From the NCBI GenBank assembly GCA_964035545.1, contig OZ037766.1, positions 3,286,001-3,350,000 on the forward strand: 64,000 nt of DNA, written 5' to 3'. Positions 1-64,000 of the stretch are shown here, in pieces; within the stretch, counting starts at the first letter, position 1, and the number at the start of each line of letters is the position of its first letter. The DNA comes from Bugula neritina (lineage: Eukaryota > Animalia > Bryozoa). The position numbers and the translations under genes are program-made. A model generated the notes under the pieces. The model was not told the DNA's origin and ran no database searches. It worked only from the letters and a program-made list of their open reading frames with translations.

Positions 1-335
1 AAATGCAAATATGATTTTGTTATTCAACTATAATAATTATGATATTTCATGAAAAAGATGAATTTTTTATAACTTTTTCTCAATATAGAATTATTTCAGC
101 TGTAACTAGAGCAGAAAATGTGAAGCCTTGATGAGTCTAAAAGAGTTTGATATTATTGGAATAAATATATATCAAATTAAATTGAATAATTGAAATTGAA
201 ATAAAATTGAATAATTAATTATAATCACCCAATAATAACTGTATATGCGTGCATATATATTATACAATAATATTGTATAGCAAACCCTTTCATTTATAAA
301 TGTTACTTACATTTATCAGGTTTTAAAACAAAAAT

Positions 336-545
336 TTATCCTCTGTAATAATAGCTACCGCGTCTCCTGTGTGTGTTGTGGTATCCCCTGTTGTTATAGG
401 ATCTGTAGCTGTTGTAACCCCTGTTGTAGTTGTTGTAGCGTCTGTAGCTAGATGGCCTGTAGCTGTTGTAGCGGTAGTTGTTGTAACGGTAAGCAGCTGA
501 GGCAAGCACAAGGCAGACAGCCAATAGGATTGCAATGACCTTCAT
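336..545 (-). CDS. Secreted Tyr/Arg/Asn-rich peptide precursor, class B1 (69 aa, ends YYYRG)
   Basis: ATG at 545 after AG acceptor (562-563) and CAACTGTAAAC leader. 17-aa signal peptide [17 protein letters not shown]; 52-aa mature region has 15 Y, 12 R, 10 N. Exon 1 donor at 1201, TATA 1267-1274, 3'-UTR donor at 310. The longer ORF-track start at 617 lies in the intron. Confidence 0.9.
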   Translation of the reverse strand: MKVIAILLAVCLVLASAAYRYNNYRYNSYRPSSYRRYNNYNRGYNSYRSYNNRGYHNTHRRRGSYYYRG

Positions 546-1201
546 GTTTACAGTTGGAAGTCTAAAACACAATAAATAAAAGTTGATACAGTGAACGAAA
601 CAGGTTATATTTCTCATAATTAATTATTAAAAATAATGGCTTGTAGCTGGAACTGTTAGGCCAATACATTAGTGTTAGAGTTGGATTCCAAATATATTAA
701 CTAAACTCTATAATCAGAAGTTATAAACCCAATTAATATTTTTTTAATTTTGTAGCCAGACTGTGGTATTTGCGCAGTTAAGAGTTTTATTTAAAAAGTT
801 GTTTATTTGAAAGCTGCTTTTAAAAATTTATTCAATCAAATTATTATTATTAAATCCTTGCAAATTTGCTGTGCTAAAAGCTACCTTCATTAGAAAAAAA
901 TTAACTCCTATAGATTGAAACAATTATATTGCACTCATTTATAATGCATCTCTATAAGTGAAACAAGTATATAACTTACATGCAATGCCTTAAATATGAC
1001 TATACAGTACAACGGAAACATAACATTATTTCATTGTTGCTTATATGCATGAATATTATAATTATTTTCTTATGAAACAAACTAAATCTTTTATTTTTTA
1101 ACGTATAAAAAGAAATACATTTTGAATTTTTTTAAATACACTCCAAAAAATATTCTAATAAAAAAATTAAAAGAAATATATATATATAACCGATAGCTCA
1201 C

Positions 1202-1500
1202 CTTGGAGAATGATGCTGTAGTAAAACAAGTATAAAACTCTATGAAAGCTTTTGAAAATTTCTCTCTTTTTATACTTCTTTCAAACAGGACACACTACTT
1301 TCTAATTAACCTAAATGACTTGCCAAAATGTAGGAATTGTTTATTGTTTCCTATTTGTGTTCTTGCATAAATTAGTTTTACTAATTGAAAGTACACATCG
1401 GCAATGTTGGCAATACACTAATCCTGTCATCAATGTCTATAAACATGGCCAGGTGACTGCAGACGGGCCGGCGTTAATAGCCAAATGCGGCATTTCTTAC
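1202..1500 (-). promoter_or_regulatory. Class B1 promoter and exon 1 (gene 336)
   Basis: TATAAAAA 1267-1274, donor CAAG/GTGAG, GC-rich upstream block. Confidence 0.6.
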
Positions 1501-4170
1501 TCATCAGCTTGTCTGTCTCTGCATCTTTTTAACAGAAGCACAAAGGTTTTGAAATGTCAACTCTAATTGATTTGTTTATTTCGCATATCCTAGTGTATAT
1601 CAACATATATACGTTCTTTTGATAGTTTAGCTTTCCAACCTAAAACAACATAATAAGTAATAAAATCAGTATTATATAGAAGTGGCTACCTAATTGATAC
1701 ATCTATGGCATTGATGCGTGTGAGCTTTGCATATATTGCTAAATTGCATTTTTGGCTTATTAAGGAACGCTTGTCTGTATTATTTACTCCTGCTGATCAG
1801 ATTAAACGTAACTTTTCTCTGAACAGATGCGTCTCCAAAATTGGCATATTATAGTTTAAGAGAAATCCTGCATAAAAAATTAGAACTCTTCTAACACTTT
1901 ATACTGTACTATGACTGTATCAGGTAACTTTTATAACATAATATACTTACGAAGATTTTAGATTGAAGATGCAAGTAGATTGTTTATTGATAGCGTTTTT
2001 AAACATCAAAACACAGACCATATAGAGAATAAAGGATATAATCACTATATTAACTGTATGAAGTTTGACTTTCTCAACTGCATTTCCCATCTAAAATTCC
2101 AAACTCATCATGCTTATAGATTATTCTCAGTGCTCATAAAAATACTTTTGATAAGAAACCGTATTATACTATTTGCTGCTGGATTTTACTTAACGGCACA
2201 AAAATTCAAACTATCAAATGCTATTTGTTTATGCAGAATATATTATATAAAAACCCTTCTCAGCATATATTATATATAAATGTGTTACTCTTTTAGTGAA
2301 CTATACTTGCCATAAATAAAGTAAATCCTGCTGTGCCAAAGCAAACATTTTAACCCTATAAATATAATGCATAGGTTCATATCAACACAGCTCTCTCCTC
2401 ACCATTAACCAGAAAATAATAATGCATGCATGTGTGTCAGCAAAGAATTGTTACTGTGTCAGCACGGATGCTGTATGCTGGTTTACACAGATGCATGCAG
2501 AGTGAATTGATGGAGGACACAACTCAACCTTTTGCCTAATGCCAACAGTTTATTTCTCTCACAAAACTCTAACTGTAAGTCTTGTTAAATTAACATTGAT
2601 CAACAGAGCTATTTCTGACAAAACAATTATTTAATGAAGTTAAAAACAAAAGATAGTATGATAATTGAAATACTTAAAATTATTTTGACAATAAAGTTTA
2701 AGTTGCCTGCATCTTTGACAAGAGGAAAATTGAGCAATACCTACTGACTCATTTAAACAAAAACTACCAGTAAAAAGCTTTCATCACACAATACTTTTCT
2801 TAAAGCTATAACAACAAAAAACTCCTGCAACAATTTGTGTTTATAATAGCAATTGAACCTATATTGGTAGATTTCAACAATTATTGCCCAACAATACTTT
2901 ATCAAATGTTATTGCTGCAGCTGCCATTATATTGCGCAATGCCAATTCTTTCATAATTCTACAGGCATACAATCTATCATGCAGATGGGGCTCATTTGTC
3001 TGGGAAGACAGCTCATCTAGAAAAAAGAAGAACTGATTTCTCCATCTATTAAAGTGATTATAATATTATATATACCTTTAATTCGTGTAGTATTTTGAGT
3101 GACAAATGTGAGAGCTTACTAACTTGCATAGGTAGAGTAGCAAAGTTCAATAGTTTCGGTTTTACATATGTTTTTGCAAGTAAAATTATTTTTAAAACTT
3201 CATAACTCTAAGGTCCTCCATTAGAAAGTGTCAGGGAACATTATAAAACATTTGTTGATATATAAATCATAATTTTATATCGTCAGTCAAGTACTCAATT
3301 TATGCTGTTGTAATTAGTAAATAATGCATGTTAGAAGCCTACAACACTTAAATCTAGCTCGAAAGCAAGATTATTGAGGAAGCAACTCCTGGCTGACTAC
3401 AACGCAAGCTAAAGCCTGCTTTAATACCCCTTTCTAAAAGTACTAAAGAATCTTGGAATCTATTATAAGTTGTAGCATTCTACTCTTTAGTTCGATGTTA
3501 TGGTTTTGTATATTTGAAATCCCTCTACTACAATATTGAACCAAGATACAACCTGATCTATATATAAGTCTAAAGTGCAATTATATAATGCTCTATTCAT
3601 TATAAAGTGTTGTAAAATAGAGAGAAATATAGTTTTAATGATATGATTTTAGTTTATTGAAGTCAGCACAAAAAGTAGAGTTACAAGTTTCAAAATTCAG
3701 AGATCTAACAATATGTAACATAAAGAGAGCAGCAACTTAACAATGTTTTATCAAAAAAGAGTTTTTAAGTAGAGTAAGGAAATCATAAGAATTTTAGGAG
3801 CGAAAGGCTTCAACGTCAGGAGTTATCTGTAAAATAAATAAAAATAATTTTGATATTATTGCTTAGTATTAGTAATTTATGAAGATGAAATTTGTTTTTG
3901 CGGACAAATTATAATAAAAATGTTTTATCATCATTATTATTGGTAAAAAGTGAACTGAAGTAAATTTTTTAACTTGCATGAATAATATATGCAGAAGTAA
4001 TTGAAAATTCAGCACTATAAGTTATAAATACTATCATGTTATCAATTATAATAGATTTTTAATGTATCAATACATCTCAGTCCAGTTCACTATACCAAAA
4101 GTAATATTATATAGCTGAATGCGGTAACACTCACCCAGGACAATACGTACACTGCAGTTTCAAGAATGGT

Positions 4171-4416
4171 TTATTTTCCAAAACCAAAGTTATTTGAGCC
4201 AGAAAAGCCAGTCTTTGGATGATGTTTGTTGTGGTTGTTGTAGTACCCATAGGGTCCGTGACCTTTGTTTTGGTTACCATAGTAACCATAGTTAGATGGT
4301 CCATGGTAACCATAGTTAGAAGGTCCGTAGCCCTTATTATGGTAGTTGTGGTTTGGGTAGTAGATAGCAGAGACGAGTGAAAGGCAGACAGCCAATAGGA
4401 TTGCAATAACCTTCAT
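4171..4416 (-). CDS. Secreted Tyr/Gly/Asn/His-rich peptide precursor, class A (81 aa, GPSNYGY repeats, ends FGFGK)
   Basis: Signal peptide [17 protein letters not shown]; 64-aa mature region has 12 Y, 13 G, 12 N, 7 H, 5 K. Predicted introns 4433-4992 and 3827-4134; TATA 5061-5068. Confidence 0.9.
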   Translation of the reverse strand: MKVIAILLAVCLSLVSAIYYPNHNYHNKGYGPSNYGYHGPSNYGYYGNQNKGHGPYGYYNNHNKHHPKTGFSGSNNFGFGK

Positions 4417-4992
4417 GTTTACAGTTGAGTTTCTACAATGTATAGAATATAGAATTATAAAATTTCCATAATCAACCAGTAATATATAATTAAAAAATAA
4501 AACTTTTACCACATTATTACAACTCCTTACTTTCAACATTCATAATTTATTAATTAAAGAACTTCGCAGAATGTGTCTCTACTCTTAAATCAATAAACAA
4601 TGTAACTTTTCTTATCAATTTAAAGTTTACAAAACACTCTGTTGCAAACTAAATTTATACATAATATTGTAAAAATGTTATGCTTTAAAACTTTCAATCT
4701 TGATATGTTTAGGTTTTTTAAAAAAAAACCTGAATAATATCTGATAATTTTATACTCTTGTTTAGTTTTATTATAATATGCGTTTACATAAAAGAAATAA
4801 AAGTGACAGTGTCATTTTTACATTAAAAATAACGAAGTATAATTCACTATTTATCATTATATTAGATAATAAAACTATAGACATTGTTTCATACATGTTC
4901 TTTCTGATCATTGTTTTTTAATAATAAATTTTTTAGTCCTTTTTTTTTAAATTGCTAGAATAATAATTATATTAACAAAGAAAAGTTCTTAC

Positions 4993-5400
4993 CTTGAGGC
5001 TGGATGTGTTGAAGTGTTCAAGTCAATAAAGCATCTGATGAAATAAAGTAGACCCACGCCTTTTTATACCTTCTGAAGCTGACCATCTCTTAAAGTCATA
5101 CCCTAATCTCATGACGAAGCTATATTTTAATTACTGCAACAAGCCAATAATGTTCCAATTTCCTTATCACCAACAGCCTTAATACTTCAATCAAATGTAG
5201 ACAAGACTTGGTGCTCATCAGCTAAATAACGATGCAAATTATAATCCAACTATAATCTTTCTCCCAGTGCTGAGGATCAGGCTACCTGCAATATCAGACT
5301 CATGGATTCTGCTAAATAAGAACCAAGAAAGGATACTTAGTGCATAGCTTAAGGATGCCATATACTTGCCGAGTCATTTAGGTAGACTTTGCTGTATCAT
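4993..5400 (-). promoter_or_regulatory. Class A promoter and non-coding exon 1 (gene 4171)
   Basis: TATAAAAA 5061-5068, CGTCATGAGATTAGGGTATGAC block, CAGGTAGCCTGAT block and donor CAAG/GTAAG, largely conserved across the five class A genes. Confidence 0.7.
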
Positions 5401-7519
5401 AAGGACATACATATATTTCTTATAAACATATCTGATACTTTAAATTAATATTATATACTCAAGTAAAGGCTAAACAGTTTGTTTTATCAAGAATATCTCG
5501 CAAAAAATTTATACAGTATCTCATAATTAACAATAAAAATAATATCAACGGTCATTATTATAAGATGCCTTATTTTATATTAAATTATATGCAATGTGTA
5601 CTATTGAATCAATAATTTTTCTTTTAACTTTTTGAAAACTGAAATCAATCATAATATGCTCTAGCTTTTCAGTCACATATGATATATAAGTTGCTAAAGT
5701 GCATCTTAGTAATGCTATACTTTCTAAAGCTATATGCTGTTATGAAATTGCTAGAATTTTTACATTCGTTTTGGTTTTTTTTATAAATTAGACTGCATAA
5801 AAACTACTTAAGCAGAATGTAATATGATTATAATATATTTTGAAAGATTATATTGCAGTTAATCTTTTTCTAGATCTAATTAGTATTATGAGCCAGAATA
5901 AACTAAATTGCCATAATTCTTGAACTTGTAGTTGAACAAACTAATAATCTAAAGTGATCTTAAGATACAGCAGTCAAAAGATCTTGTAGTTCAAAAACAT
6001 TTATGTAATTAAAAGTTCGCAGTAAAACCATGATTTAAACAAGGCAGTCTTTTTGTTTAATTGATTTAATTTGCATAAATTTATATTTTTTTGTTTTAAA
6101 TTACATAAACTAATATGTCACTAAATTATTCTATGTGTAAAAAATATTCACATACTAAAAATATTTCAAGCATTTATATAATAAAAGACATTAGGCTAAA
6201 AGTTTTACGGTTATACAGTTTAAATTGGTAAGAGATCTATTCAAACTCACAAAAAAAATAATTTTAATTTATTTAGTACACATCAACAAGTTAGGACCAA
6301 AATTAAAGTTTGCTCAAAATTTATTATAAGAATTTACTACATATATATGGGGTAATTTTATGTGCTGATTCTAACTATACATAGCAAGATAGGAGTTAGT
6401 AATGAGGAGTCCTGCAACGTATTAAAGCGCAACATTATTGGCATATATGAGCTAAATATATAATAAACTGACCGTGATGGTTTTTCATTTGGAAATACTA
6501 AATTTTATCGACAATTATTACAAAAACTACATAAGATTATGCAAATTATATTAATGCATAAAGAAAATTTCTATTTTTGTCAAAATATAATTTTCATCAT
6601 TAAAGTTTTATATTTTAATTTTATATATATAATGAAGAACTTCCTTAAATATGACAAAAACTTTTGTCTGTTGCTTTTCGAGCAGATTGTCTGACTACCA
6701 GTTCAAGATGTTTATACAGATTTAATTTAGTCTATAATATTAGTGCTATAAGTATACTAATTTCTTATTGGTCTAGAACAAGATTAACTATAATAACCTA
6801 TGTCATATGATATATTATAATCTCATTACACTATGTCATAAACAGTGAGACGACATATTTAGCATTTCTAATTTCTATACAATCTAGTACAAAAATAAGT
6901 ACATTTGCATGTTAAAAATATCCAAATAGTATAACATTAATTAAAGTAACATATATTGGAATTTAAACTTTTATTTCAAAATTGAATATTTTTTTCTGCA
7001 TGCAAATCATGTTGTGGTAGAACTTAAAAACAAAGGTTTATTTTTTATTCGAAAGTTTTTTTAGTACTTGCTTAAAAAAGTACAATCATTTTTTAAGTTG
7101 TATTTGCCTATAAAATTTCAGATATGTTTATTTTCAGTGACATGTGTGCTGCTGTGTGTAGCTGTAAACATTTTAAATTAGAGTAATTAATATATCTAGC
7201 AAGCTATAAGTAAAATAATTTTTTTGAAACTTAGTGGTAATAATATGGTGAACAAATTTAATAATTGAAGTTTGATTTATTTTAATCTCTATAAGTTTGT
7301 GCTGTTAAAATACACTCAAACAACATATGTACACATAATATATAGAAAGGCATTTTGATATAATAATTGTTAATGTTATTTGAAGTCAGTTATGTGAATA
7401 TTGTATATATATTTTTTGTATAATATTCTTGATAAAAAAAATTTTCAGCCTGTACTTATCTATAACAATAGCCTAAAACATTGAATCTTTTTTAGACAAA
7501 GTTTTGTTACAATACAGAA

Positions 7520-7965
7520 AAGTCTGCTTAAATGACTCAGCAAATTTGACATCCAACAATCTGTGCACTAAGTATCTTGTTTTGCATTTTATTTAGCAAA
7601 ATGAATGATTCTTATATTGCAGGTAGCCTGATTAATAATACTGAGAGAAAGATTAGTTAGATTATAATTTTTACATCATTATTTATAGCTGAGCTCATGA
7701 GCACCAAGTCTTGTCTGCATTTGATTGAAATATTAAAGCTAATGATGATAAGCAAATTATTACAGCATTTTTGGCTTCTTGCAAATAGTAGAATAGCTGT
7801 AAGATGATCCAATGGCGGGTAGGTTAATTTCACATAGCTACGTCATGAGATTAGGGTATGACTTTAAAATATCAACAGGTTCAGAAGGTATAAAAAAGGC
7901 TCGAGTCTGTTTCATTTCATCAAATGCTTTATTGACTTAAACACTTCAACACAGCCAGCCTCAAG
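7520..7965 (+). promoter_or_regulatory. Class A promoter and non-coding exon 1 (gene 8486)
   Basis: TGACTCAGCA 7533-7542, TATA 7889-7897, donor 7966. Confidence 0.7.
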
Positions 7966-8485
7966 GTAAGAACTTTTTTTGTTAATATTAATTTAGCAAT
8001 TTGAATACATTATAGGAGTAGAACTAAAATAAAAAAAATGATAAGAAAGAATATGAACCAATGTGCGTTAGTTTTATTATTTAGTAAAGCTAGAAAATAA
8101 ACTATGTTCCCAATAGTTTTTATTGCAAAAAACATTATACAAGTTTATATTTTTAATTTAAATGCATATTAAAACCATAAACAGTGGTATAAAATTATCA
8201 AAAAATAGTTAGTTTTATTCTTAAAAATATTTAAAACTTTAAAAATATTCTGACCATGTGTTGTGCAAATTTATTTTCTTGCATTATAATAGAGTGTTCT
8301 GTAAACGTCAAGTCAATAAGAAAAGTAACAACGTTTATTTAAGAGTAGAAATATTTTGGTTTTTTTAAAGTAAATGGTGAATGCAAAAATTTAAAACTTG
8401 AAATTATTTGTTAAACATTTTGCGATAAAAATATTTTTGCTATAGACTTTTATTCTATGTATATTGTAGAAATTCAACTGTAAAC

Positions 8486-8728
8486 ATGAAGGTTATTGCA
8501 ATCCTATTGGCTGTCTGCCTTGCACTCGTCTCTGCTATCTACTACCCAAACCACAACTACCATAATAAGGGCTACGGACCGTCTAACTATGGTTACCATG
8601 GACCATCAAACTATGGTTACTATGGTAACCAAAACAAAGGTCACGGACCCTATGGGTACTACAACAACCACAACAAACATCATCCAAAGACTGGCTTTTC
8701 TGGCTCTAATTTTAGTTTTGGAAAATAA
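8486..8728 (+). CDS. Secreted class A peptide precursor (80 aa)
   Basis: Paralog of 4171-4416. TATA 7889-7897; predicted introns 7966-8469 and 8761-8951. Confidence 0.9.
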   Translation: MKVIAILLAVCLALVSAIYYPNHNYHNKGYGPSNYGYHGPSNYGYYGNQNKGHGPYGYYNNHNKHHPKTGFSGSNFSFGK

Positions 8729-9544
8729 ACCACTCTTGAAGTTGCAGTATATTGCCCTGAGTGAGTGTTACCTCATTTAGCTAATATTTTACGGTGTATT
8801 GGACTGAACTGGGATGTATTGATGTAGTAGAAACCTATGATTAATAGCATGATTTTATTACTATCTAGTGCTGAATACACTATATTGTGTCTGCAGAATA
8901 TTTGAGCAAGTTGAAAAAATTATATTAATTTTTTTAAAATTTATTTTGCAGGTAACTCCTGATGTTGAAACCTGGATCTCCTTATTCTTCTCATTTGTCC
9001 TAACGACGTAAATTTTAAAGCTTCTTTGTTATAAAATATGATTAAATTGCTGCTCCATTTGCACGATGTTGTTATATCTCTTAATTGTAAAACTTTCAGC
9101 TCTATTTCTGTAACTTTAATAAACTATTATTATTTCACAAAAGTAATTGTTTTTTAAACAATTTTTAATGAAAAGAGCATTATATAATAGCATTGCAAAC
9201 TTATATAGACAAAAGAATACAGACCTACTATTTCAATATATTCATATAAATAACTTAGAACTACAAAGCCTTAACCTTGGTGTTTTTAGCAACACTTACT
9301 AAATAGCAGAGCAATATATATAATAAACTCCAAAACTTTCTAGGACTTTTAAAATTTAATCTTACATGGTATATAATAAAAGCATGGGCTGGTATTGTCG
9401 TCAGCTTGGAGTTGTTCCTTCAATATTATTGATTTTAAGTCAGCTTTGGCCCCGAGTTGAGTTTTCTGGAATGCAATGTTTATTAGCAATAACATATGAT
9501 TATAATTTATATTACATTAATCTATACTGTATACAGTTTAGATT

Positions 9545-9630
9545 AATATAATATAATATAATATAATATAATATAATATAATGTATAATATAATACAATA
9601 TAATATAATATATATAATATAATATGTATA
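9545..9630. repeat. (ATATA)n microsatellite
   Basis: Direct reading. Confidence 0.85.
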
Positions 9631-11662
9631 ACTTCTTGTATTCTTCCTGAAACATTCTAAAGGTGGGCTCTAAAGTTGTGGAGTCTTAAAAATAGTTTCG
9701 CAAAGCAACATTAGTAGAACATATAACATTCAAGTTTTCTACAGAACTATCAGCTTTTTATAATCTGACATTTGTCACTCAAATTATTACATAATTTGAA
9801 ATCAGTATATTATAATCGTTCTTATAGATGTATAAACCTCATTCTAAAATTTCCAATTTGCTAAATCTCAGTTTTAGTTATTTTTATATTTTTGTCATCA
9901 AAGAATAAATTAACTCTATGATCAATAAACATTATTCCATAGTAATCTCGTATAATGTGAACAAAAGTGTTATAGTTTGTTTTAACACAACAATTGAAAT
10001 TAGTGATGCATTTCTATGTTTAATATTATATTATTAAGCTGCATCAATCACTTATGATGCTCTTCTGGGATAATATAACAGTAAATTGAGACTTGCTTTA
10101 TTTAATTTATTTTTAATAGGATATTGTGTCTTGAAGTGAAATTTTCACAAGTTTTTATAATTTAGTATTCTAATAACATACATATCTTGCTTAACTTTAT
10201 ATCTACAATACAAATTGTGTGACAGTTACAGAAAGTATATGTTTCTAACTTTTAATTTAATTAAAAGTTTCATAAATCACCAAAGGGGGCTAAATTTATC
10301 AAAATTCACATGTCAATTGTTTAGGATTGATTTAAATGAATTATTTATTGAGATATTAAATAGTTATTATGTAGATTAATTTAACCAGAATTGAGTTTTT
10401 CATTATTAATATTTTCACATTGCATAATTTTCAAATAAGGTCTCACACTCATTACATTTGTCAGTGCTTTTAGTCCCAAACAAAATAATATATTCAACTA
10501 TAAATTTAAAATATAAATGTGTTTTCAAAGAGTATCTGTCAATCCAAAATTATGGTGCTGCTTATTTAGGATCTTCTATAGTTTTTTTCGGATGAATCAA
10601 TAGTGTACAAATTTTAAAAATACATTCCAAAAACTTTTGCTTTTACTCTGAAAATAATTATTGAGGTGCTCAAAATATTGAAACAATCTTTGTATAAGTT
10701 TAAATAGCTCACCTCACTTTAAAAATAAGTCTATTTTGATTACAATCATAAAACTTTCAATGTATGTTTTCATTATTTTTGCACAAAGTATTTTCAGTAT
10801 TTGAATGGTTATTAGATTGTAGTTAAAATCAATTGGTTTTTTCTCAAAGTGAGTAATATCTATATTTCACGCAACACAGTTATACTAGTACAATACAACA
10901 ATGCAATAAACTAGTGTATCAGTCCACACCACCAACTACTATCTATTATTGTTCGCATTACAAAGGGCTGATGCACAGAAACTAGCCATTCAAGTAGTAG
11001 TGTCAATCTGATGAGCATGACCTGTGTGCATGATCAGTCAAGTTACAGCCCACATAAATTTAGAAAGACCAAATTATATCATTTTATGCAATTATATTAT
11101 TAAAGAATATCAAACATAAAAATAAGCAAATCAAATCAATTTACCAAAAAAATTCATATTCACTTTAAAAACATAAAGTTTACCATTTTTGTGTGTGTGT
11201 TACTTTATATCATCTAGAAATTCCCAAAATATAATAAGACCAATTTGTCTGCTGCATTTTGAGCAGATTGTCCGGCCACCAGTTCAAGGGCTATACATAT
11301 TTGATTTAGTTTAAGATGTCAATCCTAAGTACTAATTTCCAATTGGTCTATAGAGCAAGATTATCTATAATATATGTCATGTGATATGTTATAATCCTAT
11401 TATACTATGACATAATCTAATTTCTATGCAATTTATAGTACCAAAGTAAGTGCAATTTCGTGTTAAAAATATTGCAGTAGGGTAATAATATACATTATAG
11501 CATAAAGTAGTATAATATGTTGTAATCAAACCTTTTTTTTTTCTAAATTGAATATTTTTCTTTAAAAACTATGTTGTGCTAGAGCTCAAATACAAAAGCT
11601 TATTGTTTTATTGTCTGTTTATTAGTTGATTAGAATGAGGCATAATCATTTATTTATATGGA

Positions 11663-11776
11663 TTCTACAATAACCAGAACAAGCATTATTCAAAGACTAG
11701 CTTTTTGTGTTGAACTTTCATTTTGGAAAATAAAGCATTCTAATTGAAACTGCAGTATATATTACCCTGAGTGAGT
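11663..11776 (+). pseudogene. 5'-deleted class A pseudogene fragment (C-terminal codons, 3'-UTR, splice donor)
   Basis: Reads FYNNQNKHYSKTSF then a stop/frameshift, homologous to YYNNHNKHHPKTGF. Retains TTTTGGAAAATAA and CCCTGA/GTGAGT; no signal peptide or promoter upstream. Confidence 0.8.
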
Positions 11777-14374
11777 GTTACCACTTGAACTAATACTTTT
11801 TTATATAGTGAACCAGACGAGGATAGCAAAGGATTATAATTATTAACCTGGTATTATTGTTCACTAGTGCTGAATACACAGTTGCATCTATAATGCAAAT
11901 TATTTATACAAGTTGAAAATGCTTAATAGGCTACGTTGTATTATTGCACCTTTTATGACCAATAATAATCATGATACATAAATAATTTAATTATAGCTTG
12001 TCCTCGGTAATGAATTTCATTCTAATATTACTAATGGTATGCAATAGTATTAGGATAATGCTTATATATTTAAATGTATAATTGTAGATAATTATGAAAA
12101 TTAAGAAGTAAACTTTGTTAATAATTGAACCTTTCATTTTCTTTTCCGTTGTTACTGTTTCACATGCATGCATTTATCAAATTTGTCTGTCGCATATATG
12201 ATTAACACAAATGTAATTCTTCAATAAAGAACCAGGAATATAATTTTAGACAGTAATTGAAAAAATAAAATCATTATAATGCTTTTGTAAAATTTATTAG
12301 TTTTTCAACGTGCATTGAAAAATAATTCAAATTTTTGATAAACATATACAAAACTTTAGTTGTACCTCTGTAGATGCCAATGCTGATGCCCATAATAGAA
12401 GTGTAGCATTTTGATATGGAAATAGTAATTGGTCTTACTAATGCTTGTTTACATGAATTAACACATTTATGTTCCTGGCATGAAACTCTTAGGAATTACT
12501 ATTCTGTCATTAAACTGTGTGCTCGAATTTTTTCCCGTAATTGAATAGTTCTTAGATGTACAAAAACAAAATTATATTAGTTTACCCAATTAGAAGAAAA
12601 AAAAACTTACAATTGGGCAAAGCAAGCTGCTCTAACAATAGGAATTTGCTTTATCATAAATTTTTCATCATTGTAATTTTAGCTCCTGAAATAGGAGAAC
12701 TTGGTGTGAATTGCTGTTTAATTAGCAATTTAGGTTATAGGTTTGTCTGGCTACAAGTTCAAGAATGATATAGCTGTTTTAATTTAGTCTGAGCCAATAA
12801 TACAAAGTATGAATTTTCTTAGTCTAGAGCAAGATTACATATAATATATGTCATGTGATATGTTATAATCGTATTACGCTATGACATATTCGCTAAGACA
12901 TTTTTAGCATTTCTGACTTCTACGTGCAATTTAGTACAAAATAAGTACAACTGAGAGTCACAATTATGCCAATATTATAATAATAAAACATTGAAATATT
13001 ATATGCATTAATTGAAGCTTATTTTTTAAAAATCTCAAACTAAAATGGAACGGCTTATTGTTATATTTGTAGTTTTCTATTATTTACTTAAAAAAATTAG
13101 GCCTATTACTTCGTAATGCTCTGGTGGCTTAGGCGAGTCGTATGTTCTGTGATTGAATGAGCATTAAGAATACAAATTTGCTGTTTTAAAAAAAATTACA
13201 AGAATAATTAACGAAAGTTTTTTATTTCAACTTTTGTGTTAAATATAGTTATTTCATGTAAACAGAATTTTAAAAGGAGTATTTATGTTTGCATTATCAA
13301 GCCAGGTTTTGAAAATTTAAATGCGCTTGATGCTGTTTTACATCAGCCAACAAATTTTACAATGTACTAAAATAGTATATATACAACTTTGTTTGGAAAT
13401 ATTTAATTTATGACTTCGGGAAAAATATATCAGGCAACTGCTATGCTTGTCTAAGAAAACTTGCCTACATCTCCCATGCAAGTAACATATATCTTGAAAC
13501 ATGGAAGCTACATTTTTATCTGTAATAATAACCATGCAGAGGTTGAATATATTAGTGGAACAATAAAATTTTAGAAATCATGCATTGAACTGAAGTCGGC
13601 AGCTAAGCTTCACAACATTTCATTTGTTTAAATTTGTTTTACACTGAATATTCATTTTTGGCAACATGTGTATGCAAAAATGCTGCTGCAATCAGCTTTA
13701 AAAACCGTAAATTGGACTGCAAGCTACATGCTGCTTTTTCTTCAAATTATATAATTTATTGGATCAACAGTCATAAATAAAATTTACGAAATAAGGTACG
13801 AAATATAAAAGGAAACTGCTTGTTATAACATATTTAGCCCCTTTTAAATCTAGCTATATACAATTTCAAATATACCAAAGCTAAAATTATTTTTAATTGC
13901 CACAATTTTAATATTTATTTAGTGAAGTCAAAAGCTACTAAGATAAAAATACTTTTATGCATACTTAACAGTATAAAATTAATTTATTCAAATGTCACAC
14001 TATTACGTTTATATAACCTATATATAATACAATATTGAAGAATAGATAAATATATGCTACTTTATATCTTTTTGACTAGCCACACCTAATAGTTAGAGAT
14101 TAATAATAATAATATGACTAGATAGGTTTGATGATTGGACACTGATGCATTCTACGAGCTGCACTCATGTTCTGCATACAATCTTAACATATAATATATA
14201 GTATAAATTTTTTATTTTTCTAGCATTATCTCCAGTAACTCATGAAAATAGTGCATGTAATTTTATAATTTTGTAAGACATTCCTAATAAAAAGCCTATA
14301 ACTTATTGAGTATAGTATCAGCCTAGAATCTCAAATATGTTTTTATATTGACAATAATATTTTCTTATGATGCA

Positions 14375-14751
14375 GCAGTCTGCTTGGATGAGTCAGCAAG
14401 TATGATATCCTTAGAGCTGTGCACTAAGTATCCTTTCTTAGTGCTTATTTAGAAAAATCCATGAGTCTAATATTTCAGGTAGCCTGATTTTCAGTACATG
14501 GGAGAAAGATTAGCTGCATTAGAATTTGCATCAGTCCTGCTTGCACTTGTTTGAAGTATTAAGGTTAATTATGACAAAAAAATTACAGCATTATTGGCTT
14601 ATATTGTGTTTATTAACGTAGTTAAGTCGTACTAAGACTACGGTATGATTATAAGATATGGTCAGCTTCAGAAAGTATAAAAAGGCTGAGCTCTGCTTTA
14701 TTTCACCAGATGCTCTGTTGACCTGAACACTTCAACACAACCAGCCAAAAA
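14375..14751 (+). promoter_or_regulatory. Class A promoter and non-coding exon 1 (gene 15321)
   Basis: TGAGTCAGCA 14389-14398, TATA 14676-14683, donor 14752. Confidence 0.7.
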
Positions 14752-15320
14752 GTAAGATTTTTTTCCATGTTAACATCATACATGTAACAGCCATTTGAAA
14801 TATAAGATTAGCTAGGACGTTTGTTGCTTTATCTAATAATGTTTTTTAAATACATTATGTTTAATTTTTTTGTTTTATTGTAAGAAAGACAATTTTTTAC
14901 TCATATATTTTATTTAAATGCATACTAAAACTATAAATGCTTGTACATATATAATGAACAAAAATTCAAGTGTTTTTTTTTTTAAAAACTTGTATATTTA
15001 TAAATATTGAAAAGCATTAAAAGTTTAAAAGATATTACAATAAAACTTTAAATAAATCTAGTTTCTTATGCAATATAGAATGATATGTATCCTTTAAAAC
15101 AATATGACAGACTACATTGTTTGTTGAATTAGGAGTAGATACATTCCATCAATTTCTTTAAAATGAGTTGTGAATATTGTAAACAAAAAGCCTGTAATAA
15201 AAATGTTAAAAACTGTAGCTCTTGATTTTATTATTGGTTGGTAATTGAAATTTTACACTAGAAAGTTGTTGTTTTAAATAATAATTGTATTCTATACATT
15301 GTAGAAACTCAACTGTAAAC

Positions 15321-15566
15321 ATGAAGGTTATTGCAATCCTATTGGCTGTCTGCCTTTCACTTGCTTCTGCTATCTACTACCCATACCACAACCACCATAA
15401 TAAGGGCTACGGACCTTCTAATTATGGTTACCATGGACCATCTAACTATGGTTACTATGGTAACCAAAACAAAGGTCATGGACCTTATGGGTACTACAAC
15501 AACCACAACAAACATCATCCAAAGACTGGCTTTTCTGGTTCAGCTAACTTTGGTTTTGGAAAATAA
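15321..15566 (+). CDS. Secreted class A peptide precursor (81 aa), in the palindrome spacer
   Basis: Same signal peptide and GPSNYGY repeats. TATA 14676-14683; predicted introns 14752-15304 and 15594-15745. Confidence 0.9.
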   Translation: MKVIAILLAVCLSLASAIYYPYHNHHNKGYGPSNYGYHGPSNYGYYGNQNKGHGPYGYYNNHNKHHPKTGFSGSANFGFGK

Positions 15567-16976
15567 GCAGAATATTGCTCACCAACTGACTAAGTGAGTG
15601 TACCTACAACTATCAATAAAATATTGACTGTGGGTCTATCAAGTTAATAAAGATTGATCACTTTAAAGTGCATATGATAAATTTGAGCATATGAAGCTAG
15701 TTATAATACCCTGTATTATTATACCTTCTATTTTCCATTTTGTAGGTGCATGACTCCTGATATATTGAAGCTTGTTTCTTTCTAATTCTTCTGGATTGCC
15801 CAAATAAGAAAAACCTGTCTTATGCAGAAATTCTATTAATGAGCTGCCATTCTGTTTATTACACCTTTGCATTGTAAAATATGTGCTTTTTGATTCTGTT
15901 GATATCTTCAATAAACTAAAATCAAAATAAAAAACCTAAATTTCATTTTTATTTTACACCATTTTTGTTTTGTTACATTTAGTCAAAAGTAAAAGGAAAG
16001 ACCATATGTAACTAAAAAAATATCAGTGACAGCATGGTAATTAAAACTTTACATTTGTGGGCGACATTATTTAAAAAAAATTGAGAACTGGATTTAGTAA
16101 ATTGAATAAACTATATTAATTGTTTAGAACATTTGATATTATAATACAAATGTTTCCTCTTAATTAAGTGTCTTAATTATTATTTTTCCTAATTTCTATA
16201 TATATATATATATGCGGCTTTTGATGGCTGCTACAAGCAAGTCTGCTACTCTTTTTATCACATTGGATAACCAACTGGTTGGGCTAAATGTTTAAGAAGT
16301 AAATACAATTCAACAGCTGTTATAAACAATTTTTGTAATTTTGAATTGATTTACTATTTATTTTCTGACTATAGAGCATGATTCTCTAGAACATAATTTT
16401 CATAATATATGTCATGATGCAATAGCTCTGCTAGACTATCATTGCTAACTAAAGAAAAACATGTTTTAACAAAGTTATAACTCTGATAAGCAAGGCCTTT
16501 TATAAAATATCGAACATATAAAGTAGAGCAAAAATTGTTTAATATAATTCACCAAAGTTGTCTCAAAAAGATATGATAAATCTAAAATAATAAAGTGAGA
16601 GTTTTTTATAATCTGTCTTTTACTGAGTATTTTTTTTACAAATATAGGACAATTTAAAAAGGTTAACTAGGTAATGGACTTTCAATTTAATCATGTAACA
16701 TCGTTACACATTTGAGCTCTTCAAGTAAATAATTTCAGTATTGCATTGTTTTTGAAGAAGTAAGTGTTGAATATCTTAGTCTAAACATAAAAATATTTGT
16801 CTAGTTTCTGCACACTAGTAGCTATATGTAACCGCCACAAACTATTCAACTATATGGTACTCCATTAACTGCAACAGATGTTACATACACTAGTTATAAA
16901 CCCCAAGGTAACATGCCAAGGATATTATGTTACCTGCATGAGGTAGTCAAGTGATGACTATATACATACTATAATA

Positions 16977-16989
16977 TGTGTGTGTGTGT

Positions 16990-17037
<48 letters not shown>

Positions 17038-17070
17038 TGGTTGTATATGTGTGTGTGGTGTGTGTGGTTG
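16977..17070. repeat. (TG)n microsatellite
   Basis: Direct reading. Confidence 0.95.
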
Positions 17071-18451
17071 TATGTTTATTTGTTAATCATATATATGTTA
17101 TTTCATATCAAACTCACAATACTAGGGAGATCTAAAACTGTTTTATCAGTCTTGTTTATTGAGCTGCCATATAAGGTGCAGAAATATTAAAATGTATAGC
17201 TGAACGCAGCATAAACTGCCAAATGGACGCAACTATCAATGTAGTATTTTCTCATCCAAGTGTGTGATTTAGAATAGTGGTAATTAATGTTAAACTTATT
17301 TAAAGATAAATGTATAACTAATTTAAAGTCACTTTACAACTTGCTTTTTTGCACATTTTTATAATTGCAGTCAAGTAGTGGTGTTGTATGTATAGATGGA
17401 TTTAAATGTTGTTTGATCTGTTGAGATGTTTTTACACATACATAATAAAATGTTTATTTTAGTATATTATAATATAATATGAATAATAATTCTTATACCT
17501 ATAGCAAATTATATATTTTACCCAGAGTTCCATAGTATAAAAATTATACAGATCTGGTAATGGAGGAATATTTTAACATCTCAGAGACTGTGTTGCTAGG
17601 AAGGAGTTTTGATGATGCAAAAAGATTTACCTTGATGACTCAGCAAAAATGACTCCTGTAAAGCTGATCACGGAGTGTGCTTGTCTTTGCTTCCTTCAAC
17701 AAAATCATGCCACCACTTCAAGAAGCACGATCAGCAAAGTTGAGAGATTAATTGGATTAGAATGTGACAGAAGAATTGTCAAACTAAGAGCCTCATCAGG
17801 AAATACCTTGCTTAGATGACAAAATAGACAAGTCATGTAATTTGTATTAAATCTTAAAGAATCATCTAGTTCTAAGAGATATCAGAATAACATATATATG
17901 TCTTATTAATTTTTTCATGTCATAATTTTTGCTATAAGGTCTTAATAAATTTAAGCACTATAATCTACTTTGCAAGCTCAAGCTGCAAGGCTTTGCTTTT
18001 AGATACATATAATAATTTGAACATCATTATTTTAACTAATATATCAAATTTTGAAAAGATATATAAACACAAGTGCTTCAGTGGTAGAATCTATTCACCA
18101 CAATTACCAACAAAAATATTTTTGGAATATAAGCTTTAATGAAATTTCCTATAGCTTTTTCTATTTTTACATCTCCTATAGGGTTTTTTGATGGTGGGCT
18201 CTATAAATGCTAGGAATACAATTTTTAGTTAAAAGAACCCAAGTAAAGTTAAATTGACAAGATTTGTTTTTTTATTCACCGTTTATAAAGGATACAATAC
18301 AACGAAGTTTATTGAGCATATATTTTTATCTTGCATATGCATGTGTATATTCAGCACTATAGTGAACAATAATACCATGTTATTAAATATAGTCCTCTGC
18401 TATATCCCAGTCTGGTTCACTATATCAAAAAGTAATAGTTAAAGTGGTAAC

Positions 18452-18564
18452 ACTCACTCATAGCAATATACTGCAGTTTCAATTGGAATGGTTTATTTTC
18501 CCAAATCAAAGTTCAACCCAAAAAAGCTAGTCCTTGAATGATGTTTGTTCTGGTTATTGTAGAA
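18452..18564 (-). pseudogene. Mirror copy of the 5'-deleted class A pseudogene fragment
   Basis: Reverse complement matches 11663-11776 with the same truncation point. Confidence 0.8.
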
Positions 18565-20534
18565 TACATATAAATGAATGATTATGCTTTTTTTGAAGCA
18601 ACTAATAAACAGACAATAAAACAATAAGCTGTATTTGAGTTCTAGCACAACATAGTTTTCAAAGAAAAATATTCAATTCTAAAAAAAATTTTTTGATTAC
18701 AACATATTATACTATTTTAATGCTATGTATATTATCACCATATTGCAATATTTTTAACACGCAATTGCACTTGCTTTGGTACTATAGATTGCATAGAAAT
18801 TAGAAACGTGATTATGCCATAGTATAAGAAGATTATAACGTATGACATGGCATATATTAATTATAGATAATCTTGCTCTAGACCAATCGGGAATTGGTTC
18901 TAAGGTTTGATATCTTAGTATAGAATAAATCAAATATGTATAGCCCTTGAACTGGTGGCCGGACAATCTGCTCAAAACACAGCAGAAAAAAATTGTCCTA
19001 TAATATTTCAAGAAATTCTAGATGATATAAAGTAACACACACAAAAATGGTAAATTTATGTTTTGAAGTAAATATGAATTCTCTTGCTAAATTGATTTGA
19101 TTTGCATATTTTTATGTTTTTTATTTTAATTGCATATAATAACATAATTTGGTCTTTCTATATCTATATAAGAACTATTCAAATACTGAAAATACTTTGC
19201 GCAAAGATAATGAAAAAATACATTAAACATTTTATGGTCGTAATCAAAATACTTATTTTTAAAGTGAGGTGAGCTATTAAAACTTATGCAAAAATTGTTT
19301 TCAATATTTTGAGCACCTCAATAATTATTTTCAAAGTAAAAACAGAAATTTTGTGAATGTATTTTTAAAATTTGTACACTATTGATTCATCTAAAAAAAC
19401 TATAGTAGATCCGAAATAAGCAGCACCATAATTTTGGATTGGCAGATATTCTCTGAACACGCATTTATATATCTTGAATTTATAGTTGAATATATTTTGT
19501 TTGGGACTAAAAGCACTGACAAATGTAATGAGTGAGAGACCTTATTTGAAGATTATGCAATGTGAAAATATGAAATGAAAAGCTCAATTCTGGTTAAATT
19601 ATTCTACAGATCATAACTATCATGTCTCAATAAATAATTCATTTATTTCAATCCTAAACAATTGACATGTGAAGTTTGATATATTTAGCCTTCTCTGTTG
19701 ATATAAGGAAATTTTAGTTTAATGAAAAGTCAGAAACTATTTTCTATAACTGTTACAAAATTCGTATTATAGATATGAAGAAGCAGTACATGTATGTTAT
19801 TATTTAATACTGAATTATAAAAACTTGTGAAAATTTCACTTCAAGACGCAATATTGCATCAAAAAGAAAATTAAATAAAGCAAGTCTCAATCTACTGCAT
19901 TATCCCAGAACAGCACCATAAGTGATTGATGTAGCTTATTAATATAATATTAAACATAGAAATGCATCACTAATTTTAATTGTTGTGTAAAAACAAACTA
20001 TACACTTTTGTTCACACTATATATACGAGGTTACTAAGGATCGAATAGTGTTTATGGACCATAGAGGTAATTTATTCTTTGATAAAAACTTCAACAACAA
20101 CTAAAATTCGGATCTAGCTAATTGAAAATTTTAGAATGAGGTCTACATTTATAAGAACGATTATAATATAATCATTTCAAAGTATGTAATAATTTGAGTG
20201 ACAAATGTGAGATTATAACAAGTTGATAATAGTTTTGTAGGAAAGTTGAGTGTTATAATATGTTCTACTAATGTTGTGAGAAAATTATTTTTTAAACTTC
20301 ATAACTCTATAGAGCATACCTTTAGAATGTTGCAGGAAGCCTGCAAGAAGTTGCTGATATTTACAGCATAGATTAATGTAATATAAGTTATAATCATATG
20401 TTGTTGCTAATAAAAATTTCAAAAAACTTCAACTTCCAAAGAGGACCTAAAATCAATAATATTGAAGGGACAATTTCAAGCTGACTACAATACCAGTCCT
20501 TGCTTTTATTATATATCAAAATTAAATTTTAAAG

Positions 20535-20538
<4 letters not shown>

Positions 20539-20611
<73 letters not shown>
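20539..20611. repeat. (TA)n microsatellite
   Basis: Direct reading. Confidence 0.95.
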
Positions 20612-20617
<6 letters not shown>

Positions 20618-21236
20618 GAAAGTTTGGAGTTTATTATATATAGTGCTCTGCTATTTAGTCAGTGTTGCTAGAAACACCAAGGTTAAGGCTTTGTAGTTTT
20701 AAGTTATTTATAGGAATATATTGAAATAGTAGGTCTGTATTCTTTCGGCTATATTATAAGTTCGCAATGCTATTATATAATGCTCTTTTCGTTAAAAATT
20801 GTTTAAAAAAACAATTACTTTTATGAAATAATAATAGTTTATTAAAGTTACAGAAATAGAGCTGAAAGTTTCATAATTAAAAGATATATAACAACATCGT
20901 GCAAATGGAGCAGCAATATAATAATATTTTATAACAAAGAAGCTTTAAAATTTACGTAGTTAGGACAAATGAGAAGAATAAGGAGATCCAGATTTCAACA
21001 TCAGGAGTTACCTGCAAAGTAAATTTTAAAAAAATTAATGTGATTTTTTCAACTTGCTGAAATATTCTGCAGACACAATAGTGTATTCAGCACTAGATAG
21101 TAATAAAATCATGCTATTAATCATAGATTTCTACTACATCAATACATCCCAGTTCAGTCCAATACACCGTAAAATATTAGCTAAATGCTGTAACACTCAC
21201 TCAGGGCAATACATACACTGCCATTTCAAGAATGGT

Positions 21237-21482
21237 TTATTTTCCAAAACCAAAGTTATTAGAGCCAGAAAAGCCAGTATTTGGAAGACGTTTGTTGTGG
21301 TTGTTGTAGTACCCATAGGGTCCGTGACCTTTGTTTTGGTTACCATAGTAACCATAGTTAGATGGTCCATGGTAACCAGAGTTAGAAGGTCCGTAGCCCT
21401 TATTGTGGTAGTTGTGGTTTGGGTAGTAGATAGCAGAAACGAGTGAAAGGCAGACGGCCAATAGAATTGCAATAACCTTCAT
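21237..21482 (-). CDS. Secreted class A peptide precursor (81 aa; variant with KRLPN replacing KHHPK)
   Basis: Intact ORF. TATA 22019-22026; predicted introns 21499-21950 and 21012-21200. Confidence 0.88.
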   Translation of the reverse strand: MKVIAILLAVCLSLVSAIYYPNHNYHNKGYGPSNSGYHGPSNYGYYGNQNKGHGPYGYYNNHNKRLPNTGFSGSNNFGFGK

Positions 21483-21950
21483 GTTTACAGTTGAATTTCT
21501 ACAATATACATAGAATAAAAGTTTAGCAAAAGTTTTTTTATTGCAAAATGCTTAACAAATAACTTCAAGTTTTAAATTTTTGCATTCACTATTTACTTTA
21601 AAAAAACCAAAATACTTCTACTCTTAAATAAACGTTGTTACTTTTCTTATTGACTTGAAGTTTACAGAGCACTCTATTAATGTTTTAAATATTTTTAAAA
21701 ATAAACCTGAATATTTTTTGATCATTTTATACCACTGTTTATGGTTTTAACATGCATTTAAATTAAAAATATAAACTTGTATAATTTTTTTCAGCAATAA
21801 AAACAATTGGAAACGTAGTTTATTTTCTAGCATTACTAAATAATAAAACTAACACACATTGGTTCTTGTTCTTGTTCATGTGTTTATTTTGGTCCTACTC
21901 CTATGTATTCAAATTGATAGAATAATATTATAACAAAGAAAAGTTCTTAC

Positions 21951-22360
21951 CTTGAGGCTGGTTGTGTTGAAGTGTTCAAGTCAATAAAGCATCTGATAAA
22001 ATGAAACAGACCCAAGCCTTTTTATACCTTCTGAATAATCTGTTGATATCTTTATAAAGTCATACCCAAAATTCATGATGGAGCTATTCTTATAATAATT
22101 GCAAGAAGTCAACATTGCTATAATAATTTGCTTATCATTATTAGCTTTAATATTTCAATCAAATGCAGACAAGAGTTGATGCTCGTCAGCTAAATAATGA
22201 TATAAGTTATAATCCGACTAATCTTTCTCCCAGGATCATTAATCAGGCTACCTGAAGTATTATAGAATCATAAATTTTCCTAAATAGAAAGCAAAACAGG
22301 ATACTTGGTGCACAGCTTTTTGGATGTCACTCTTGCTGAGTCATTCAAGCAGACTTTGCT
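21951..22360 (-). promoter_or_regulatory. Class A promoter and non-coding exon 1 (gene 21237)
   Basis: TATA 22019-22026, TGACTCAGCA 22334-22343. Confidence 0.7.
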
Positions 22361-24489
22361 GCATCGTAACAAAATATTGTCTAAAAAGACTCAATGTTTT
22401 AGGCTAATGTTATAGTTAAGTACAGACAAAAAAGTTTTTTTTCTTATATAGGAATATAATATACAAAAAGTATATATACAATATTCCAATAACTGATTCG
22501 AAATAACATTAAAAATTAATATTAAATTAATGCCTTTCTATATATTATGTGTACATATATTGTTTGAGTGTATTTTCACAGCACAAACTTATAAAAATTA
22601 AAATAAATCAGACTTCGATTACTAAATTTGTTCAGCATAATTATTATTACCACTAAATTTCAAAAAAATTATTTTACTTATAGCTGGCTAGATATATTAA
22701 TTAGTCCAATTTAAAATGTTTAGAGCTACACACAGCAGCACACACGTAACTGAAAAGAAACATATCTGAGATTTTATAGGCAAATACAACTCAAAAAATA
22801 ATTATACTTTTTTCTAAGCAAGTACTATAAAAAATTACAAATAAAAAACAAGCCTTTGTATTTAAGTTCTACCACAACATGATTTGCATGCAGAAAAAAA
22901 ATATTCAATTTTGAAAAAAAAATTTAAATTCCAATATATGTTACTCTAATGTTATACTATTTGGATATTTTTAACATGCAAATGTACTTATTTTTGTACT
23001 AGATTGCATAGAAATTAGAAATGCTAAATATATTGTCTCGCTGTTTATGACACAGTATAATGAGATTATAATATATCATATGACGTAGGGTATTATATAG
23101 TTAATCTTGCTCTAGGCCAATAGGAAATTCGTACTTAGCAATAATATTATAGACTAAATTAAATCTGTATAAACATCTTGAACTGGTACTCAGACAATCT
23201 GCTCAAAAAGCAACAGACAAAAAGTCTTATTATATTTTAAGAAATTCTTGATGATATAAAATTAAAAATATAAAACTTTAATGATGAAAATTATATTTTG
23301 ACAAAAATAGAAATTTTCTTTATGCAATAATTTAATTTGCATAATCTTATGTAGTTTTTGTAATAACTGTCGATACAATTTATAAGTCTTTCCAAATGAA
23401 AAACCATCACGGTCAGTTTATTATATATTTAGCTCATATAATATGACAATAATGTTGCGCTTTAATGCGTTGCAGGACTCCTCAGTACTAACTGTTATCT
23501 TGCTATGTATAGTTACAATTAGCACATAAAATTACCCCATATATATAATAAATTCTTATAATTAGTTTTGAGCAAACTTTAATTTTGGTCCTAACTTGTT
23601 GATGTGTACTAAATAAATTAAAATGATTTTTTTGTGAGTTTGAATAGATCTCTTACCAATTTAAACTGTATAACCGTAAAACTTTTAGCCTAATGTCTTT
23701 TATTATAAATGCTTGAAATATTTTTAGTATTTGAATATTTTTTACACATAGAATAATTTAGTGACATATTAGTTTATGTAATTTAAAACAAGAATATAAA
23801 TTTATGCAAATTAAATCAATTAAACAAAAAGACTGCCTTGTTTAAATAAATAAAGGTTTTACTACGAACTTTTTATTACATAAATATTTTTGAACTACAA
23901 GATTTTTTGACTGCTGTATCTTAAGATCACTTTAGATTATTAGTTTGTCCAACTACAAGTTCAAGAATTTGGCTGTTTTAGTTTATTCTGACTCATAATA
24001 CTAATTAGATCTAGAAAAAGATTAACTGTAATATAATCTTTCAAAATATATTATAATCATATTACATTCTGCTTAAGTAGTTTTTATGCAGTCTAATTTA
24101 TAAAAAAAGCCAAAACGCATGTGAAAATTCTAGCAATTTCATAACAGCATATATCTTTAGAAAGTATAGCATTACTAAGATGCACTTTAGCAACTTATGT
24201 ATCATATGTGACTGAAAGAGCATATTATAATTGATTTAAGTTTTTAAAAAGGTAAAAGAAAAATTATTGATTTAATGGTACACATTGCATATAATTTAAT
24301 ATAAAATATGGCTTCTTATAATAATGACCGTTAATATTATTTCTATTGTTAATTATGAGATACTGTATACATTTTTTGCAAGATATTCTTGATAAAGCAA
24401 ACTGTTTAGTCTTTACTTGGGTATATAATATTAACTTAAAATATCAGATATGTTTATAAGAAATATATGTATATGTACTTATGATACAG

Positions 24490-24884
24490 CAAAGTCTACC
24501 TAAACGACTCAGCAATTGTATGGCATCCTTAAGCTATGCACTAAGTATCCTTTCTTGGTTCTTATTTAGCAAAATCCATGAGTCTAATATTTCAGGTAGC
24601 TTGATCCTCAGCACTGGGAGAAAGATTAGTTGGATTATAATGTGCATCATTATTTAGCTGATGAGCACCAAGTCTTGCCTGCATTTGAGTGAAGTATTAA
24701 GACTGTTGGTGATAAAGAAATTGGAGCATTATTGGCCTGTTGCAGTAACTAAAATAGCTTCGTCATGAGATTAGGGTATGACTTTAAGAGATGGTCAGCT
24801 TCAGAAGGTACAAAAAGGCTCGGGTCTACTTTATTTCATCAGATGCTTTATTGACTTGAACACTTCAACACATCCAGCTTCAAG
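24490..24884 (+). promoter_or_regulatory. Class A promoter and exon 1 (gene 25485), with variant TATA
   Basis: Homologous blocks; TACAAAAA 24809-24816. Confidence 0.65.
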
Positions 24885-25484
24885 GTAAGAACTTTTCTTT
24901 GTTAATATAATTATTATTCTAGCAATTTTTAAAAACGAAGGACTAAAAATTTTAAAATTAAAAAACAATGATCAGAAAGAACATGTATGAAACAATGTCT
25001 ATAGTTTTATTATCTAATATAATGATAAATAGTGAATTATACTTCTTTGTTTTTAATGTAAAAATGACACTGTCACTTTTATTTCTTTTATTTAAACGCG
25101 TATAATAAAACTAAACAAGTGTCTAAAATTATTAGATATTGGTCAAGTTTTTAAAAAGAAAAGACTAAATATATCAAGGTTGAAACTTTTAAAGCATTCC
25201 TTTTTTAGATATTATGTATAAATTTAGTTTGCAATATATAGAAGGTTTTGTAAACTTTAAATTGATAAGAAAAGTTACACTGTTTGTTGATTTAAGAGTA
25301 GAAACACATTCTGTCAATTTCTTTAATTAATAATTTATGAATATTAAAAGTAAAGAGTTGTAATAATGTGGTAAAAAATTTAGTTTTTCATTATATATTT
25401 ATACTGGTTGATTATGGAAATTCTATAATAAAAATTGTTGTGCTAAACTTGTATTCTATACATTGTAGAAACTCAACTGTAAAC

Positions 25485-25730
25485 ATGAAGGTTATATCAA
25501 TCCTATTGGCTGTTTGCCTTTCACTTGCTTCTGCTATCTACTACCCATACCACAACTACCATAATAAGGGCTACGGACCTTCTAACTATGGTTACCATGG
25601 ACCATCTAACTATGGTTACTATGGTAACCAAAACAAAGGTCACGGACCCTATGGATACTACAACAACCACAACAAGCATCATCCAAAGACTGGCTTTTCT
25701 GGCTCTAATAACTTTGGTTTTGGAAAATAA
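25485..25730 (+). CDS. Secreted class A peptide precursor (81 aa)
   Basis: Intact ORF. Predicted introns 24885-25468 and 25763-26045; the TATA position reads TACAAAAA (24809-24816). Confidence 0.88.
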   Translation: MKVISILLAVCLSLASAIYYPYHNYHNKGYGPSNYGYHGPSNYGYYGNQNKGHGPYGYYNNHNKHHPKTGFSGSNNFGFGK

Positions 25731-28399
25731 ACCATTCTTGAAACTGCAGTATATTGCCCTGGGTAAGCATTCAGTTATAATACTTTTGGTATAGGGAACT
25801 GGACTGAGATGTATTGATATATAGTAAAAATCTATCATAATTGATAACATGATGGTATTTATAACTATATAGCGTTGAAATAACAATTACTTCTGCATAT
25901 ATTATTCATGCAAGTTGAAAAATTTACTTCAGTTCGCTTTTTAACAATAATAATGATGATAAAACATTTTTATTATAAAAATTTCATCTTCATAAATTAC
26001 TAATACTATGCAATAATATCAAAATTATTTTTATTTATTTTACAGATAACTCCTGACGTTGAAGCCTTTTGCTCCTAAAATTCTTATGATTTCCTTACTC
26101 TACTTAAAAACTCCTTTTTGATAAAACATTGTTAAGCTGCTGCTCTCTTTATGTTACATATTGTTAGATCTCTGAATTTTGAAACTTGTAACTCTACTTT
26201 TTGCGCTGACTTTAATAAACTAAAATCATATCATTAAAACTATATTTCTCTTTATTTTACAACACTTTATAATGATCAGAGTATTATATAATTGCGCTTC
26301 AGACTTATATATAGATCAGGTTTTATCTTAGTTCAATATTTTAGTATAGAAGAATCTCAAATATGCAGAACCATAACTTTAGTCTTGCTGGCACAACGAA
26401 CTAAAGAGTAGAATGCTACAAATTATAATAGATTCCAAGATTCTTCAGTACTTTTAGAAAGGGGTATTAAAGCAGGCTTTAGCTTGTGTTGTAGTCAGTT
26501 AGAAGTTTTTTTCTCAATAATTTTGTTTTCGAGCCAGATGTTGGTGTTGTAGGCTTAACTAACATGCATTATTTACTTACAAAAACATAAATTGAGCACT
26601 TGACTGACAATATAAATTTATGATTTATATATCAACAAATGTTCTCTGTTCCCTGACACTTTCTAATGGAGGTCCTTAAAGTTATGAAGTTTTAAAAATA
26701 ATTTTACTTGCAAAAACATGTGTAAAACAGAAAATATTAAACTTTGCTACCCTACCTATGCAAGTTAAGCTCTCACATTTTTCACTCAAAATACTACACG
26801 AACTGAAGGTATATATAATGTTATAATCACTTTAATAGATGGAGAAATCAGTTTTTTTTCCTAGATGAGATGTCTTCCCTGACAAATGAGCCCCATCTGA
26901 TAGATCGTATGCCTGTGGAATTATGGAAGAATTAGCATTGCGCAATATAATGGCAGCTGCAGCGATAATATTTGATAAAGTATTGTTGTGCAATGATTGT
27001 TGAAATCTGCCAATATGGGTTCAATTGCTATTATATAAACACAAATTGTTGCAGGAGTTTTTTGTTGTAGCTTTAAGAAAATTATTGTGTGATGAAAGCT
27101 TTTTACTGGTAGTTTTTGTTTAAATGAGTCAGTATTGCTCAATTTTTCTCTTGTCAAAGATGCAGGCAACTTAAACTTTACTGTCCAAATAATCATGTAA
27201 GTATTTCAAGTATCATACTATCTTTTTTTTTAACTTCATTAAATAAATGTTTTGTCAGAAATAGCTGTGTTGATTAATGTTGATTTAACAAAACTTTTTT
27301 ACGGTTATAGGTTACAGTTTGAGTTTTATGAGAGAAATAAACTGTTGGCATTAGGCAAAAAGTTGAGTTGTGTCCTCCATCCATTCACCCTGCATATGTG
27401 TAACCAGTATACAGCATCCGTGCTGACACAGTAACACTTATTTGCTGACACACATGCATGCATTAATATTCTCTGGTTAATGGTGAGGAGAGAGTTGTGT
27501 TGATATGAACCTATGCATAATATTTATAGGGTTAAAATGTTTGCTTTAAGGCACAGCAGGATTTATTTTACTTATGGCAGGTGTATAGTTCCTTAAAAGA
27601 GTAACACATTTATATATAATATAATTATGCTGAGAAGGGTTTTAATACAATATGATCTGCATAAACAAATAGCATTTTATAGTTTGAATTTTTGTGCCGT
27701 TGAGTAAAATCCAGCGGCAAATAGTATAATATGGTTTCTTATCAAAAGTATTTTTATGAGCACCAAGAATAATCTAGCATGATGAGTTTGGAATTTTAGA
27801 TGGAAATGCAGTTGAGAAAGCCAAATTTCATACAGTTAGTAGTGAGTATCCTTTATTCTCCATGGCCTGTGTTTTGATGTTTAAAAACACGAGCAATAAA
27901 TAATCTACTAAATACACCTTCAATCTGAAAACTTCCTAAGTATATTATGTTATAAAAGTTACCTGATACAGTCATAGTACAGTATAAAGTGTTGAAAGAT
28001 TTTTAATTTTTTATGCAGGATTTCCCTTAAACTGTAATATGCCAATTTTGGAGACGCATCTGTTCAGAGAAATTAGTCCTGTTTAATCTGATCAGCAGGA
28101 GTAAATAATACAGACAAGCGTTCCTTAATAAGCCAAAAATGCAATTTAGCAATATATGCAAAGCTCACATGCATCAATGCCATAGATGTATCAATTAGGT
28201 AGCCACTTCTATATCATAATTATTTTATTACTTATTATGTTGTTAAGTTGGAAAGCTAAACTATCAAAAGAGCATAATTATATATATGTTGATATACTGC
28301 ACTAGCTAGGATATGTGCAATAAACAAATCAATTAGAGTTGACATTTCAAAACCTCTGTGCTTCTGTTAAAAAGATGCAGAGACAGACAAACTGATGAG

Positions 28400-28697
28400 T
28401 AAGAAATGCCGCATTTGGCTATTAACGCCGGCCCGTCTGCAGTCACCTGGCCATGTTTATAGACATTGATGACAGGATTAGTGTATTGCCAACATTGCCG
28501 ATGTGCACTTTCAATTAGTAAAACTAATTTATGCAAGAACACAAATAGGAAACAATAAATAATTCCTACATTTTGGCAAGTCATTTAGGTTAATTAGAAA
28601 GTAGTGTGTCCTGTTTGAAAGAAGTATAAAAAGAGAGAAATTTTCAAAATCTTTTATAGAGTTTTATACTTGTTTTACTACAGCATCATTCTCCAAG
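28400..28697 (+). promoter_or_regulatory. Class B1 promoter and exon 1 (gene 29331)
   Basis: TATAAAAA 28625-28632, donor 28698. Confidence 0.6.
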
Positions 28698-29330
28698 GTG
28701 AGCTATCAGTTATATATATTTCTTTTATTTACTTTTTTTTATTAGAATATTTTTTTGGAGTGTATTTAAAAAAAATTCAAAATATATTTCTTTTTATACG
28801 TTAGAAAACAAAAGATTTATTTTGTTTCATAAGAAAATAATTATAATATTCATATATAAGTAACAATGAAACAATGTTATATTTCCGTTGTACTGTAGCC
28901 ATATTTAAGGCATTGCATGTAAGTTATATAAAGATGCATTATAAATGAGTGCAATATAATTGTTTTAATCTAGCAGTTAAGTTTTTCCTAATAGGGAGAG
29001 CTTTTAGCACAGCAATTACAAGGATTTCATAATAATAATTTGATTGAATAAATTTTTAAAAACAACTTTTAACTAAATAACTTTTTAAATAAAACTCTTA
29101 ACTGCACAAATATCACAGTCTGGCTAAAAAATTAAAGAATAATTATTGGGTTTATAGCTTCTGATAGAATTTAGTTAATATATTTGGAATCCAACTCTAA
29201 CACTAATGTATTTGGCATAACAGTTCCAGCTACAAACCATTATTTTTGATAATTATTAATGGGAAATATAACCTGTTTCGTTCACTGTATTAACTTATAT
29301 TTATTGTGTTTTAGACTTCCAACTGTAAAC

Positions 29331-29561
29331 ATGAAGGTCATTGCAATCCTATTGGCTGTCTGCCTTGTGCTTGCCTCAGCTGCTTACCGTTACAACAACT
29401 ACCGCTACAACAGCTACAGGCCATCTAGCTACAGACGCTACAACAACTACAACAGGGGATACAACAGCTACAACAGGGGTTACAACAGCTACAGATCCTA
29501 CAACAACAGGGGATACCACAACACACACAGGAGACGCGGCAGCTATTATTACAGAGGATAA
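29331..29561 (+). CDS. Secreted class B1 peptide precursor (76 aa; one extra NRGYNSY repeat relative to 336-545)
   Basis: Mirror copy of 336-545. TATA 28625-28632; predicted introns 28698-29314 and 29587-29947; AATAAA 30097-30102. Confidence 0.9.
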   Translation: MKVIAILLAVCLVLASAAYRYNNYRYNSYRPSSYRRYNNYNRGYNSYNRGYNSYRSYNNRGYHNTHRRRGSYYYRG

Positions 29562-31146
29562 ATTTTTGTTTTAAAACCTGATAAATGTGAGTAACATTTA
29601 TAAATGAAGGGGTTTGCTATACAATATTATTGTATAATATATATGCACATGACATATACAGTTATTATTGGGTGATTATAATTTATTCAATTTTATTTCA
29701 ATTTCAATTATTCAATTTAATTTGATATATATTTATTCCAATAATATCAAACTCTTTTAGACTCATCAAGGCTTCACATTTTCTGCTCTATAGTTACAGC
29801 TGAAATAATTCTATATTGAGAAAAAGTTATAAAAAATTCATCTTTTTCATGAATTATCATAATTATTATAGTTGAATAACAAAATTATATTTGCATTTAT
29901 GTTCATAATAAATGTGGTTTATAATAATTTTTTTTTGCTTTATGCAGAAATGCTGACTTCGAAGAACCGATGCTGCCTGAGGATCCTGACAACTACACAA
30001 TTTGCTTTAACTAATTGTTACTTTGTTATTTAATGGTTTTAAAAATTTTAGTTGAAAGTTTGTTTTTGTTGAGTTATCTTGTTGATTGTTATTTTCAATA
30101 AAATTTATCCAAATAAATTTCTGCTCATTTCAATTATTGATCTACCTTATTGTTACCATAACAATTATATTATGGAGCTATTGCACTAGTGTGTTTTTAT
30201 AGTTCTTGTATTTTGCATAACATAGCTGTTCAAGTTTGAGAGTTATGGTAGCTGTGAGATAAGAGTTATATAATAAAGCAGGTCTTTCATGAAAAGTATT
30301 GTTGAGTATTTTAGTTTAGCAATAAAAAAACTTGCTTTTAGTATACTAAATAGTATAATTGTAGCAGTAATACATGTTTTTTCTACCATCAAAATTATAT
30401 GTGTTATAGATTGTACATTTAGTTTGAGTGAATGTATTTGTTGTTATTTAATTACTTGTTTATTTGACATTCATTGCGCCTGCCATTTTAAGACAACTCT
30501 AACTGCATGTTGTTGTTTCCCCCAAGTCTTGCTATATAGCTATCAAGTGAATAAAAAATTTTTCTGTATACATTATATCAACCACTGCAACTAAAATATT
30601 TGCATATCAATAAAGCATATTAATTTAAGCATATGCGTTTCATAAGCCAAAATCTAAAAACCAATATAAAAAATATTTTAAAAATAATGATGTGTGCCAG
30701 CATATAATTGTAGTTGTGGTTTTATTTAAAACCAAACAAAATGATAAAGACTTAATATGCATTATAACTTATTGCTTTAGAGTTTATAGCCATGCTACAC
30801 AGCTTAACAAAGTTTCTGGAATTGTGGAAAATATTTAACTCAACTTCAAGCTTTAAAAAAATGTATCACATGTTTAAAAGCTCCAGATTTTATTTGCAAA
30901 CTAATATTGCTGTGTACAAAAAACAATTGTGTTATCTTGTCAAGTTATCTACAGCAGTAGAAAACTGCTTTAAGAAGCTATTTTTAGAGGTTTTTCAAAG
31001 TTTTGAGTTATATTTAAGCCAAACTAGTTTTACTAATTATCTATTGAGTATTTTTTTGTTGGAGTTGTGTTTTCCTAAGAAAAATTACTTTATTTTACAC
31101 TTGCTTACAGTATTTTAATAATGTTGCTAAAACAGATCATATAATA

Positions 31147-31152
31147 TGTATG

Positions 31153-31251
<99 letters not shown>

Positions 31252-31339
31252 GTGTGTGTGTGTGTGTGTGTCTGTCTGTGTGTGTGTGTGTGTGTGTGTG
31301 CGTGTGCGTGTGCGTGTGCGTGTGCGTGTGTGTGTGTGT
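31147..31339. repeat. Compound (TA)n(TG)n(TGTGCG)n microsatellite
   Basis: Direct reading. Confidence 0.95.
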
Positions 31340-31756
31340 TTGATGTGTCTGTGCCTGATAAAAAGGAAATATTATTTTGCTTTACATTTATTAAAAATTT
31401 TATTTCAACAAAACTGAGTTTTTAAATTAAACAATAAAAGCAACAAAAACAAATATCAACAAATACTAAATAAAAGAAATTAAAAAGTCAAAAGGTATCA
31501 ATTTATATTCTAGTCGCGGAATTCATTCATCATTTCCATAGTTCACAGGTTACTTCAAATTCTAAAATAAAGAGAAAATACAACTTTAGTTTTATGTGTT
31601 ATCTTAACCTCATATTAATAGCAATAAGGGAATCATGCATAATATAGAATGCAAACTTTTAAAAAACATAAGAACTTGATATAGTACTAATTTCACACTA
31701 TTTTTAACATAAACTAGTTTATTCATTTATATCATAATTTAATTACACACAGAGCT

Positions 31757-31978
<222 letters not shown>

Positions 31979-32032
31979 ACTTTTCATATAAATTATATAT
32001 TATTAGTATAACATGCAAACTTACCAAAGTTA

Positions 32033-32317
32033 TTAGTACCGGTTGCTGTAAGAAACTCTGTGTACAGGTCTATAGCTACCATATGAGGTCCTTCTGTTGT
32101 AACTGCTGTAACCACCTTTTCTGTTGTAACCTCTTCGGGTGTTGTAACCTCGTCTGGTGTTGGAGTATCCTCTACCGTAACTAGGTCTGTTGTAGTTGTT
32201 GTTGTAGTTGTTGTTGTAGCGAGCAGGTCTGTTGTAGCTGCCTCTGGGTGCATAACCTCCATAGCTAGCAGCAGCAAGTGCCAAGCAGACAGCCAATAGG
32301 ATTGCGATGACCTTCAT
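32033..32317 (-). CDS. Secreted Tyr/Arg/Asn/Gly-rich peptide precursor, class B2 (94 aa, RRGYN repeats)
   Basis: Signal peptide [21 protein letters not shown] 32652-32659; predicted introns 32328-32575 and 31562-32024. Confidence 0.9.
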
Positions 32318-32521
32318 TATTTTAATGCTAAAAGAATGCCACAGACCAATTTAACTGCAAATGTTTTGATAGTTATCTATTGAGAATAAATTATTTTCAC
32401 TCTACTTCCTTAAGTTTGTAAATAAGCTTTGCATTTATGAAAATGTATCTTTCGTTATACCTACAGATTATTTGTTAGCCTAAAAGTAGATTGAATTTTA
32501 CATTAAAGGCAAAATTCAAAA

Positions 32522-32528
<7 letters not shown>

Positions 32529-32567
<39 letters not shown>
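32529..32567. repeat. (TA)n microsatellite in intron 1 of gene 32033
   Basis: Direct reading. Confidence 0.95.
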
Positions 32568-32571
<4 letters not shown>

Positions 32572-32575
32572 TTAC

Positions 32576-32710
32576 AGTTGTGTGGTTACAAGACAGCTTG
32601 TGTACAGTTGAGATGCAGAGTAGAGAATGAATTCAACATAATCTACTGCTCTATTTATACTCTACTAGACCGGCATTTGGGTGATTGATTGATGAAGAAT
32701 AATGACTATT
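32576..32710 (-). promoter_or_regulatory. Class B2 core promoter and exon 1 (gene 32033); homologs at 38685-38820 and 44133-44270
   Basis: AATGCCGGT-n9-TATAAATAGAG and exon motif CTCAACTGTACACAAGCTGTCT. Confidence 0.65.
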
Positions 32711-33204
32711 TTTAACTCAACATGGCATACAGCTTCAATTTAGTAGATTAAAACTGCACTATCATTGTGCTAACTGATCTCTTAGAAACCGCAATAAATT
32801 AGCAATAACTAGTGATATATATGTATGAAACACCAAGTGCATTTATGTTTAATCAACAGAATATACCTTTAGTCTTACTTGTAAATAAGTTATGTGTTAG
32901 AGTTACAAAATTATTTTTCAAAATGTAAAACTCTTATTTGAAAATAGCTTCTAAATTTTTTTAATAGCATAGTTCTATTCACATATCTATACGTTTGGCA
33001 ATAAACTTTGTCTCAAAAAAGAATTTTTTCCTGTGAGCGAAAAGTTGAAGTTGAAAAATGACTATATTACATTCATTAAAAAGATAATAATTTTTGTTAC
33101 AAGCAATATATAGTGGAGTTTATTTGTACAAAGAGTTTTAAGACATATAATAAAAGCTCGCACAAGTTTATTATAGTCACTATATCTGTGTGAGAAACGC
33201 TCTG

Positions 33205-33381
33205 ATATGGAAAAGCTCTTGTTAAATTAAGCTGGCTAAGGGCTTGTTCAGATGGGGCACAGTAGCAGTTATGATGAATGAAGGCTTTTCCTAACATCAC
33301 AAATGGCCTTGGCCAGGGCTCGAACCCACGACTTTGTGTTTTCTAAGCAAACACTCTAACCTCTAGATCACAACTGCTCCC
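33205..33381 (-). mobile_element. tRNA-derived SINE-like repeat, family 2
   Basis: Head GGGAGCAGTTGTGATCTAGAGGTTAGA, B-box GGTTCGAGCC; body homologous to 55656-55830. Confidence 0.65.
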
Positions 33382-34733
33382 TAATTTCCTCAAGGTATAT
33401 ATTGACGTTATATGATAAAAAATGTACTTATAGCATATATATAAGCACTGAAAACATATATAAACTGGGTTATATAACATGTTAGAATTGGGGATATGGT
33501 TCTTGCAACTTGGTTAGTGAAAAGTTTAATTCTTCCATAACTTAGTTATAATATAATAACATAATTATATTAAATATGCATAATTCTACACATTATATTA
33601 ATGTGTTTTACAAAGGGTAGGCAGTATTTTAATTTAGGATCTGAATTTTTAATCTTTATACTTTCCAAATTATTATAGCATCCAGCATTTCAAACTTGTT
33701 TAAATTTTACCATTTCTGTATTATCAATTTAATTAATGCTAGGTTATAGTCACAAAAATATTGTGCAAAAAATGATAAAGATATAGGAGCATTATTAGTA
33801 TTGAAAATATTGAATATCTGACAAGGAATTTTTTTTTTATTGAATTTTATTATTATAACTTGTAAAAGTTATAAATGTTAAAGACATAAACAGAAAATAC
33901 TACAATATAATACCAAAAATTATCAAAACAATTTGCTGTATATGATTGTAATTAACTTATAGTGTTAACAGTATCTAAAAATATAATCACCGTACAAAAC
34001 TTCTAGAAAGCAATTTTGCCATCATAAAAACAGTGATATATTCATGAAGATAGCAGCACATGTGAATGCATTTAATGTGGTTTAATCTTTTTATCAAAGC
34101 AAAATATTTTAGCATAAATATATTAGCAATTATATGCACATGCAGATAAAATTAAGTATACACATAAGTTTACTGTAATTACAGCTATACGCAATCACCA
34201 CATAGCACTGTGAGTCATTTAGACTTTGCCACAATCATCTCATTTATTATCATTACTTATTTCCATAAAGCATATACTTAAAAAACTGGAAACCTCAATA
34301 ACTGCGTTGAATCATTCACCTTATATAGAATGCACACTTATTTTATTATTGGTACATTCCGGTCTGATTATAAGTTCACTTGTACTAAGTTAGCTTTTGT
34401 AAGTGGACTAACGACTTTTGCAGTTATAATAATAATAAAGTTTCGATTTCAATTTATATATAATTTTATTAGTTTCAACTTCCTATAATATATCATATAG
34501 ATATGCTTTAATTTGTAGAAATTGACCGTATGAGATTTTATAATATAAGTCCTAATGCAGAGCTATTTCTGATCACAGAAAGCCATAAGCACTTGTGGTC
34601 TTTGCATGATGACACTTCAATCATCATATTAAAAAACTATGTATAACAGCAAAGTAACCTCCAGACCACACTTACAATATACTATGGTAGTATATTTGCT
34701 ATACACTGCAGTATAGCGTAAGGCTACTCTTAG

Positions 34734-34840
34734 TGTAGTGTTGAGTTTACCCCATGGTCCCGTGGTGTAATGGTGGCACACTTTCTTGCAAGCCAGAAGA
34801 CTGGGGTTCGATTGACAGTGGGGGCAAAATTATCTTTCAC
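34734..34840 (+). mobile_element. tRNA-derived SINE-like repeat, family 1
   Basis: A-box TGGTGTAATGG, B-box GGTTCGATT, imperfect stems, shared leader TGTAGTGTTGAGTTTACCC and GGGGCAA-ATTAT tail. Confidence 0.65.
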
Positions 34841-37800
34841 TTAGCAGTTCTAGCTATTGTATACCACTGAGCTGGAAAAGACCAGTATTATTGAGTTCAT
34901 TGTAGTATACTTTGTTTACAAATATGCAATCTAATTGATGTAATTTTTTCTAGTAACCAAGAACACTAATCATACGCAATCAGCAAGTGCGTGGTTACTA
35001 CTTAAGGTATATATTATAAGCAAGTTATGTGATCACAAAGCTTGTAAATAATTTTGTGAAAAGAGGCCTAGCTATATAAGGATGGTTTAAATGTTTGCTG
35101 ATGTACTTACTTTTGATTCACTTCCAAATGAATAAATTATTTTTTAAATAAGAACTTTGCCGAGTTTTTGCAATTGTGCATGTGTAATAAAGCTAAATTA
35201 CTTACCATAAAGATGATGAAATATTCAAACTGTACCAGCATCACATAGTTAGCAGCAGTTAAAAGAAGCTGCATAGGAAATTAATATTCTAGATTAGCAT
35301 AGCAGGCTTGAATTTTAAATCAGAAAATTTAAACAAAAAACAGTAATTTTTTGCTTTGTACAATCAGCACCTGACTTGGGTGTTAAGTAAAATATTATTT
35401 AAGCCATTATTGTTTCTTTCCATAATAAAGTGCTTATAAATATTTGCATTTATAGAATAACACACTGATTATATATGAATCAAAATACTTATATATTATT
35501 GTTGAAGATTTTGTTTTTCAATACTTATATTTTGATTCTACTACTAATAATAACTTATGTTTGTAGAAGTTTTTAAATGACATGTTTTTGTTCGCAAATG
35601 ATTCATAAAAAGCTCAGACATTGAAAACTGGTTGTGGTGATTCACATGACAGGTGATCAACTATATAGTAAAGAAATACGTCCATTAAGTCACTTCTGTA
35701 TATATAGGCCTATAATAATTAAGCACTTAACATATAACTTGCCTCTGCCTAATTGCCATTACATTGTACAAAGAGCATTTATTGCGCAAATGTGTCAGCC
35801 TCGCCTGTTTTGAAGATTAGAAATAAACTGTGTGGGTTAAAAATTAGGTTGAACCAATCAGCACACGCCTTAAGGGTCTCCTATTGCTATAATATTTTAT
35901 CATATAGATATCTAAAACCATAAAGTTCTTTTTGATCGCATTTCATCAATTTGGAACTTTAAATTAGCTGCTTTTTATTTTTATTTTAAAATTAAAACGG
36001 TAAACTTACAAATTATTGCAATTCCTATTTCATTAAAGCTCAACTTTATTGGAATTTCTTTACAACAAAATTTGTTTTGCTGTTGCAAGAATCATCGATT
36101 ACATTAAAATAAATACTCAATTAATTTCAAGAATATAAGCATGCAGTTGCTTTGGTTACAACTGAACTTGCATTTAAAATTAACTTACAAATAGATTTCT
36201 TCAAATTTCAATAAAATGAGCTCAGGTATATAATTCTCATATTTCATTTTTTTCTCCAATACAAGATATCATGTATAGATAGTTTATTGTAACTTTACTG
36301 AGATATATTTCAATACTTATAACAATTTCATCAGGTATAAGCTGTATATAGGCACTAACACCAGTGTGGTCGCAAATAAATAAAACAGGTAATAAGTTAC
36401 TGAGAATTTAGAGTCTAAAAATCATGATTAGAAGCTTTTTACAATTACAACCTAATAATGGTGAGCAATTCTATAATCAATTTAAATTGATTTGTAATGT
36501 AGATTTCACGTAAACTGTTTTTTTTCTGATGCTCAAGTATAATACACACTACCAACCATATATAATTTAATAAATTTATTTGTTGAAGCAATTTTATCAA
36601 CAATAATTTTAGTCCCATCAACTGCTTATAGAGTAGAGTCTAGCTTTAGTTAATCTGGCTACCATATTTTTTTAAATCAATGAAAAATTCTTTTGTGAGT
36701 AAAATAATACGCAAACTGAACTCATTTCCTTTAATCATAATTTTGGTCTATATTTAATATATTAAAACCAAGAATTTTTTTTATATCAAGTTGAAGCTAA
36801 GTTTTTTTTATTTTGCAGATAAATGAAAAATTGCAATTAAGTTAATTCATCTTTAGCCCAAAAATAATATATTAATATGTGGAGTTGTTTTTAGTTGTTA
36901 ACTACAATATTTTAAAAATGGTTATCGCTATAATGCTAAAATTTAGGCTATAATATGATTGGCCTGAAACAACCAATCAGTATGCAAATATTTCACAATT
37001 TTATTTATTTGTTACAATGTCTAATTTTCGAAAGTTCTTAAAAATTTTAAAAATGACACTAATAGCTAGTACACATCAAAAATTATCTATTTTCTAAAAC
37101 CTTTTTAAATGAAGCTTATGCAGTTGCACTAAAAGTACTTATATTCTGCAACTTAAATATTCTAAAGTTAAGTTTTTAATCAAAAAAAGAAAGAGAATAT
37201 AATATTGTTCAAGCTAAACAAATGCGCATTTCGATAATAATGCACTGTAGCTAAAATATTTTTTCATAAGATTAAACAGCTTTCTTAAATATAATATTTT
37301 CTACTTATTTGTAGTTTAGCTATAATTATTATAAAAACAACATAATAGCCCTAAGTTGTTTAATGTAAAGAGAATATTTAATTTAAGTTTTATGTCTGCA
37401 GTATTTCTATTCACATAAAACTGCACATTATATATAATATGTAATCCTAAATGTGTCATGTGCCACAAAGGATCAATTGAGACAAAGCAATTATTGCACA
37501 ATCTGTAATACAAAATTAATAATATACTACAAAATGTGTTAAAGATTAGATAAAGTTTTGTTCAATTAATATCTATTATACTTTTAAAATGTTGCTACGC
37601 TTCATTTTACTATGCTTCGCTTTGTATTATAGGTATTTTGTCCGTTTGTGTTATCATATATATGCCAACAATACCATGATAAGACTAAAATATATGCTGT
37701 GCTTTACTATCAATTATTTGACCAAACTTATTTATATTGAATCTCAGCTTGCTATAGTAATTATAGCGCTTAACAGCGTGTTTTGGACTACCGGTATTAG

Positions 37801-38235
37801 CGTTTTTACTTTAATTAATGACTATATATAATAAAATCAAACTTTTGTTGTTTTTTGAAATTGTGAATTTTTGTATTTATTCAACAAAAACTAAAGTTCA
37901 TTTTAATATTTAAAAAAATAAAAACTTAAACAAAAGCTTAACAAGAAAAAATCTTTTAAATTTATGGTTATTCGGTTATCAAGGTTCCAGTCGATTCAAT
38001 CATCATGCATCAGTGTCCGAGGTTAGGTCTAGATTCTAAAATAATAAATTCCAAAAGTCACATAAATTTAGTAAACATAAAAGAAATTTAGAAAGAAATC
38101 GAAAAAGAAATATTGAAACTAAAATTACTTATAGATAAAAGATTAATGCAATAATTGCAAAGAATGACCGGTTGGTAGATTTTTTTAATTTCTGAACACC
38201 AAATGCTGCATCTAAATAACAACTTACTGGAGCAC

Positions 38236-38505
38236 TTAGTACAAAGTGTTGTAAGATGGCTTTCTGTAGCTACCATATGAGGTCCCTCTGTTGTAGCTGT
38301 TGTAACCACCTTTTCTGTTGTAGCTGCTGTAACCACCTCTTCTGGTGTTGTAACCTCTTCTGGTGTTGGAGTATCCTCTGTTGTAGTTGTTGTTGTAGTT
38401 GTTGTATTGAGCAGGTCTGTTGTAGCTGCCTCTGGGTGCATATTGCCCATAGCTAGCAGCAGCAAGTGCCAAACAGACAGACAATAGGATTGCGATGACC
38501 TTCAT
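38236..38505 (-). CDS. Secreted class B2 peptide precursor (89 aa)
   Basis: Signal peptide plus RRGYN repeats. TATA 38761-38768; predicted introns 38516-38684 and 38036-38227. Confidence 0.9.
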   Translation of the reverse strand: MKVIAILLSVCLALAAASYGQYAPRGSYNRPAQYNNYNNNYNRGYSNTRRGYNTRRGGYSSYNRKGGYNSYNRGTSYGSYRKPSYNTLY

Positions 38506-40208
38506 GATTTTTTTGCTAAAAGAATAACAAGTTGGTTTTATTTCAAGTTGCTTTTTATTAGGACAAAATTATTTATTACAATTCATTTTCATTGAGCTTT
38601 TAAATATCTTTTGTTACCGATTTACCTTCAGCAAGCTAAATCTTAGTCAAGAGTAAAACTAGAATCAATATAATATATACTTACAGTTGTATGGTTACAA
38701 GACAGCTTGTGTACGGTTGAGATGCAGAGTAGAGAATGAATTCAACATAACCCACTACTCTATTTATACTCTAGTAGACCGGCATTTGGGTGATTGATTG
38801 ATGAAAAATAATGACTATTTCTGGTTACACATGTCATGCAGTGTCTTTAATATTCTCAAAAACTGCACCATCATTGCATAACATTACTTTTAAGTTTTCT
38901 TGCTGAATAAAGTGGTACCATAGTTACTGCTTGCCGCCATCAATTACCCTGTAGTCAATTCATTCAATCCCCTCTTGACTTAAAAAGCACAACCTACAGG
39001 ATACAAATAGAAGAACTATGAGCCTAACTTAGTTATAATATACTAACATGTATTAAATATATGCATAATTCTACACATTATATTAATATGTTTTACAGAG
39101 AGTTGGCAGTATTTTAATTTATTGAATTTTCAATCTTTATACTTTCCAAATTATTATAGCATTAACCAGCATTTCAAACTTGTTTAAATTTTACCATTTC
39201 CGTATTATTAATTAATGCTAGGTTATAGTCACAAACAGATTGTGCAAAAAATGATCGAGATATATGAGCATTAATAGTATTGAAAATATTGATTATCAGA
39301 CAAGAAATTTTTTTCTTTTATTGAATTTTATTATAATAACTTGTGAAAATTAAAAATGTTAAAGACATAAACAGAAAATACTACAATATAATACCAAAAA
39401 TTATCAAAACAATTTGCTGTATGATCGTGATTAACTTATAGTGTTAACAGTATCTAAAAATATAATCACTGCACAAAACTTCTAGAAAGCAATTTGCCAT
39501 CATAAAAACAGTGATATATTCATGAAGATAGCAGCACATGTGAATGCATTTAATGTGGTTTAATCTTTTCATCAAAGCAAAATATTTTAGTATAAATATA
39601 TTAGCAATTATATGCACATGCAGATAAACTTAAGTATACACATAGCTTTACTGTAATTTCAGCTATACACCATCACCACATAGCACTGTGAGTCATTTAG
39701 ACTTTGCCACAATCATCTCATTTATTATCATTACTTATTTCCATAAAGCATATACTTAAAAAACTGGAAACCTCAATAATTGTGTTGAATCATTCACCTT
39801 ATATAGAATGCACACTTATTTTATTATTGGTACATTCCGGTCTGATTATAAGTTCACTTGTACTAAGTTAGCTTTTGTAAGTAGACTGACGACTTTCACA
39901 GTTATAATAATAAGAAAGTTTCGATTTCAATTTCTATATAATTTTATTAGTTTCAACTTCCTATAATATATCATATAGATATATGCTTTAATTTGTAGAA
40001 ATTGATCATATGTAGATTTTATAATATAAGTCCTAATGCAGAGCAATTTCTGATCACAGAAAGCCATAAGCACTTGCGGTCTTTGCATAACGACACTTCA
40101 ATCCGAATATGAAAAAACTATGTATAATAGCAAAGTAACCTCTAGCCCACACTTACAACTATGATAGTATATTTGCTATACGCTGCAGTAGCGTAAGGCT
40201 ACTCTTAG

Positions 40209-40315
40209 TGTAGTGTTGAGTTTACCCCGTGGTCCCGTGGTGTAATGGTGGCACACTTTCTTGCAAGCCAGAAGACTCGGGTTCGATTGACAGTGGGGGC
40301 AAAATTATTTTTCAC
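40209..40315 (+). mobile_element. tRNA-derived SINE-like repeat, family 1 (duplicated with the tandem unit)
   Basis: Near-identical to 34734-34840. Confidence 0.65.
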
Positions 40316-41290
40316 TCAGCAGTTCTAGCTATTGTATACCACTGAGCTGAAAAAGACCAGTATTATTGAGTTCATTGTAGTATACTTTGTTTACAAATAT
40401 GCAATCTAATTGATGTAATTTTTTCTAGTAAACCAAGAACAATAATCATACGCAATCAGTAAGTGTGTGGTTACTACTTAAGGTATCTATTATAAGCAAG
40501 TTATGTGATCACAAAGCTTGTAAATAATTTTGTGAAAAGAGGCCTATATAAGGATGGTTTAAATGTTTGCTGATGTACTTACCTTTGATTCATTTCCAAG
40601 CGAATAAATTATTTTTTAAATAAAAACTAAAATTTGTCGAGTTTTTGCAATTGTGCATGTGTAATAAAGCTAAATTATTTACCACAAAGATGATGAAATA
40701 TTCAAACTGTGCCAATATCCTATAGTTAGCACTAGTTGAAAGAAGCTGCATAGAAAATTAACATTCTAAATTAGCATAACAGGCTTGAATTTTAAATCAG
40801 GAAATTTAAACAAAAAATGTATTTTTTTGTTTTTTAAAATTAGAACTGAACTTGGGTGTTAGGTGAAATATTATGAACCATCACTGTTTTTTTCTATAAT
40901 GTGTTTATAAATATATTTGCATTTATAACATAACACACTGATTATATATGAATCAAAATACTGATATTATTGTTGAAGATTTTATTTTTCAATATTTTTA
41001 TTTTCATTTTACTATATACTAATAATGACTTATGTTTGTAGATAAGTTTTTGAATGATATGTTTTTTTTTGCAAATGATTCATAAAAAGTTTAGACGTTG
41101 AAAACTGGTTGTGGTGATTCACATGGCAGGTGATCAATTATAATAAAGAAATACGTCCATTAAATCACTTCTGTATATAATTAAGCACTTAACATATAAC
41201 TTGCCTGTGCCTAATTGCCATTAAATTGTACAAAGAGTATTCATTGCGCAAATGTGTCAGCCTTGCCTGTTTTGAAGATTAGAAATAAAC

Positions 41291-41396
41291 TGTGTGGGTT
41301 AAAAATTAGGTTGAACCAATTAGCACACGCCTCGAGTCTCCTATAGGAGACTCGAGGCGTGTGCTGATTGGTTCAACCTAATTTTTAACCCACACA
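41291..41396. repeat. 106-bp loopless palindrome (1 mismatch)
   Basis: TGTGTGGGTT...GAGTCTCCTA|TAGGAGACTC...AACCCACACA, centre between 41343 and 41344. Confidence 0.95.
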
Positions 41397-43710
41397 TATT
41401 GCTATAATATTTTATTATAGATACTTGAAAGCACAGTTCTTTCTTTTTGATCAGATGTCATTAATTTGAAACTTTAAACTAGCTACTTTTTATTTTCATT
41501 TTAAAATTAAGAAGGTAAATTTACAAATTGCAAATTTTATATTTTATTAAAGCTCAATAATTTATTGAAATTGCTTTACAACAAAGTTTGTTTTGCTGTT
41601 TCAAAAATCATCACTTACATTAATTAAATACTCAATTAATTTTAAGAATACAAGCATACATTTATAATTAACTTACAAATAGATTTTTTTAAATTTCAGG
41701 AAAATGGGCTCAGCTATAATTCTTATTCCGTTTTTTCTCCAATACAAGATATCATGTAGATAGCTTATTGTAACTTTACTGAGATATATTTCAATACTTA
41801 TAACAGTTGCATCAGGTATAAGCTGTATATTGGGACTAACATCAGTGTGGTCTCAAATAAATAAAACAGATAATAAGTTACTGAGAATTTAGAGTCTAAA
41901 AATTATGATTTATAGACGCTTTTTACAATTTCAACCTAATAATGGTGAGCAGTTCTATAACCAATTTAAATTGACAATGTAGATTTCACGTAAACTTTTT
42001 TTTTCTGACGCTCAAGTATAATACACACTACCAGCCATATATAATTTAATAAATTTATTTGTTGAAGCAATTTTATCAACAATAATTCTAGTCTCATCAA
42101 TTGCTAATTATAGAGTAGAGTCTAGCTTTAGTTAATCTGGCTGCCATATTTTTTTAAGTTAATGAGAGATTGTTTAATTGCGAGTAAAATAATATGCAAA
42201 CTGGACTCATTTCTTTTAATCATAGTTTTGGTCTATATTAAATATATTAAAACCAAGTATTATTTTTTATATCAAGTTGAAGCTAAGTTTTTTTTTATTT
42301 TGCAGATAAATGAAAAATTGCAATTAATTTAATTCATTTTTAGCCTAAAAATAATATAATATGTGGAGTTGTTTTGAGTCATTAACTACAATTTTTTAAA
42401 AATGGTTAGCGCTATAATGCTAAAAGGTAGGCTATAATATGATTGGCCTGAAACAACCAATCAGTATGCAAATATTTCACAATTTTATTTATTTGTTACA
42501 ATGTCTAATTTTCGAAATTTCTTAAAAAATTTAAAAATGACACTAATAGCTAGTACACATCAAAAACCATCTGATTTATGAAACCTTTTTAAATGAAGCT
42601 TATGCAGTTGCACTAAAAGTACTCATATCCTGCAACTTAAATACTCTAAAGTTAAATTTTCAATCAAAAAGAGAAAAAGAATATAATATAGTTCAAACTA
42701 AACAAATGCGTATTTCAATAATAATGCACGGTAGCTAAAATAGTTTTTCATAAGATTAAACAGCTTTCTTAAATAATATTTTCTACTTATTTGTAGTTTA
42801 GTTATAATTATTATAAAAATAACATAATAGCCTTAAGTTGTTTAATGTAAAGAGAATATTTACTCTAAGTTTTATGTCTGCAGTATTTCTATTCACATAA
42901 AACTGCACATTATATATAATATGTAATCCTAAATGTGTCGTGTGTCACAAAGGATCAATTGAGACAAAGCAATTATTGCACAATCTGTAAAACTAAATTA
43001 ATAAAATACTACAGAATGTGCTAAAGATTAGATAAAGTTTTGTTCAATTATTATCTATACTTTTAAAGTGTTGCTACGCTTCATTTTACTATGCTTCGCT
43101 TTGTATAGGTATTTTGTCTGTTTGTGTTATCATATATATGCCAACAATATTGCGGTAAGAATAAAATGTATGTTGTGCTTTAGTATCAGTTAATTGACCA
43201 AACTTATTTATATTGAATCTAAGCTTGCTATAGTAATTAGCGCTTAACAGCGTGTTTTGGACCACCGATATTAGCGTTTTTTTACTTTAATTAATGACTA
43301 TATAATAAAATCAAAATGCTGGTGTTTTTTGAAATTGTGATATTTTTGTATTTATTCAACAGAAACTAAAGTTCATTTTAATATTTAAAAAAATAAAAAC
43401 TTAAACAAAAGCTTAACAAGAAAAAACTTTTAAATTTATTGTTATTTGTCCATCAAGGTTCCAGTCGATTCATTCATCATGCATCAGTGTCCGAGGTTAG
43501 GTCCAGATTCTAAAATAATAAATCCCAAAAGTCACATAAATTTAGTAAACATAAAAAAAATTAGAAAAAAATCAAAAAGGAAATATTGAAACTAAAATTA
43601 CTTATAGACAAAAGATTAATGCAATAATTGCAAAGAATAACCAGTTGGTAGATTTTTTTAATTTCTGAACACAAAATGCTGCATCTATAAATAACAACTT
43701 ACTGAAGCAC

Positions 43711-43953
43711 TTAGTACAAAGTGTTGTAAGATGGTTTTCTGTAGCTACCATATGAGGTCCTTCTGTTGTAGCTGTTGTAACCACCTCGTCTGTTGTTGTA
43801 ACCTCTTCTGGTGTTGGAGTATCCTCTGTTGTAGTTGTTATTGTAGTTGTTGTAGCGAGCTGGTCTGTTGTAGCTGCCTCTAGGTGCATATTGCCCATAG
43901 CTAGCAGCAGCAAGTGCCAAACAGACAGACAATAGGATTGCGATGACCTTCAT
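43711..43953 (-). CDS. Secreted class B2 peptide precursor (80 aa)
   Basis: Tandem duplicate of 38236-38505, 9 aa shorter. TATA 44209-44216; predicted introns 43964-44132 and 43510-43702. Confidence 0.9.
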   Translation of the reverse strand: MKVIAILLSVCLALAAASYGQYAPRGSYNRPARYNNYNNNYNRGYSNTRRGYNNRRGGYNSYNRRTSYGSYRKPSYNTLY

Positions 43954-46900
43954 GATTTTTTTGCTAAAAGAATAACAGATTGGTTTACTTTCAAGTTGCT
44001 TTTTATTAGGACAAAATTATTTATTACAATTCATTTTCATTGAGCTTTTAAATATCTTTTGTTACTGATTTACCTTCAGTGAGCTAAATCTTAGTAAAGA
44101 GTAAAACTAGAATCAATATAATATATACTTACAGTTGTATGGTTACAAGACAGCTTGTGTACAGTTGAGATGCAGAGCAGAGAATGAATTCAACATAATC
44201 CACTGCTCTATTTATACTCCACTAGACCGGCACTTGGGTGATTGATTGATGAAGAATAATGACTATTTCTGGTTACACATGTCATGCAGTTTCTTTAATA
44301 TCCTCAAAAACTGCGCCATCATTGCATAACATTACTTTTAAGTTTTTTTGCTGAATAAAGTGGTACCATAGTTACCGCTTGCCGCCATCAATTACCCTGT
44401 AGTCAATTCATTCAATCCCCTCTTGACTTAAAAAACACAACCTACAGGATACAAATAGAAGAACTATGAGCCAAATAGTCTGAAGATGCATGCCTTTTGA
44501 TCATAGCTATTATTATAACCTTGAAACAATAGATCTTTTATCTTTTATAAATTCTTTATTTGATGCCTTTGTTTACAATATTTTTACTACATAATGACTT
44601 CCCATGCAATCTAAAATACTGCAACTTGAATAAGAGTCAACAAAAAGCTTAAAATTAACATAGGTAAAAAGTAAAAGTTATTTAATTTGGCTGTCGGTAT
44701 ATTTGTCTATAATATGCAATAAAAACCAAGATTGTGCAGAGAACAAGTGAGCACCAAGAAATAACTATTTTTCCAAGTTGAAAAGCTAAATTCACAAATA
44801 TACATAATTTCGTATTACAAAAGAACATATTTGGAGTAACCAAATTTATAGCCAGCATTTATTCCCTTTGTTATGTACTCAAACACTTTAAGTTATACAG
44901 TTTATTAATTTGCTAGTTATACTCATTAACCAAGTGCTATCCATTTTAATTTCTTTGAACCTTGGTTTTCCCAATGCCATTAATAATTTTAAGCCTAAAG
45001 TTATGTTTTGCGAGAATCAATTAGGAGACCGCCTCATTTAAGTTTCTAATATACTTTAGTATAATAAACATAAATGACATTTCATACAATTCAAGCAGTT
45101 ACAGCAATGTATAATTATATAAAGAGTGTTTGCTTGTTTTGAAATCCCGCATTTAATAATATTTAATTGTAAAAAGCATAATCGAGAAAAACAAAACTTC
45201 TTCAATAAATGACGCCTCATTATGCAACTATATTGCCTGTACGGTCATATTACAATTCAATCTTGTGGTAAAAAGTTTATAAATAATTTGTTTAAAAGTA
45301 GACTGGAAGAATTGTTTAATGTTTGATGAGATACTGATTTCTGAATCACTTCCAAATGAATAAATTATTTTATGAAAATGAGGCTGTGGTATCGCAGCAT
45401 GTATACGTATATGCGGGGTGACACATGAGAGGGAGGTTATTAATGAGATCTGTACCACTTTATTCATAGTAGCTTGAATATTTATTAATGTTTATTCACA
45501 AGGTTGGATATTGTGCAATAATAATTAAATAATTAGTTTTGCTAATTAGAATTAATCTAAATAAACTATAGATTGCCTAAAATATTTCTCTTATAATTAA
45601 TGTATTACAATTTGTTCACTATAACCCATATCACAGTTTAATGTTTTTTACCAAAAGAAAGATTAGTGTTGTAATACAAATAATTTGAAATGCTTGAATT
45701 AGAAGCTTCCATAATTGACTTTGTTGAATATAGCTGTAAATCTCGCTTATTATGGAACTATAATGAATTGTAAAATTAATGTTTAAATGAAGTTTTAACA
45801 CTTGTAGTCCTAGCTGTAATATAATATATTTTGTAATATAGCAGTTTTTATTGTTTAAGCTTTAATGGGAAGTATTTTAAAATAAATCATATTTTGAAAG
45901 GTGGACGTGGTGATTGGTGTAACCCCTATGCATCAGCTTTCCTGTGGTGTACTAACACTACCCAAATTGCCATTATATTATGCCTTAAACTTTTTGCCTC
46001 AGATGAGTGCACTTTAAGCACAATAAGACTTCCCATTTACTTTATATCCTTTAAAAAGTATCAATTTGTGCGTGGGCCAGTATTGCCTAAACATTGAAGA
46101 TTATAAACTAGGCAAAAACTAATTGGTTGGAGTTGTACCAACCAAAAAGTTCTTCAAGTTTTACAGTAGCTGCTTTGAAATATGCAAGGGCAATCCAAAC
46201 AAAAGTTGCATTACATGATGTTTTTTGAACATTTGAAACTATTTTGCTATAGCAAGTGCGGTGACATTCTTCAGTGAGTACAAGAGTGTATATAAAATGT
46301 AAACACCTTTTAGAACATGTTCTAGAAATTAGAATCAAATTTGGTCACCTTTCACCGCCGTGGTCTTGCTACATGAAATCTGTCTCTTTCTCTAAGTAAA
46401 CTGGGTCAAATATGAATCTTTCCAAACTCCCTTTTGTAAACATAATATTTGCTTCATAATTACGAGTTTCTTCAATTCTTTCAACTTAGATGATATTTTA
46501 CAGGTTTTAAAACCAAGATTTAGTTACGACGAAACTTATATAACATAGGTATTATATAATACAAAAATGCTAATCACTACAACTCTTTTAAAATGAGAGA
46601 TTTTACAAAAGCAGTACCAGAAAGCAACTAACTTAAAAAGAAGGTGATTAGCTAGTAAACAGCTATTAATTTTATTGGGCGCAGTACTTTTAGTTTATAT
46701 AGTAACTTTTGTATGTAAACTAATCTAGTTAAAAGCAAACTTGGCAACATAGTTACTGCAAAACTGGAACACTGTAGAAAATAATAACTGATTTTCAAAT
46801 TTGCATTTTGGTGAAAGCTTTCTGTTTGTTCTGAGCCATCAATGTCATAATCTGAGTCAATGCAGCTCAAGAAGTGAAAGAGAAAAGTAAGCTGCATTCG

Positions 46901-47188
46901 CCTTAATCATAGTTCATTTTGTTTGAAGATGTACACAACCTTCATTTTTTGACAAAATAATGGCTGTACAGTTTTGCATATAGAGATATCGACACAGGGC
47001 AATACCTACTCTAGTTTGTGTATTGTGCAGCAGTAGAGATCAAAGCATTATAGGCATTCATGCTTCTCATATATATATAACAGCTTTTGTGTTGATGCCA
47101 TTAACAAAGGAAAGTACTTCTAACCATGTACATTTATATATTATAGTCTGTTAGATATAATTGTTGATTCATTTTGAACATTTGAAAG

Positions 47189-47270
47189 TGTAAAATAATT
47201 GCCTCCACCGAGATTCGAGCCACAGACCTCCGACTTGCAAGCAGTAACCAATGACGCTTTATACAGGGGC
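47189..47270 (-). mobile_element. tRNA-derived SINE-like repeat, family 1
   Basis: Minus strand CTGCTTGCAAGTCGGAGGTCTGTGGCTCGAATCTCGGTGGAGGCAATTATTTTAC matches 55950-56020. Confidence 0.55.
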
Positions 47271-49854
47271 TTCGGGATTCCAAACAACAGAGAGTTTATG
47301 GCTGTTCACCATAACTATCAACTTGCATGTCTCTTTGTTTCACTTATTAGACTTCAATGCTTACTAATGTGATGTCTTTACGGGCAAAATTTCGCAATAC
47401 TTTAAAATATTACTTGTGTACCACATAGGCACGTCTTTGATTTTAGGAAGTGCATTTATTCGGCAGTTTTTGAATATTTAATGAATAAATTTTACATTCT
47501 ATATTGGATTAGTGTGGTTAGTATGAATAATTATGACGATGCAGTTTAGTAAAGTTATGGCAACTGACACTTTCTGTTATAAACTCGCACTGCACTTCAT
47601 GCCAGGACTCAAACCAGATGAAATAGTTTACTTGTGATTTTTGGCAAAGTAGCAATAAAGTACCAAATCACAGAATCACAACAAGTATACTTTTGCAGAC
47701 AGAGTGACTCTACTGAACTTACAGAAATTTGCCGAGCAACTCTGTAGCACCTTGCTAACTTTACATGCTTTTCAACTTCTATGCAGCAGCAACTGCATCT
47801 TTATTACTTAAAATTTCAACAGCATAATTCACTGTGGTGAACTCGAAGTCTAAAAAAATACCCATTAGACAACAATGTTGGAACTTAAGCATTAAGGAAG
47901 ACCAATTGTAATAGAACATTTTATTAAGCACTATAAGTTACATTAATACTAATGGTATAATTGGAGAAAGTATTACTGGCTTATATTATAGAAAGCTAGC
48001 TAACGACATACAGTATCTGTCTAAAGTTTAAGGTGATTACTCACTTAACAATGCAAATTCATGATTTATTCATAATTTTACTTCTTAGAATAGTAAAATT
48101 TATCCAAGAAAAGTAATAATACAATGCAGTCATTAAGGACACTTTGATTTTCTGTTTCATTCAGTTTATTTTGCTGATCGTATACACAAAGATAGTTATA
48201 GCAGAAATTTAGTTTCGCATAGTTTATTTTAAAACACATTAATTCTATGAATTGTAAAGCCTTTAAATATTACAGCTCTAAACTATGTTTTGAGTGTTTT
48301 GCCAAGGATTTGTTGACTGAAAGCTTAAAGTTTTAGATGTAATCTTGTCTGCTGAATGTGAAGCTCCTATATAGACAGTCTATTTTTAGCCTAAATCCCC
48401 CCTCTGCCAAGTAACCTATTAAGTTTTTTCTCTCATGTCAGCTTGGGGTGCGAAGAGTCTCTTGAGTTGATGATTGCAGACTGAGATATGCACCTGAAAT
48501 GAATCTTTTGCAGCCTCAGGCACCAAAGTTGCCGAGCAGGCTTATGGCACCTCAAAAAATCTTGGTCCCTGTTCAAATCTGAAAAGTTGCAAATCATGTT
48601 GTTATTTTTACCCACCACAAAGCTTCTGGTGATAAACACAGTACAAGTGCCGGTTACTATATTTAAAAGCTTTAATTAATCCCCCTTTACAATAATGATT
48701 TTTTTTATTCAGGTATAATTGATCATATATATATAATAGTAACTTAATTGTGGTAAACTTATAAATTGGATTATAAATAAAATCAACCAACATGATAGCA
48801 CACATGGCCATGCAATAAAAATTTTTGCTTTTAATAACACATTATATATGAAGTGAAAAAGCAACCAACTTTATCTAGATGAGTATATGTACTATACCTA
48901 TGAAAATGATTCAGAATATGTGTATGCATGGTTAATTATTGAAAGTGCGAAAAAGTTTTATATAGCATATACTTTAGAAATGTATATTGCTAATAGCAAA
49001 TAATATATAGTAAAGTCTATATTGTTTTATAGGTTATCAAAGCAATTGAACTGCTAATAATAATATGTTACATCAATTCATAGTTCAATTATCACAATGA
49101 AATATATAAAACACTTGTATGGTGACTTAATATTAACCATTTTACTGTATGTATATTATATTTTAGCAAATAGCATATTATACTCGTCAGTTTCCGGTCC
49201 ATTTTTATATTTTATTATACACACATTTTATGAAATGGAAAATAAGTCAAATTTTAGATGCTATAATGCAGCTGGCAAGCTTTACTTCTTCCTACAACAA
49301 GGACGGCTGTATATGGGTTTAAGAGACCAAACAGGTTTTCTTGTAGCATCTAAATAACTCATGTTTTTAGTCTTGAAAAACTATTTAGTCAATTTTTGAC
49401 AATTTTTTAGCAACAATTAAGCAATATTTTATCACATATTGTAACTTTTAAGTTTAAGACTATCATAAAATATTACTCTATTTTATTTTAATGTTCTGCC
49501 AAACAATTTGAACATTTAATGTATTGCCAAATTACAAAAAAATATTTGCAAAAGTTACGTTTGCAGCAAACAGCACTATAAATCAAAATTTATTTAAGAG
49601 ATTGTTGTTAAGAGACTAGAAAATAAAGGAAGTGATGATGATGCAAAAACCCATCAATAGCAACCCACATTTTTATTTTTCTGAGAATTTTACCTTCAAG
49701 TTAATTTGGTGGATGATTTTTTCACAGATAAATAATGTGCCATTATAGATCGACATTTGTGCTGGCTTGTATTTATAGAACAAATGTCGCGTGATCATAC
49801 GCTGTGATATTGAGGTTGTCAAGGTGTTGAAATCTCTTACTAAAAACATTTATC

Positions 49855-49987
49855 CGATTTGACACACAGGGTAATTAATATTATGTTAATCAATGCCGGT
49901 TTTACAGCATATAAATAGAGTTGGAGTTGACTCAGTTATTCAGAATCTACTTTCTAGCTCAACTGTACACAAGCTGTCTACAGATAA
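49855..49987 (+). promoter_or_regulatory. Class B2 core promoter and exon 1 (gene 50557); homolog at 58500-58630
   Basis: AATGCCGGT-n9-TATAAATAGAG and donor GATAA/GTAAGT; near-identical to the 58927 promoter. Confidence 0.65.
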
Positions 49988-50004
49988 GTAAGTGTCATAT
50001 ATCG

Positions 50005-50005
<1 letters not shown>

Positions 50006-50099
<94 letters not shown>
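50006..50099. repeat. (TA)n microsatellite in intron 1 of gene 50557
   Basis: Direct reading. Confidence 0.95.
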
Positions 50100-50100
<1 letters not shown>

Positions 50101-50556
50101 CATAGCATTTATGTGGTATTAGAATAATGTAGTAAATATAAATATGAATAAATGCTTAAGAACTGACTTTTGTTATTCAATTTTTTAAATACTGTTTGAA
50201 CAGTTACTTTATGAAGTAGAAAAAAGTATAAAATCAATTCATAATAAAATAGACTATATAAACCCAATAAAACAAGTTGTATATTTGTAACTTTGAGATT
50301 ATAAATCTTTGTGGAATATAGTAAATTATGCTATGTGTTTAGAGGTTCAATTGTCCTTTAATAAGCTAGTACTTTAAACATCATAAGCAACATAATAATT
50401 TTACTATTGAAAATTTAATTAAAACTTTCTGGTTAGAACATATACGTAAAAGATTTATTTCATTAATATAGGACTTTATTGGAAAATAGTAATATATAGG
50501 TGATATCAATGTTGATTTAGCTAACAATTATTATTTGTAGTCAAAAACTCAGAATC

Positions 50557-50829
50557 ATGAAGGTCATCGCAATCCTATTGTCTGTCTGTTTGGCACTCGC
50601 TGCTGCTAGCCTTGGGCAATATGCACCCAGAGGCAGCTACAACAGACCTGCTCGCTACAACAACAACTACAACAACAACTACAACAGAGGATACTCCAAC
50701 ACCAGAAGAGGTTACAACACCAGAAGAGGTGGTTACAGCAGCTACAACAGAAAAGGTGGTTACAACAGCTACAACAGAGGGACCTCATATGGTAGCTACA
50801 GAAAGCCATCTTACAACACTTTGTACTAA
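50557..50829 (+). CDS. Secreted class B2 peptide precursor (90 aa)
   Basis: Coding sequence almost identical to 38236-38505. TATA 49910-49917; predicted introns 49988-50540 and 50838-51642. Confidence 0.9.
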   Translation: MKVIAILLSVCLALAAASLGQYAPRGSYNRPARYNNNYNNNYNRGYSNTRRGYNTRRGGYSSYNRKGGYNSYNRGTSYGSYRKPSYNTLY

Positions 50830-52140
50830 GTGCTCCAGTAAGTTTGCATGCCTTTTATATGTAATGTGCTGTATTTTTCTTTTATTTGTTACTACTGAAT
50901 ATAGAAAATAAACTCCAAAATATATAAAGTTTTAGTACCATGTATATGCTGCAATAAATTTGTAGCACAACAACGCAGTAAAATTAATATTTTCTAACTT
51001 CTCTATAAACTGTGTAAATAGACCATTTTCAGAGGTTCCTGAAATCTCCTTTAAAATTGAGAGCTGTGTTCTTCTAAAGTAAATAGGTTGAATCTTTGTA
51101 TAAAAAGCAAACACATTGAAATTTTAAAGTTTGGCTGCTACTTAAAAATTTAATTATGCTATAGAATTGATATTTTAGGAAGTAGATATTTTGGTATAAG
51201 CAAAAAAATCAGCAACGTTCAAAAAAAGTTTTAAAAATAATTCTTCATGGATAATTTTGACAGATATAAACTTGAAAGCATTTTTGTGGTTTTGGCTACT
51301 GCAACTAAACCACAAAAATAAGTTTAAGTCTATAAATTTGCATTGTGCTCAACAAATTTCATTTTGGGAGAGCACAACTCTTAATTTGAGACCTCTGAAA
51401 AGGGTCTATTGACTGTTACATTTAGAAATGTTTTTGAAATATTCAACATTACCAAGTTGATAAGCTTTAACACTGTAGCATAACTAAACTGTATTTATAT
51501 ACTTTGATAAAAAAAGGTGTTTGTTCATGAATAAAGTTTAGGACCAACTGATATATAAAGTAAAAGATTGTTTGGTATTAACTATAATATAATCATATAG
51601 CTGTGTCATTATTTTCTTTCATTTAATTATCATTTATTACAGAACCTTAATGATGAAACTTTGACGATTCTTCCGGAAATGATGACACTCGACTATGAAA
51701 AATAACCTTTCTAACTCTTTTTAATTTTTTGTTCATTCAGTTTTTCCTACTTTAACTTACATCTTTGTTGTTAATTCTTTTGTTGACAAATATAACATAA
51801 TTAAACAATCTACAATCTTCTAAAATATTAGAAAAATTTATAATGTAAATTTAAAAATCACAAAAAAACAATATAGTGATATAATTATACTATCAAATTA
51901 ATTTTCAATACTTACAACAGAACATGCATGTATACACTATAATTTAAACACACATTTTTGCTCCACTCTAGTTGCAATATGCACCAACTACTAAAGCATT
52001 ATTCTTATGTAATAAATTAAAACCTCTTCAAGTAATTATTCTTCAAATTAAAGCTAGAAAACAATATTAATATTATAAAATATTGTCATTGCAAAAATAT
52101 CTATACTTAAAACAATGTTTTTAGTTGACCTTAAGAATTT

Positions 52141-52142
<2 letters not shown>

Positions 52143-52196
<54 letters not shown>
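52143..52196. repeat. (TA)n microsatellite
   Basis: Direct reading. Confidence 0.95.
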
Positions 52197-52199
<3 letters not shown>

Positions 52200-52319
52200 G
52201 TAAAATATATTTTAATACTATAGTTATCAAATAGTGCTCAAAATTTTCTAGGAAAATTGAGCTATAAATACTATAATTATATAGGTTACAATTGACTAAG
52301 ATCTTTATTTAAAATCAAT

Positions 52320-54345
52320 CATATCACCTACAGATTTGTTTGGTAGCACGAAAACTTCTGCCACCCGTCAGGGTGATGCATAAAATAATGAAACAACAAT
52401 ATTGGAATGTAAAAGTTATGGATTTAAAATGCAGCTAAAGTATTAAAAGTGCAATGGGCATTATCATAAAACAAAGCTCATGTATTAAAACCGGTTCAAG
52501 TAAAATTTAGAGCTATGCCTGCACGTTGATGTTAGTTCAGATCTTTTATTTAATCTACATATAAAATTTCTCTAAAATACAAAGCTTGCAACGTTTTGAG
52601 TTGGGATTATAGCCGAGTGCATGGCTAATGATCTTCCATTTGGTCGTGTAGTTGGTGCCTTTATGTTCTAAATACCATAAGTGCTTGCTTAACTCTGTGA
52701 CATTTTTGTATCTTTTGTGCTTATAAGAGCAGGTATGCATGGTTGTATATATAGGTGCTTTTTAAAGTCAGTTTCACATAGTCCGATGTATGTGTTGGAG
52801 CTGTTTGGTGATGTTATGGTGGCCTGGTAGATGATATTGGAGAGTAAGCACTTGCCATTCAGTGGGCAGTTTGATTTTCTTATACAATTGCAGGTTCTCT
52901 TGGTGCTACTGGTGGTTGTTAAGGAGCTTGTCGTTTGGTTAGCCAATTTTCTTTTGTTATTCCTAATAATTTTGTACATTATGTTGGGCATGCAAGAATA
53001 GCTCAGTTTGAGTGTATTTCTATTAAGTATATTTCTAAGAGGATGCTTTGAGTGAAACACTTTGCCTATTATGTTGAGGAATTGTCTTCCCATGTTGGTT
53101 GCAACATGCTTGCTGTAGGGTGGATTGAACTATATAATGTTCCTCCTTCTAGGTTTATTACGGTGTGTTTGTTGCTTCTCATATTGTAATGTGAAGTTGC
53201 ACCCACTCTTTTTTAGGGCGTCCTGGTAGATGTGTGTTTCACTAAATTGCAATTCTCTTTATTAGATGAGAGCTTGGAGAGTATTTTGTTAATGGATTTA
53301 GAAATGTTTCTAATGATAGATTGGGGGTGGTTGCTGTTATGGTGAATGTAGATAGGGGTGTTGTCAGATTTATTATAAATGGTTTATCAGTGGCATCAAC
53401 GAGATTGAGGGTGATATTTAAAAAGTTGATGATTTTCTTGTTGGCCTCGACAATAATTCCTAAGCCAACGGGTTTGAAAATTTTGCATAGTGCTTTCTTA
53501 GTATTTTCCACTTGCCTGGGTAGATCTTTCAGTATGGCTAAACCACCGTCGCGGTACAGCCCGATGTTATTTTGTAGCTCTTTCATCAGTAGTAAATTAA
53601 GGATATACGCTCATACCAAGTCACATATTTCGGCCCCATCATATGAACCCATTGGGACAACAAATAGTTTGTTTTGGGATTTTTTTATCCAGGGTTGATT
53701 AGCATTAAAACTAAGTTTCTGGCCTGCATAATGATGTGAATCTCCCCTGGTGTAGTTATGAAGTGGGTCGTTGCATATTTCAAAGCATCTATAAGTAAAA
53801 GCTCCTGAGTAATGCTAGGGTAAAAGTTTATAATGTCAAAGCTTATGAATGTATAGTTTTGCTTTTTTTCATGCCGTTGAATCAGAGTAAAACTTCTTGT
53901 GTGTTTTTCCATTGGTTTATTTGCGTGGAATCGCGTATTTTGATGTTGATGGTTTCCAAAAGTTGTTCGCTTAAAATTCTCCCTTTTTCTGATTTTGCAG
54001 GGTTGATGAGTCTATATTGCCAGTTGTTGTTAAAATTTTCTTTATGATCTTTGATGGTTATAAATGGTTCCTTAGGTGTCATGGCTTGTACTCTGTCATC
54101 CAGATTAAGTGAGCTCGAAACTTTTTAGCTTCATTGTTTATGCTGTCAAGTGATTTCTGACTTGTTTTCTGATAGTCTTTGGTGATGCATTTGTGCAAGG
54201 CAGTTTGGTAATCCTTAGGTGATACTTGGTAAAAAATAGATGATTTGCCAGCTGGTATGATAACGCTCATTGACCTTTTAGTTTTGTTGGTGTCACTTAT
54301 AAGCTTTTGCTGAACTTGGTCAAGTTGGAGATGTCGGAATTTAAT
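52320..54345 (-). mobile_element. Decayed Penelope-like retroelement (RT plus GIY-YIG endonuclease), frameshifted and 5'-truncated
   Basis: Fragments PFITIKDHKENF, RLINPAKSE, FISFDIINFYPSI, LYRDGGL (degenerate YxDD), CNC..CPLNGKC..IIYQA..TYIGLCE (GIY-YIG), KRCKLCILEK and LNKRSELTSTCRH occur in the order typical of PLE ORFs. Confidence 0.88.
52323..52377 (-). ncRNA. Degenerate type I hammerhead ribozyme motif in the PLE 3' region
   Basis: Minus strand: ATCACC-CTGACGG-GTGGCA(gaagttttcg)TGCTAC-CAAA-CA(aatc)TG-TA-GGTGAT. All three helices pair; the core deviates at A9>G and G12>C. Confidence 0.7.
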
Positions 54346-54347
54346 AG

Positions 54348-54715
<368 letters not shown>

Positions 54716-55204
54716 AATATCTAATAAAGTATTCATTATAAAAAAGAACAATGGCCTAGAACTTAGGGAACTATCTTCCATAATATATATTTAAATCACA
54801 GTTGAATTATAGCATTTGATACAGTCTTTCTTGCAAAATTAGAAGCTGCTGATTAGTATAGCAGAAGATACTAAAATCAATTATTTTATATTACAAATAT
54901 GTTATCAATTTCATAAATTTTAATTTTTTTCAATATATTAGAAATATTTTGTATGGAATAACTCTGAACATATAATTGAATAAAGTCAACCACGATAAAT
55001 GTAATTTAGCAGTTATACAGCTATTATAGCTGGCAGGAAACTATAAAGTGAATGAACTTTTTTAATTAATATTTATCATCTTTATATTATAGCAATTTCA
55101 CTTAAAACGTTTTAGAAAAATCTCATTATTGAAATTGGTAATTTTAAAATAAACTAAGCCTGGCTTAAAAAGGAAGTGAACATTTCCTCCACTATAATTA
55201 GTTT

Positions 55205-55265
55205 ATATATGTATTTAAACATGTATATAATATGAATATACACGTATAATATATATATACATATG

Positions 55266-55320
<55 letters not shown>

Positions 55321-55400
55321 ATGTATATACATATACATGCATATACACATATAGATGTATATATTATGAATATGTATATACTTATACACACATATGACGT
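55205..55400. repeat. Degenerate (TA)n/(TG)n microsatellite
   Basis: Direct reading. Confidence 0.85.
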
Positions 55401-55655
55401 ACATACAAAACTATCACCCATTCTTTAGAGCATTACAGTAAATACACTGTAATATAATAGATTTATATATTCCATTTTTTATAGGATGCCACTAGAGAAA
55501 AGTTACTCTAAAAAGTGACATTGCAAGAAATTGATAAAAATGGATACTTTTTCATTCACCGTTTCTAGATCGTTTAGATGTCAATTGCTGGTATTATCAT
55601 GTATAATAATTCTTATACAATTATATAGTCATATATATTAGAAATTGATAGATTC

Positions 55656-55830
55656 GGGAGCAGTTGTGGTCTAGGGGTCAGAGCGTTTGCCTAGTAAGCA
55701 TAAAGTCATTGGTTTGAAGCCAATAAAGGCCACCGATGATGTTACGAAGACCGTCCAGTTATTTAGTTGCCCCTGTGTCCCGCATCTGAATAAGTCCTTA
55801 GCCCGATTTAACAAAAAATCCTTTCCATCA
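55656..55830 (+). mobile_element. tRNA-derived SINE-like repeat, family 2
   Basis: Head GGGAGCAGTTGTGGTCTAGGGGTCAGA; body (CATCTGAATAAGTCCTTAGCC) shared with 33205-33381. Confidence 0.65.
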
Positions 55831-55924
55831 TGGGTTTTTAACAAGGATGATGATCATACACTTTCGTGGGTTTTATACTGGGAATGATAGATGCAGCATG
55901 GGTCACAGAATGCAGAATTTGTAT

Positions 55925-56023
55925 GCGCATAGCGGTCTAAATTACTTGGTTAATGCCCTGCTTGCCAGTCGGAGGTCTGCATGTGGTTCAAATCCCAGTG
56001 GGGGGGGGGGCAATTATTTTACA
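55925..56023 (+). mobile_element. tRNA-derived SINE-like repeat, family 1
   Basis: GGTTCAAATCC B-box and GGCAATTATTTTAC tail. Confidence 0.55.
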
Positions 56024-56148
56024 ACCTTTTTTAGCCTTTAGTAAAGTGTATAGTAGTACTGAGGGGTGCATGAGTTAAAAGGCAAAGGGAGCCTGAAGAC
56101 TGAAAGAGTAGTAGATAGGCCAGTGGAGTTTTTGAGAACTGGGTGGGA

Positions 56149-56260
56149 TGTAGTGTTGAGTTTACCCAGTGACTCCTGTGGTGTAATTAGTTAGCGCACC
56201 TGCTGGTAAGCCGGAGGGCTGCTTGTATAGTTCAAATTTTGGTGGGGCAACTATTTTACA
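56149..56260 (+). mobile_element. tRNA-derived SINE-like repeat, family 1
   Basis: Leader TGTAGTGTTGAGTTTACCC, GTGGTGTAAT A-box-like motif, GGGGCAACTATTTTAC tail. Confidence 0.55.
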
Positions 56261-58926
56261 ATAGCAGCTGTATATATAGTGCCAGTCATACTATTACTAA
56301 TTAAGTATAAGGTAGAATACAGGCATATATTTTAATTGCATTATTATTCAAGCCTGCAGATCAAAGGGTATATCAGCTACTTCCAATTTCCAATGTGGTA
56401 TAAAGTTATTAAAATATCACAAGACAAACCACGACTCAGCACCTTTCTTATACACATAATATCCTTATAATGCATCTTTGGAAGATGCAAAAAACTACTC
56501 CACTGCAAGAGTGCTCACTGCACTATGACCCCTTCTACTCTGTTGCCAAATAACATGTTCCCATGCTTTAATATAACCATTATATTGCATGAATATATTA
56601 GATGGTGTTTTGAACATGCAGTGCTAACATTTCTTAAGTCCAGCTTTGCTGAAAAGACACACATCCATTTGATTCACTGCATACAGAAGAATATGTACTA
56701 TAACTTATATACACCAATTATATGAAACTGTCTTTGTTGATTATAAAATTATTCTAGTTTTTAATTGCACCCCTGCATGCATGTGTGTGTGATTCACAAC
56801 GGGCAGCTATTTAGCTCTCTGACAAATGGCCATGGAATTGACAACCCTCACCCCCCCCCCTCCCCTGTTTTCAATCTAGTGGTTGAATGCTAAAATCTGA
56901 ACCGATGTTTAATTCAAACAGAAAACATCTAGCTTTTCTTTCATAATTTGATATTCATGCAAGAGCTCAAACGGATTAAAGTTTTTGTGAATAATCAAAT
57001 TTAGAATTTAGGAGAAATAATATTATATTACATTATATGATTACTTATAGTTTACACCAGAAATTATTAGCATAATATGCAAATTACTAAAATTAAGGAG
57101 CATATATTATTATATAGGATCACCAAATGTCATGTATATATATAGTTAGCCTAGATTTAACTAACTTGTGTAAAGCTTGTTTCCTATAATATTTTACCTG
57201 TTCACCTGCTTTAATTATTCATAAGCAATTTCTGGTTTGAATACTATAGTCTGGTATAGTGCTGTAAGTATTGTGAATTTGAAAACGTGCTGCTTTTCAT
57301 TTTTATATACATACAACTCACAGTTTATAGGCATCACGAGTTTTGGTCTCCCCATGCAGCTTTCAATTTCTAGTGAGAGTTCCATGGTTATCTTATAAGT
57401 CAAGTTGCAAAGAATTGCTAAGTTTTGGCTTTACACCAGCACTTGCTAGCAGTTGAATCTGAATTAAAAATTTGCGGTATGTTTTAAATTATATCTGTTT
57501 GTAATAGTACTAAATGTTTTATAACTTACCCCCATCAGTCAAGTATGAAATATGTGCAACTTAATAGGGATAAAAAGCGCAAGTTTACACTTTAATGAGT
57601 TATAACTTGTCATTTAATTATTGATATATGTCTGTTATAAAAAATGGATTAATAAGAAGCTTTGTGAATTAAAATTTGTAGAAAACATACTTCTATGCCA
57701 ATTTTCTCAAAAAATAAGTTGCTTTTTGCATTATGGCAATAATAATATTGAGGGATCGTTCCTTTACCCAAGTTTATATATTATACTTTGTTATTTTCAT
57801 TACTTGTAGTCATTAGTATATTTCTAGACCTATAATGACTTGCTAGTGCCTGAAGTTGTTGTTATTTCAGCGAAAGTAAAACAAGCTAATTTGAAGAATA
57901 TATTAACAAAAGTGACATATCATATGGCACAATATTTTGTTGTAAATCAGTTGCTGTTCTTAGTTTGCAGTTTGATAATTCAGAAAAAGCTGTTTAATAA
58001 AAGGATACGCGGAATAACTTATTATATTGCTAAGCTGATATTGGACCTTCTTCTCAATAACAATTTTAGGACCCTAATATAAAAACCGCCAGCGTTTTAG
58101 AGTTAATGCGTATAGCTAGCCTAATAATTATACAAGATGCTGTAGCCTCTGTAATAGAAGTATAATTTACGTTGATAATGATAGTTCTCATGGTCATTTT
58201 TCAATTAAAAAATTATTATTTGGGAAGTGACTATATTAATCATGTGAAAAGGGGCAGTTCAAACAGTGACTGTGCAAAATTCTTAGAGAAAAGAATATTT
58301 CCTACAAAAACCAGAACATTCTAGTGTGTTTTAATTAATTTGACATGATTATTAGGGAAGCTGATTATACATGATTAATGGAACTACGCAGTGCCCTTTA
58401 TATTTATAAAACAAGAAGCTATATATATGTTTATCGTACCACAATTTTTAGGATGTTGAAACACTTTATATCCGCTATATACTTAACGACACACTTAGAA
58501 TTTGACACACACAGTAATTAATATTATGTTGATCAATGCCGGTATCACAGCATATAAATAGAGTTGGAGTTGACTCAGTTATTCAGAATCTACTTTCTAG
58601 CTGAACTGTACGCAAGCTGTCTACAGATAAGTAAGTATTTATATATATAGTTATATAGTGTAGCATTTATAAAATATAGAATATATTAAATAATGTTATA
58701 TTTTAATCAAAGATTATAAATGTTACCACTCAATCTTTGCATATATAGCATGCATAAGCTATTTATTTTTAATTAAAGCGGGCAATTACAATATTGTTGT
58801 TTAAAAACTAAAATGCTGTGAATTTATAATTTATTTTAAAAAGTAAATATCTGCTAATACCAAACTTGGTAACAGCTAGTGTTGATTTAGCTAACAATTA
58901 TTGTTTGTAGTTAAAAACTCAGAATC

Positions 58927-59229
58927 ATGAAGGTCATCGCAATCCTATTGGCTGTCTGTTTGGCACTTGCTGCTGCTGCCAACTATAGAGGGTATCCAAG
59001 CAGAGGCAGCTACAACAGACCAGCTCACTACAACAACAACTACAACAACAACTACAACAGAGGATACTCCAACACCAGACGAGGTTACAACACCCGAAGA
59101 GGTTACAACACCCGAAGAGGTTACAACAGCTACAACAGAATAAGGTCTGGTTACAACAGCTACAACAGAAGGAGCTCATACAGTAGCTACAGACCTGTAC
59201 GAAGAGTATCTTACAACACTCAATACTAA
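58927..59229 (+). CDS. Secreted class B2 peptide precursor (100 aa, three RRGYN units)
   Basis: Signal peptide [22 protein letters not shown] 58553-58560; predicted introns 58631-58910 and 59242-59460. Confidence 0.9.
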   Translation: MKVIAILLAVCLALAAAANYRGYPSRGSYNRPAHYNNNYNNNYNRGYSNTRRGYNTRRGYNTRRGYNSYNRIRSGYNSYNRRSSYSSYRPVRRVSYNTQY

Positions 59230-62200
59230 TAACTCTGCATGGTAAGTTTGCATTTAATTTATATATAAAGTACTGTTTCAATTATCTGTATATATACTAA
59301 AGATAAAATGTAATGCAAATATTATCCAGTTATATACAATAGTATAAAATGATTAGTTTTACATATTGTTAAGGAGTTATGCGGAGGAAATTATTTTGAT
59401 TTCAGTTTTTTCTAACCACATCATATATTTATAAAATCTAATTATTTTTATATATTATAGAACCTAATGAATGAAACACCGAAGATTCTCCCCAAATGAT
59501 GAACTCGACTATGATCATATAACTTCTTATTACAACTTTTTTGTTGTTGATTTAATTGTTCCCATCTTTACTTAACTGTTAATTTTGTTGTTTACAAATA
59601 TAATGCATTGAAAATTATCAACAGGCTTAGCTTTTGCTAAATAAAAAATTAAAATTTATAATTTAGTATATATAATAGAAAGTTTATATGTGCTCTATAT
59701 AATTTCTGATAATTGATATTGTAGCACATGAAATAAGCCAATGAAAATATCTTCCTACATATTAAAACTGCATGTAACAATCTATGTCAACTTTGAAAAA
59801 CTGTCTAAATATCACAAAAAGTATTACAATTTTATTCAAATTATTGTATTCACAAAACTTTGAAAATATCTCAATATACTGCGTAAATGAAAGGCATTGG
59901 AGCTTTATTTTGAGAAGCAGCTAAAAATTTAGATTCTCATGATAGTTTTTATATACTGTACTTTATAATGTAAGCATCAAATAGGGCTTACCTATTTATA
60001 AACTTGAAAAGCATAAACATTATTGAAACTGTTTATTGTTAAAAAAATGCTATGCCAGGTGAGAAAATTCATAAAAAGCTGTTGATGCATACTCTTACTA
60101 TTGCAATTCAGCAAAGATGTAATATCTTTTAGAATGCAAATGCATTATCGCAAATAAAATATTTTTTAAATGTTATGATATTAGGGAGATTTGATATGGA
60201 AATAATTTATTATATAGAAATATATTAAATCATGCAACTCCTGAAGATATTATAATATTGCAACAGGAATTTGTAATATCAAGTTGAATAACTATAAGCA
60301 TATATAACTACTTATAAACATACACTATAGTAAGACGTAGTAAGGGGCTTCACTACCATCATCATGTATGAAAACTGTTTGAAATTACAAGTCAAAATTA
60401 AAATTGCTATACAATTAAAATAATAATCAAGCCTGGTTTAGAGAAAACAACTGTATATATATTTATATCTGACAATTTTATCATGACTCGCAGTACAGCA
60501 CTATATTGCGCCATTGACTTTTAATCTATTAAAAGAAGTATAATCTGCATATTATATAATACTGGCATGCTGAAACTATAAAGTTGTTTACAAATAAAGA
60601 AGCATAAAAAGTTACTTGTGTTTTGTTAAACACTAAATTGAATTAAGTTTCTCTAATTAATTTACATTTACCAATACTTTTGATATTGTCATCTAAAGCA
60701 TTGCATTTTTTTACATGATTTTTGAGTAACGGTCATTTTACTTTTTAGTACGTCGCCATACACGCTAGCAATTTAGCAAATTTACTAAAATGTCTTTTGA
60801 TTTGTTTAATTTTTTGTACTATAAAACAAATTATTATGTAGTCTGTTTTGATTTATACGCACAAAAAGAAAAAATGATAGTTGTACCCTATAATAAATAG
60901 CTTTTTAAGTTTTTATACTTATAAAACTAACATCCAATACATAATTTCTATACATATATATTTTTTTATTATATTAATGATGAAATGACTTTTTTGACAA
61001 ATACAAATAAAAAGAGAGTAATAAAACTCTGTGCATATATATTTATTTTGCTTCCACATTACAGTTTGAAACATTTTTAGATGCCATTAGTACAAGGTAA
61101 CATAAATGCTGATTTCATAGTTAAAGGTAGCAGCCAGAGAGAATTATTTGTGAATACATAACTCAGCAATAGAGCTATTGCGTTCTTAGTTTTTTATCCT
61201 AATATGCATGAACTGCACTAGCGAGATTAAATAAAACTTTACTTTCTCTACATACGCTTCCCAAATAAAAACCACGTATGCTATCACAGCAATGATCAAA
61301 GATAGTTATAGGGAAAAAAGCAATAGACAAGCACAACAATTAGCTAAAGTAAATATATTTCCTATAGAAAAAAAATTCAAATACAAAGCAAAGCTTATAT
61401 ATAGTAAGTTATTGTAACTTGAAGAAAGTTCTCATATATAGCAATTTGATGCAACGTTTCAACAATATTAAAGTCTCTTAACCTCATAAGACCAGACTCA
61501 CATGAAGTGATGTTGAAAACAAATTAATATAATGATTAAAATTTCTTCACACTATTTCTAAATTAATTGCTCAAACATTAATTATATGTTTGATGGTAAG
61601 ATTTCGCAATAGCATTTGTATTTAAAGAACAATCGAAGGATCATGTTTTACATGAAGCAGCATGGTGTTTGTGATGCCAACATTGTGAACAACTATATAA
61701 TAGAGAGTGCAACTATAGGATATAAAACATAATATATGCTATTTATAGAAATAGGATTTGTAACTGCAACGTGCTAAACTATTATTAACTAAATACAAAG
61801 TATCTCTATACTAAGCATGCATTATATTTTTGTTGCTGTTCATTTTTAAATCAAAAGGCACAGCAGCTATAACATCATGAAGCATATATTCTAAAGGTTT
61901 TTGAACAGCTTAAATTTTTTTAAGGGACTTTTGGAATTTTTTTAACCGCTACTTCGTTAAACAAATTCCAAAAGCCACTTACTCATGACTTTTTCTAGCC
62001 TGTTTCCAAATAAGATGCATTCGTATTAAATAACTAATATAGCTTTGTCCACGAGCTTTCAAATTTCACGAGATTTAAGTTTGCTATAATAAACAGAGTA
62101 TACCTTGCCAGGTTGAACATGTACTAAGTATAATACAAAACAGATAATCTTCGTTGATTGGGCAGGTTTCACTATTTATAAATTGGCAAAATGCTCCTAG

Positions 62201-62306
62201 ATTACAGGTTCTGGAATTTTATATTGCGTAGCTAAAAATTCTTTTTTAAGAAAAATTAAGGAATTTTAGACATAAACTGAACTTAACTGCATGAATATCT
62301 AATCTC

Positions 62307-62408
62307 AGCTACAACAGCTACAACAGAAGGAGCTCATACAGTAGCCACAGACCTATACACATGCAGGGTTTCTTACAGCAACCATGCAGTACTAAAAATC
62401 TGGTAAGT
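62307..62408 (+). pseudogene. Class B2 pseudogene fragment (3' part of the coding exon)
   Basis: SYNSYNRRSSYSSHRPIH matches the C-termini of the 58927 and 32033 genes. Two 4-bp frameshifting insertions, TAA 62393-62395, GTAAG donor at 62403; no signal peptide found upstream. Confidence 0.8.
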
Positions 62409-64000
62409 TGTTAATTGGAGCAAAATTGCCTTGAGTAATTTAACATTAATCAAAAATACACTAATGTATATATTATAAGCACAAAACATGTCTAAAATTT
62501 TAAAAAATATTTTAATAAATTATTACTTTGCTATACCTCCTTATATGCTAGCCTTTTTCGAGTTTTAAATTATCAAAAAATATAATCTCACATAAATTGT
62601 AAATGTATCACACCATAAATGAAAATAACCTATTATTTCATTTTTATTTGCACATTATGTTCTGTGCAAATTTTGAGTAAAGTTTAAATGATCCAACACC
62701 AGCTCTTAATCTCAAAATGCAGAATAATATATATAATGTTTTTTGGTTAACAGGCTTTAGAAAATGGGTGGAAGGCAGAAATAATAAAGATTTAGAGAAA
62801 CTGACTTTTCAGGATTATGGAACCTGATCATGGATCATAAAATTAAATTCTTTAACATTAAAACTTCTTGTTTGTTGTTTTTTATTTCATATTCACTCAA
62901 ACTGTTTCTTATTATTTTCACCTTTTTAAATTGTTATTAACTGTTATACTTTTTTTGACAAATAAAATAATTAAAACAAACATAACCTATACAATTGCAA
63001 TAAAATTATGAGGCAATCAAAATGATTAGCAAATCAATGTAATAGCTAGGATATACAATTTGCATGCTATAAACTATTATTCTAATTATTAAGGTAAAAT
63101 CTGTATACAAGTTTATTAGAATTATTTGATCTATAACTTTCAAATAAGACCTTATTCTGATCAGTTTTGCCTATTACATATACATAAGTAGCTTGTAAAA
63201 ATAAGCATGAAAACAAAAAATATAAATTCATCATCTAAAAAAATTACATATTCAAAATATTATATATTTATTTATGACAAATATTATGCTTTAGCAATAA
63301 TATTAATCTAAAAGAATATTCATACAGTTGGAAGGCTAGTTTTATTACTATATCAGAGTTGTGTTTCCTTAACTCTGGTCTTAAAAAAATCAATTTTACA
63401 TGCTTCAATGGCTTTTAATGTCAAACAAATCATTTTCTGCATAAGTTTTTAATATGACTCATGAAAATTTCTTGGACATAAAATAAATGAACTGGACTGA
63501 AACTGAGCTGAAATGAAAAATAAATGGACTGGTAAATACGTAATTCAACTAATATATGTGTGTCAATATAATATATGGAGCGGCAAGTGGTTTCAGTATA
63601 CCTATATATTGTATCTCATTATATAGGCTTACATGCAGTAAAGTATTTAGCCATAATTCTTCCTCATATACTCACAAAGCCATCTCATAGGTCCATATAA
63701 TTTGCTCTCATACCTATCATTATTTATGCTCTTATAGGTCTGCGGCTAATAGCAGAGATTTTACATTTATCATTTTATTCAACATTTTGAGCATATTTGC
63801 AGCTTAAAGAGAAAAACACAGTTTTTCTCTTAAATGCACAATTATTGGCTGCCAGTAAAAAAAGAGCTCAATAAGTCAGATATACTACTTTCAAGTTATC
63901 TGGTGAAAATGAATAATTACTGTATAACTATTAAAACAAATTTATTTAAAAATAATTATACTGTTGCTAGGTTTTTTAAATTCCATCTTATAAAATTATA

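Follow-up and report, generated by a model that had tools for sequence, protein, structure and literature searches.

A clustered family of small, secreted, Tyr/Asn-rich cationic peptides in the bryozoan Bugula neritina: candidate material proteins of the colony cuticle or cement

Proteins of the mussel foot protein-3 (Mfp-3) class measure 5-7.5 kDa, carry 5-20 mol% DOPA together with hydroxyarginine, and belong to the adhesive gland and the substrate interface. Mfp-3f is a 6 kDa protein with a pI of 8-10, and Mfp-3 is described as non-repetitive (PMC9999432). The peptides of Bugula neritina described here resemble Mytilus Mfp-3 in being small, secreted, basic, rich in Gly, Tyr, Asn and Arg, and present in many variants (PMC9999432, PMC6474901); they differ in showing no homology to it, in having short tandem repeats and no Trp, in the scarcity of tyrosinase, and in coming from a different phylum. 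Dbfp9 and TMP-1 are likewise G/Y/N-rich (PMC6474901), and Dbfp7 is a small, polymorphic, DOPA-poor wet adhesive that is mostly disordered (PMC12993968). With Dbfp7, Dbfp9 and Dbfp15 of Dreissena and TMP-1 of Mytilus, the Bugula peptides share richness in Gly, Tyr and Asn, polymorphism and (TMP-1 excepted) small size, whereas searches of 5.8 billion proteins gave no sequence match to these families, Arg and Asn are much more abundant in the Bugula peptides, and acidic residues are absent.

Shematrins, KRMPs and high-Gly-Tyr keratin-associated proteins are small, basic, Gly/Tyr-rich products of clustered multigene families, produced in large amounts for a matrix that becomes cross-linked; the Bugula peptides showed no homology to them in Pfam and protein searches, are dominated by Asn and Arg, and lack the Cys/Trp basic domain of KRMPs. 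Myticalins, armadillidin and histatins are multigene families in which a conserved signal precedes a cationic, low-complexity mature part; in contrast, the mature parts of the Bugula peptides are under purifying selection, with no propiece and no Pfam match.

The window, a stretch of 64,000 nucleotides from B. neritina chromosome 2, had been described in a first-pass annotation as a cluster of 12 such genes. All 12 open reading frames are intact and share a 17-residue signal peptide beginning MKV, in which 11 of 17 positions are invariant (called from the h-region and the Ala-X-Ala rule), but the true array is larger: 24 genes over 117 kb, starting 57 kb upstream of the window, which holds half of them. 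The genes of the window form three conserved subfamilies produced by segmental duplication, AY (Arg/Tyr), H (His/Gly/Tyr) and PRG (Arg/Asn/Ser), and are listed here with the relics and duplicated units:

336..545, minus: AY gene, 69 aa, C-terminal Gly; TATA box 1274, exon-1 donor 1201, acceptor 16 nt 5' of the ATG, donor 25 nt past the stop
4171..4416, minus: H gene, 81 aa; TATA 5068, donor 4992, further donor 36 nt past the stop
8486..8728, plus: H gene, 80 aa; TATA 7889, donor 7966
11657..11813, plus: decayed relic of the 3' third and 3' flank of an H gene, 76% identity (gapped) to 25650-25799
15321..15566, plus: H gene, 81 aa; TATA 14676, donor 14752
18345..18570, minus: decayed H-gene relic that has lost the signal part and has stop codons in every frame; pairs with 11657..11813 as its inverted twin
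20616..31353, no strand assigned: three-gene cassette (AY + H + H; 11-12 kb), inverted copy (88%); other copies at -2792..8927 and -16179..-4437
21237..21482, minus: H gene, 81 aa; TATA 22026, donor 21950
25485..25730, plus: H gene, 81 aa; T-to-C change in the TATA box, exon-1 donor 600 nt 5' of the ATG
29331..29561, plus: AY gene, 76 aa, with one added 7-residue repeat; TATA about 706 nt upstream
32033..32317, minus: PRG gene, 94 aa; TATA 32659, Inr-like TCATT, donor 32575
33538..44475, no strand assigned: two tandem 5.5-kb units, 90% identical, with one PRG gene apiece
38236..38505, minus: PRG gene, 89 aa; TATA 38768, donor 38684; 86% identity to EB796_002705
43711..43953, minus: PRG gene, 80 aa; TATA 44216, donor 44132; the second assembly has a syntenic copy
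50557..50829, plus: PRG gene, 90 aa; TATA 49910, donor 49988; syntenic with EB796_002705
58927..59229, plus: PRG gene, 100 aa, last in the array, with no additional member in the next 50 kb; TATA 58553, donor 58631

Each gene opens with a TATA box and a short first exon that is non-coding; a single coding exon follows, and a splice donor lies immediately past the stop codon. The TATA-exon-donor module was found in 28 of 31 genes, as against 13% of random kilobases. A genome search with the signal-codon pattern returned 29 exact matches and its reversed control none, and the family is thus not a product of chance. The genome total is 29 genes in five subfamilies, besides two Phe/Arg-rich multi-exon outliers, which were examined exon by exon, and three broken copies. 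Weak matches also occur at C2 19.85 Mb; these matches, C2 2.33-2.48 Mb and a tyrosinase exon on C7 (see below) were covered in part. Uncollapsed haplotypes do not explain the copy number: the copies are 75-94% alike, lie in both orientations, and are multiple in a second assembly too.

Codon use in the family is strongly biased, with TAC at 78%, AAC at 90% and AGC at 95%, compared with 42, 37 and 37% in flanking open frames. GC-biased conversion was rejected as the source, since Lys, Gly and four-fold Ser codons are unshifted relative to those frames. The genome pattern control, the codon and substitution bias and the promoter module likewise exclude chance reading frames or microsatellite read-through. 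Longer N-termini from upstream ATGs were discarded because those ATGs fall inside intron 1, as were hidden second coding exons, since in the 12 genes the best donor always lay past the stop and no similar coding stretch was found downstream. High expression is as much to be expected of defence peptides as of materials.

Homologues were found in B. neritina only, all of them annotated as hypothetical proteins. Profile and single-sequence searches of 5.8 billion proteins gave none outside this species, within a sensitivity limited by low complexity; Pfam, PDB and the ESM Atlas gave no usable match, and a metagenome scan confirmed no relative. The second assembly, GCA_010799875.2, holds the same family in syntenic, multiple copies (EB796_002701/2/5, 020098-104, 022568-72, 003886-9, 004439-47, 020868-9). 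JGI matches proved to be genomic contigs that include introns and were not counted as transcripts. The best score against the Pfam Mfp-3 family (PF04202) was 11.7 bits (E 0.35; cut-off 22), from an outlier gene, with a trace in 2 of 16 members, and the earlier view that the likeness to Mfp-3 is compositional, with no homolog, agrees with this. Together with the pattern control, pN/pS and the promoter and donor module, the restriction of matches to B. neritina upholds the proposal that these are real, constrained, lineage-restricted genes of secreted type. In-frame-only indels had also been put forward in its favour; this is true of the intact genes but owes something to the selection of intact reading frames, there being two decayed relics in the window. 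Our literature search returned no paper describing these hypothetical proteins, none in which an adhesive or cuticle protein of a bryozoan is named, and no bryozoan skeletal proteome; transcriptome papers on B. neritina and Bugulina held no sequence-level expression data for the family.

As first reported, the mature regions contain no Asp, Glu or Cys (0 in 798 residues over the 12 window genes), and the gene at 336 encodes 15 Tyr, 12 Arg and 10 Asn among 52 mature residues; Trp is absent from the same 798. Changes to Asp, Glu or Cys made up 3 of 82 independent changes, where about 20% would be expected (P ~2e-5). Over the 29 genes the composition is 25% Tyr, 17% Asn, 14% Gly, 11% Arg and 10% Ser (ranges 21-25% Tyr, 17-19% Asn, 14% Gly and about 15% Arg plus Lys). 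The peptides measure 6.8-10.2 kDa, PRG members being somewhat larger, and have a pI of 9.5-10.8. Internal tandem repeats of 15-27 nt vary in copy number, and aromatic residues are spaced more evenly than in shuffled sequences in 4 of 8 representatives (P<0.01), owing in part to these repeats. AlphaFold predicted the signal helix only, with the remainder at pLDDT <50.

We propose, with a probability of roughly 0.55, that these are Bugula-specific, bulk-secreted, disordered material proteins for colony cuticle or cement; we give roughly the same weight to an adhesive site (the larval internal sac or the rhizoids) as to the cuticle of the body wall. In size, pI and composition they match the class of Mfp-3f, Dbfp9 and TMP-1, a likeness that is one of composition only. 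With strong TATA promoters, optimal codon use and a large number of nearly identical copies, the genes would give a large burst of product in gland or epidermis. The peptides may be kept in condensed form until secretion; in seawater they could then phase-separate through Arg-aromatic (cation-pi) contacts and the stacking of aromatic rings, either by themselves or together with a polyanion, for instance a sulfated polysaccharide. The condensate would wet the substratum or chitin and then harden, the most plausible route being the coupling of unmodified Tyr by a peroxidase or laccase, while His in one subfamily may add pH switching or metal binding. Among the roles first suggested (DOPA/cation-pi adhesion, coacervation or defence), a material role with cation-pi condensation fits best, and the DOPA component is weakened by scarce tyrosinase and Tyr/Phe exchange.

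A more specific version, which we hold only tentatively, is that these are the main underwater glue proteins of bryozoans: an independently evolved Mfp-3-like set, DOPA-free in seawater, condensing through Tyr/Phe-Arg contacts and cured by peroxidase or laccase, with Arg-rich, His-rich and Phe-rich subfamilies dividing primer and bulk jobs. If so, this would be convergence on the composition of mussel Mfp-3 by different chemistry, of use in wet-adhesive design and antifouling, although systems of this kind are already known in other marine animals. In B. neritina, which fouls surfaces worldwide and serves in the laboratory as a model of settlement, the family offers about 30 short, synthesisable candidates for an adhesive or cuticle protein, with mapped promoters.

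An unlikely alternative is that the peptides are linear cationic host-defence agents of the colony surface or coelom, which kill or select microbes and possibly manage the bryostatin symbiont; they would still form a new family. Gly/His-rich and Gly/Phe/Arg-rich defence peptides occur in arthropods, and a conserved signal, a net charge of +4 to +17, small size and a clustered multigene family all suit such a role, as do C-termini of Gly in AY and Phe-Gly-Lys in H, the Gly and Gly-Lys being possible amidation signals. Soluble Mfp-3/5-type peptides are, moreover, toxic to E. coli (PMC9999432). Selection points the other way: mature-region pN/pS is 0.05-0.49 within subfamilies, indicating purifying rather than diversifying selection, omega is 0.35 in the comparison of two Bugula lineages that differ by ~18% in non-coding DNA, and copies are near-identical both inside subfamilies and across the lineages. 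The antimicrobial suggestion had relied on a freely variable mature region and is undercut, because each subfamily is conserved, across the two lineages too. Aliphatic residues make up only about 3%, no amphipathic helix is predicted, and acidic propiece and cysteines are absent.

It is quite improbable that the family uses true Mfp-3 chemistry, in which tyrosinase turns much of the Tyr into DOPA for mineral binding and quinone tanning. The Tyr/Asn/Gly/Arg make-up and size are those of Mfp-3, Tyr adjoins Arg or Lys at 9 of 15 sites in AY and 11 of 17 in SYH, and UniRef automatically named one outlier 'Foot protein-3', although PF04202 stays below its cut-off. In the genome, however, heme peroxidases occupy at least 15 loci (87 exons) and laccase-type enzymes about 11 (23 exons), as against a single tyrosinase exon, covering the CuA part, and no phenoloxidase of the arthropod type in the same search, the counts being exon-level lower bounds; DOPA is doubtful on account of this disparity. 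It is further weakened because Tyr/Phe is the most frequent exchange in the LYG subfamily, some members having Phe in place of Tyr, and because the outliers are Phe/Arg/Gly-rich. No cross-linking enzyme gene adjoins the array.

Least probable, and very unlikely, are precursors of neuropeptides or hormones with cleavage at Arg-Arg, or a component of an egg, embryo or mucus coat: PRG genes do encode repeated Arg-Arg pairs and H peptides end in Phe-Gly-Lys, but Gly follows Arg-Arg rather than preceding it, acidic spacers are absent, a limited text search of a B. neritina neuropeptide survey gave no such peptide, repeat number varies freely, and some 30 copies with strong codon bias are unlike signalling genes.

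All 12 intact reading frames in the window were found to open with one common signal peptide of 17 residues, as the first-pass annotation had described; this leader is hydrophobic and has an Ala-X-Ala type site at its end. The annotation's statement that the mature regions lack aspartic acid, glutamic acid and cysteine also held, since among the 798 mature residues of these genes there was no D, E, C or W. The composition was Y 21%, N 19%, G 15%, R 11%, S 10%, P 5%, H 5% and K 4%. The predicted mature peptides are of 6.8-10.2 kDa with pI 9.5-10.8, and AlphaFold gave a helix for the leader and disorder for the remainder. When the genome (216,009,554 bases in 321 pieces) was searched with the leader codon pattern, 29 exact matches were obtained, all on chromosome 2 (C2, the contig of 33,575,671 bases on which the window occupies 3,286,001-3,350,000), and none in a reversed control; the tzBugNeri2.1 assembly of B. 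neritina is described as 216.00 Mb in 320 scaffolds plus the mitochondrion, with a chromosome 2 of 33.58 Mb (PMC11480708). The AY (Arg/Tyr) peptides of genes 336-545 and 29331-29561 end in Gly and the H (His/Gly/Tyr) peptides of five window genes in Phe-Gly-Lys, both possible amidation signals.

Upstream of 28 of 31 genes, at 260-730 nt, a TATA box was followed by a splice donor 65-90 nt past it, a layout seen in 13% of random kilobases, and an initiator-like TCAGT or TCATT often stood 22-30 nt past the TATA box. A splice acceptor lay 4-19 nt 5' of the ATG, and every one of the 29 genes with a single coding exon had its best late donor 8-36 nt past the stop. The rule for nonsense-mediated decay is 50-55 nt, and these donors would be near enough to the stop to escape it. 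From the upstream donor, the acceptor before the ATG and the post-stop donor, each of these genes is predicted to consist of three exons, the middle one holding the entire reading frame. In gene 25485 the TATA box (window ~24810, forward strand) carries a T-to-C change, with exon 1 and its donor intact; this is possibly a weaker copy.

That these are real genes, as first proposed, was borne out, and the family proved larger and more ordered than that description. The array comprises 24 genes (C2:3,228,620-3,345,229), the window's 12 being its distal half, and further members lie at C2 2.434-2.442 Mb (three) and 15.78 Mb (two). Five clades were well supported, H (n=8), AY (n=3), SYH (n=5), LYG (n=8) and PRG (Arg/Asn/Ser; n=5), with AY, H and PRG present in the window. 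Because a cassette of 11-12 kb (one AY and two H genes) occurs in three copies, one of them inverted, and a PRG unit of 5.5 kb in two, the 12 window genes are not 12 independent observations. A broken copy at C2:3,265,955 has lost its start and is frameshifted, and two further broken copies are relics inside the window. G+C content was 28% in the array (C2:3,226,001-3,346,000), compared with 33.5% in the upstream flank and the chromosome, and 43% in coding parts.

A second B. neritina assembly, GCA_010799875.2, was collinear with window 35-61 kb at ~82% identity, which suggests that it probably represents a different cryptic type within the species complex; we used it as a natural outgroup. 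Every subfamily was also found in this assembly or in B. neritina metagenomes. Three frameshifted versions from these sources (P0004, P0018 and P0019) are either pseudogenes or assembly errors, and an AY copy in the second assembly (P0006) reads 11 residues longer. Frameshifted pieces at window 52558-54124 (reverse strand), with reverse transcriptase-like and GIY-YIG-like stretches, are missing from its syntenic stretch; they gave no Pfam match, and by their motifs we take them to resemble a Penelope-type retroelement. Tyr/Ile-rich open reading frames at window 31139-31353, 31757-31978 and 54350-54713 were rejected as spurious, being long TA and TG microsatellites.

Searches of 5.8 billion proteins, in which the queries were a single member, a profile of 16 sequences and a mature region, and of 1.84 billion representatives matched only B. 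neritina hypothetical proteins, although restriction to Bugula is not proven, since few bryozoan proteomes are likely in those collections. Pfam, PDB and ESM Atlas searches gave no matches to the family, and the profile of mussel foot protein 3 scored 11.7 bits, below its cut-off of 22; one outlier, a Phe/Arg-rich multi-exon member, is automatically named 'Foot protein-3' in UniRef. Judged by its sequences, the family is real and undescribed, and would work in a manner similar to the small G/Y/N/R-rich byssal proteins without belonging to their family.

Between the assemblies, the eight closest pairs (approximate pairings, one containing some intron read-through) gave a mature dS of 0.22, dN of 0.08 and omega of 0.35, and a leader omega of 0.13; within subfamilies, pN/pS was 0.05 (SYH), 0.09 (AY), 0.20 (H), 0.25 (LYG) and 0.49 (PRG). 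Length differences were whole repeat units of 5-7 residues, and only 18% of intron gaps were divisible by three. Changes creating D, E or C made up 3 of 82 observed, against ~20% of viable point mutations (P ~2e-5); selection therefore keeps acidic residues and cysteine out. Dominant residues favoured C-ending codons (TAC 78%, AAC 90%, AGC 95%) relative to 37-42% in flanking open frames, part of which are confirmed genes, and Lys and Gly codons were unshifted. We infer that this bias reflects translational selection acting on transcripts of very high abundance.

Production in bulk, a disordered chain, a strict composition and a repeat number that is free to vary together point to a material whose property would rest on composition rather than on fold or receptor. 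Defence peptides, also raised initially, appear unlikely, as the arms-race pattern was not seen and the peptides are nearly without aliphatic residues. For the composition-dependent material, arginine and aromatics without acids would favour cation-pi condensation when seawater salt screens charge, or alternatively complexing with a polyanion. Even aromatic spacing is associated with liquid condensation in low-complexity domains, and four of eight representatives had their aromatics spaced more evenly than shuffled sequences did, with repeats contributing. Adhesive and cuticle roles may overlap, because the larval internal sac, the organ of attachment, is also a maker of cuticle. The body wall arises from this sac, which secretes the cuticle (PMC4990251).

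As lower bounds, heme peroxidase was represented by 87 exons at 15 or more loci and multicopper oxidase by 23 matches at ~11 loci, several in tandem arrays:

C3:22.33-22.39 Mb, seven laccase-type multicopper oxidase genes
C5:7.14-7.18 Mb, three laccase-type multicopper oxidase genes
C9:8.06-8.14 Mb, ~5 heme peroxidase genes
C3:1.19-1.24 Mb, ~4 heme peroxidase genes
C7:9.24-9.28 Mb, 2-3 heme peroxidase genes

Tyrosinase gave a single genome match (C7:2,091,060-2,091,200), covering the first copper site only, and no arthropod-type phenoloxidase was found in the genome. Because peroxidase and multicopper oxidase loci far outnumber this one tyrosinase exon, curing would more plausibly proceed by dityrosine or laccase coupling than by DOPA. 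Classical DOPA adhesion, as suggested at first, and signalling or coat roles are less likely than defence.

Two outliers lie at C2 2.372 Mb and 2.379 Mb, and the second assembly contains a third; studied one exon at a time, they have the family's leader and promoter arrangement, but introns interrupt their coding regions, and they are Phe-, Arg- and Gly-rich. Such Phe-rich members, and Tyr/Phe exchange, suggest that for part of the family the aromatic ring is more important than its hydroxyl group. A more divergent member in the second assembly (L056:17580-18260, reverse strand) has the same TATA/exon-1 layout; its leader differs, and its exons are rich in Phe, Arg and Gly. Three weak profile matches at C2:19,847,877-19,866,392 (best E 0.007, mostly leader; ~9 kb spacing) may represent one more branch of the family, divergent and with several exons. 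In the second assembly a gene for a carbohydrate sulfotransferase (PF03567; L058:13847-20856) is located 3 kb away from the outlier EB796_004446; it could provide a polyanion partner or be a coincidence.
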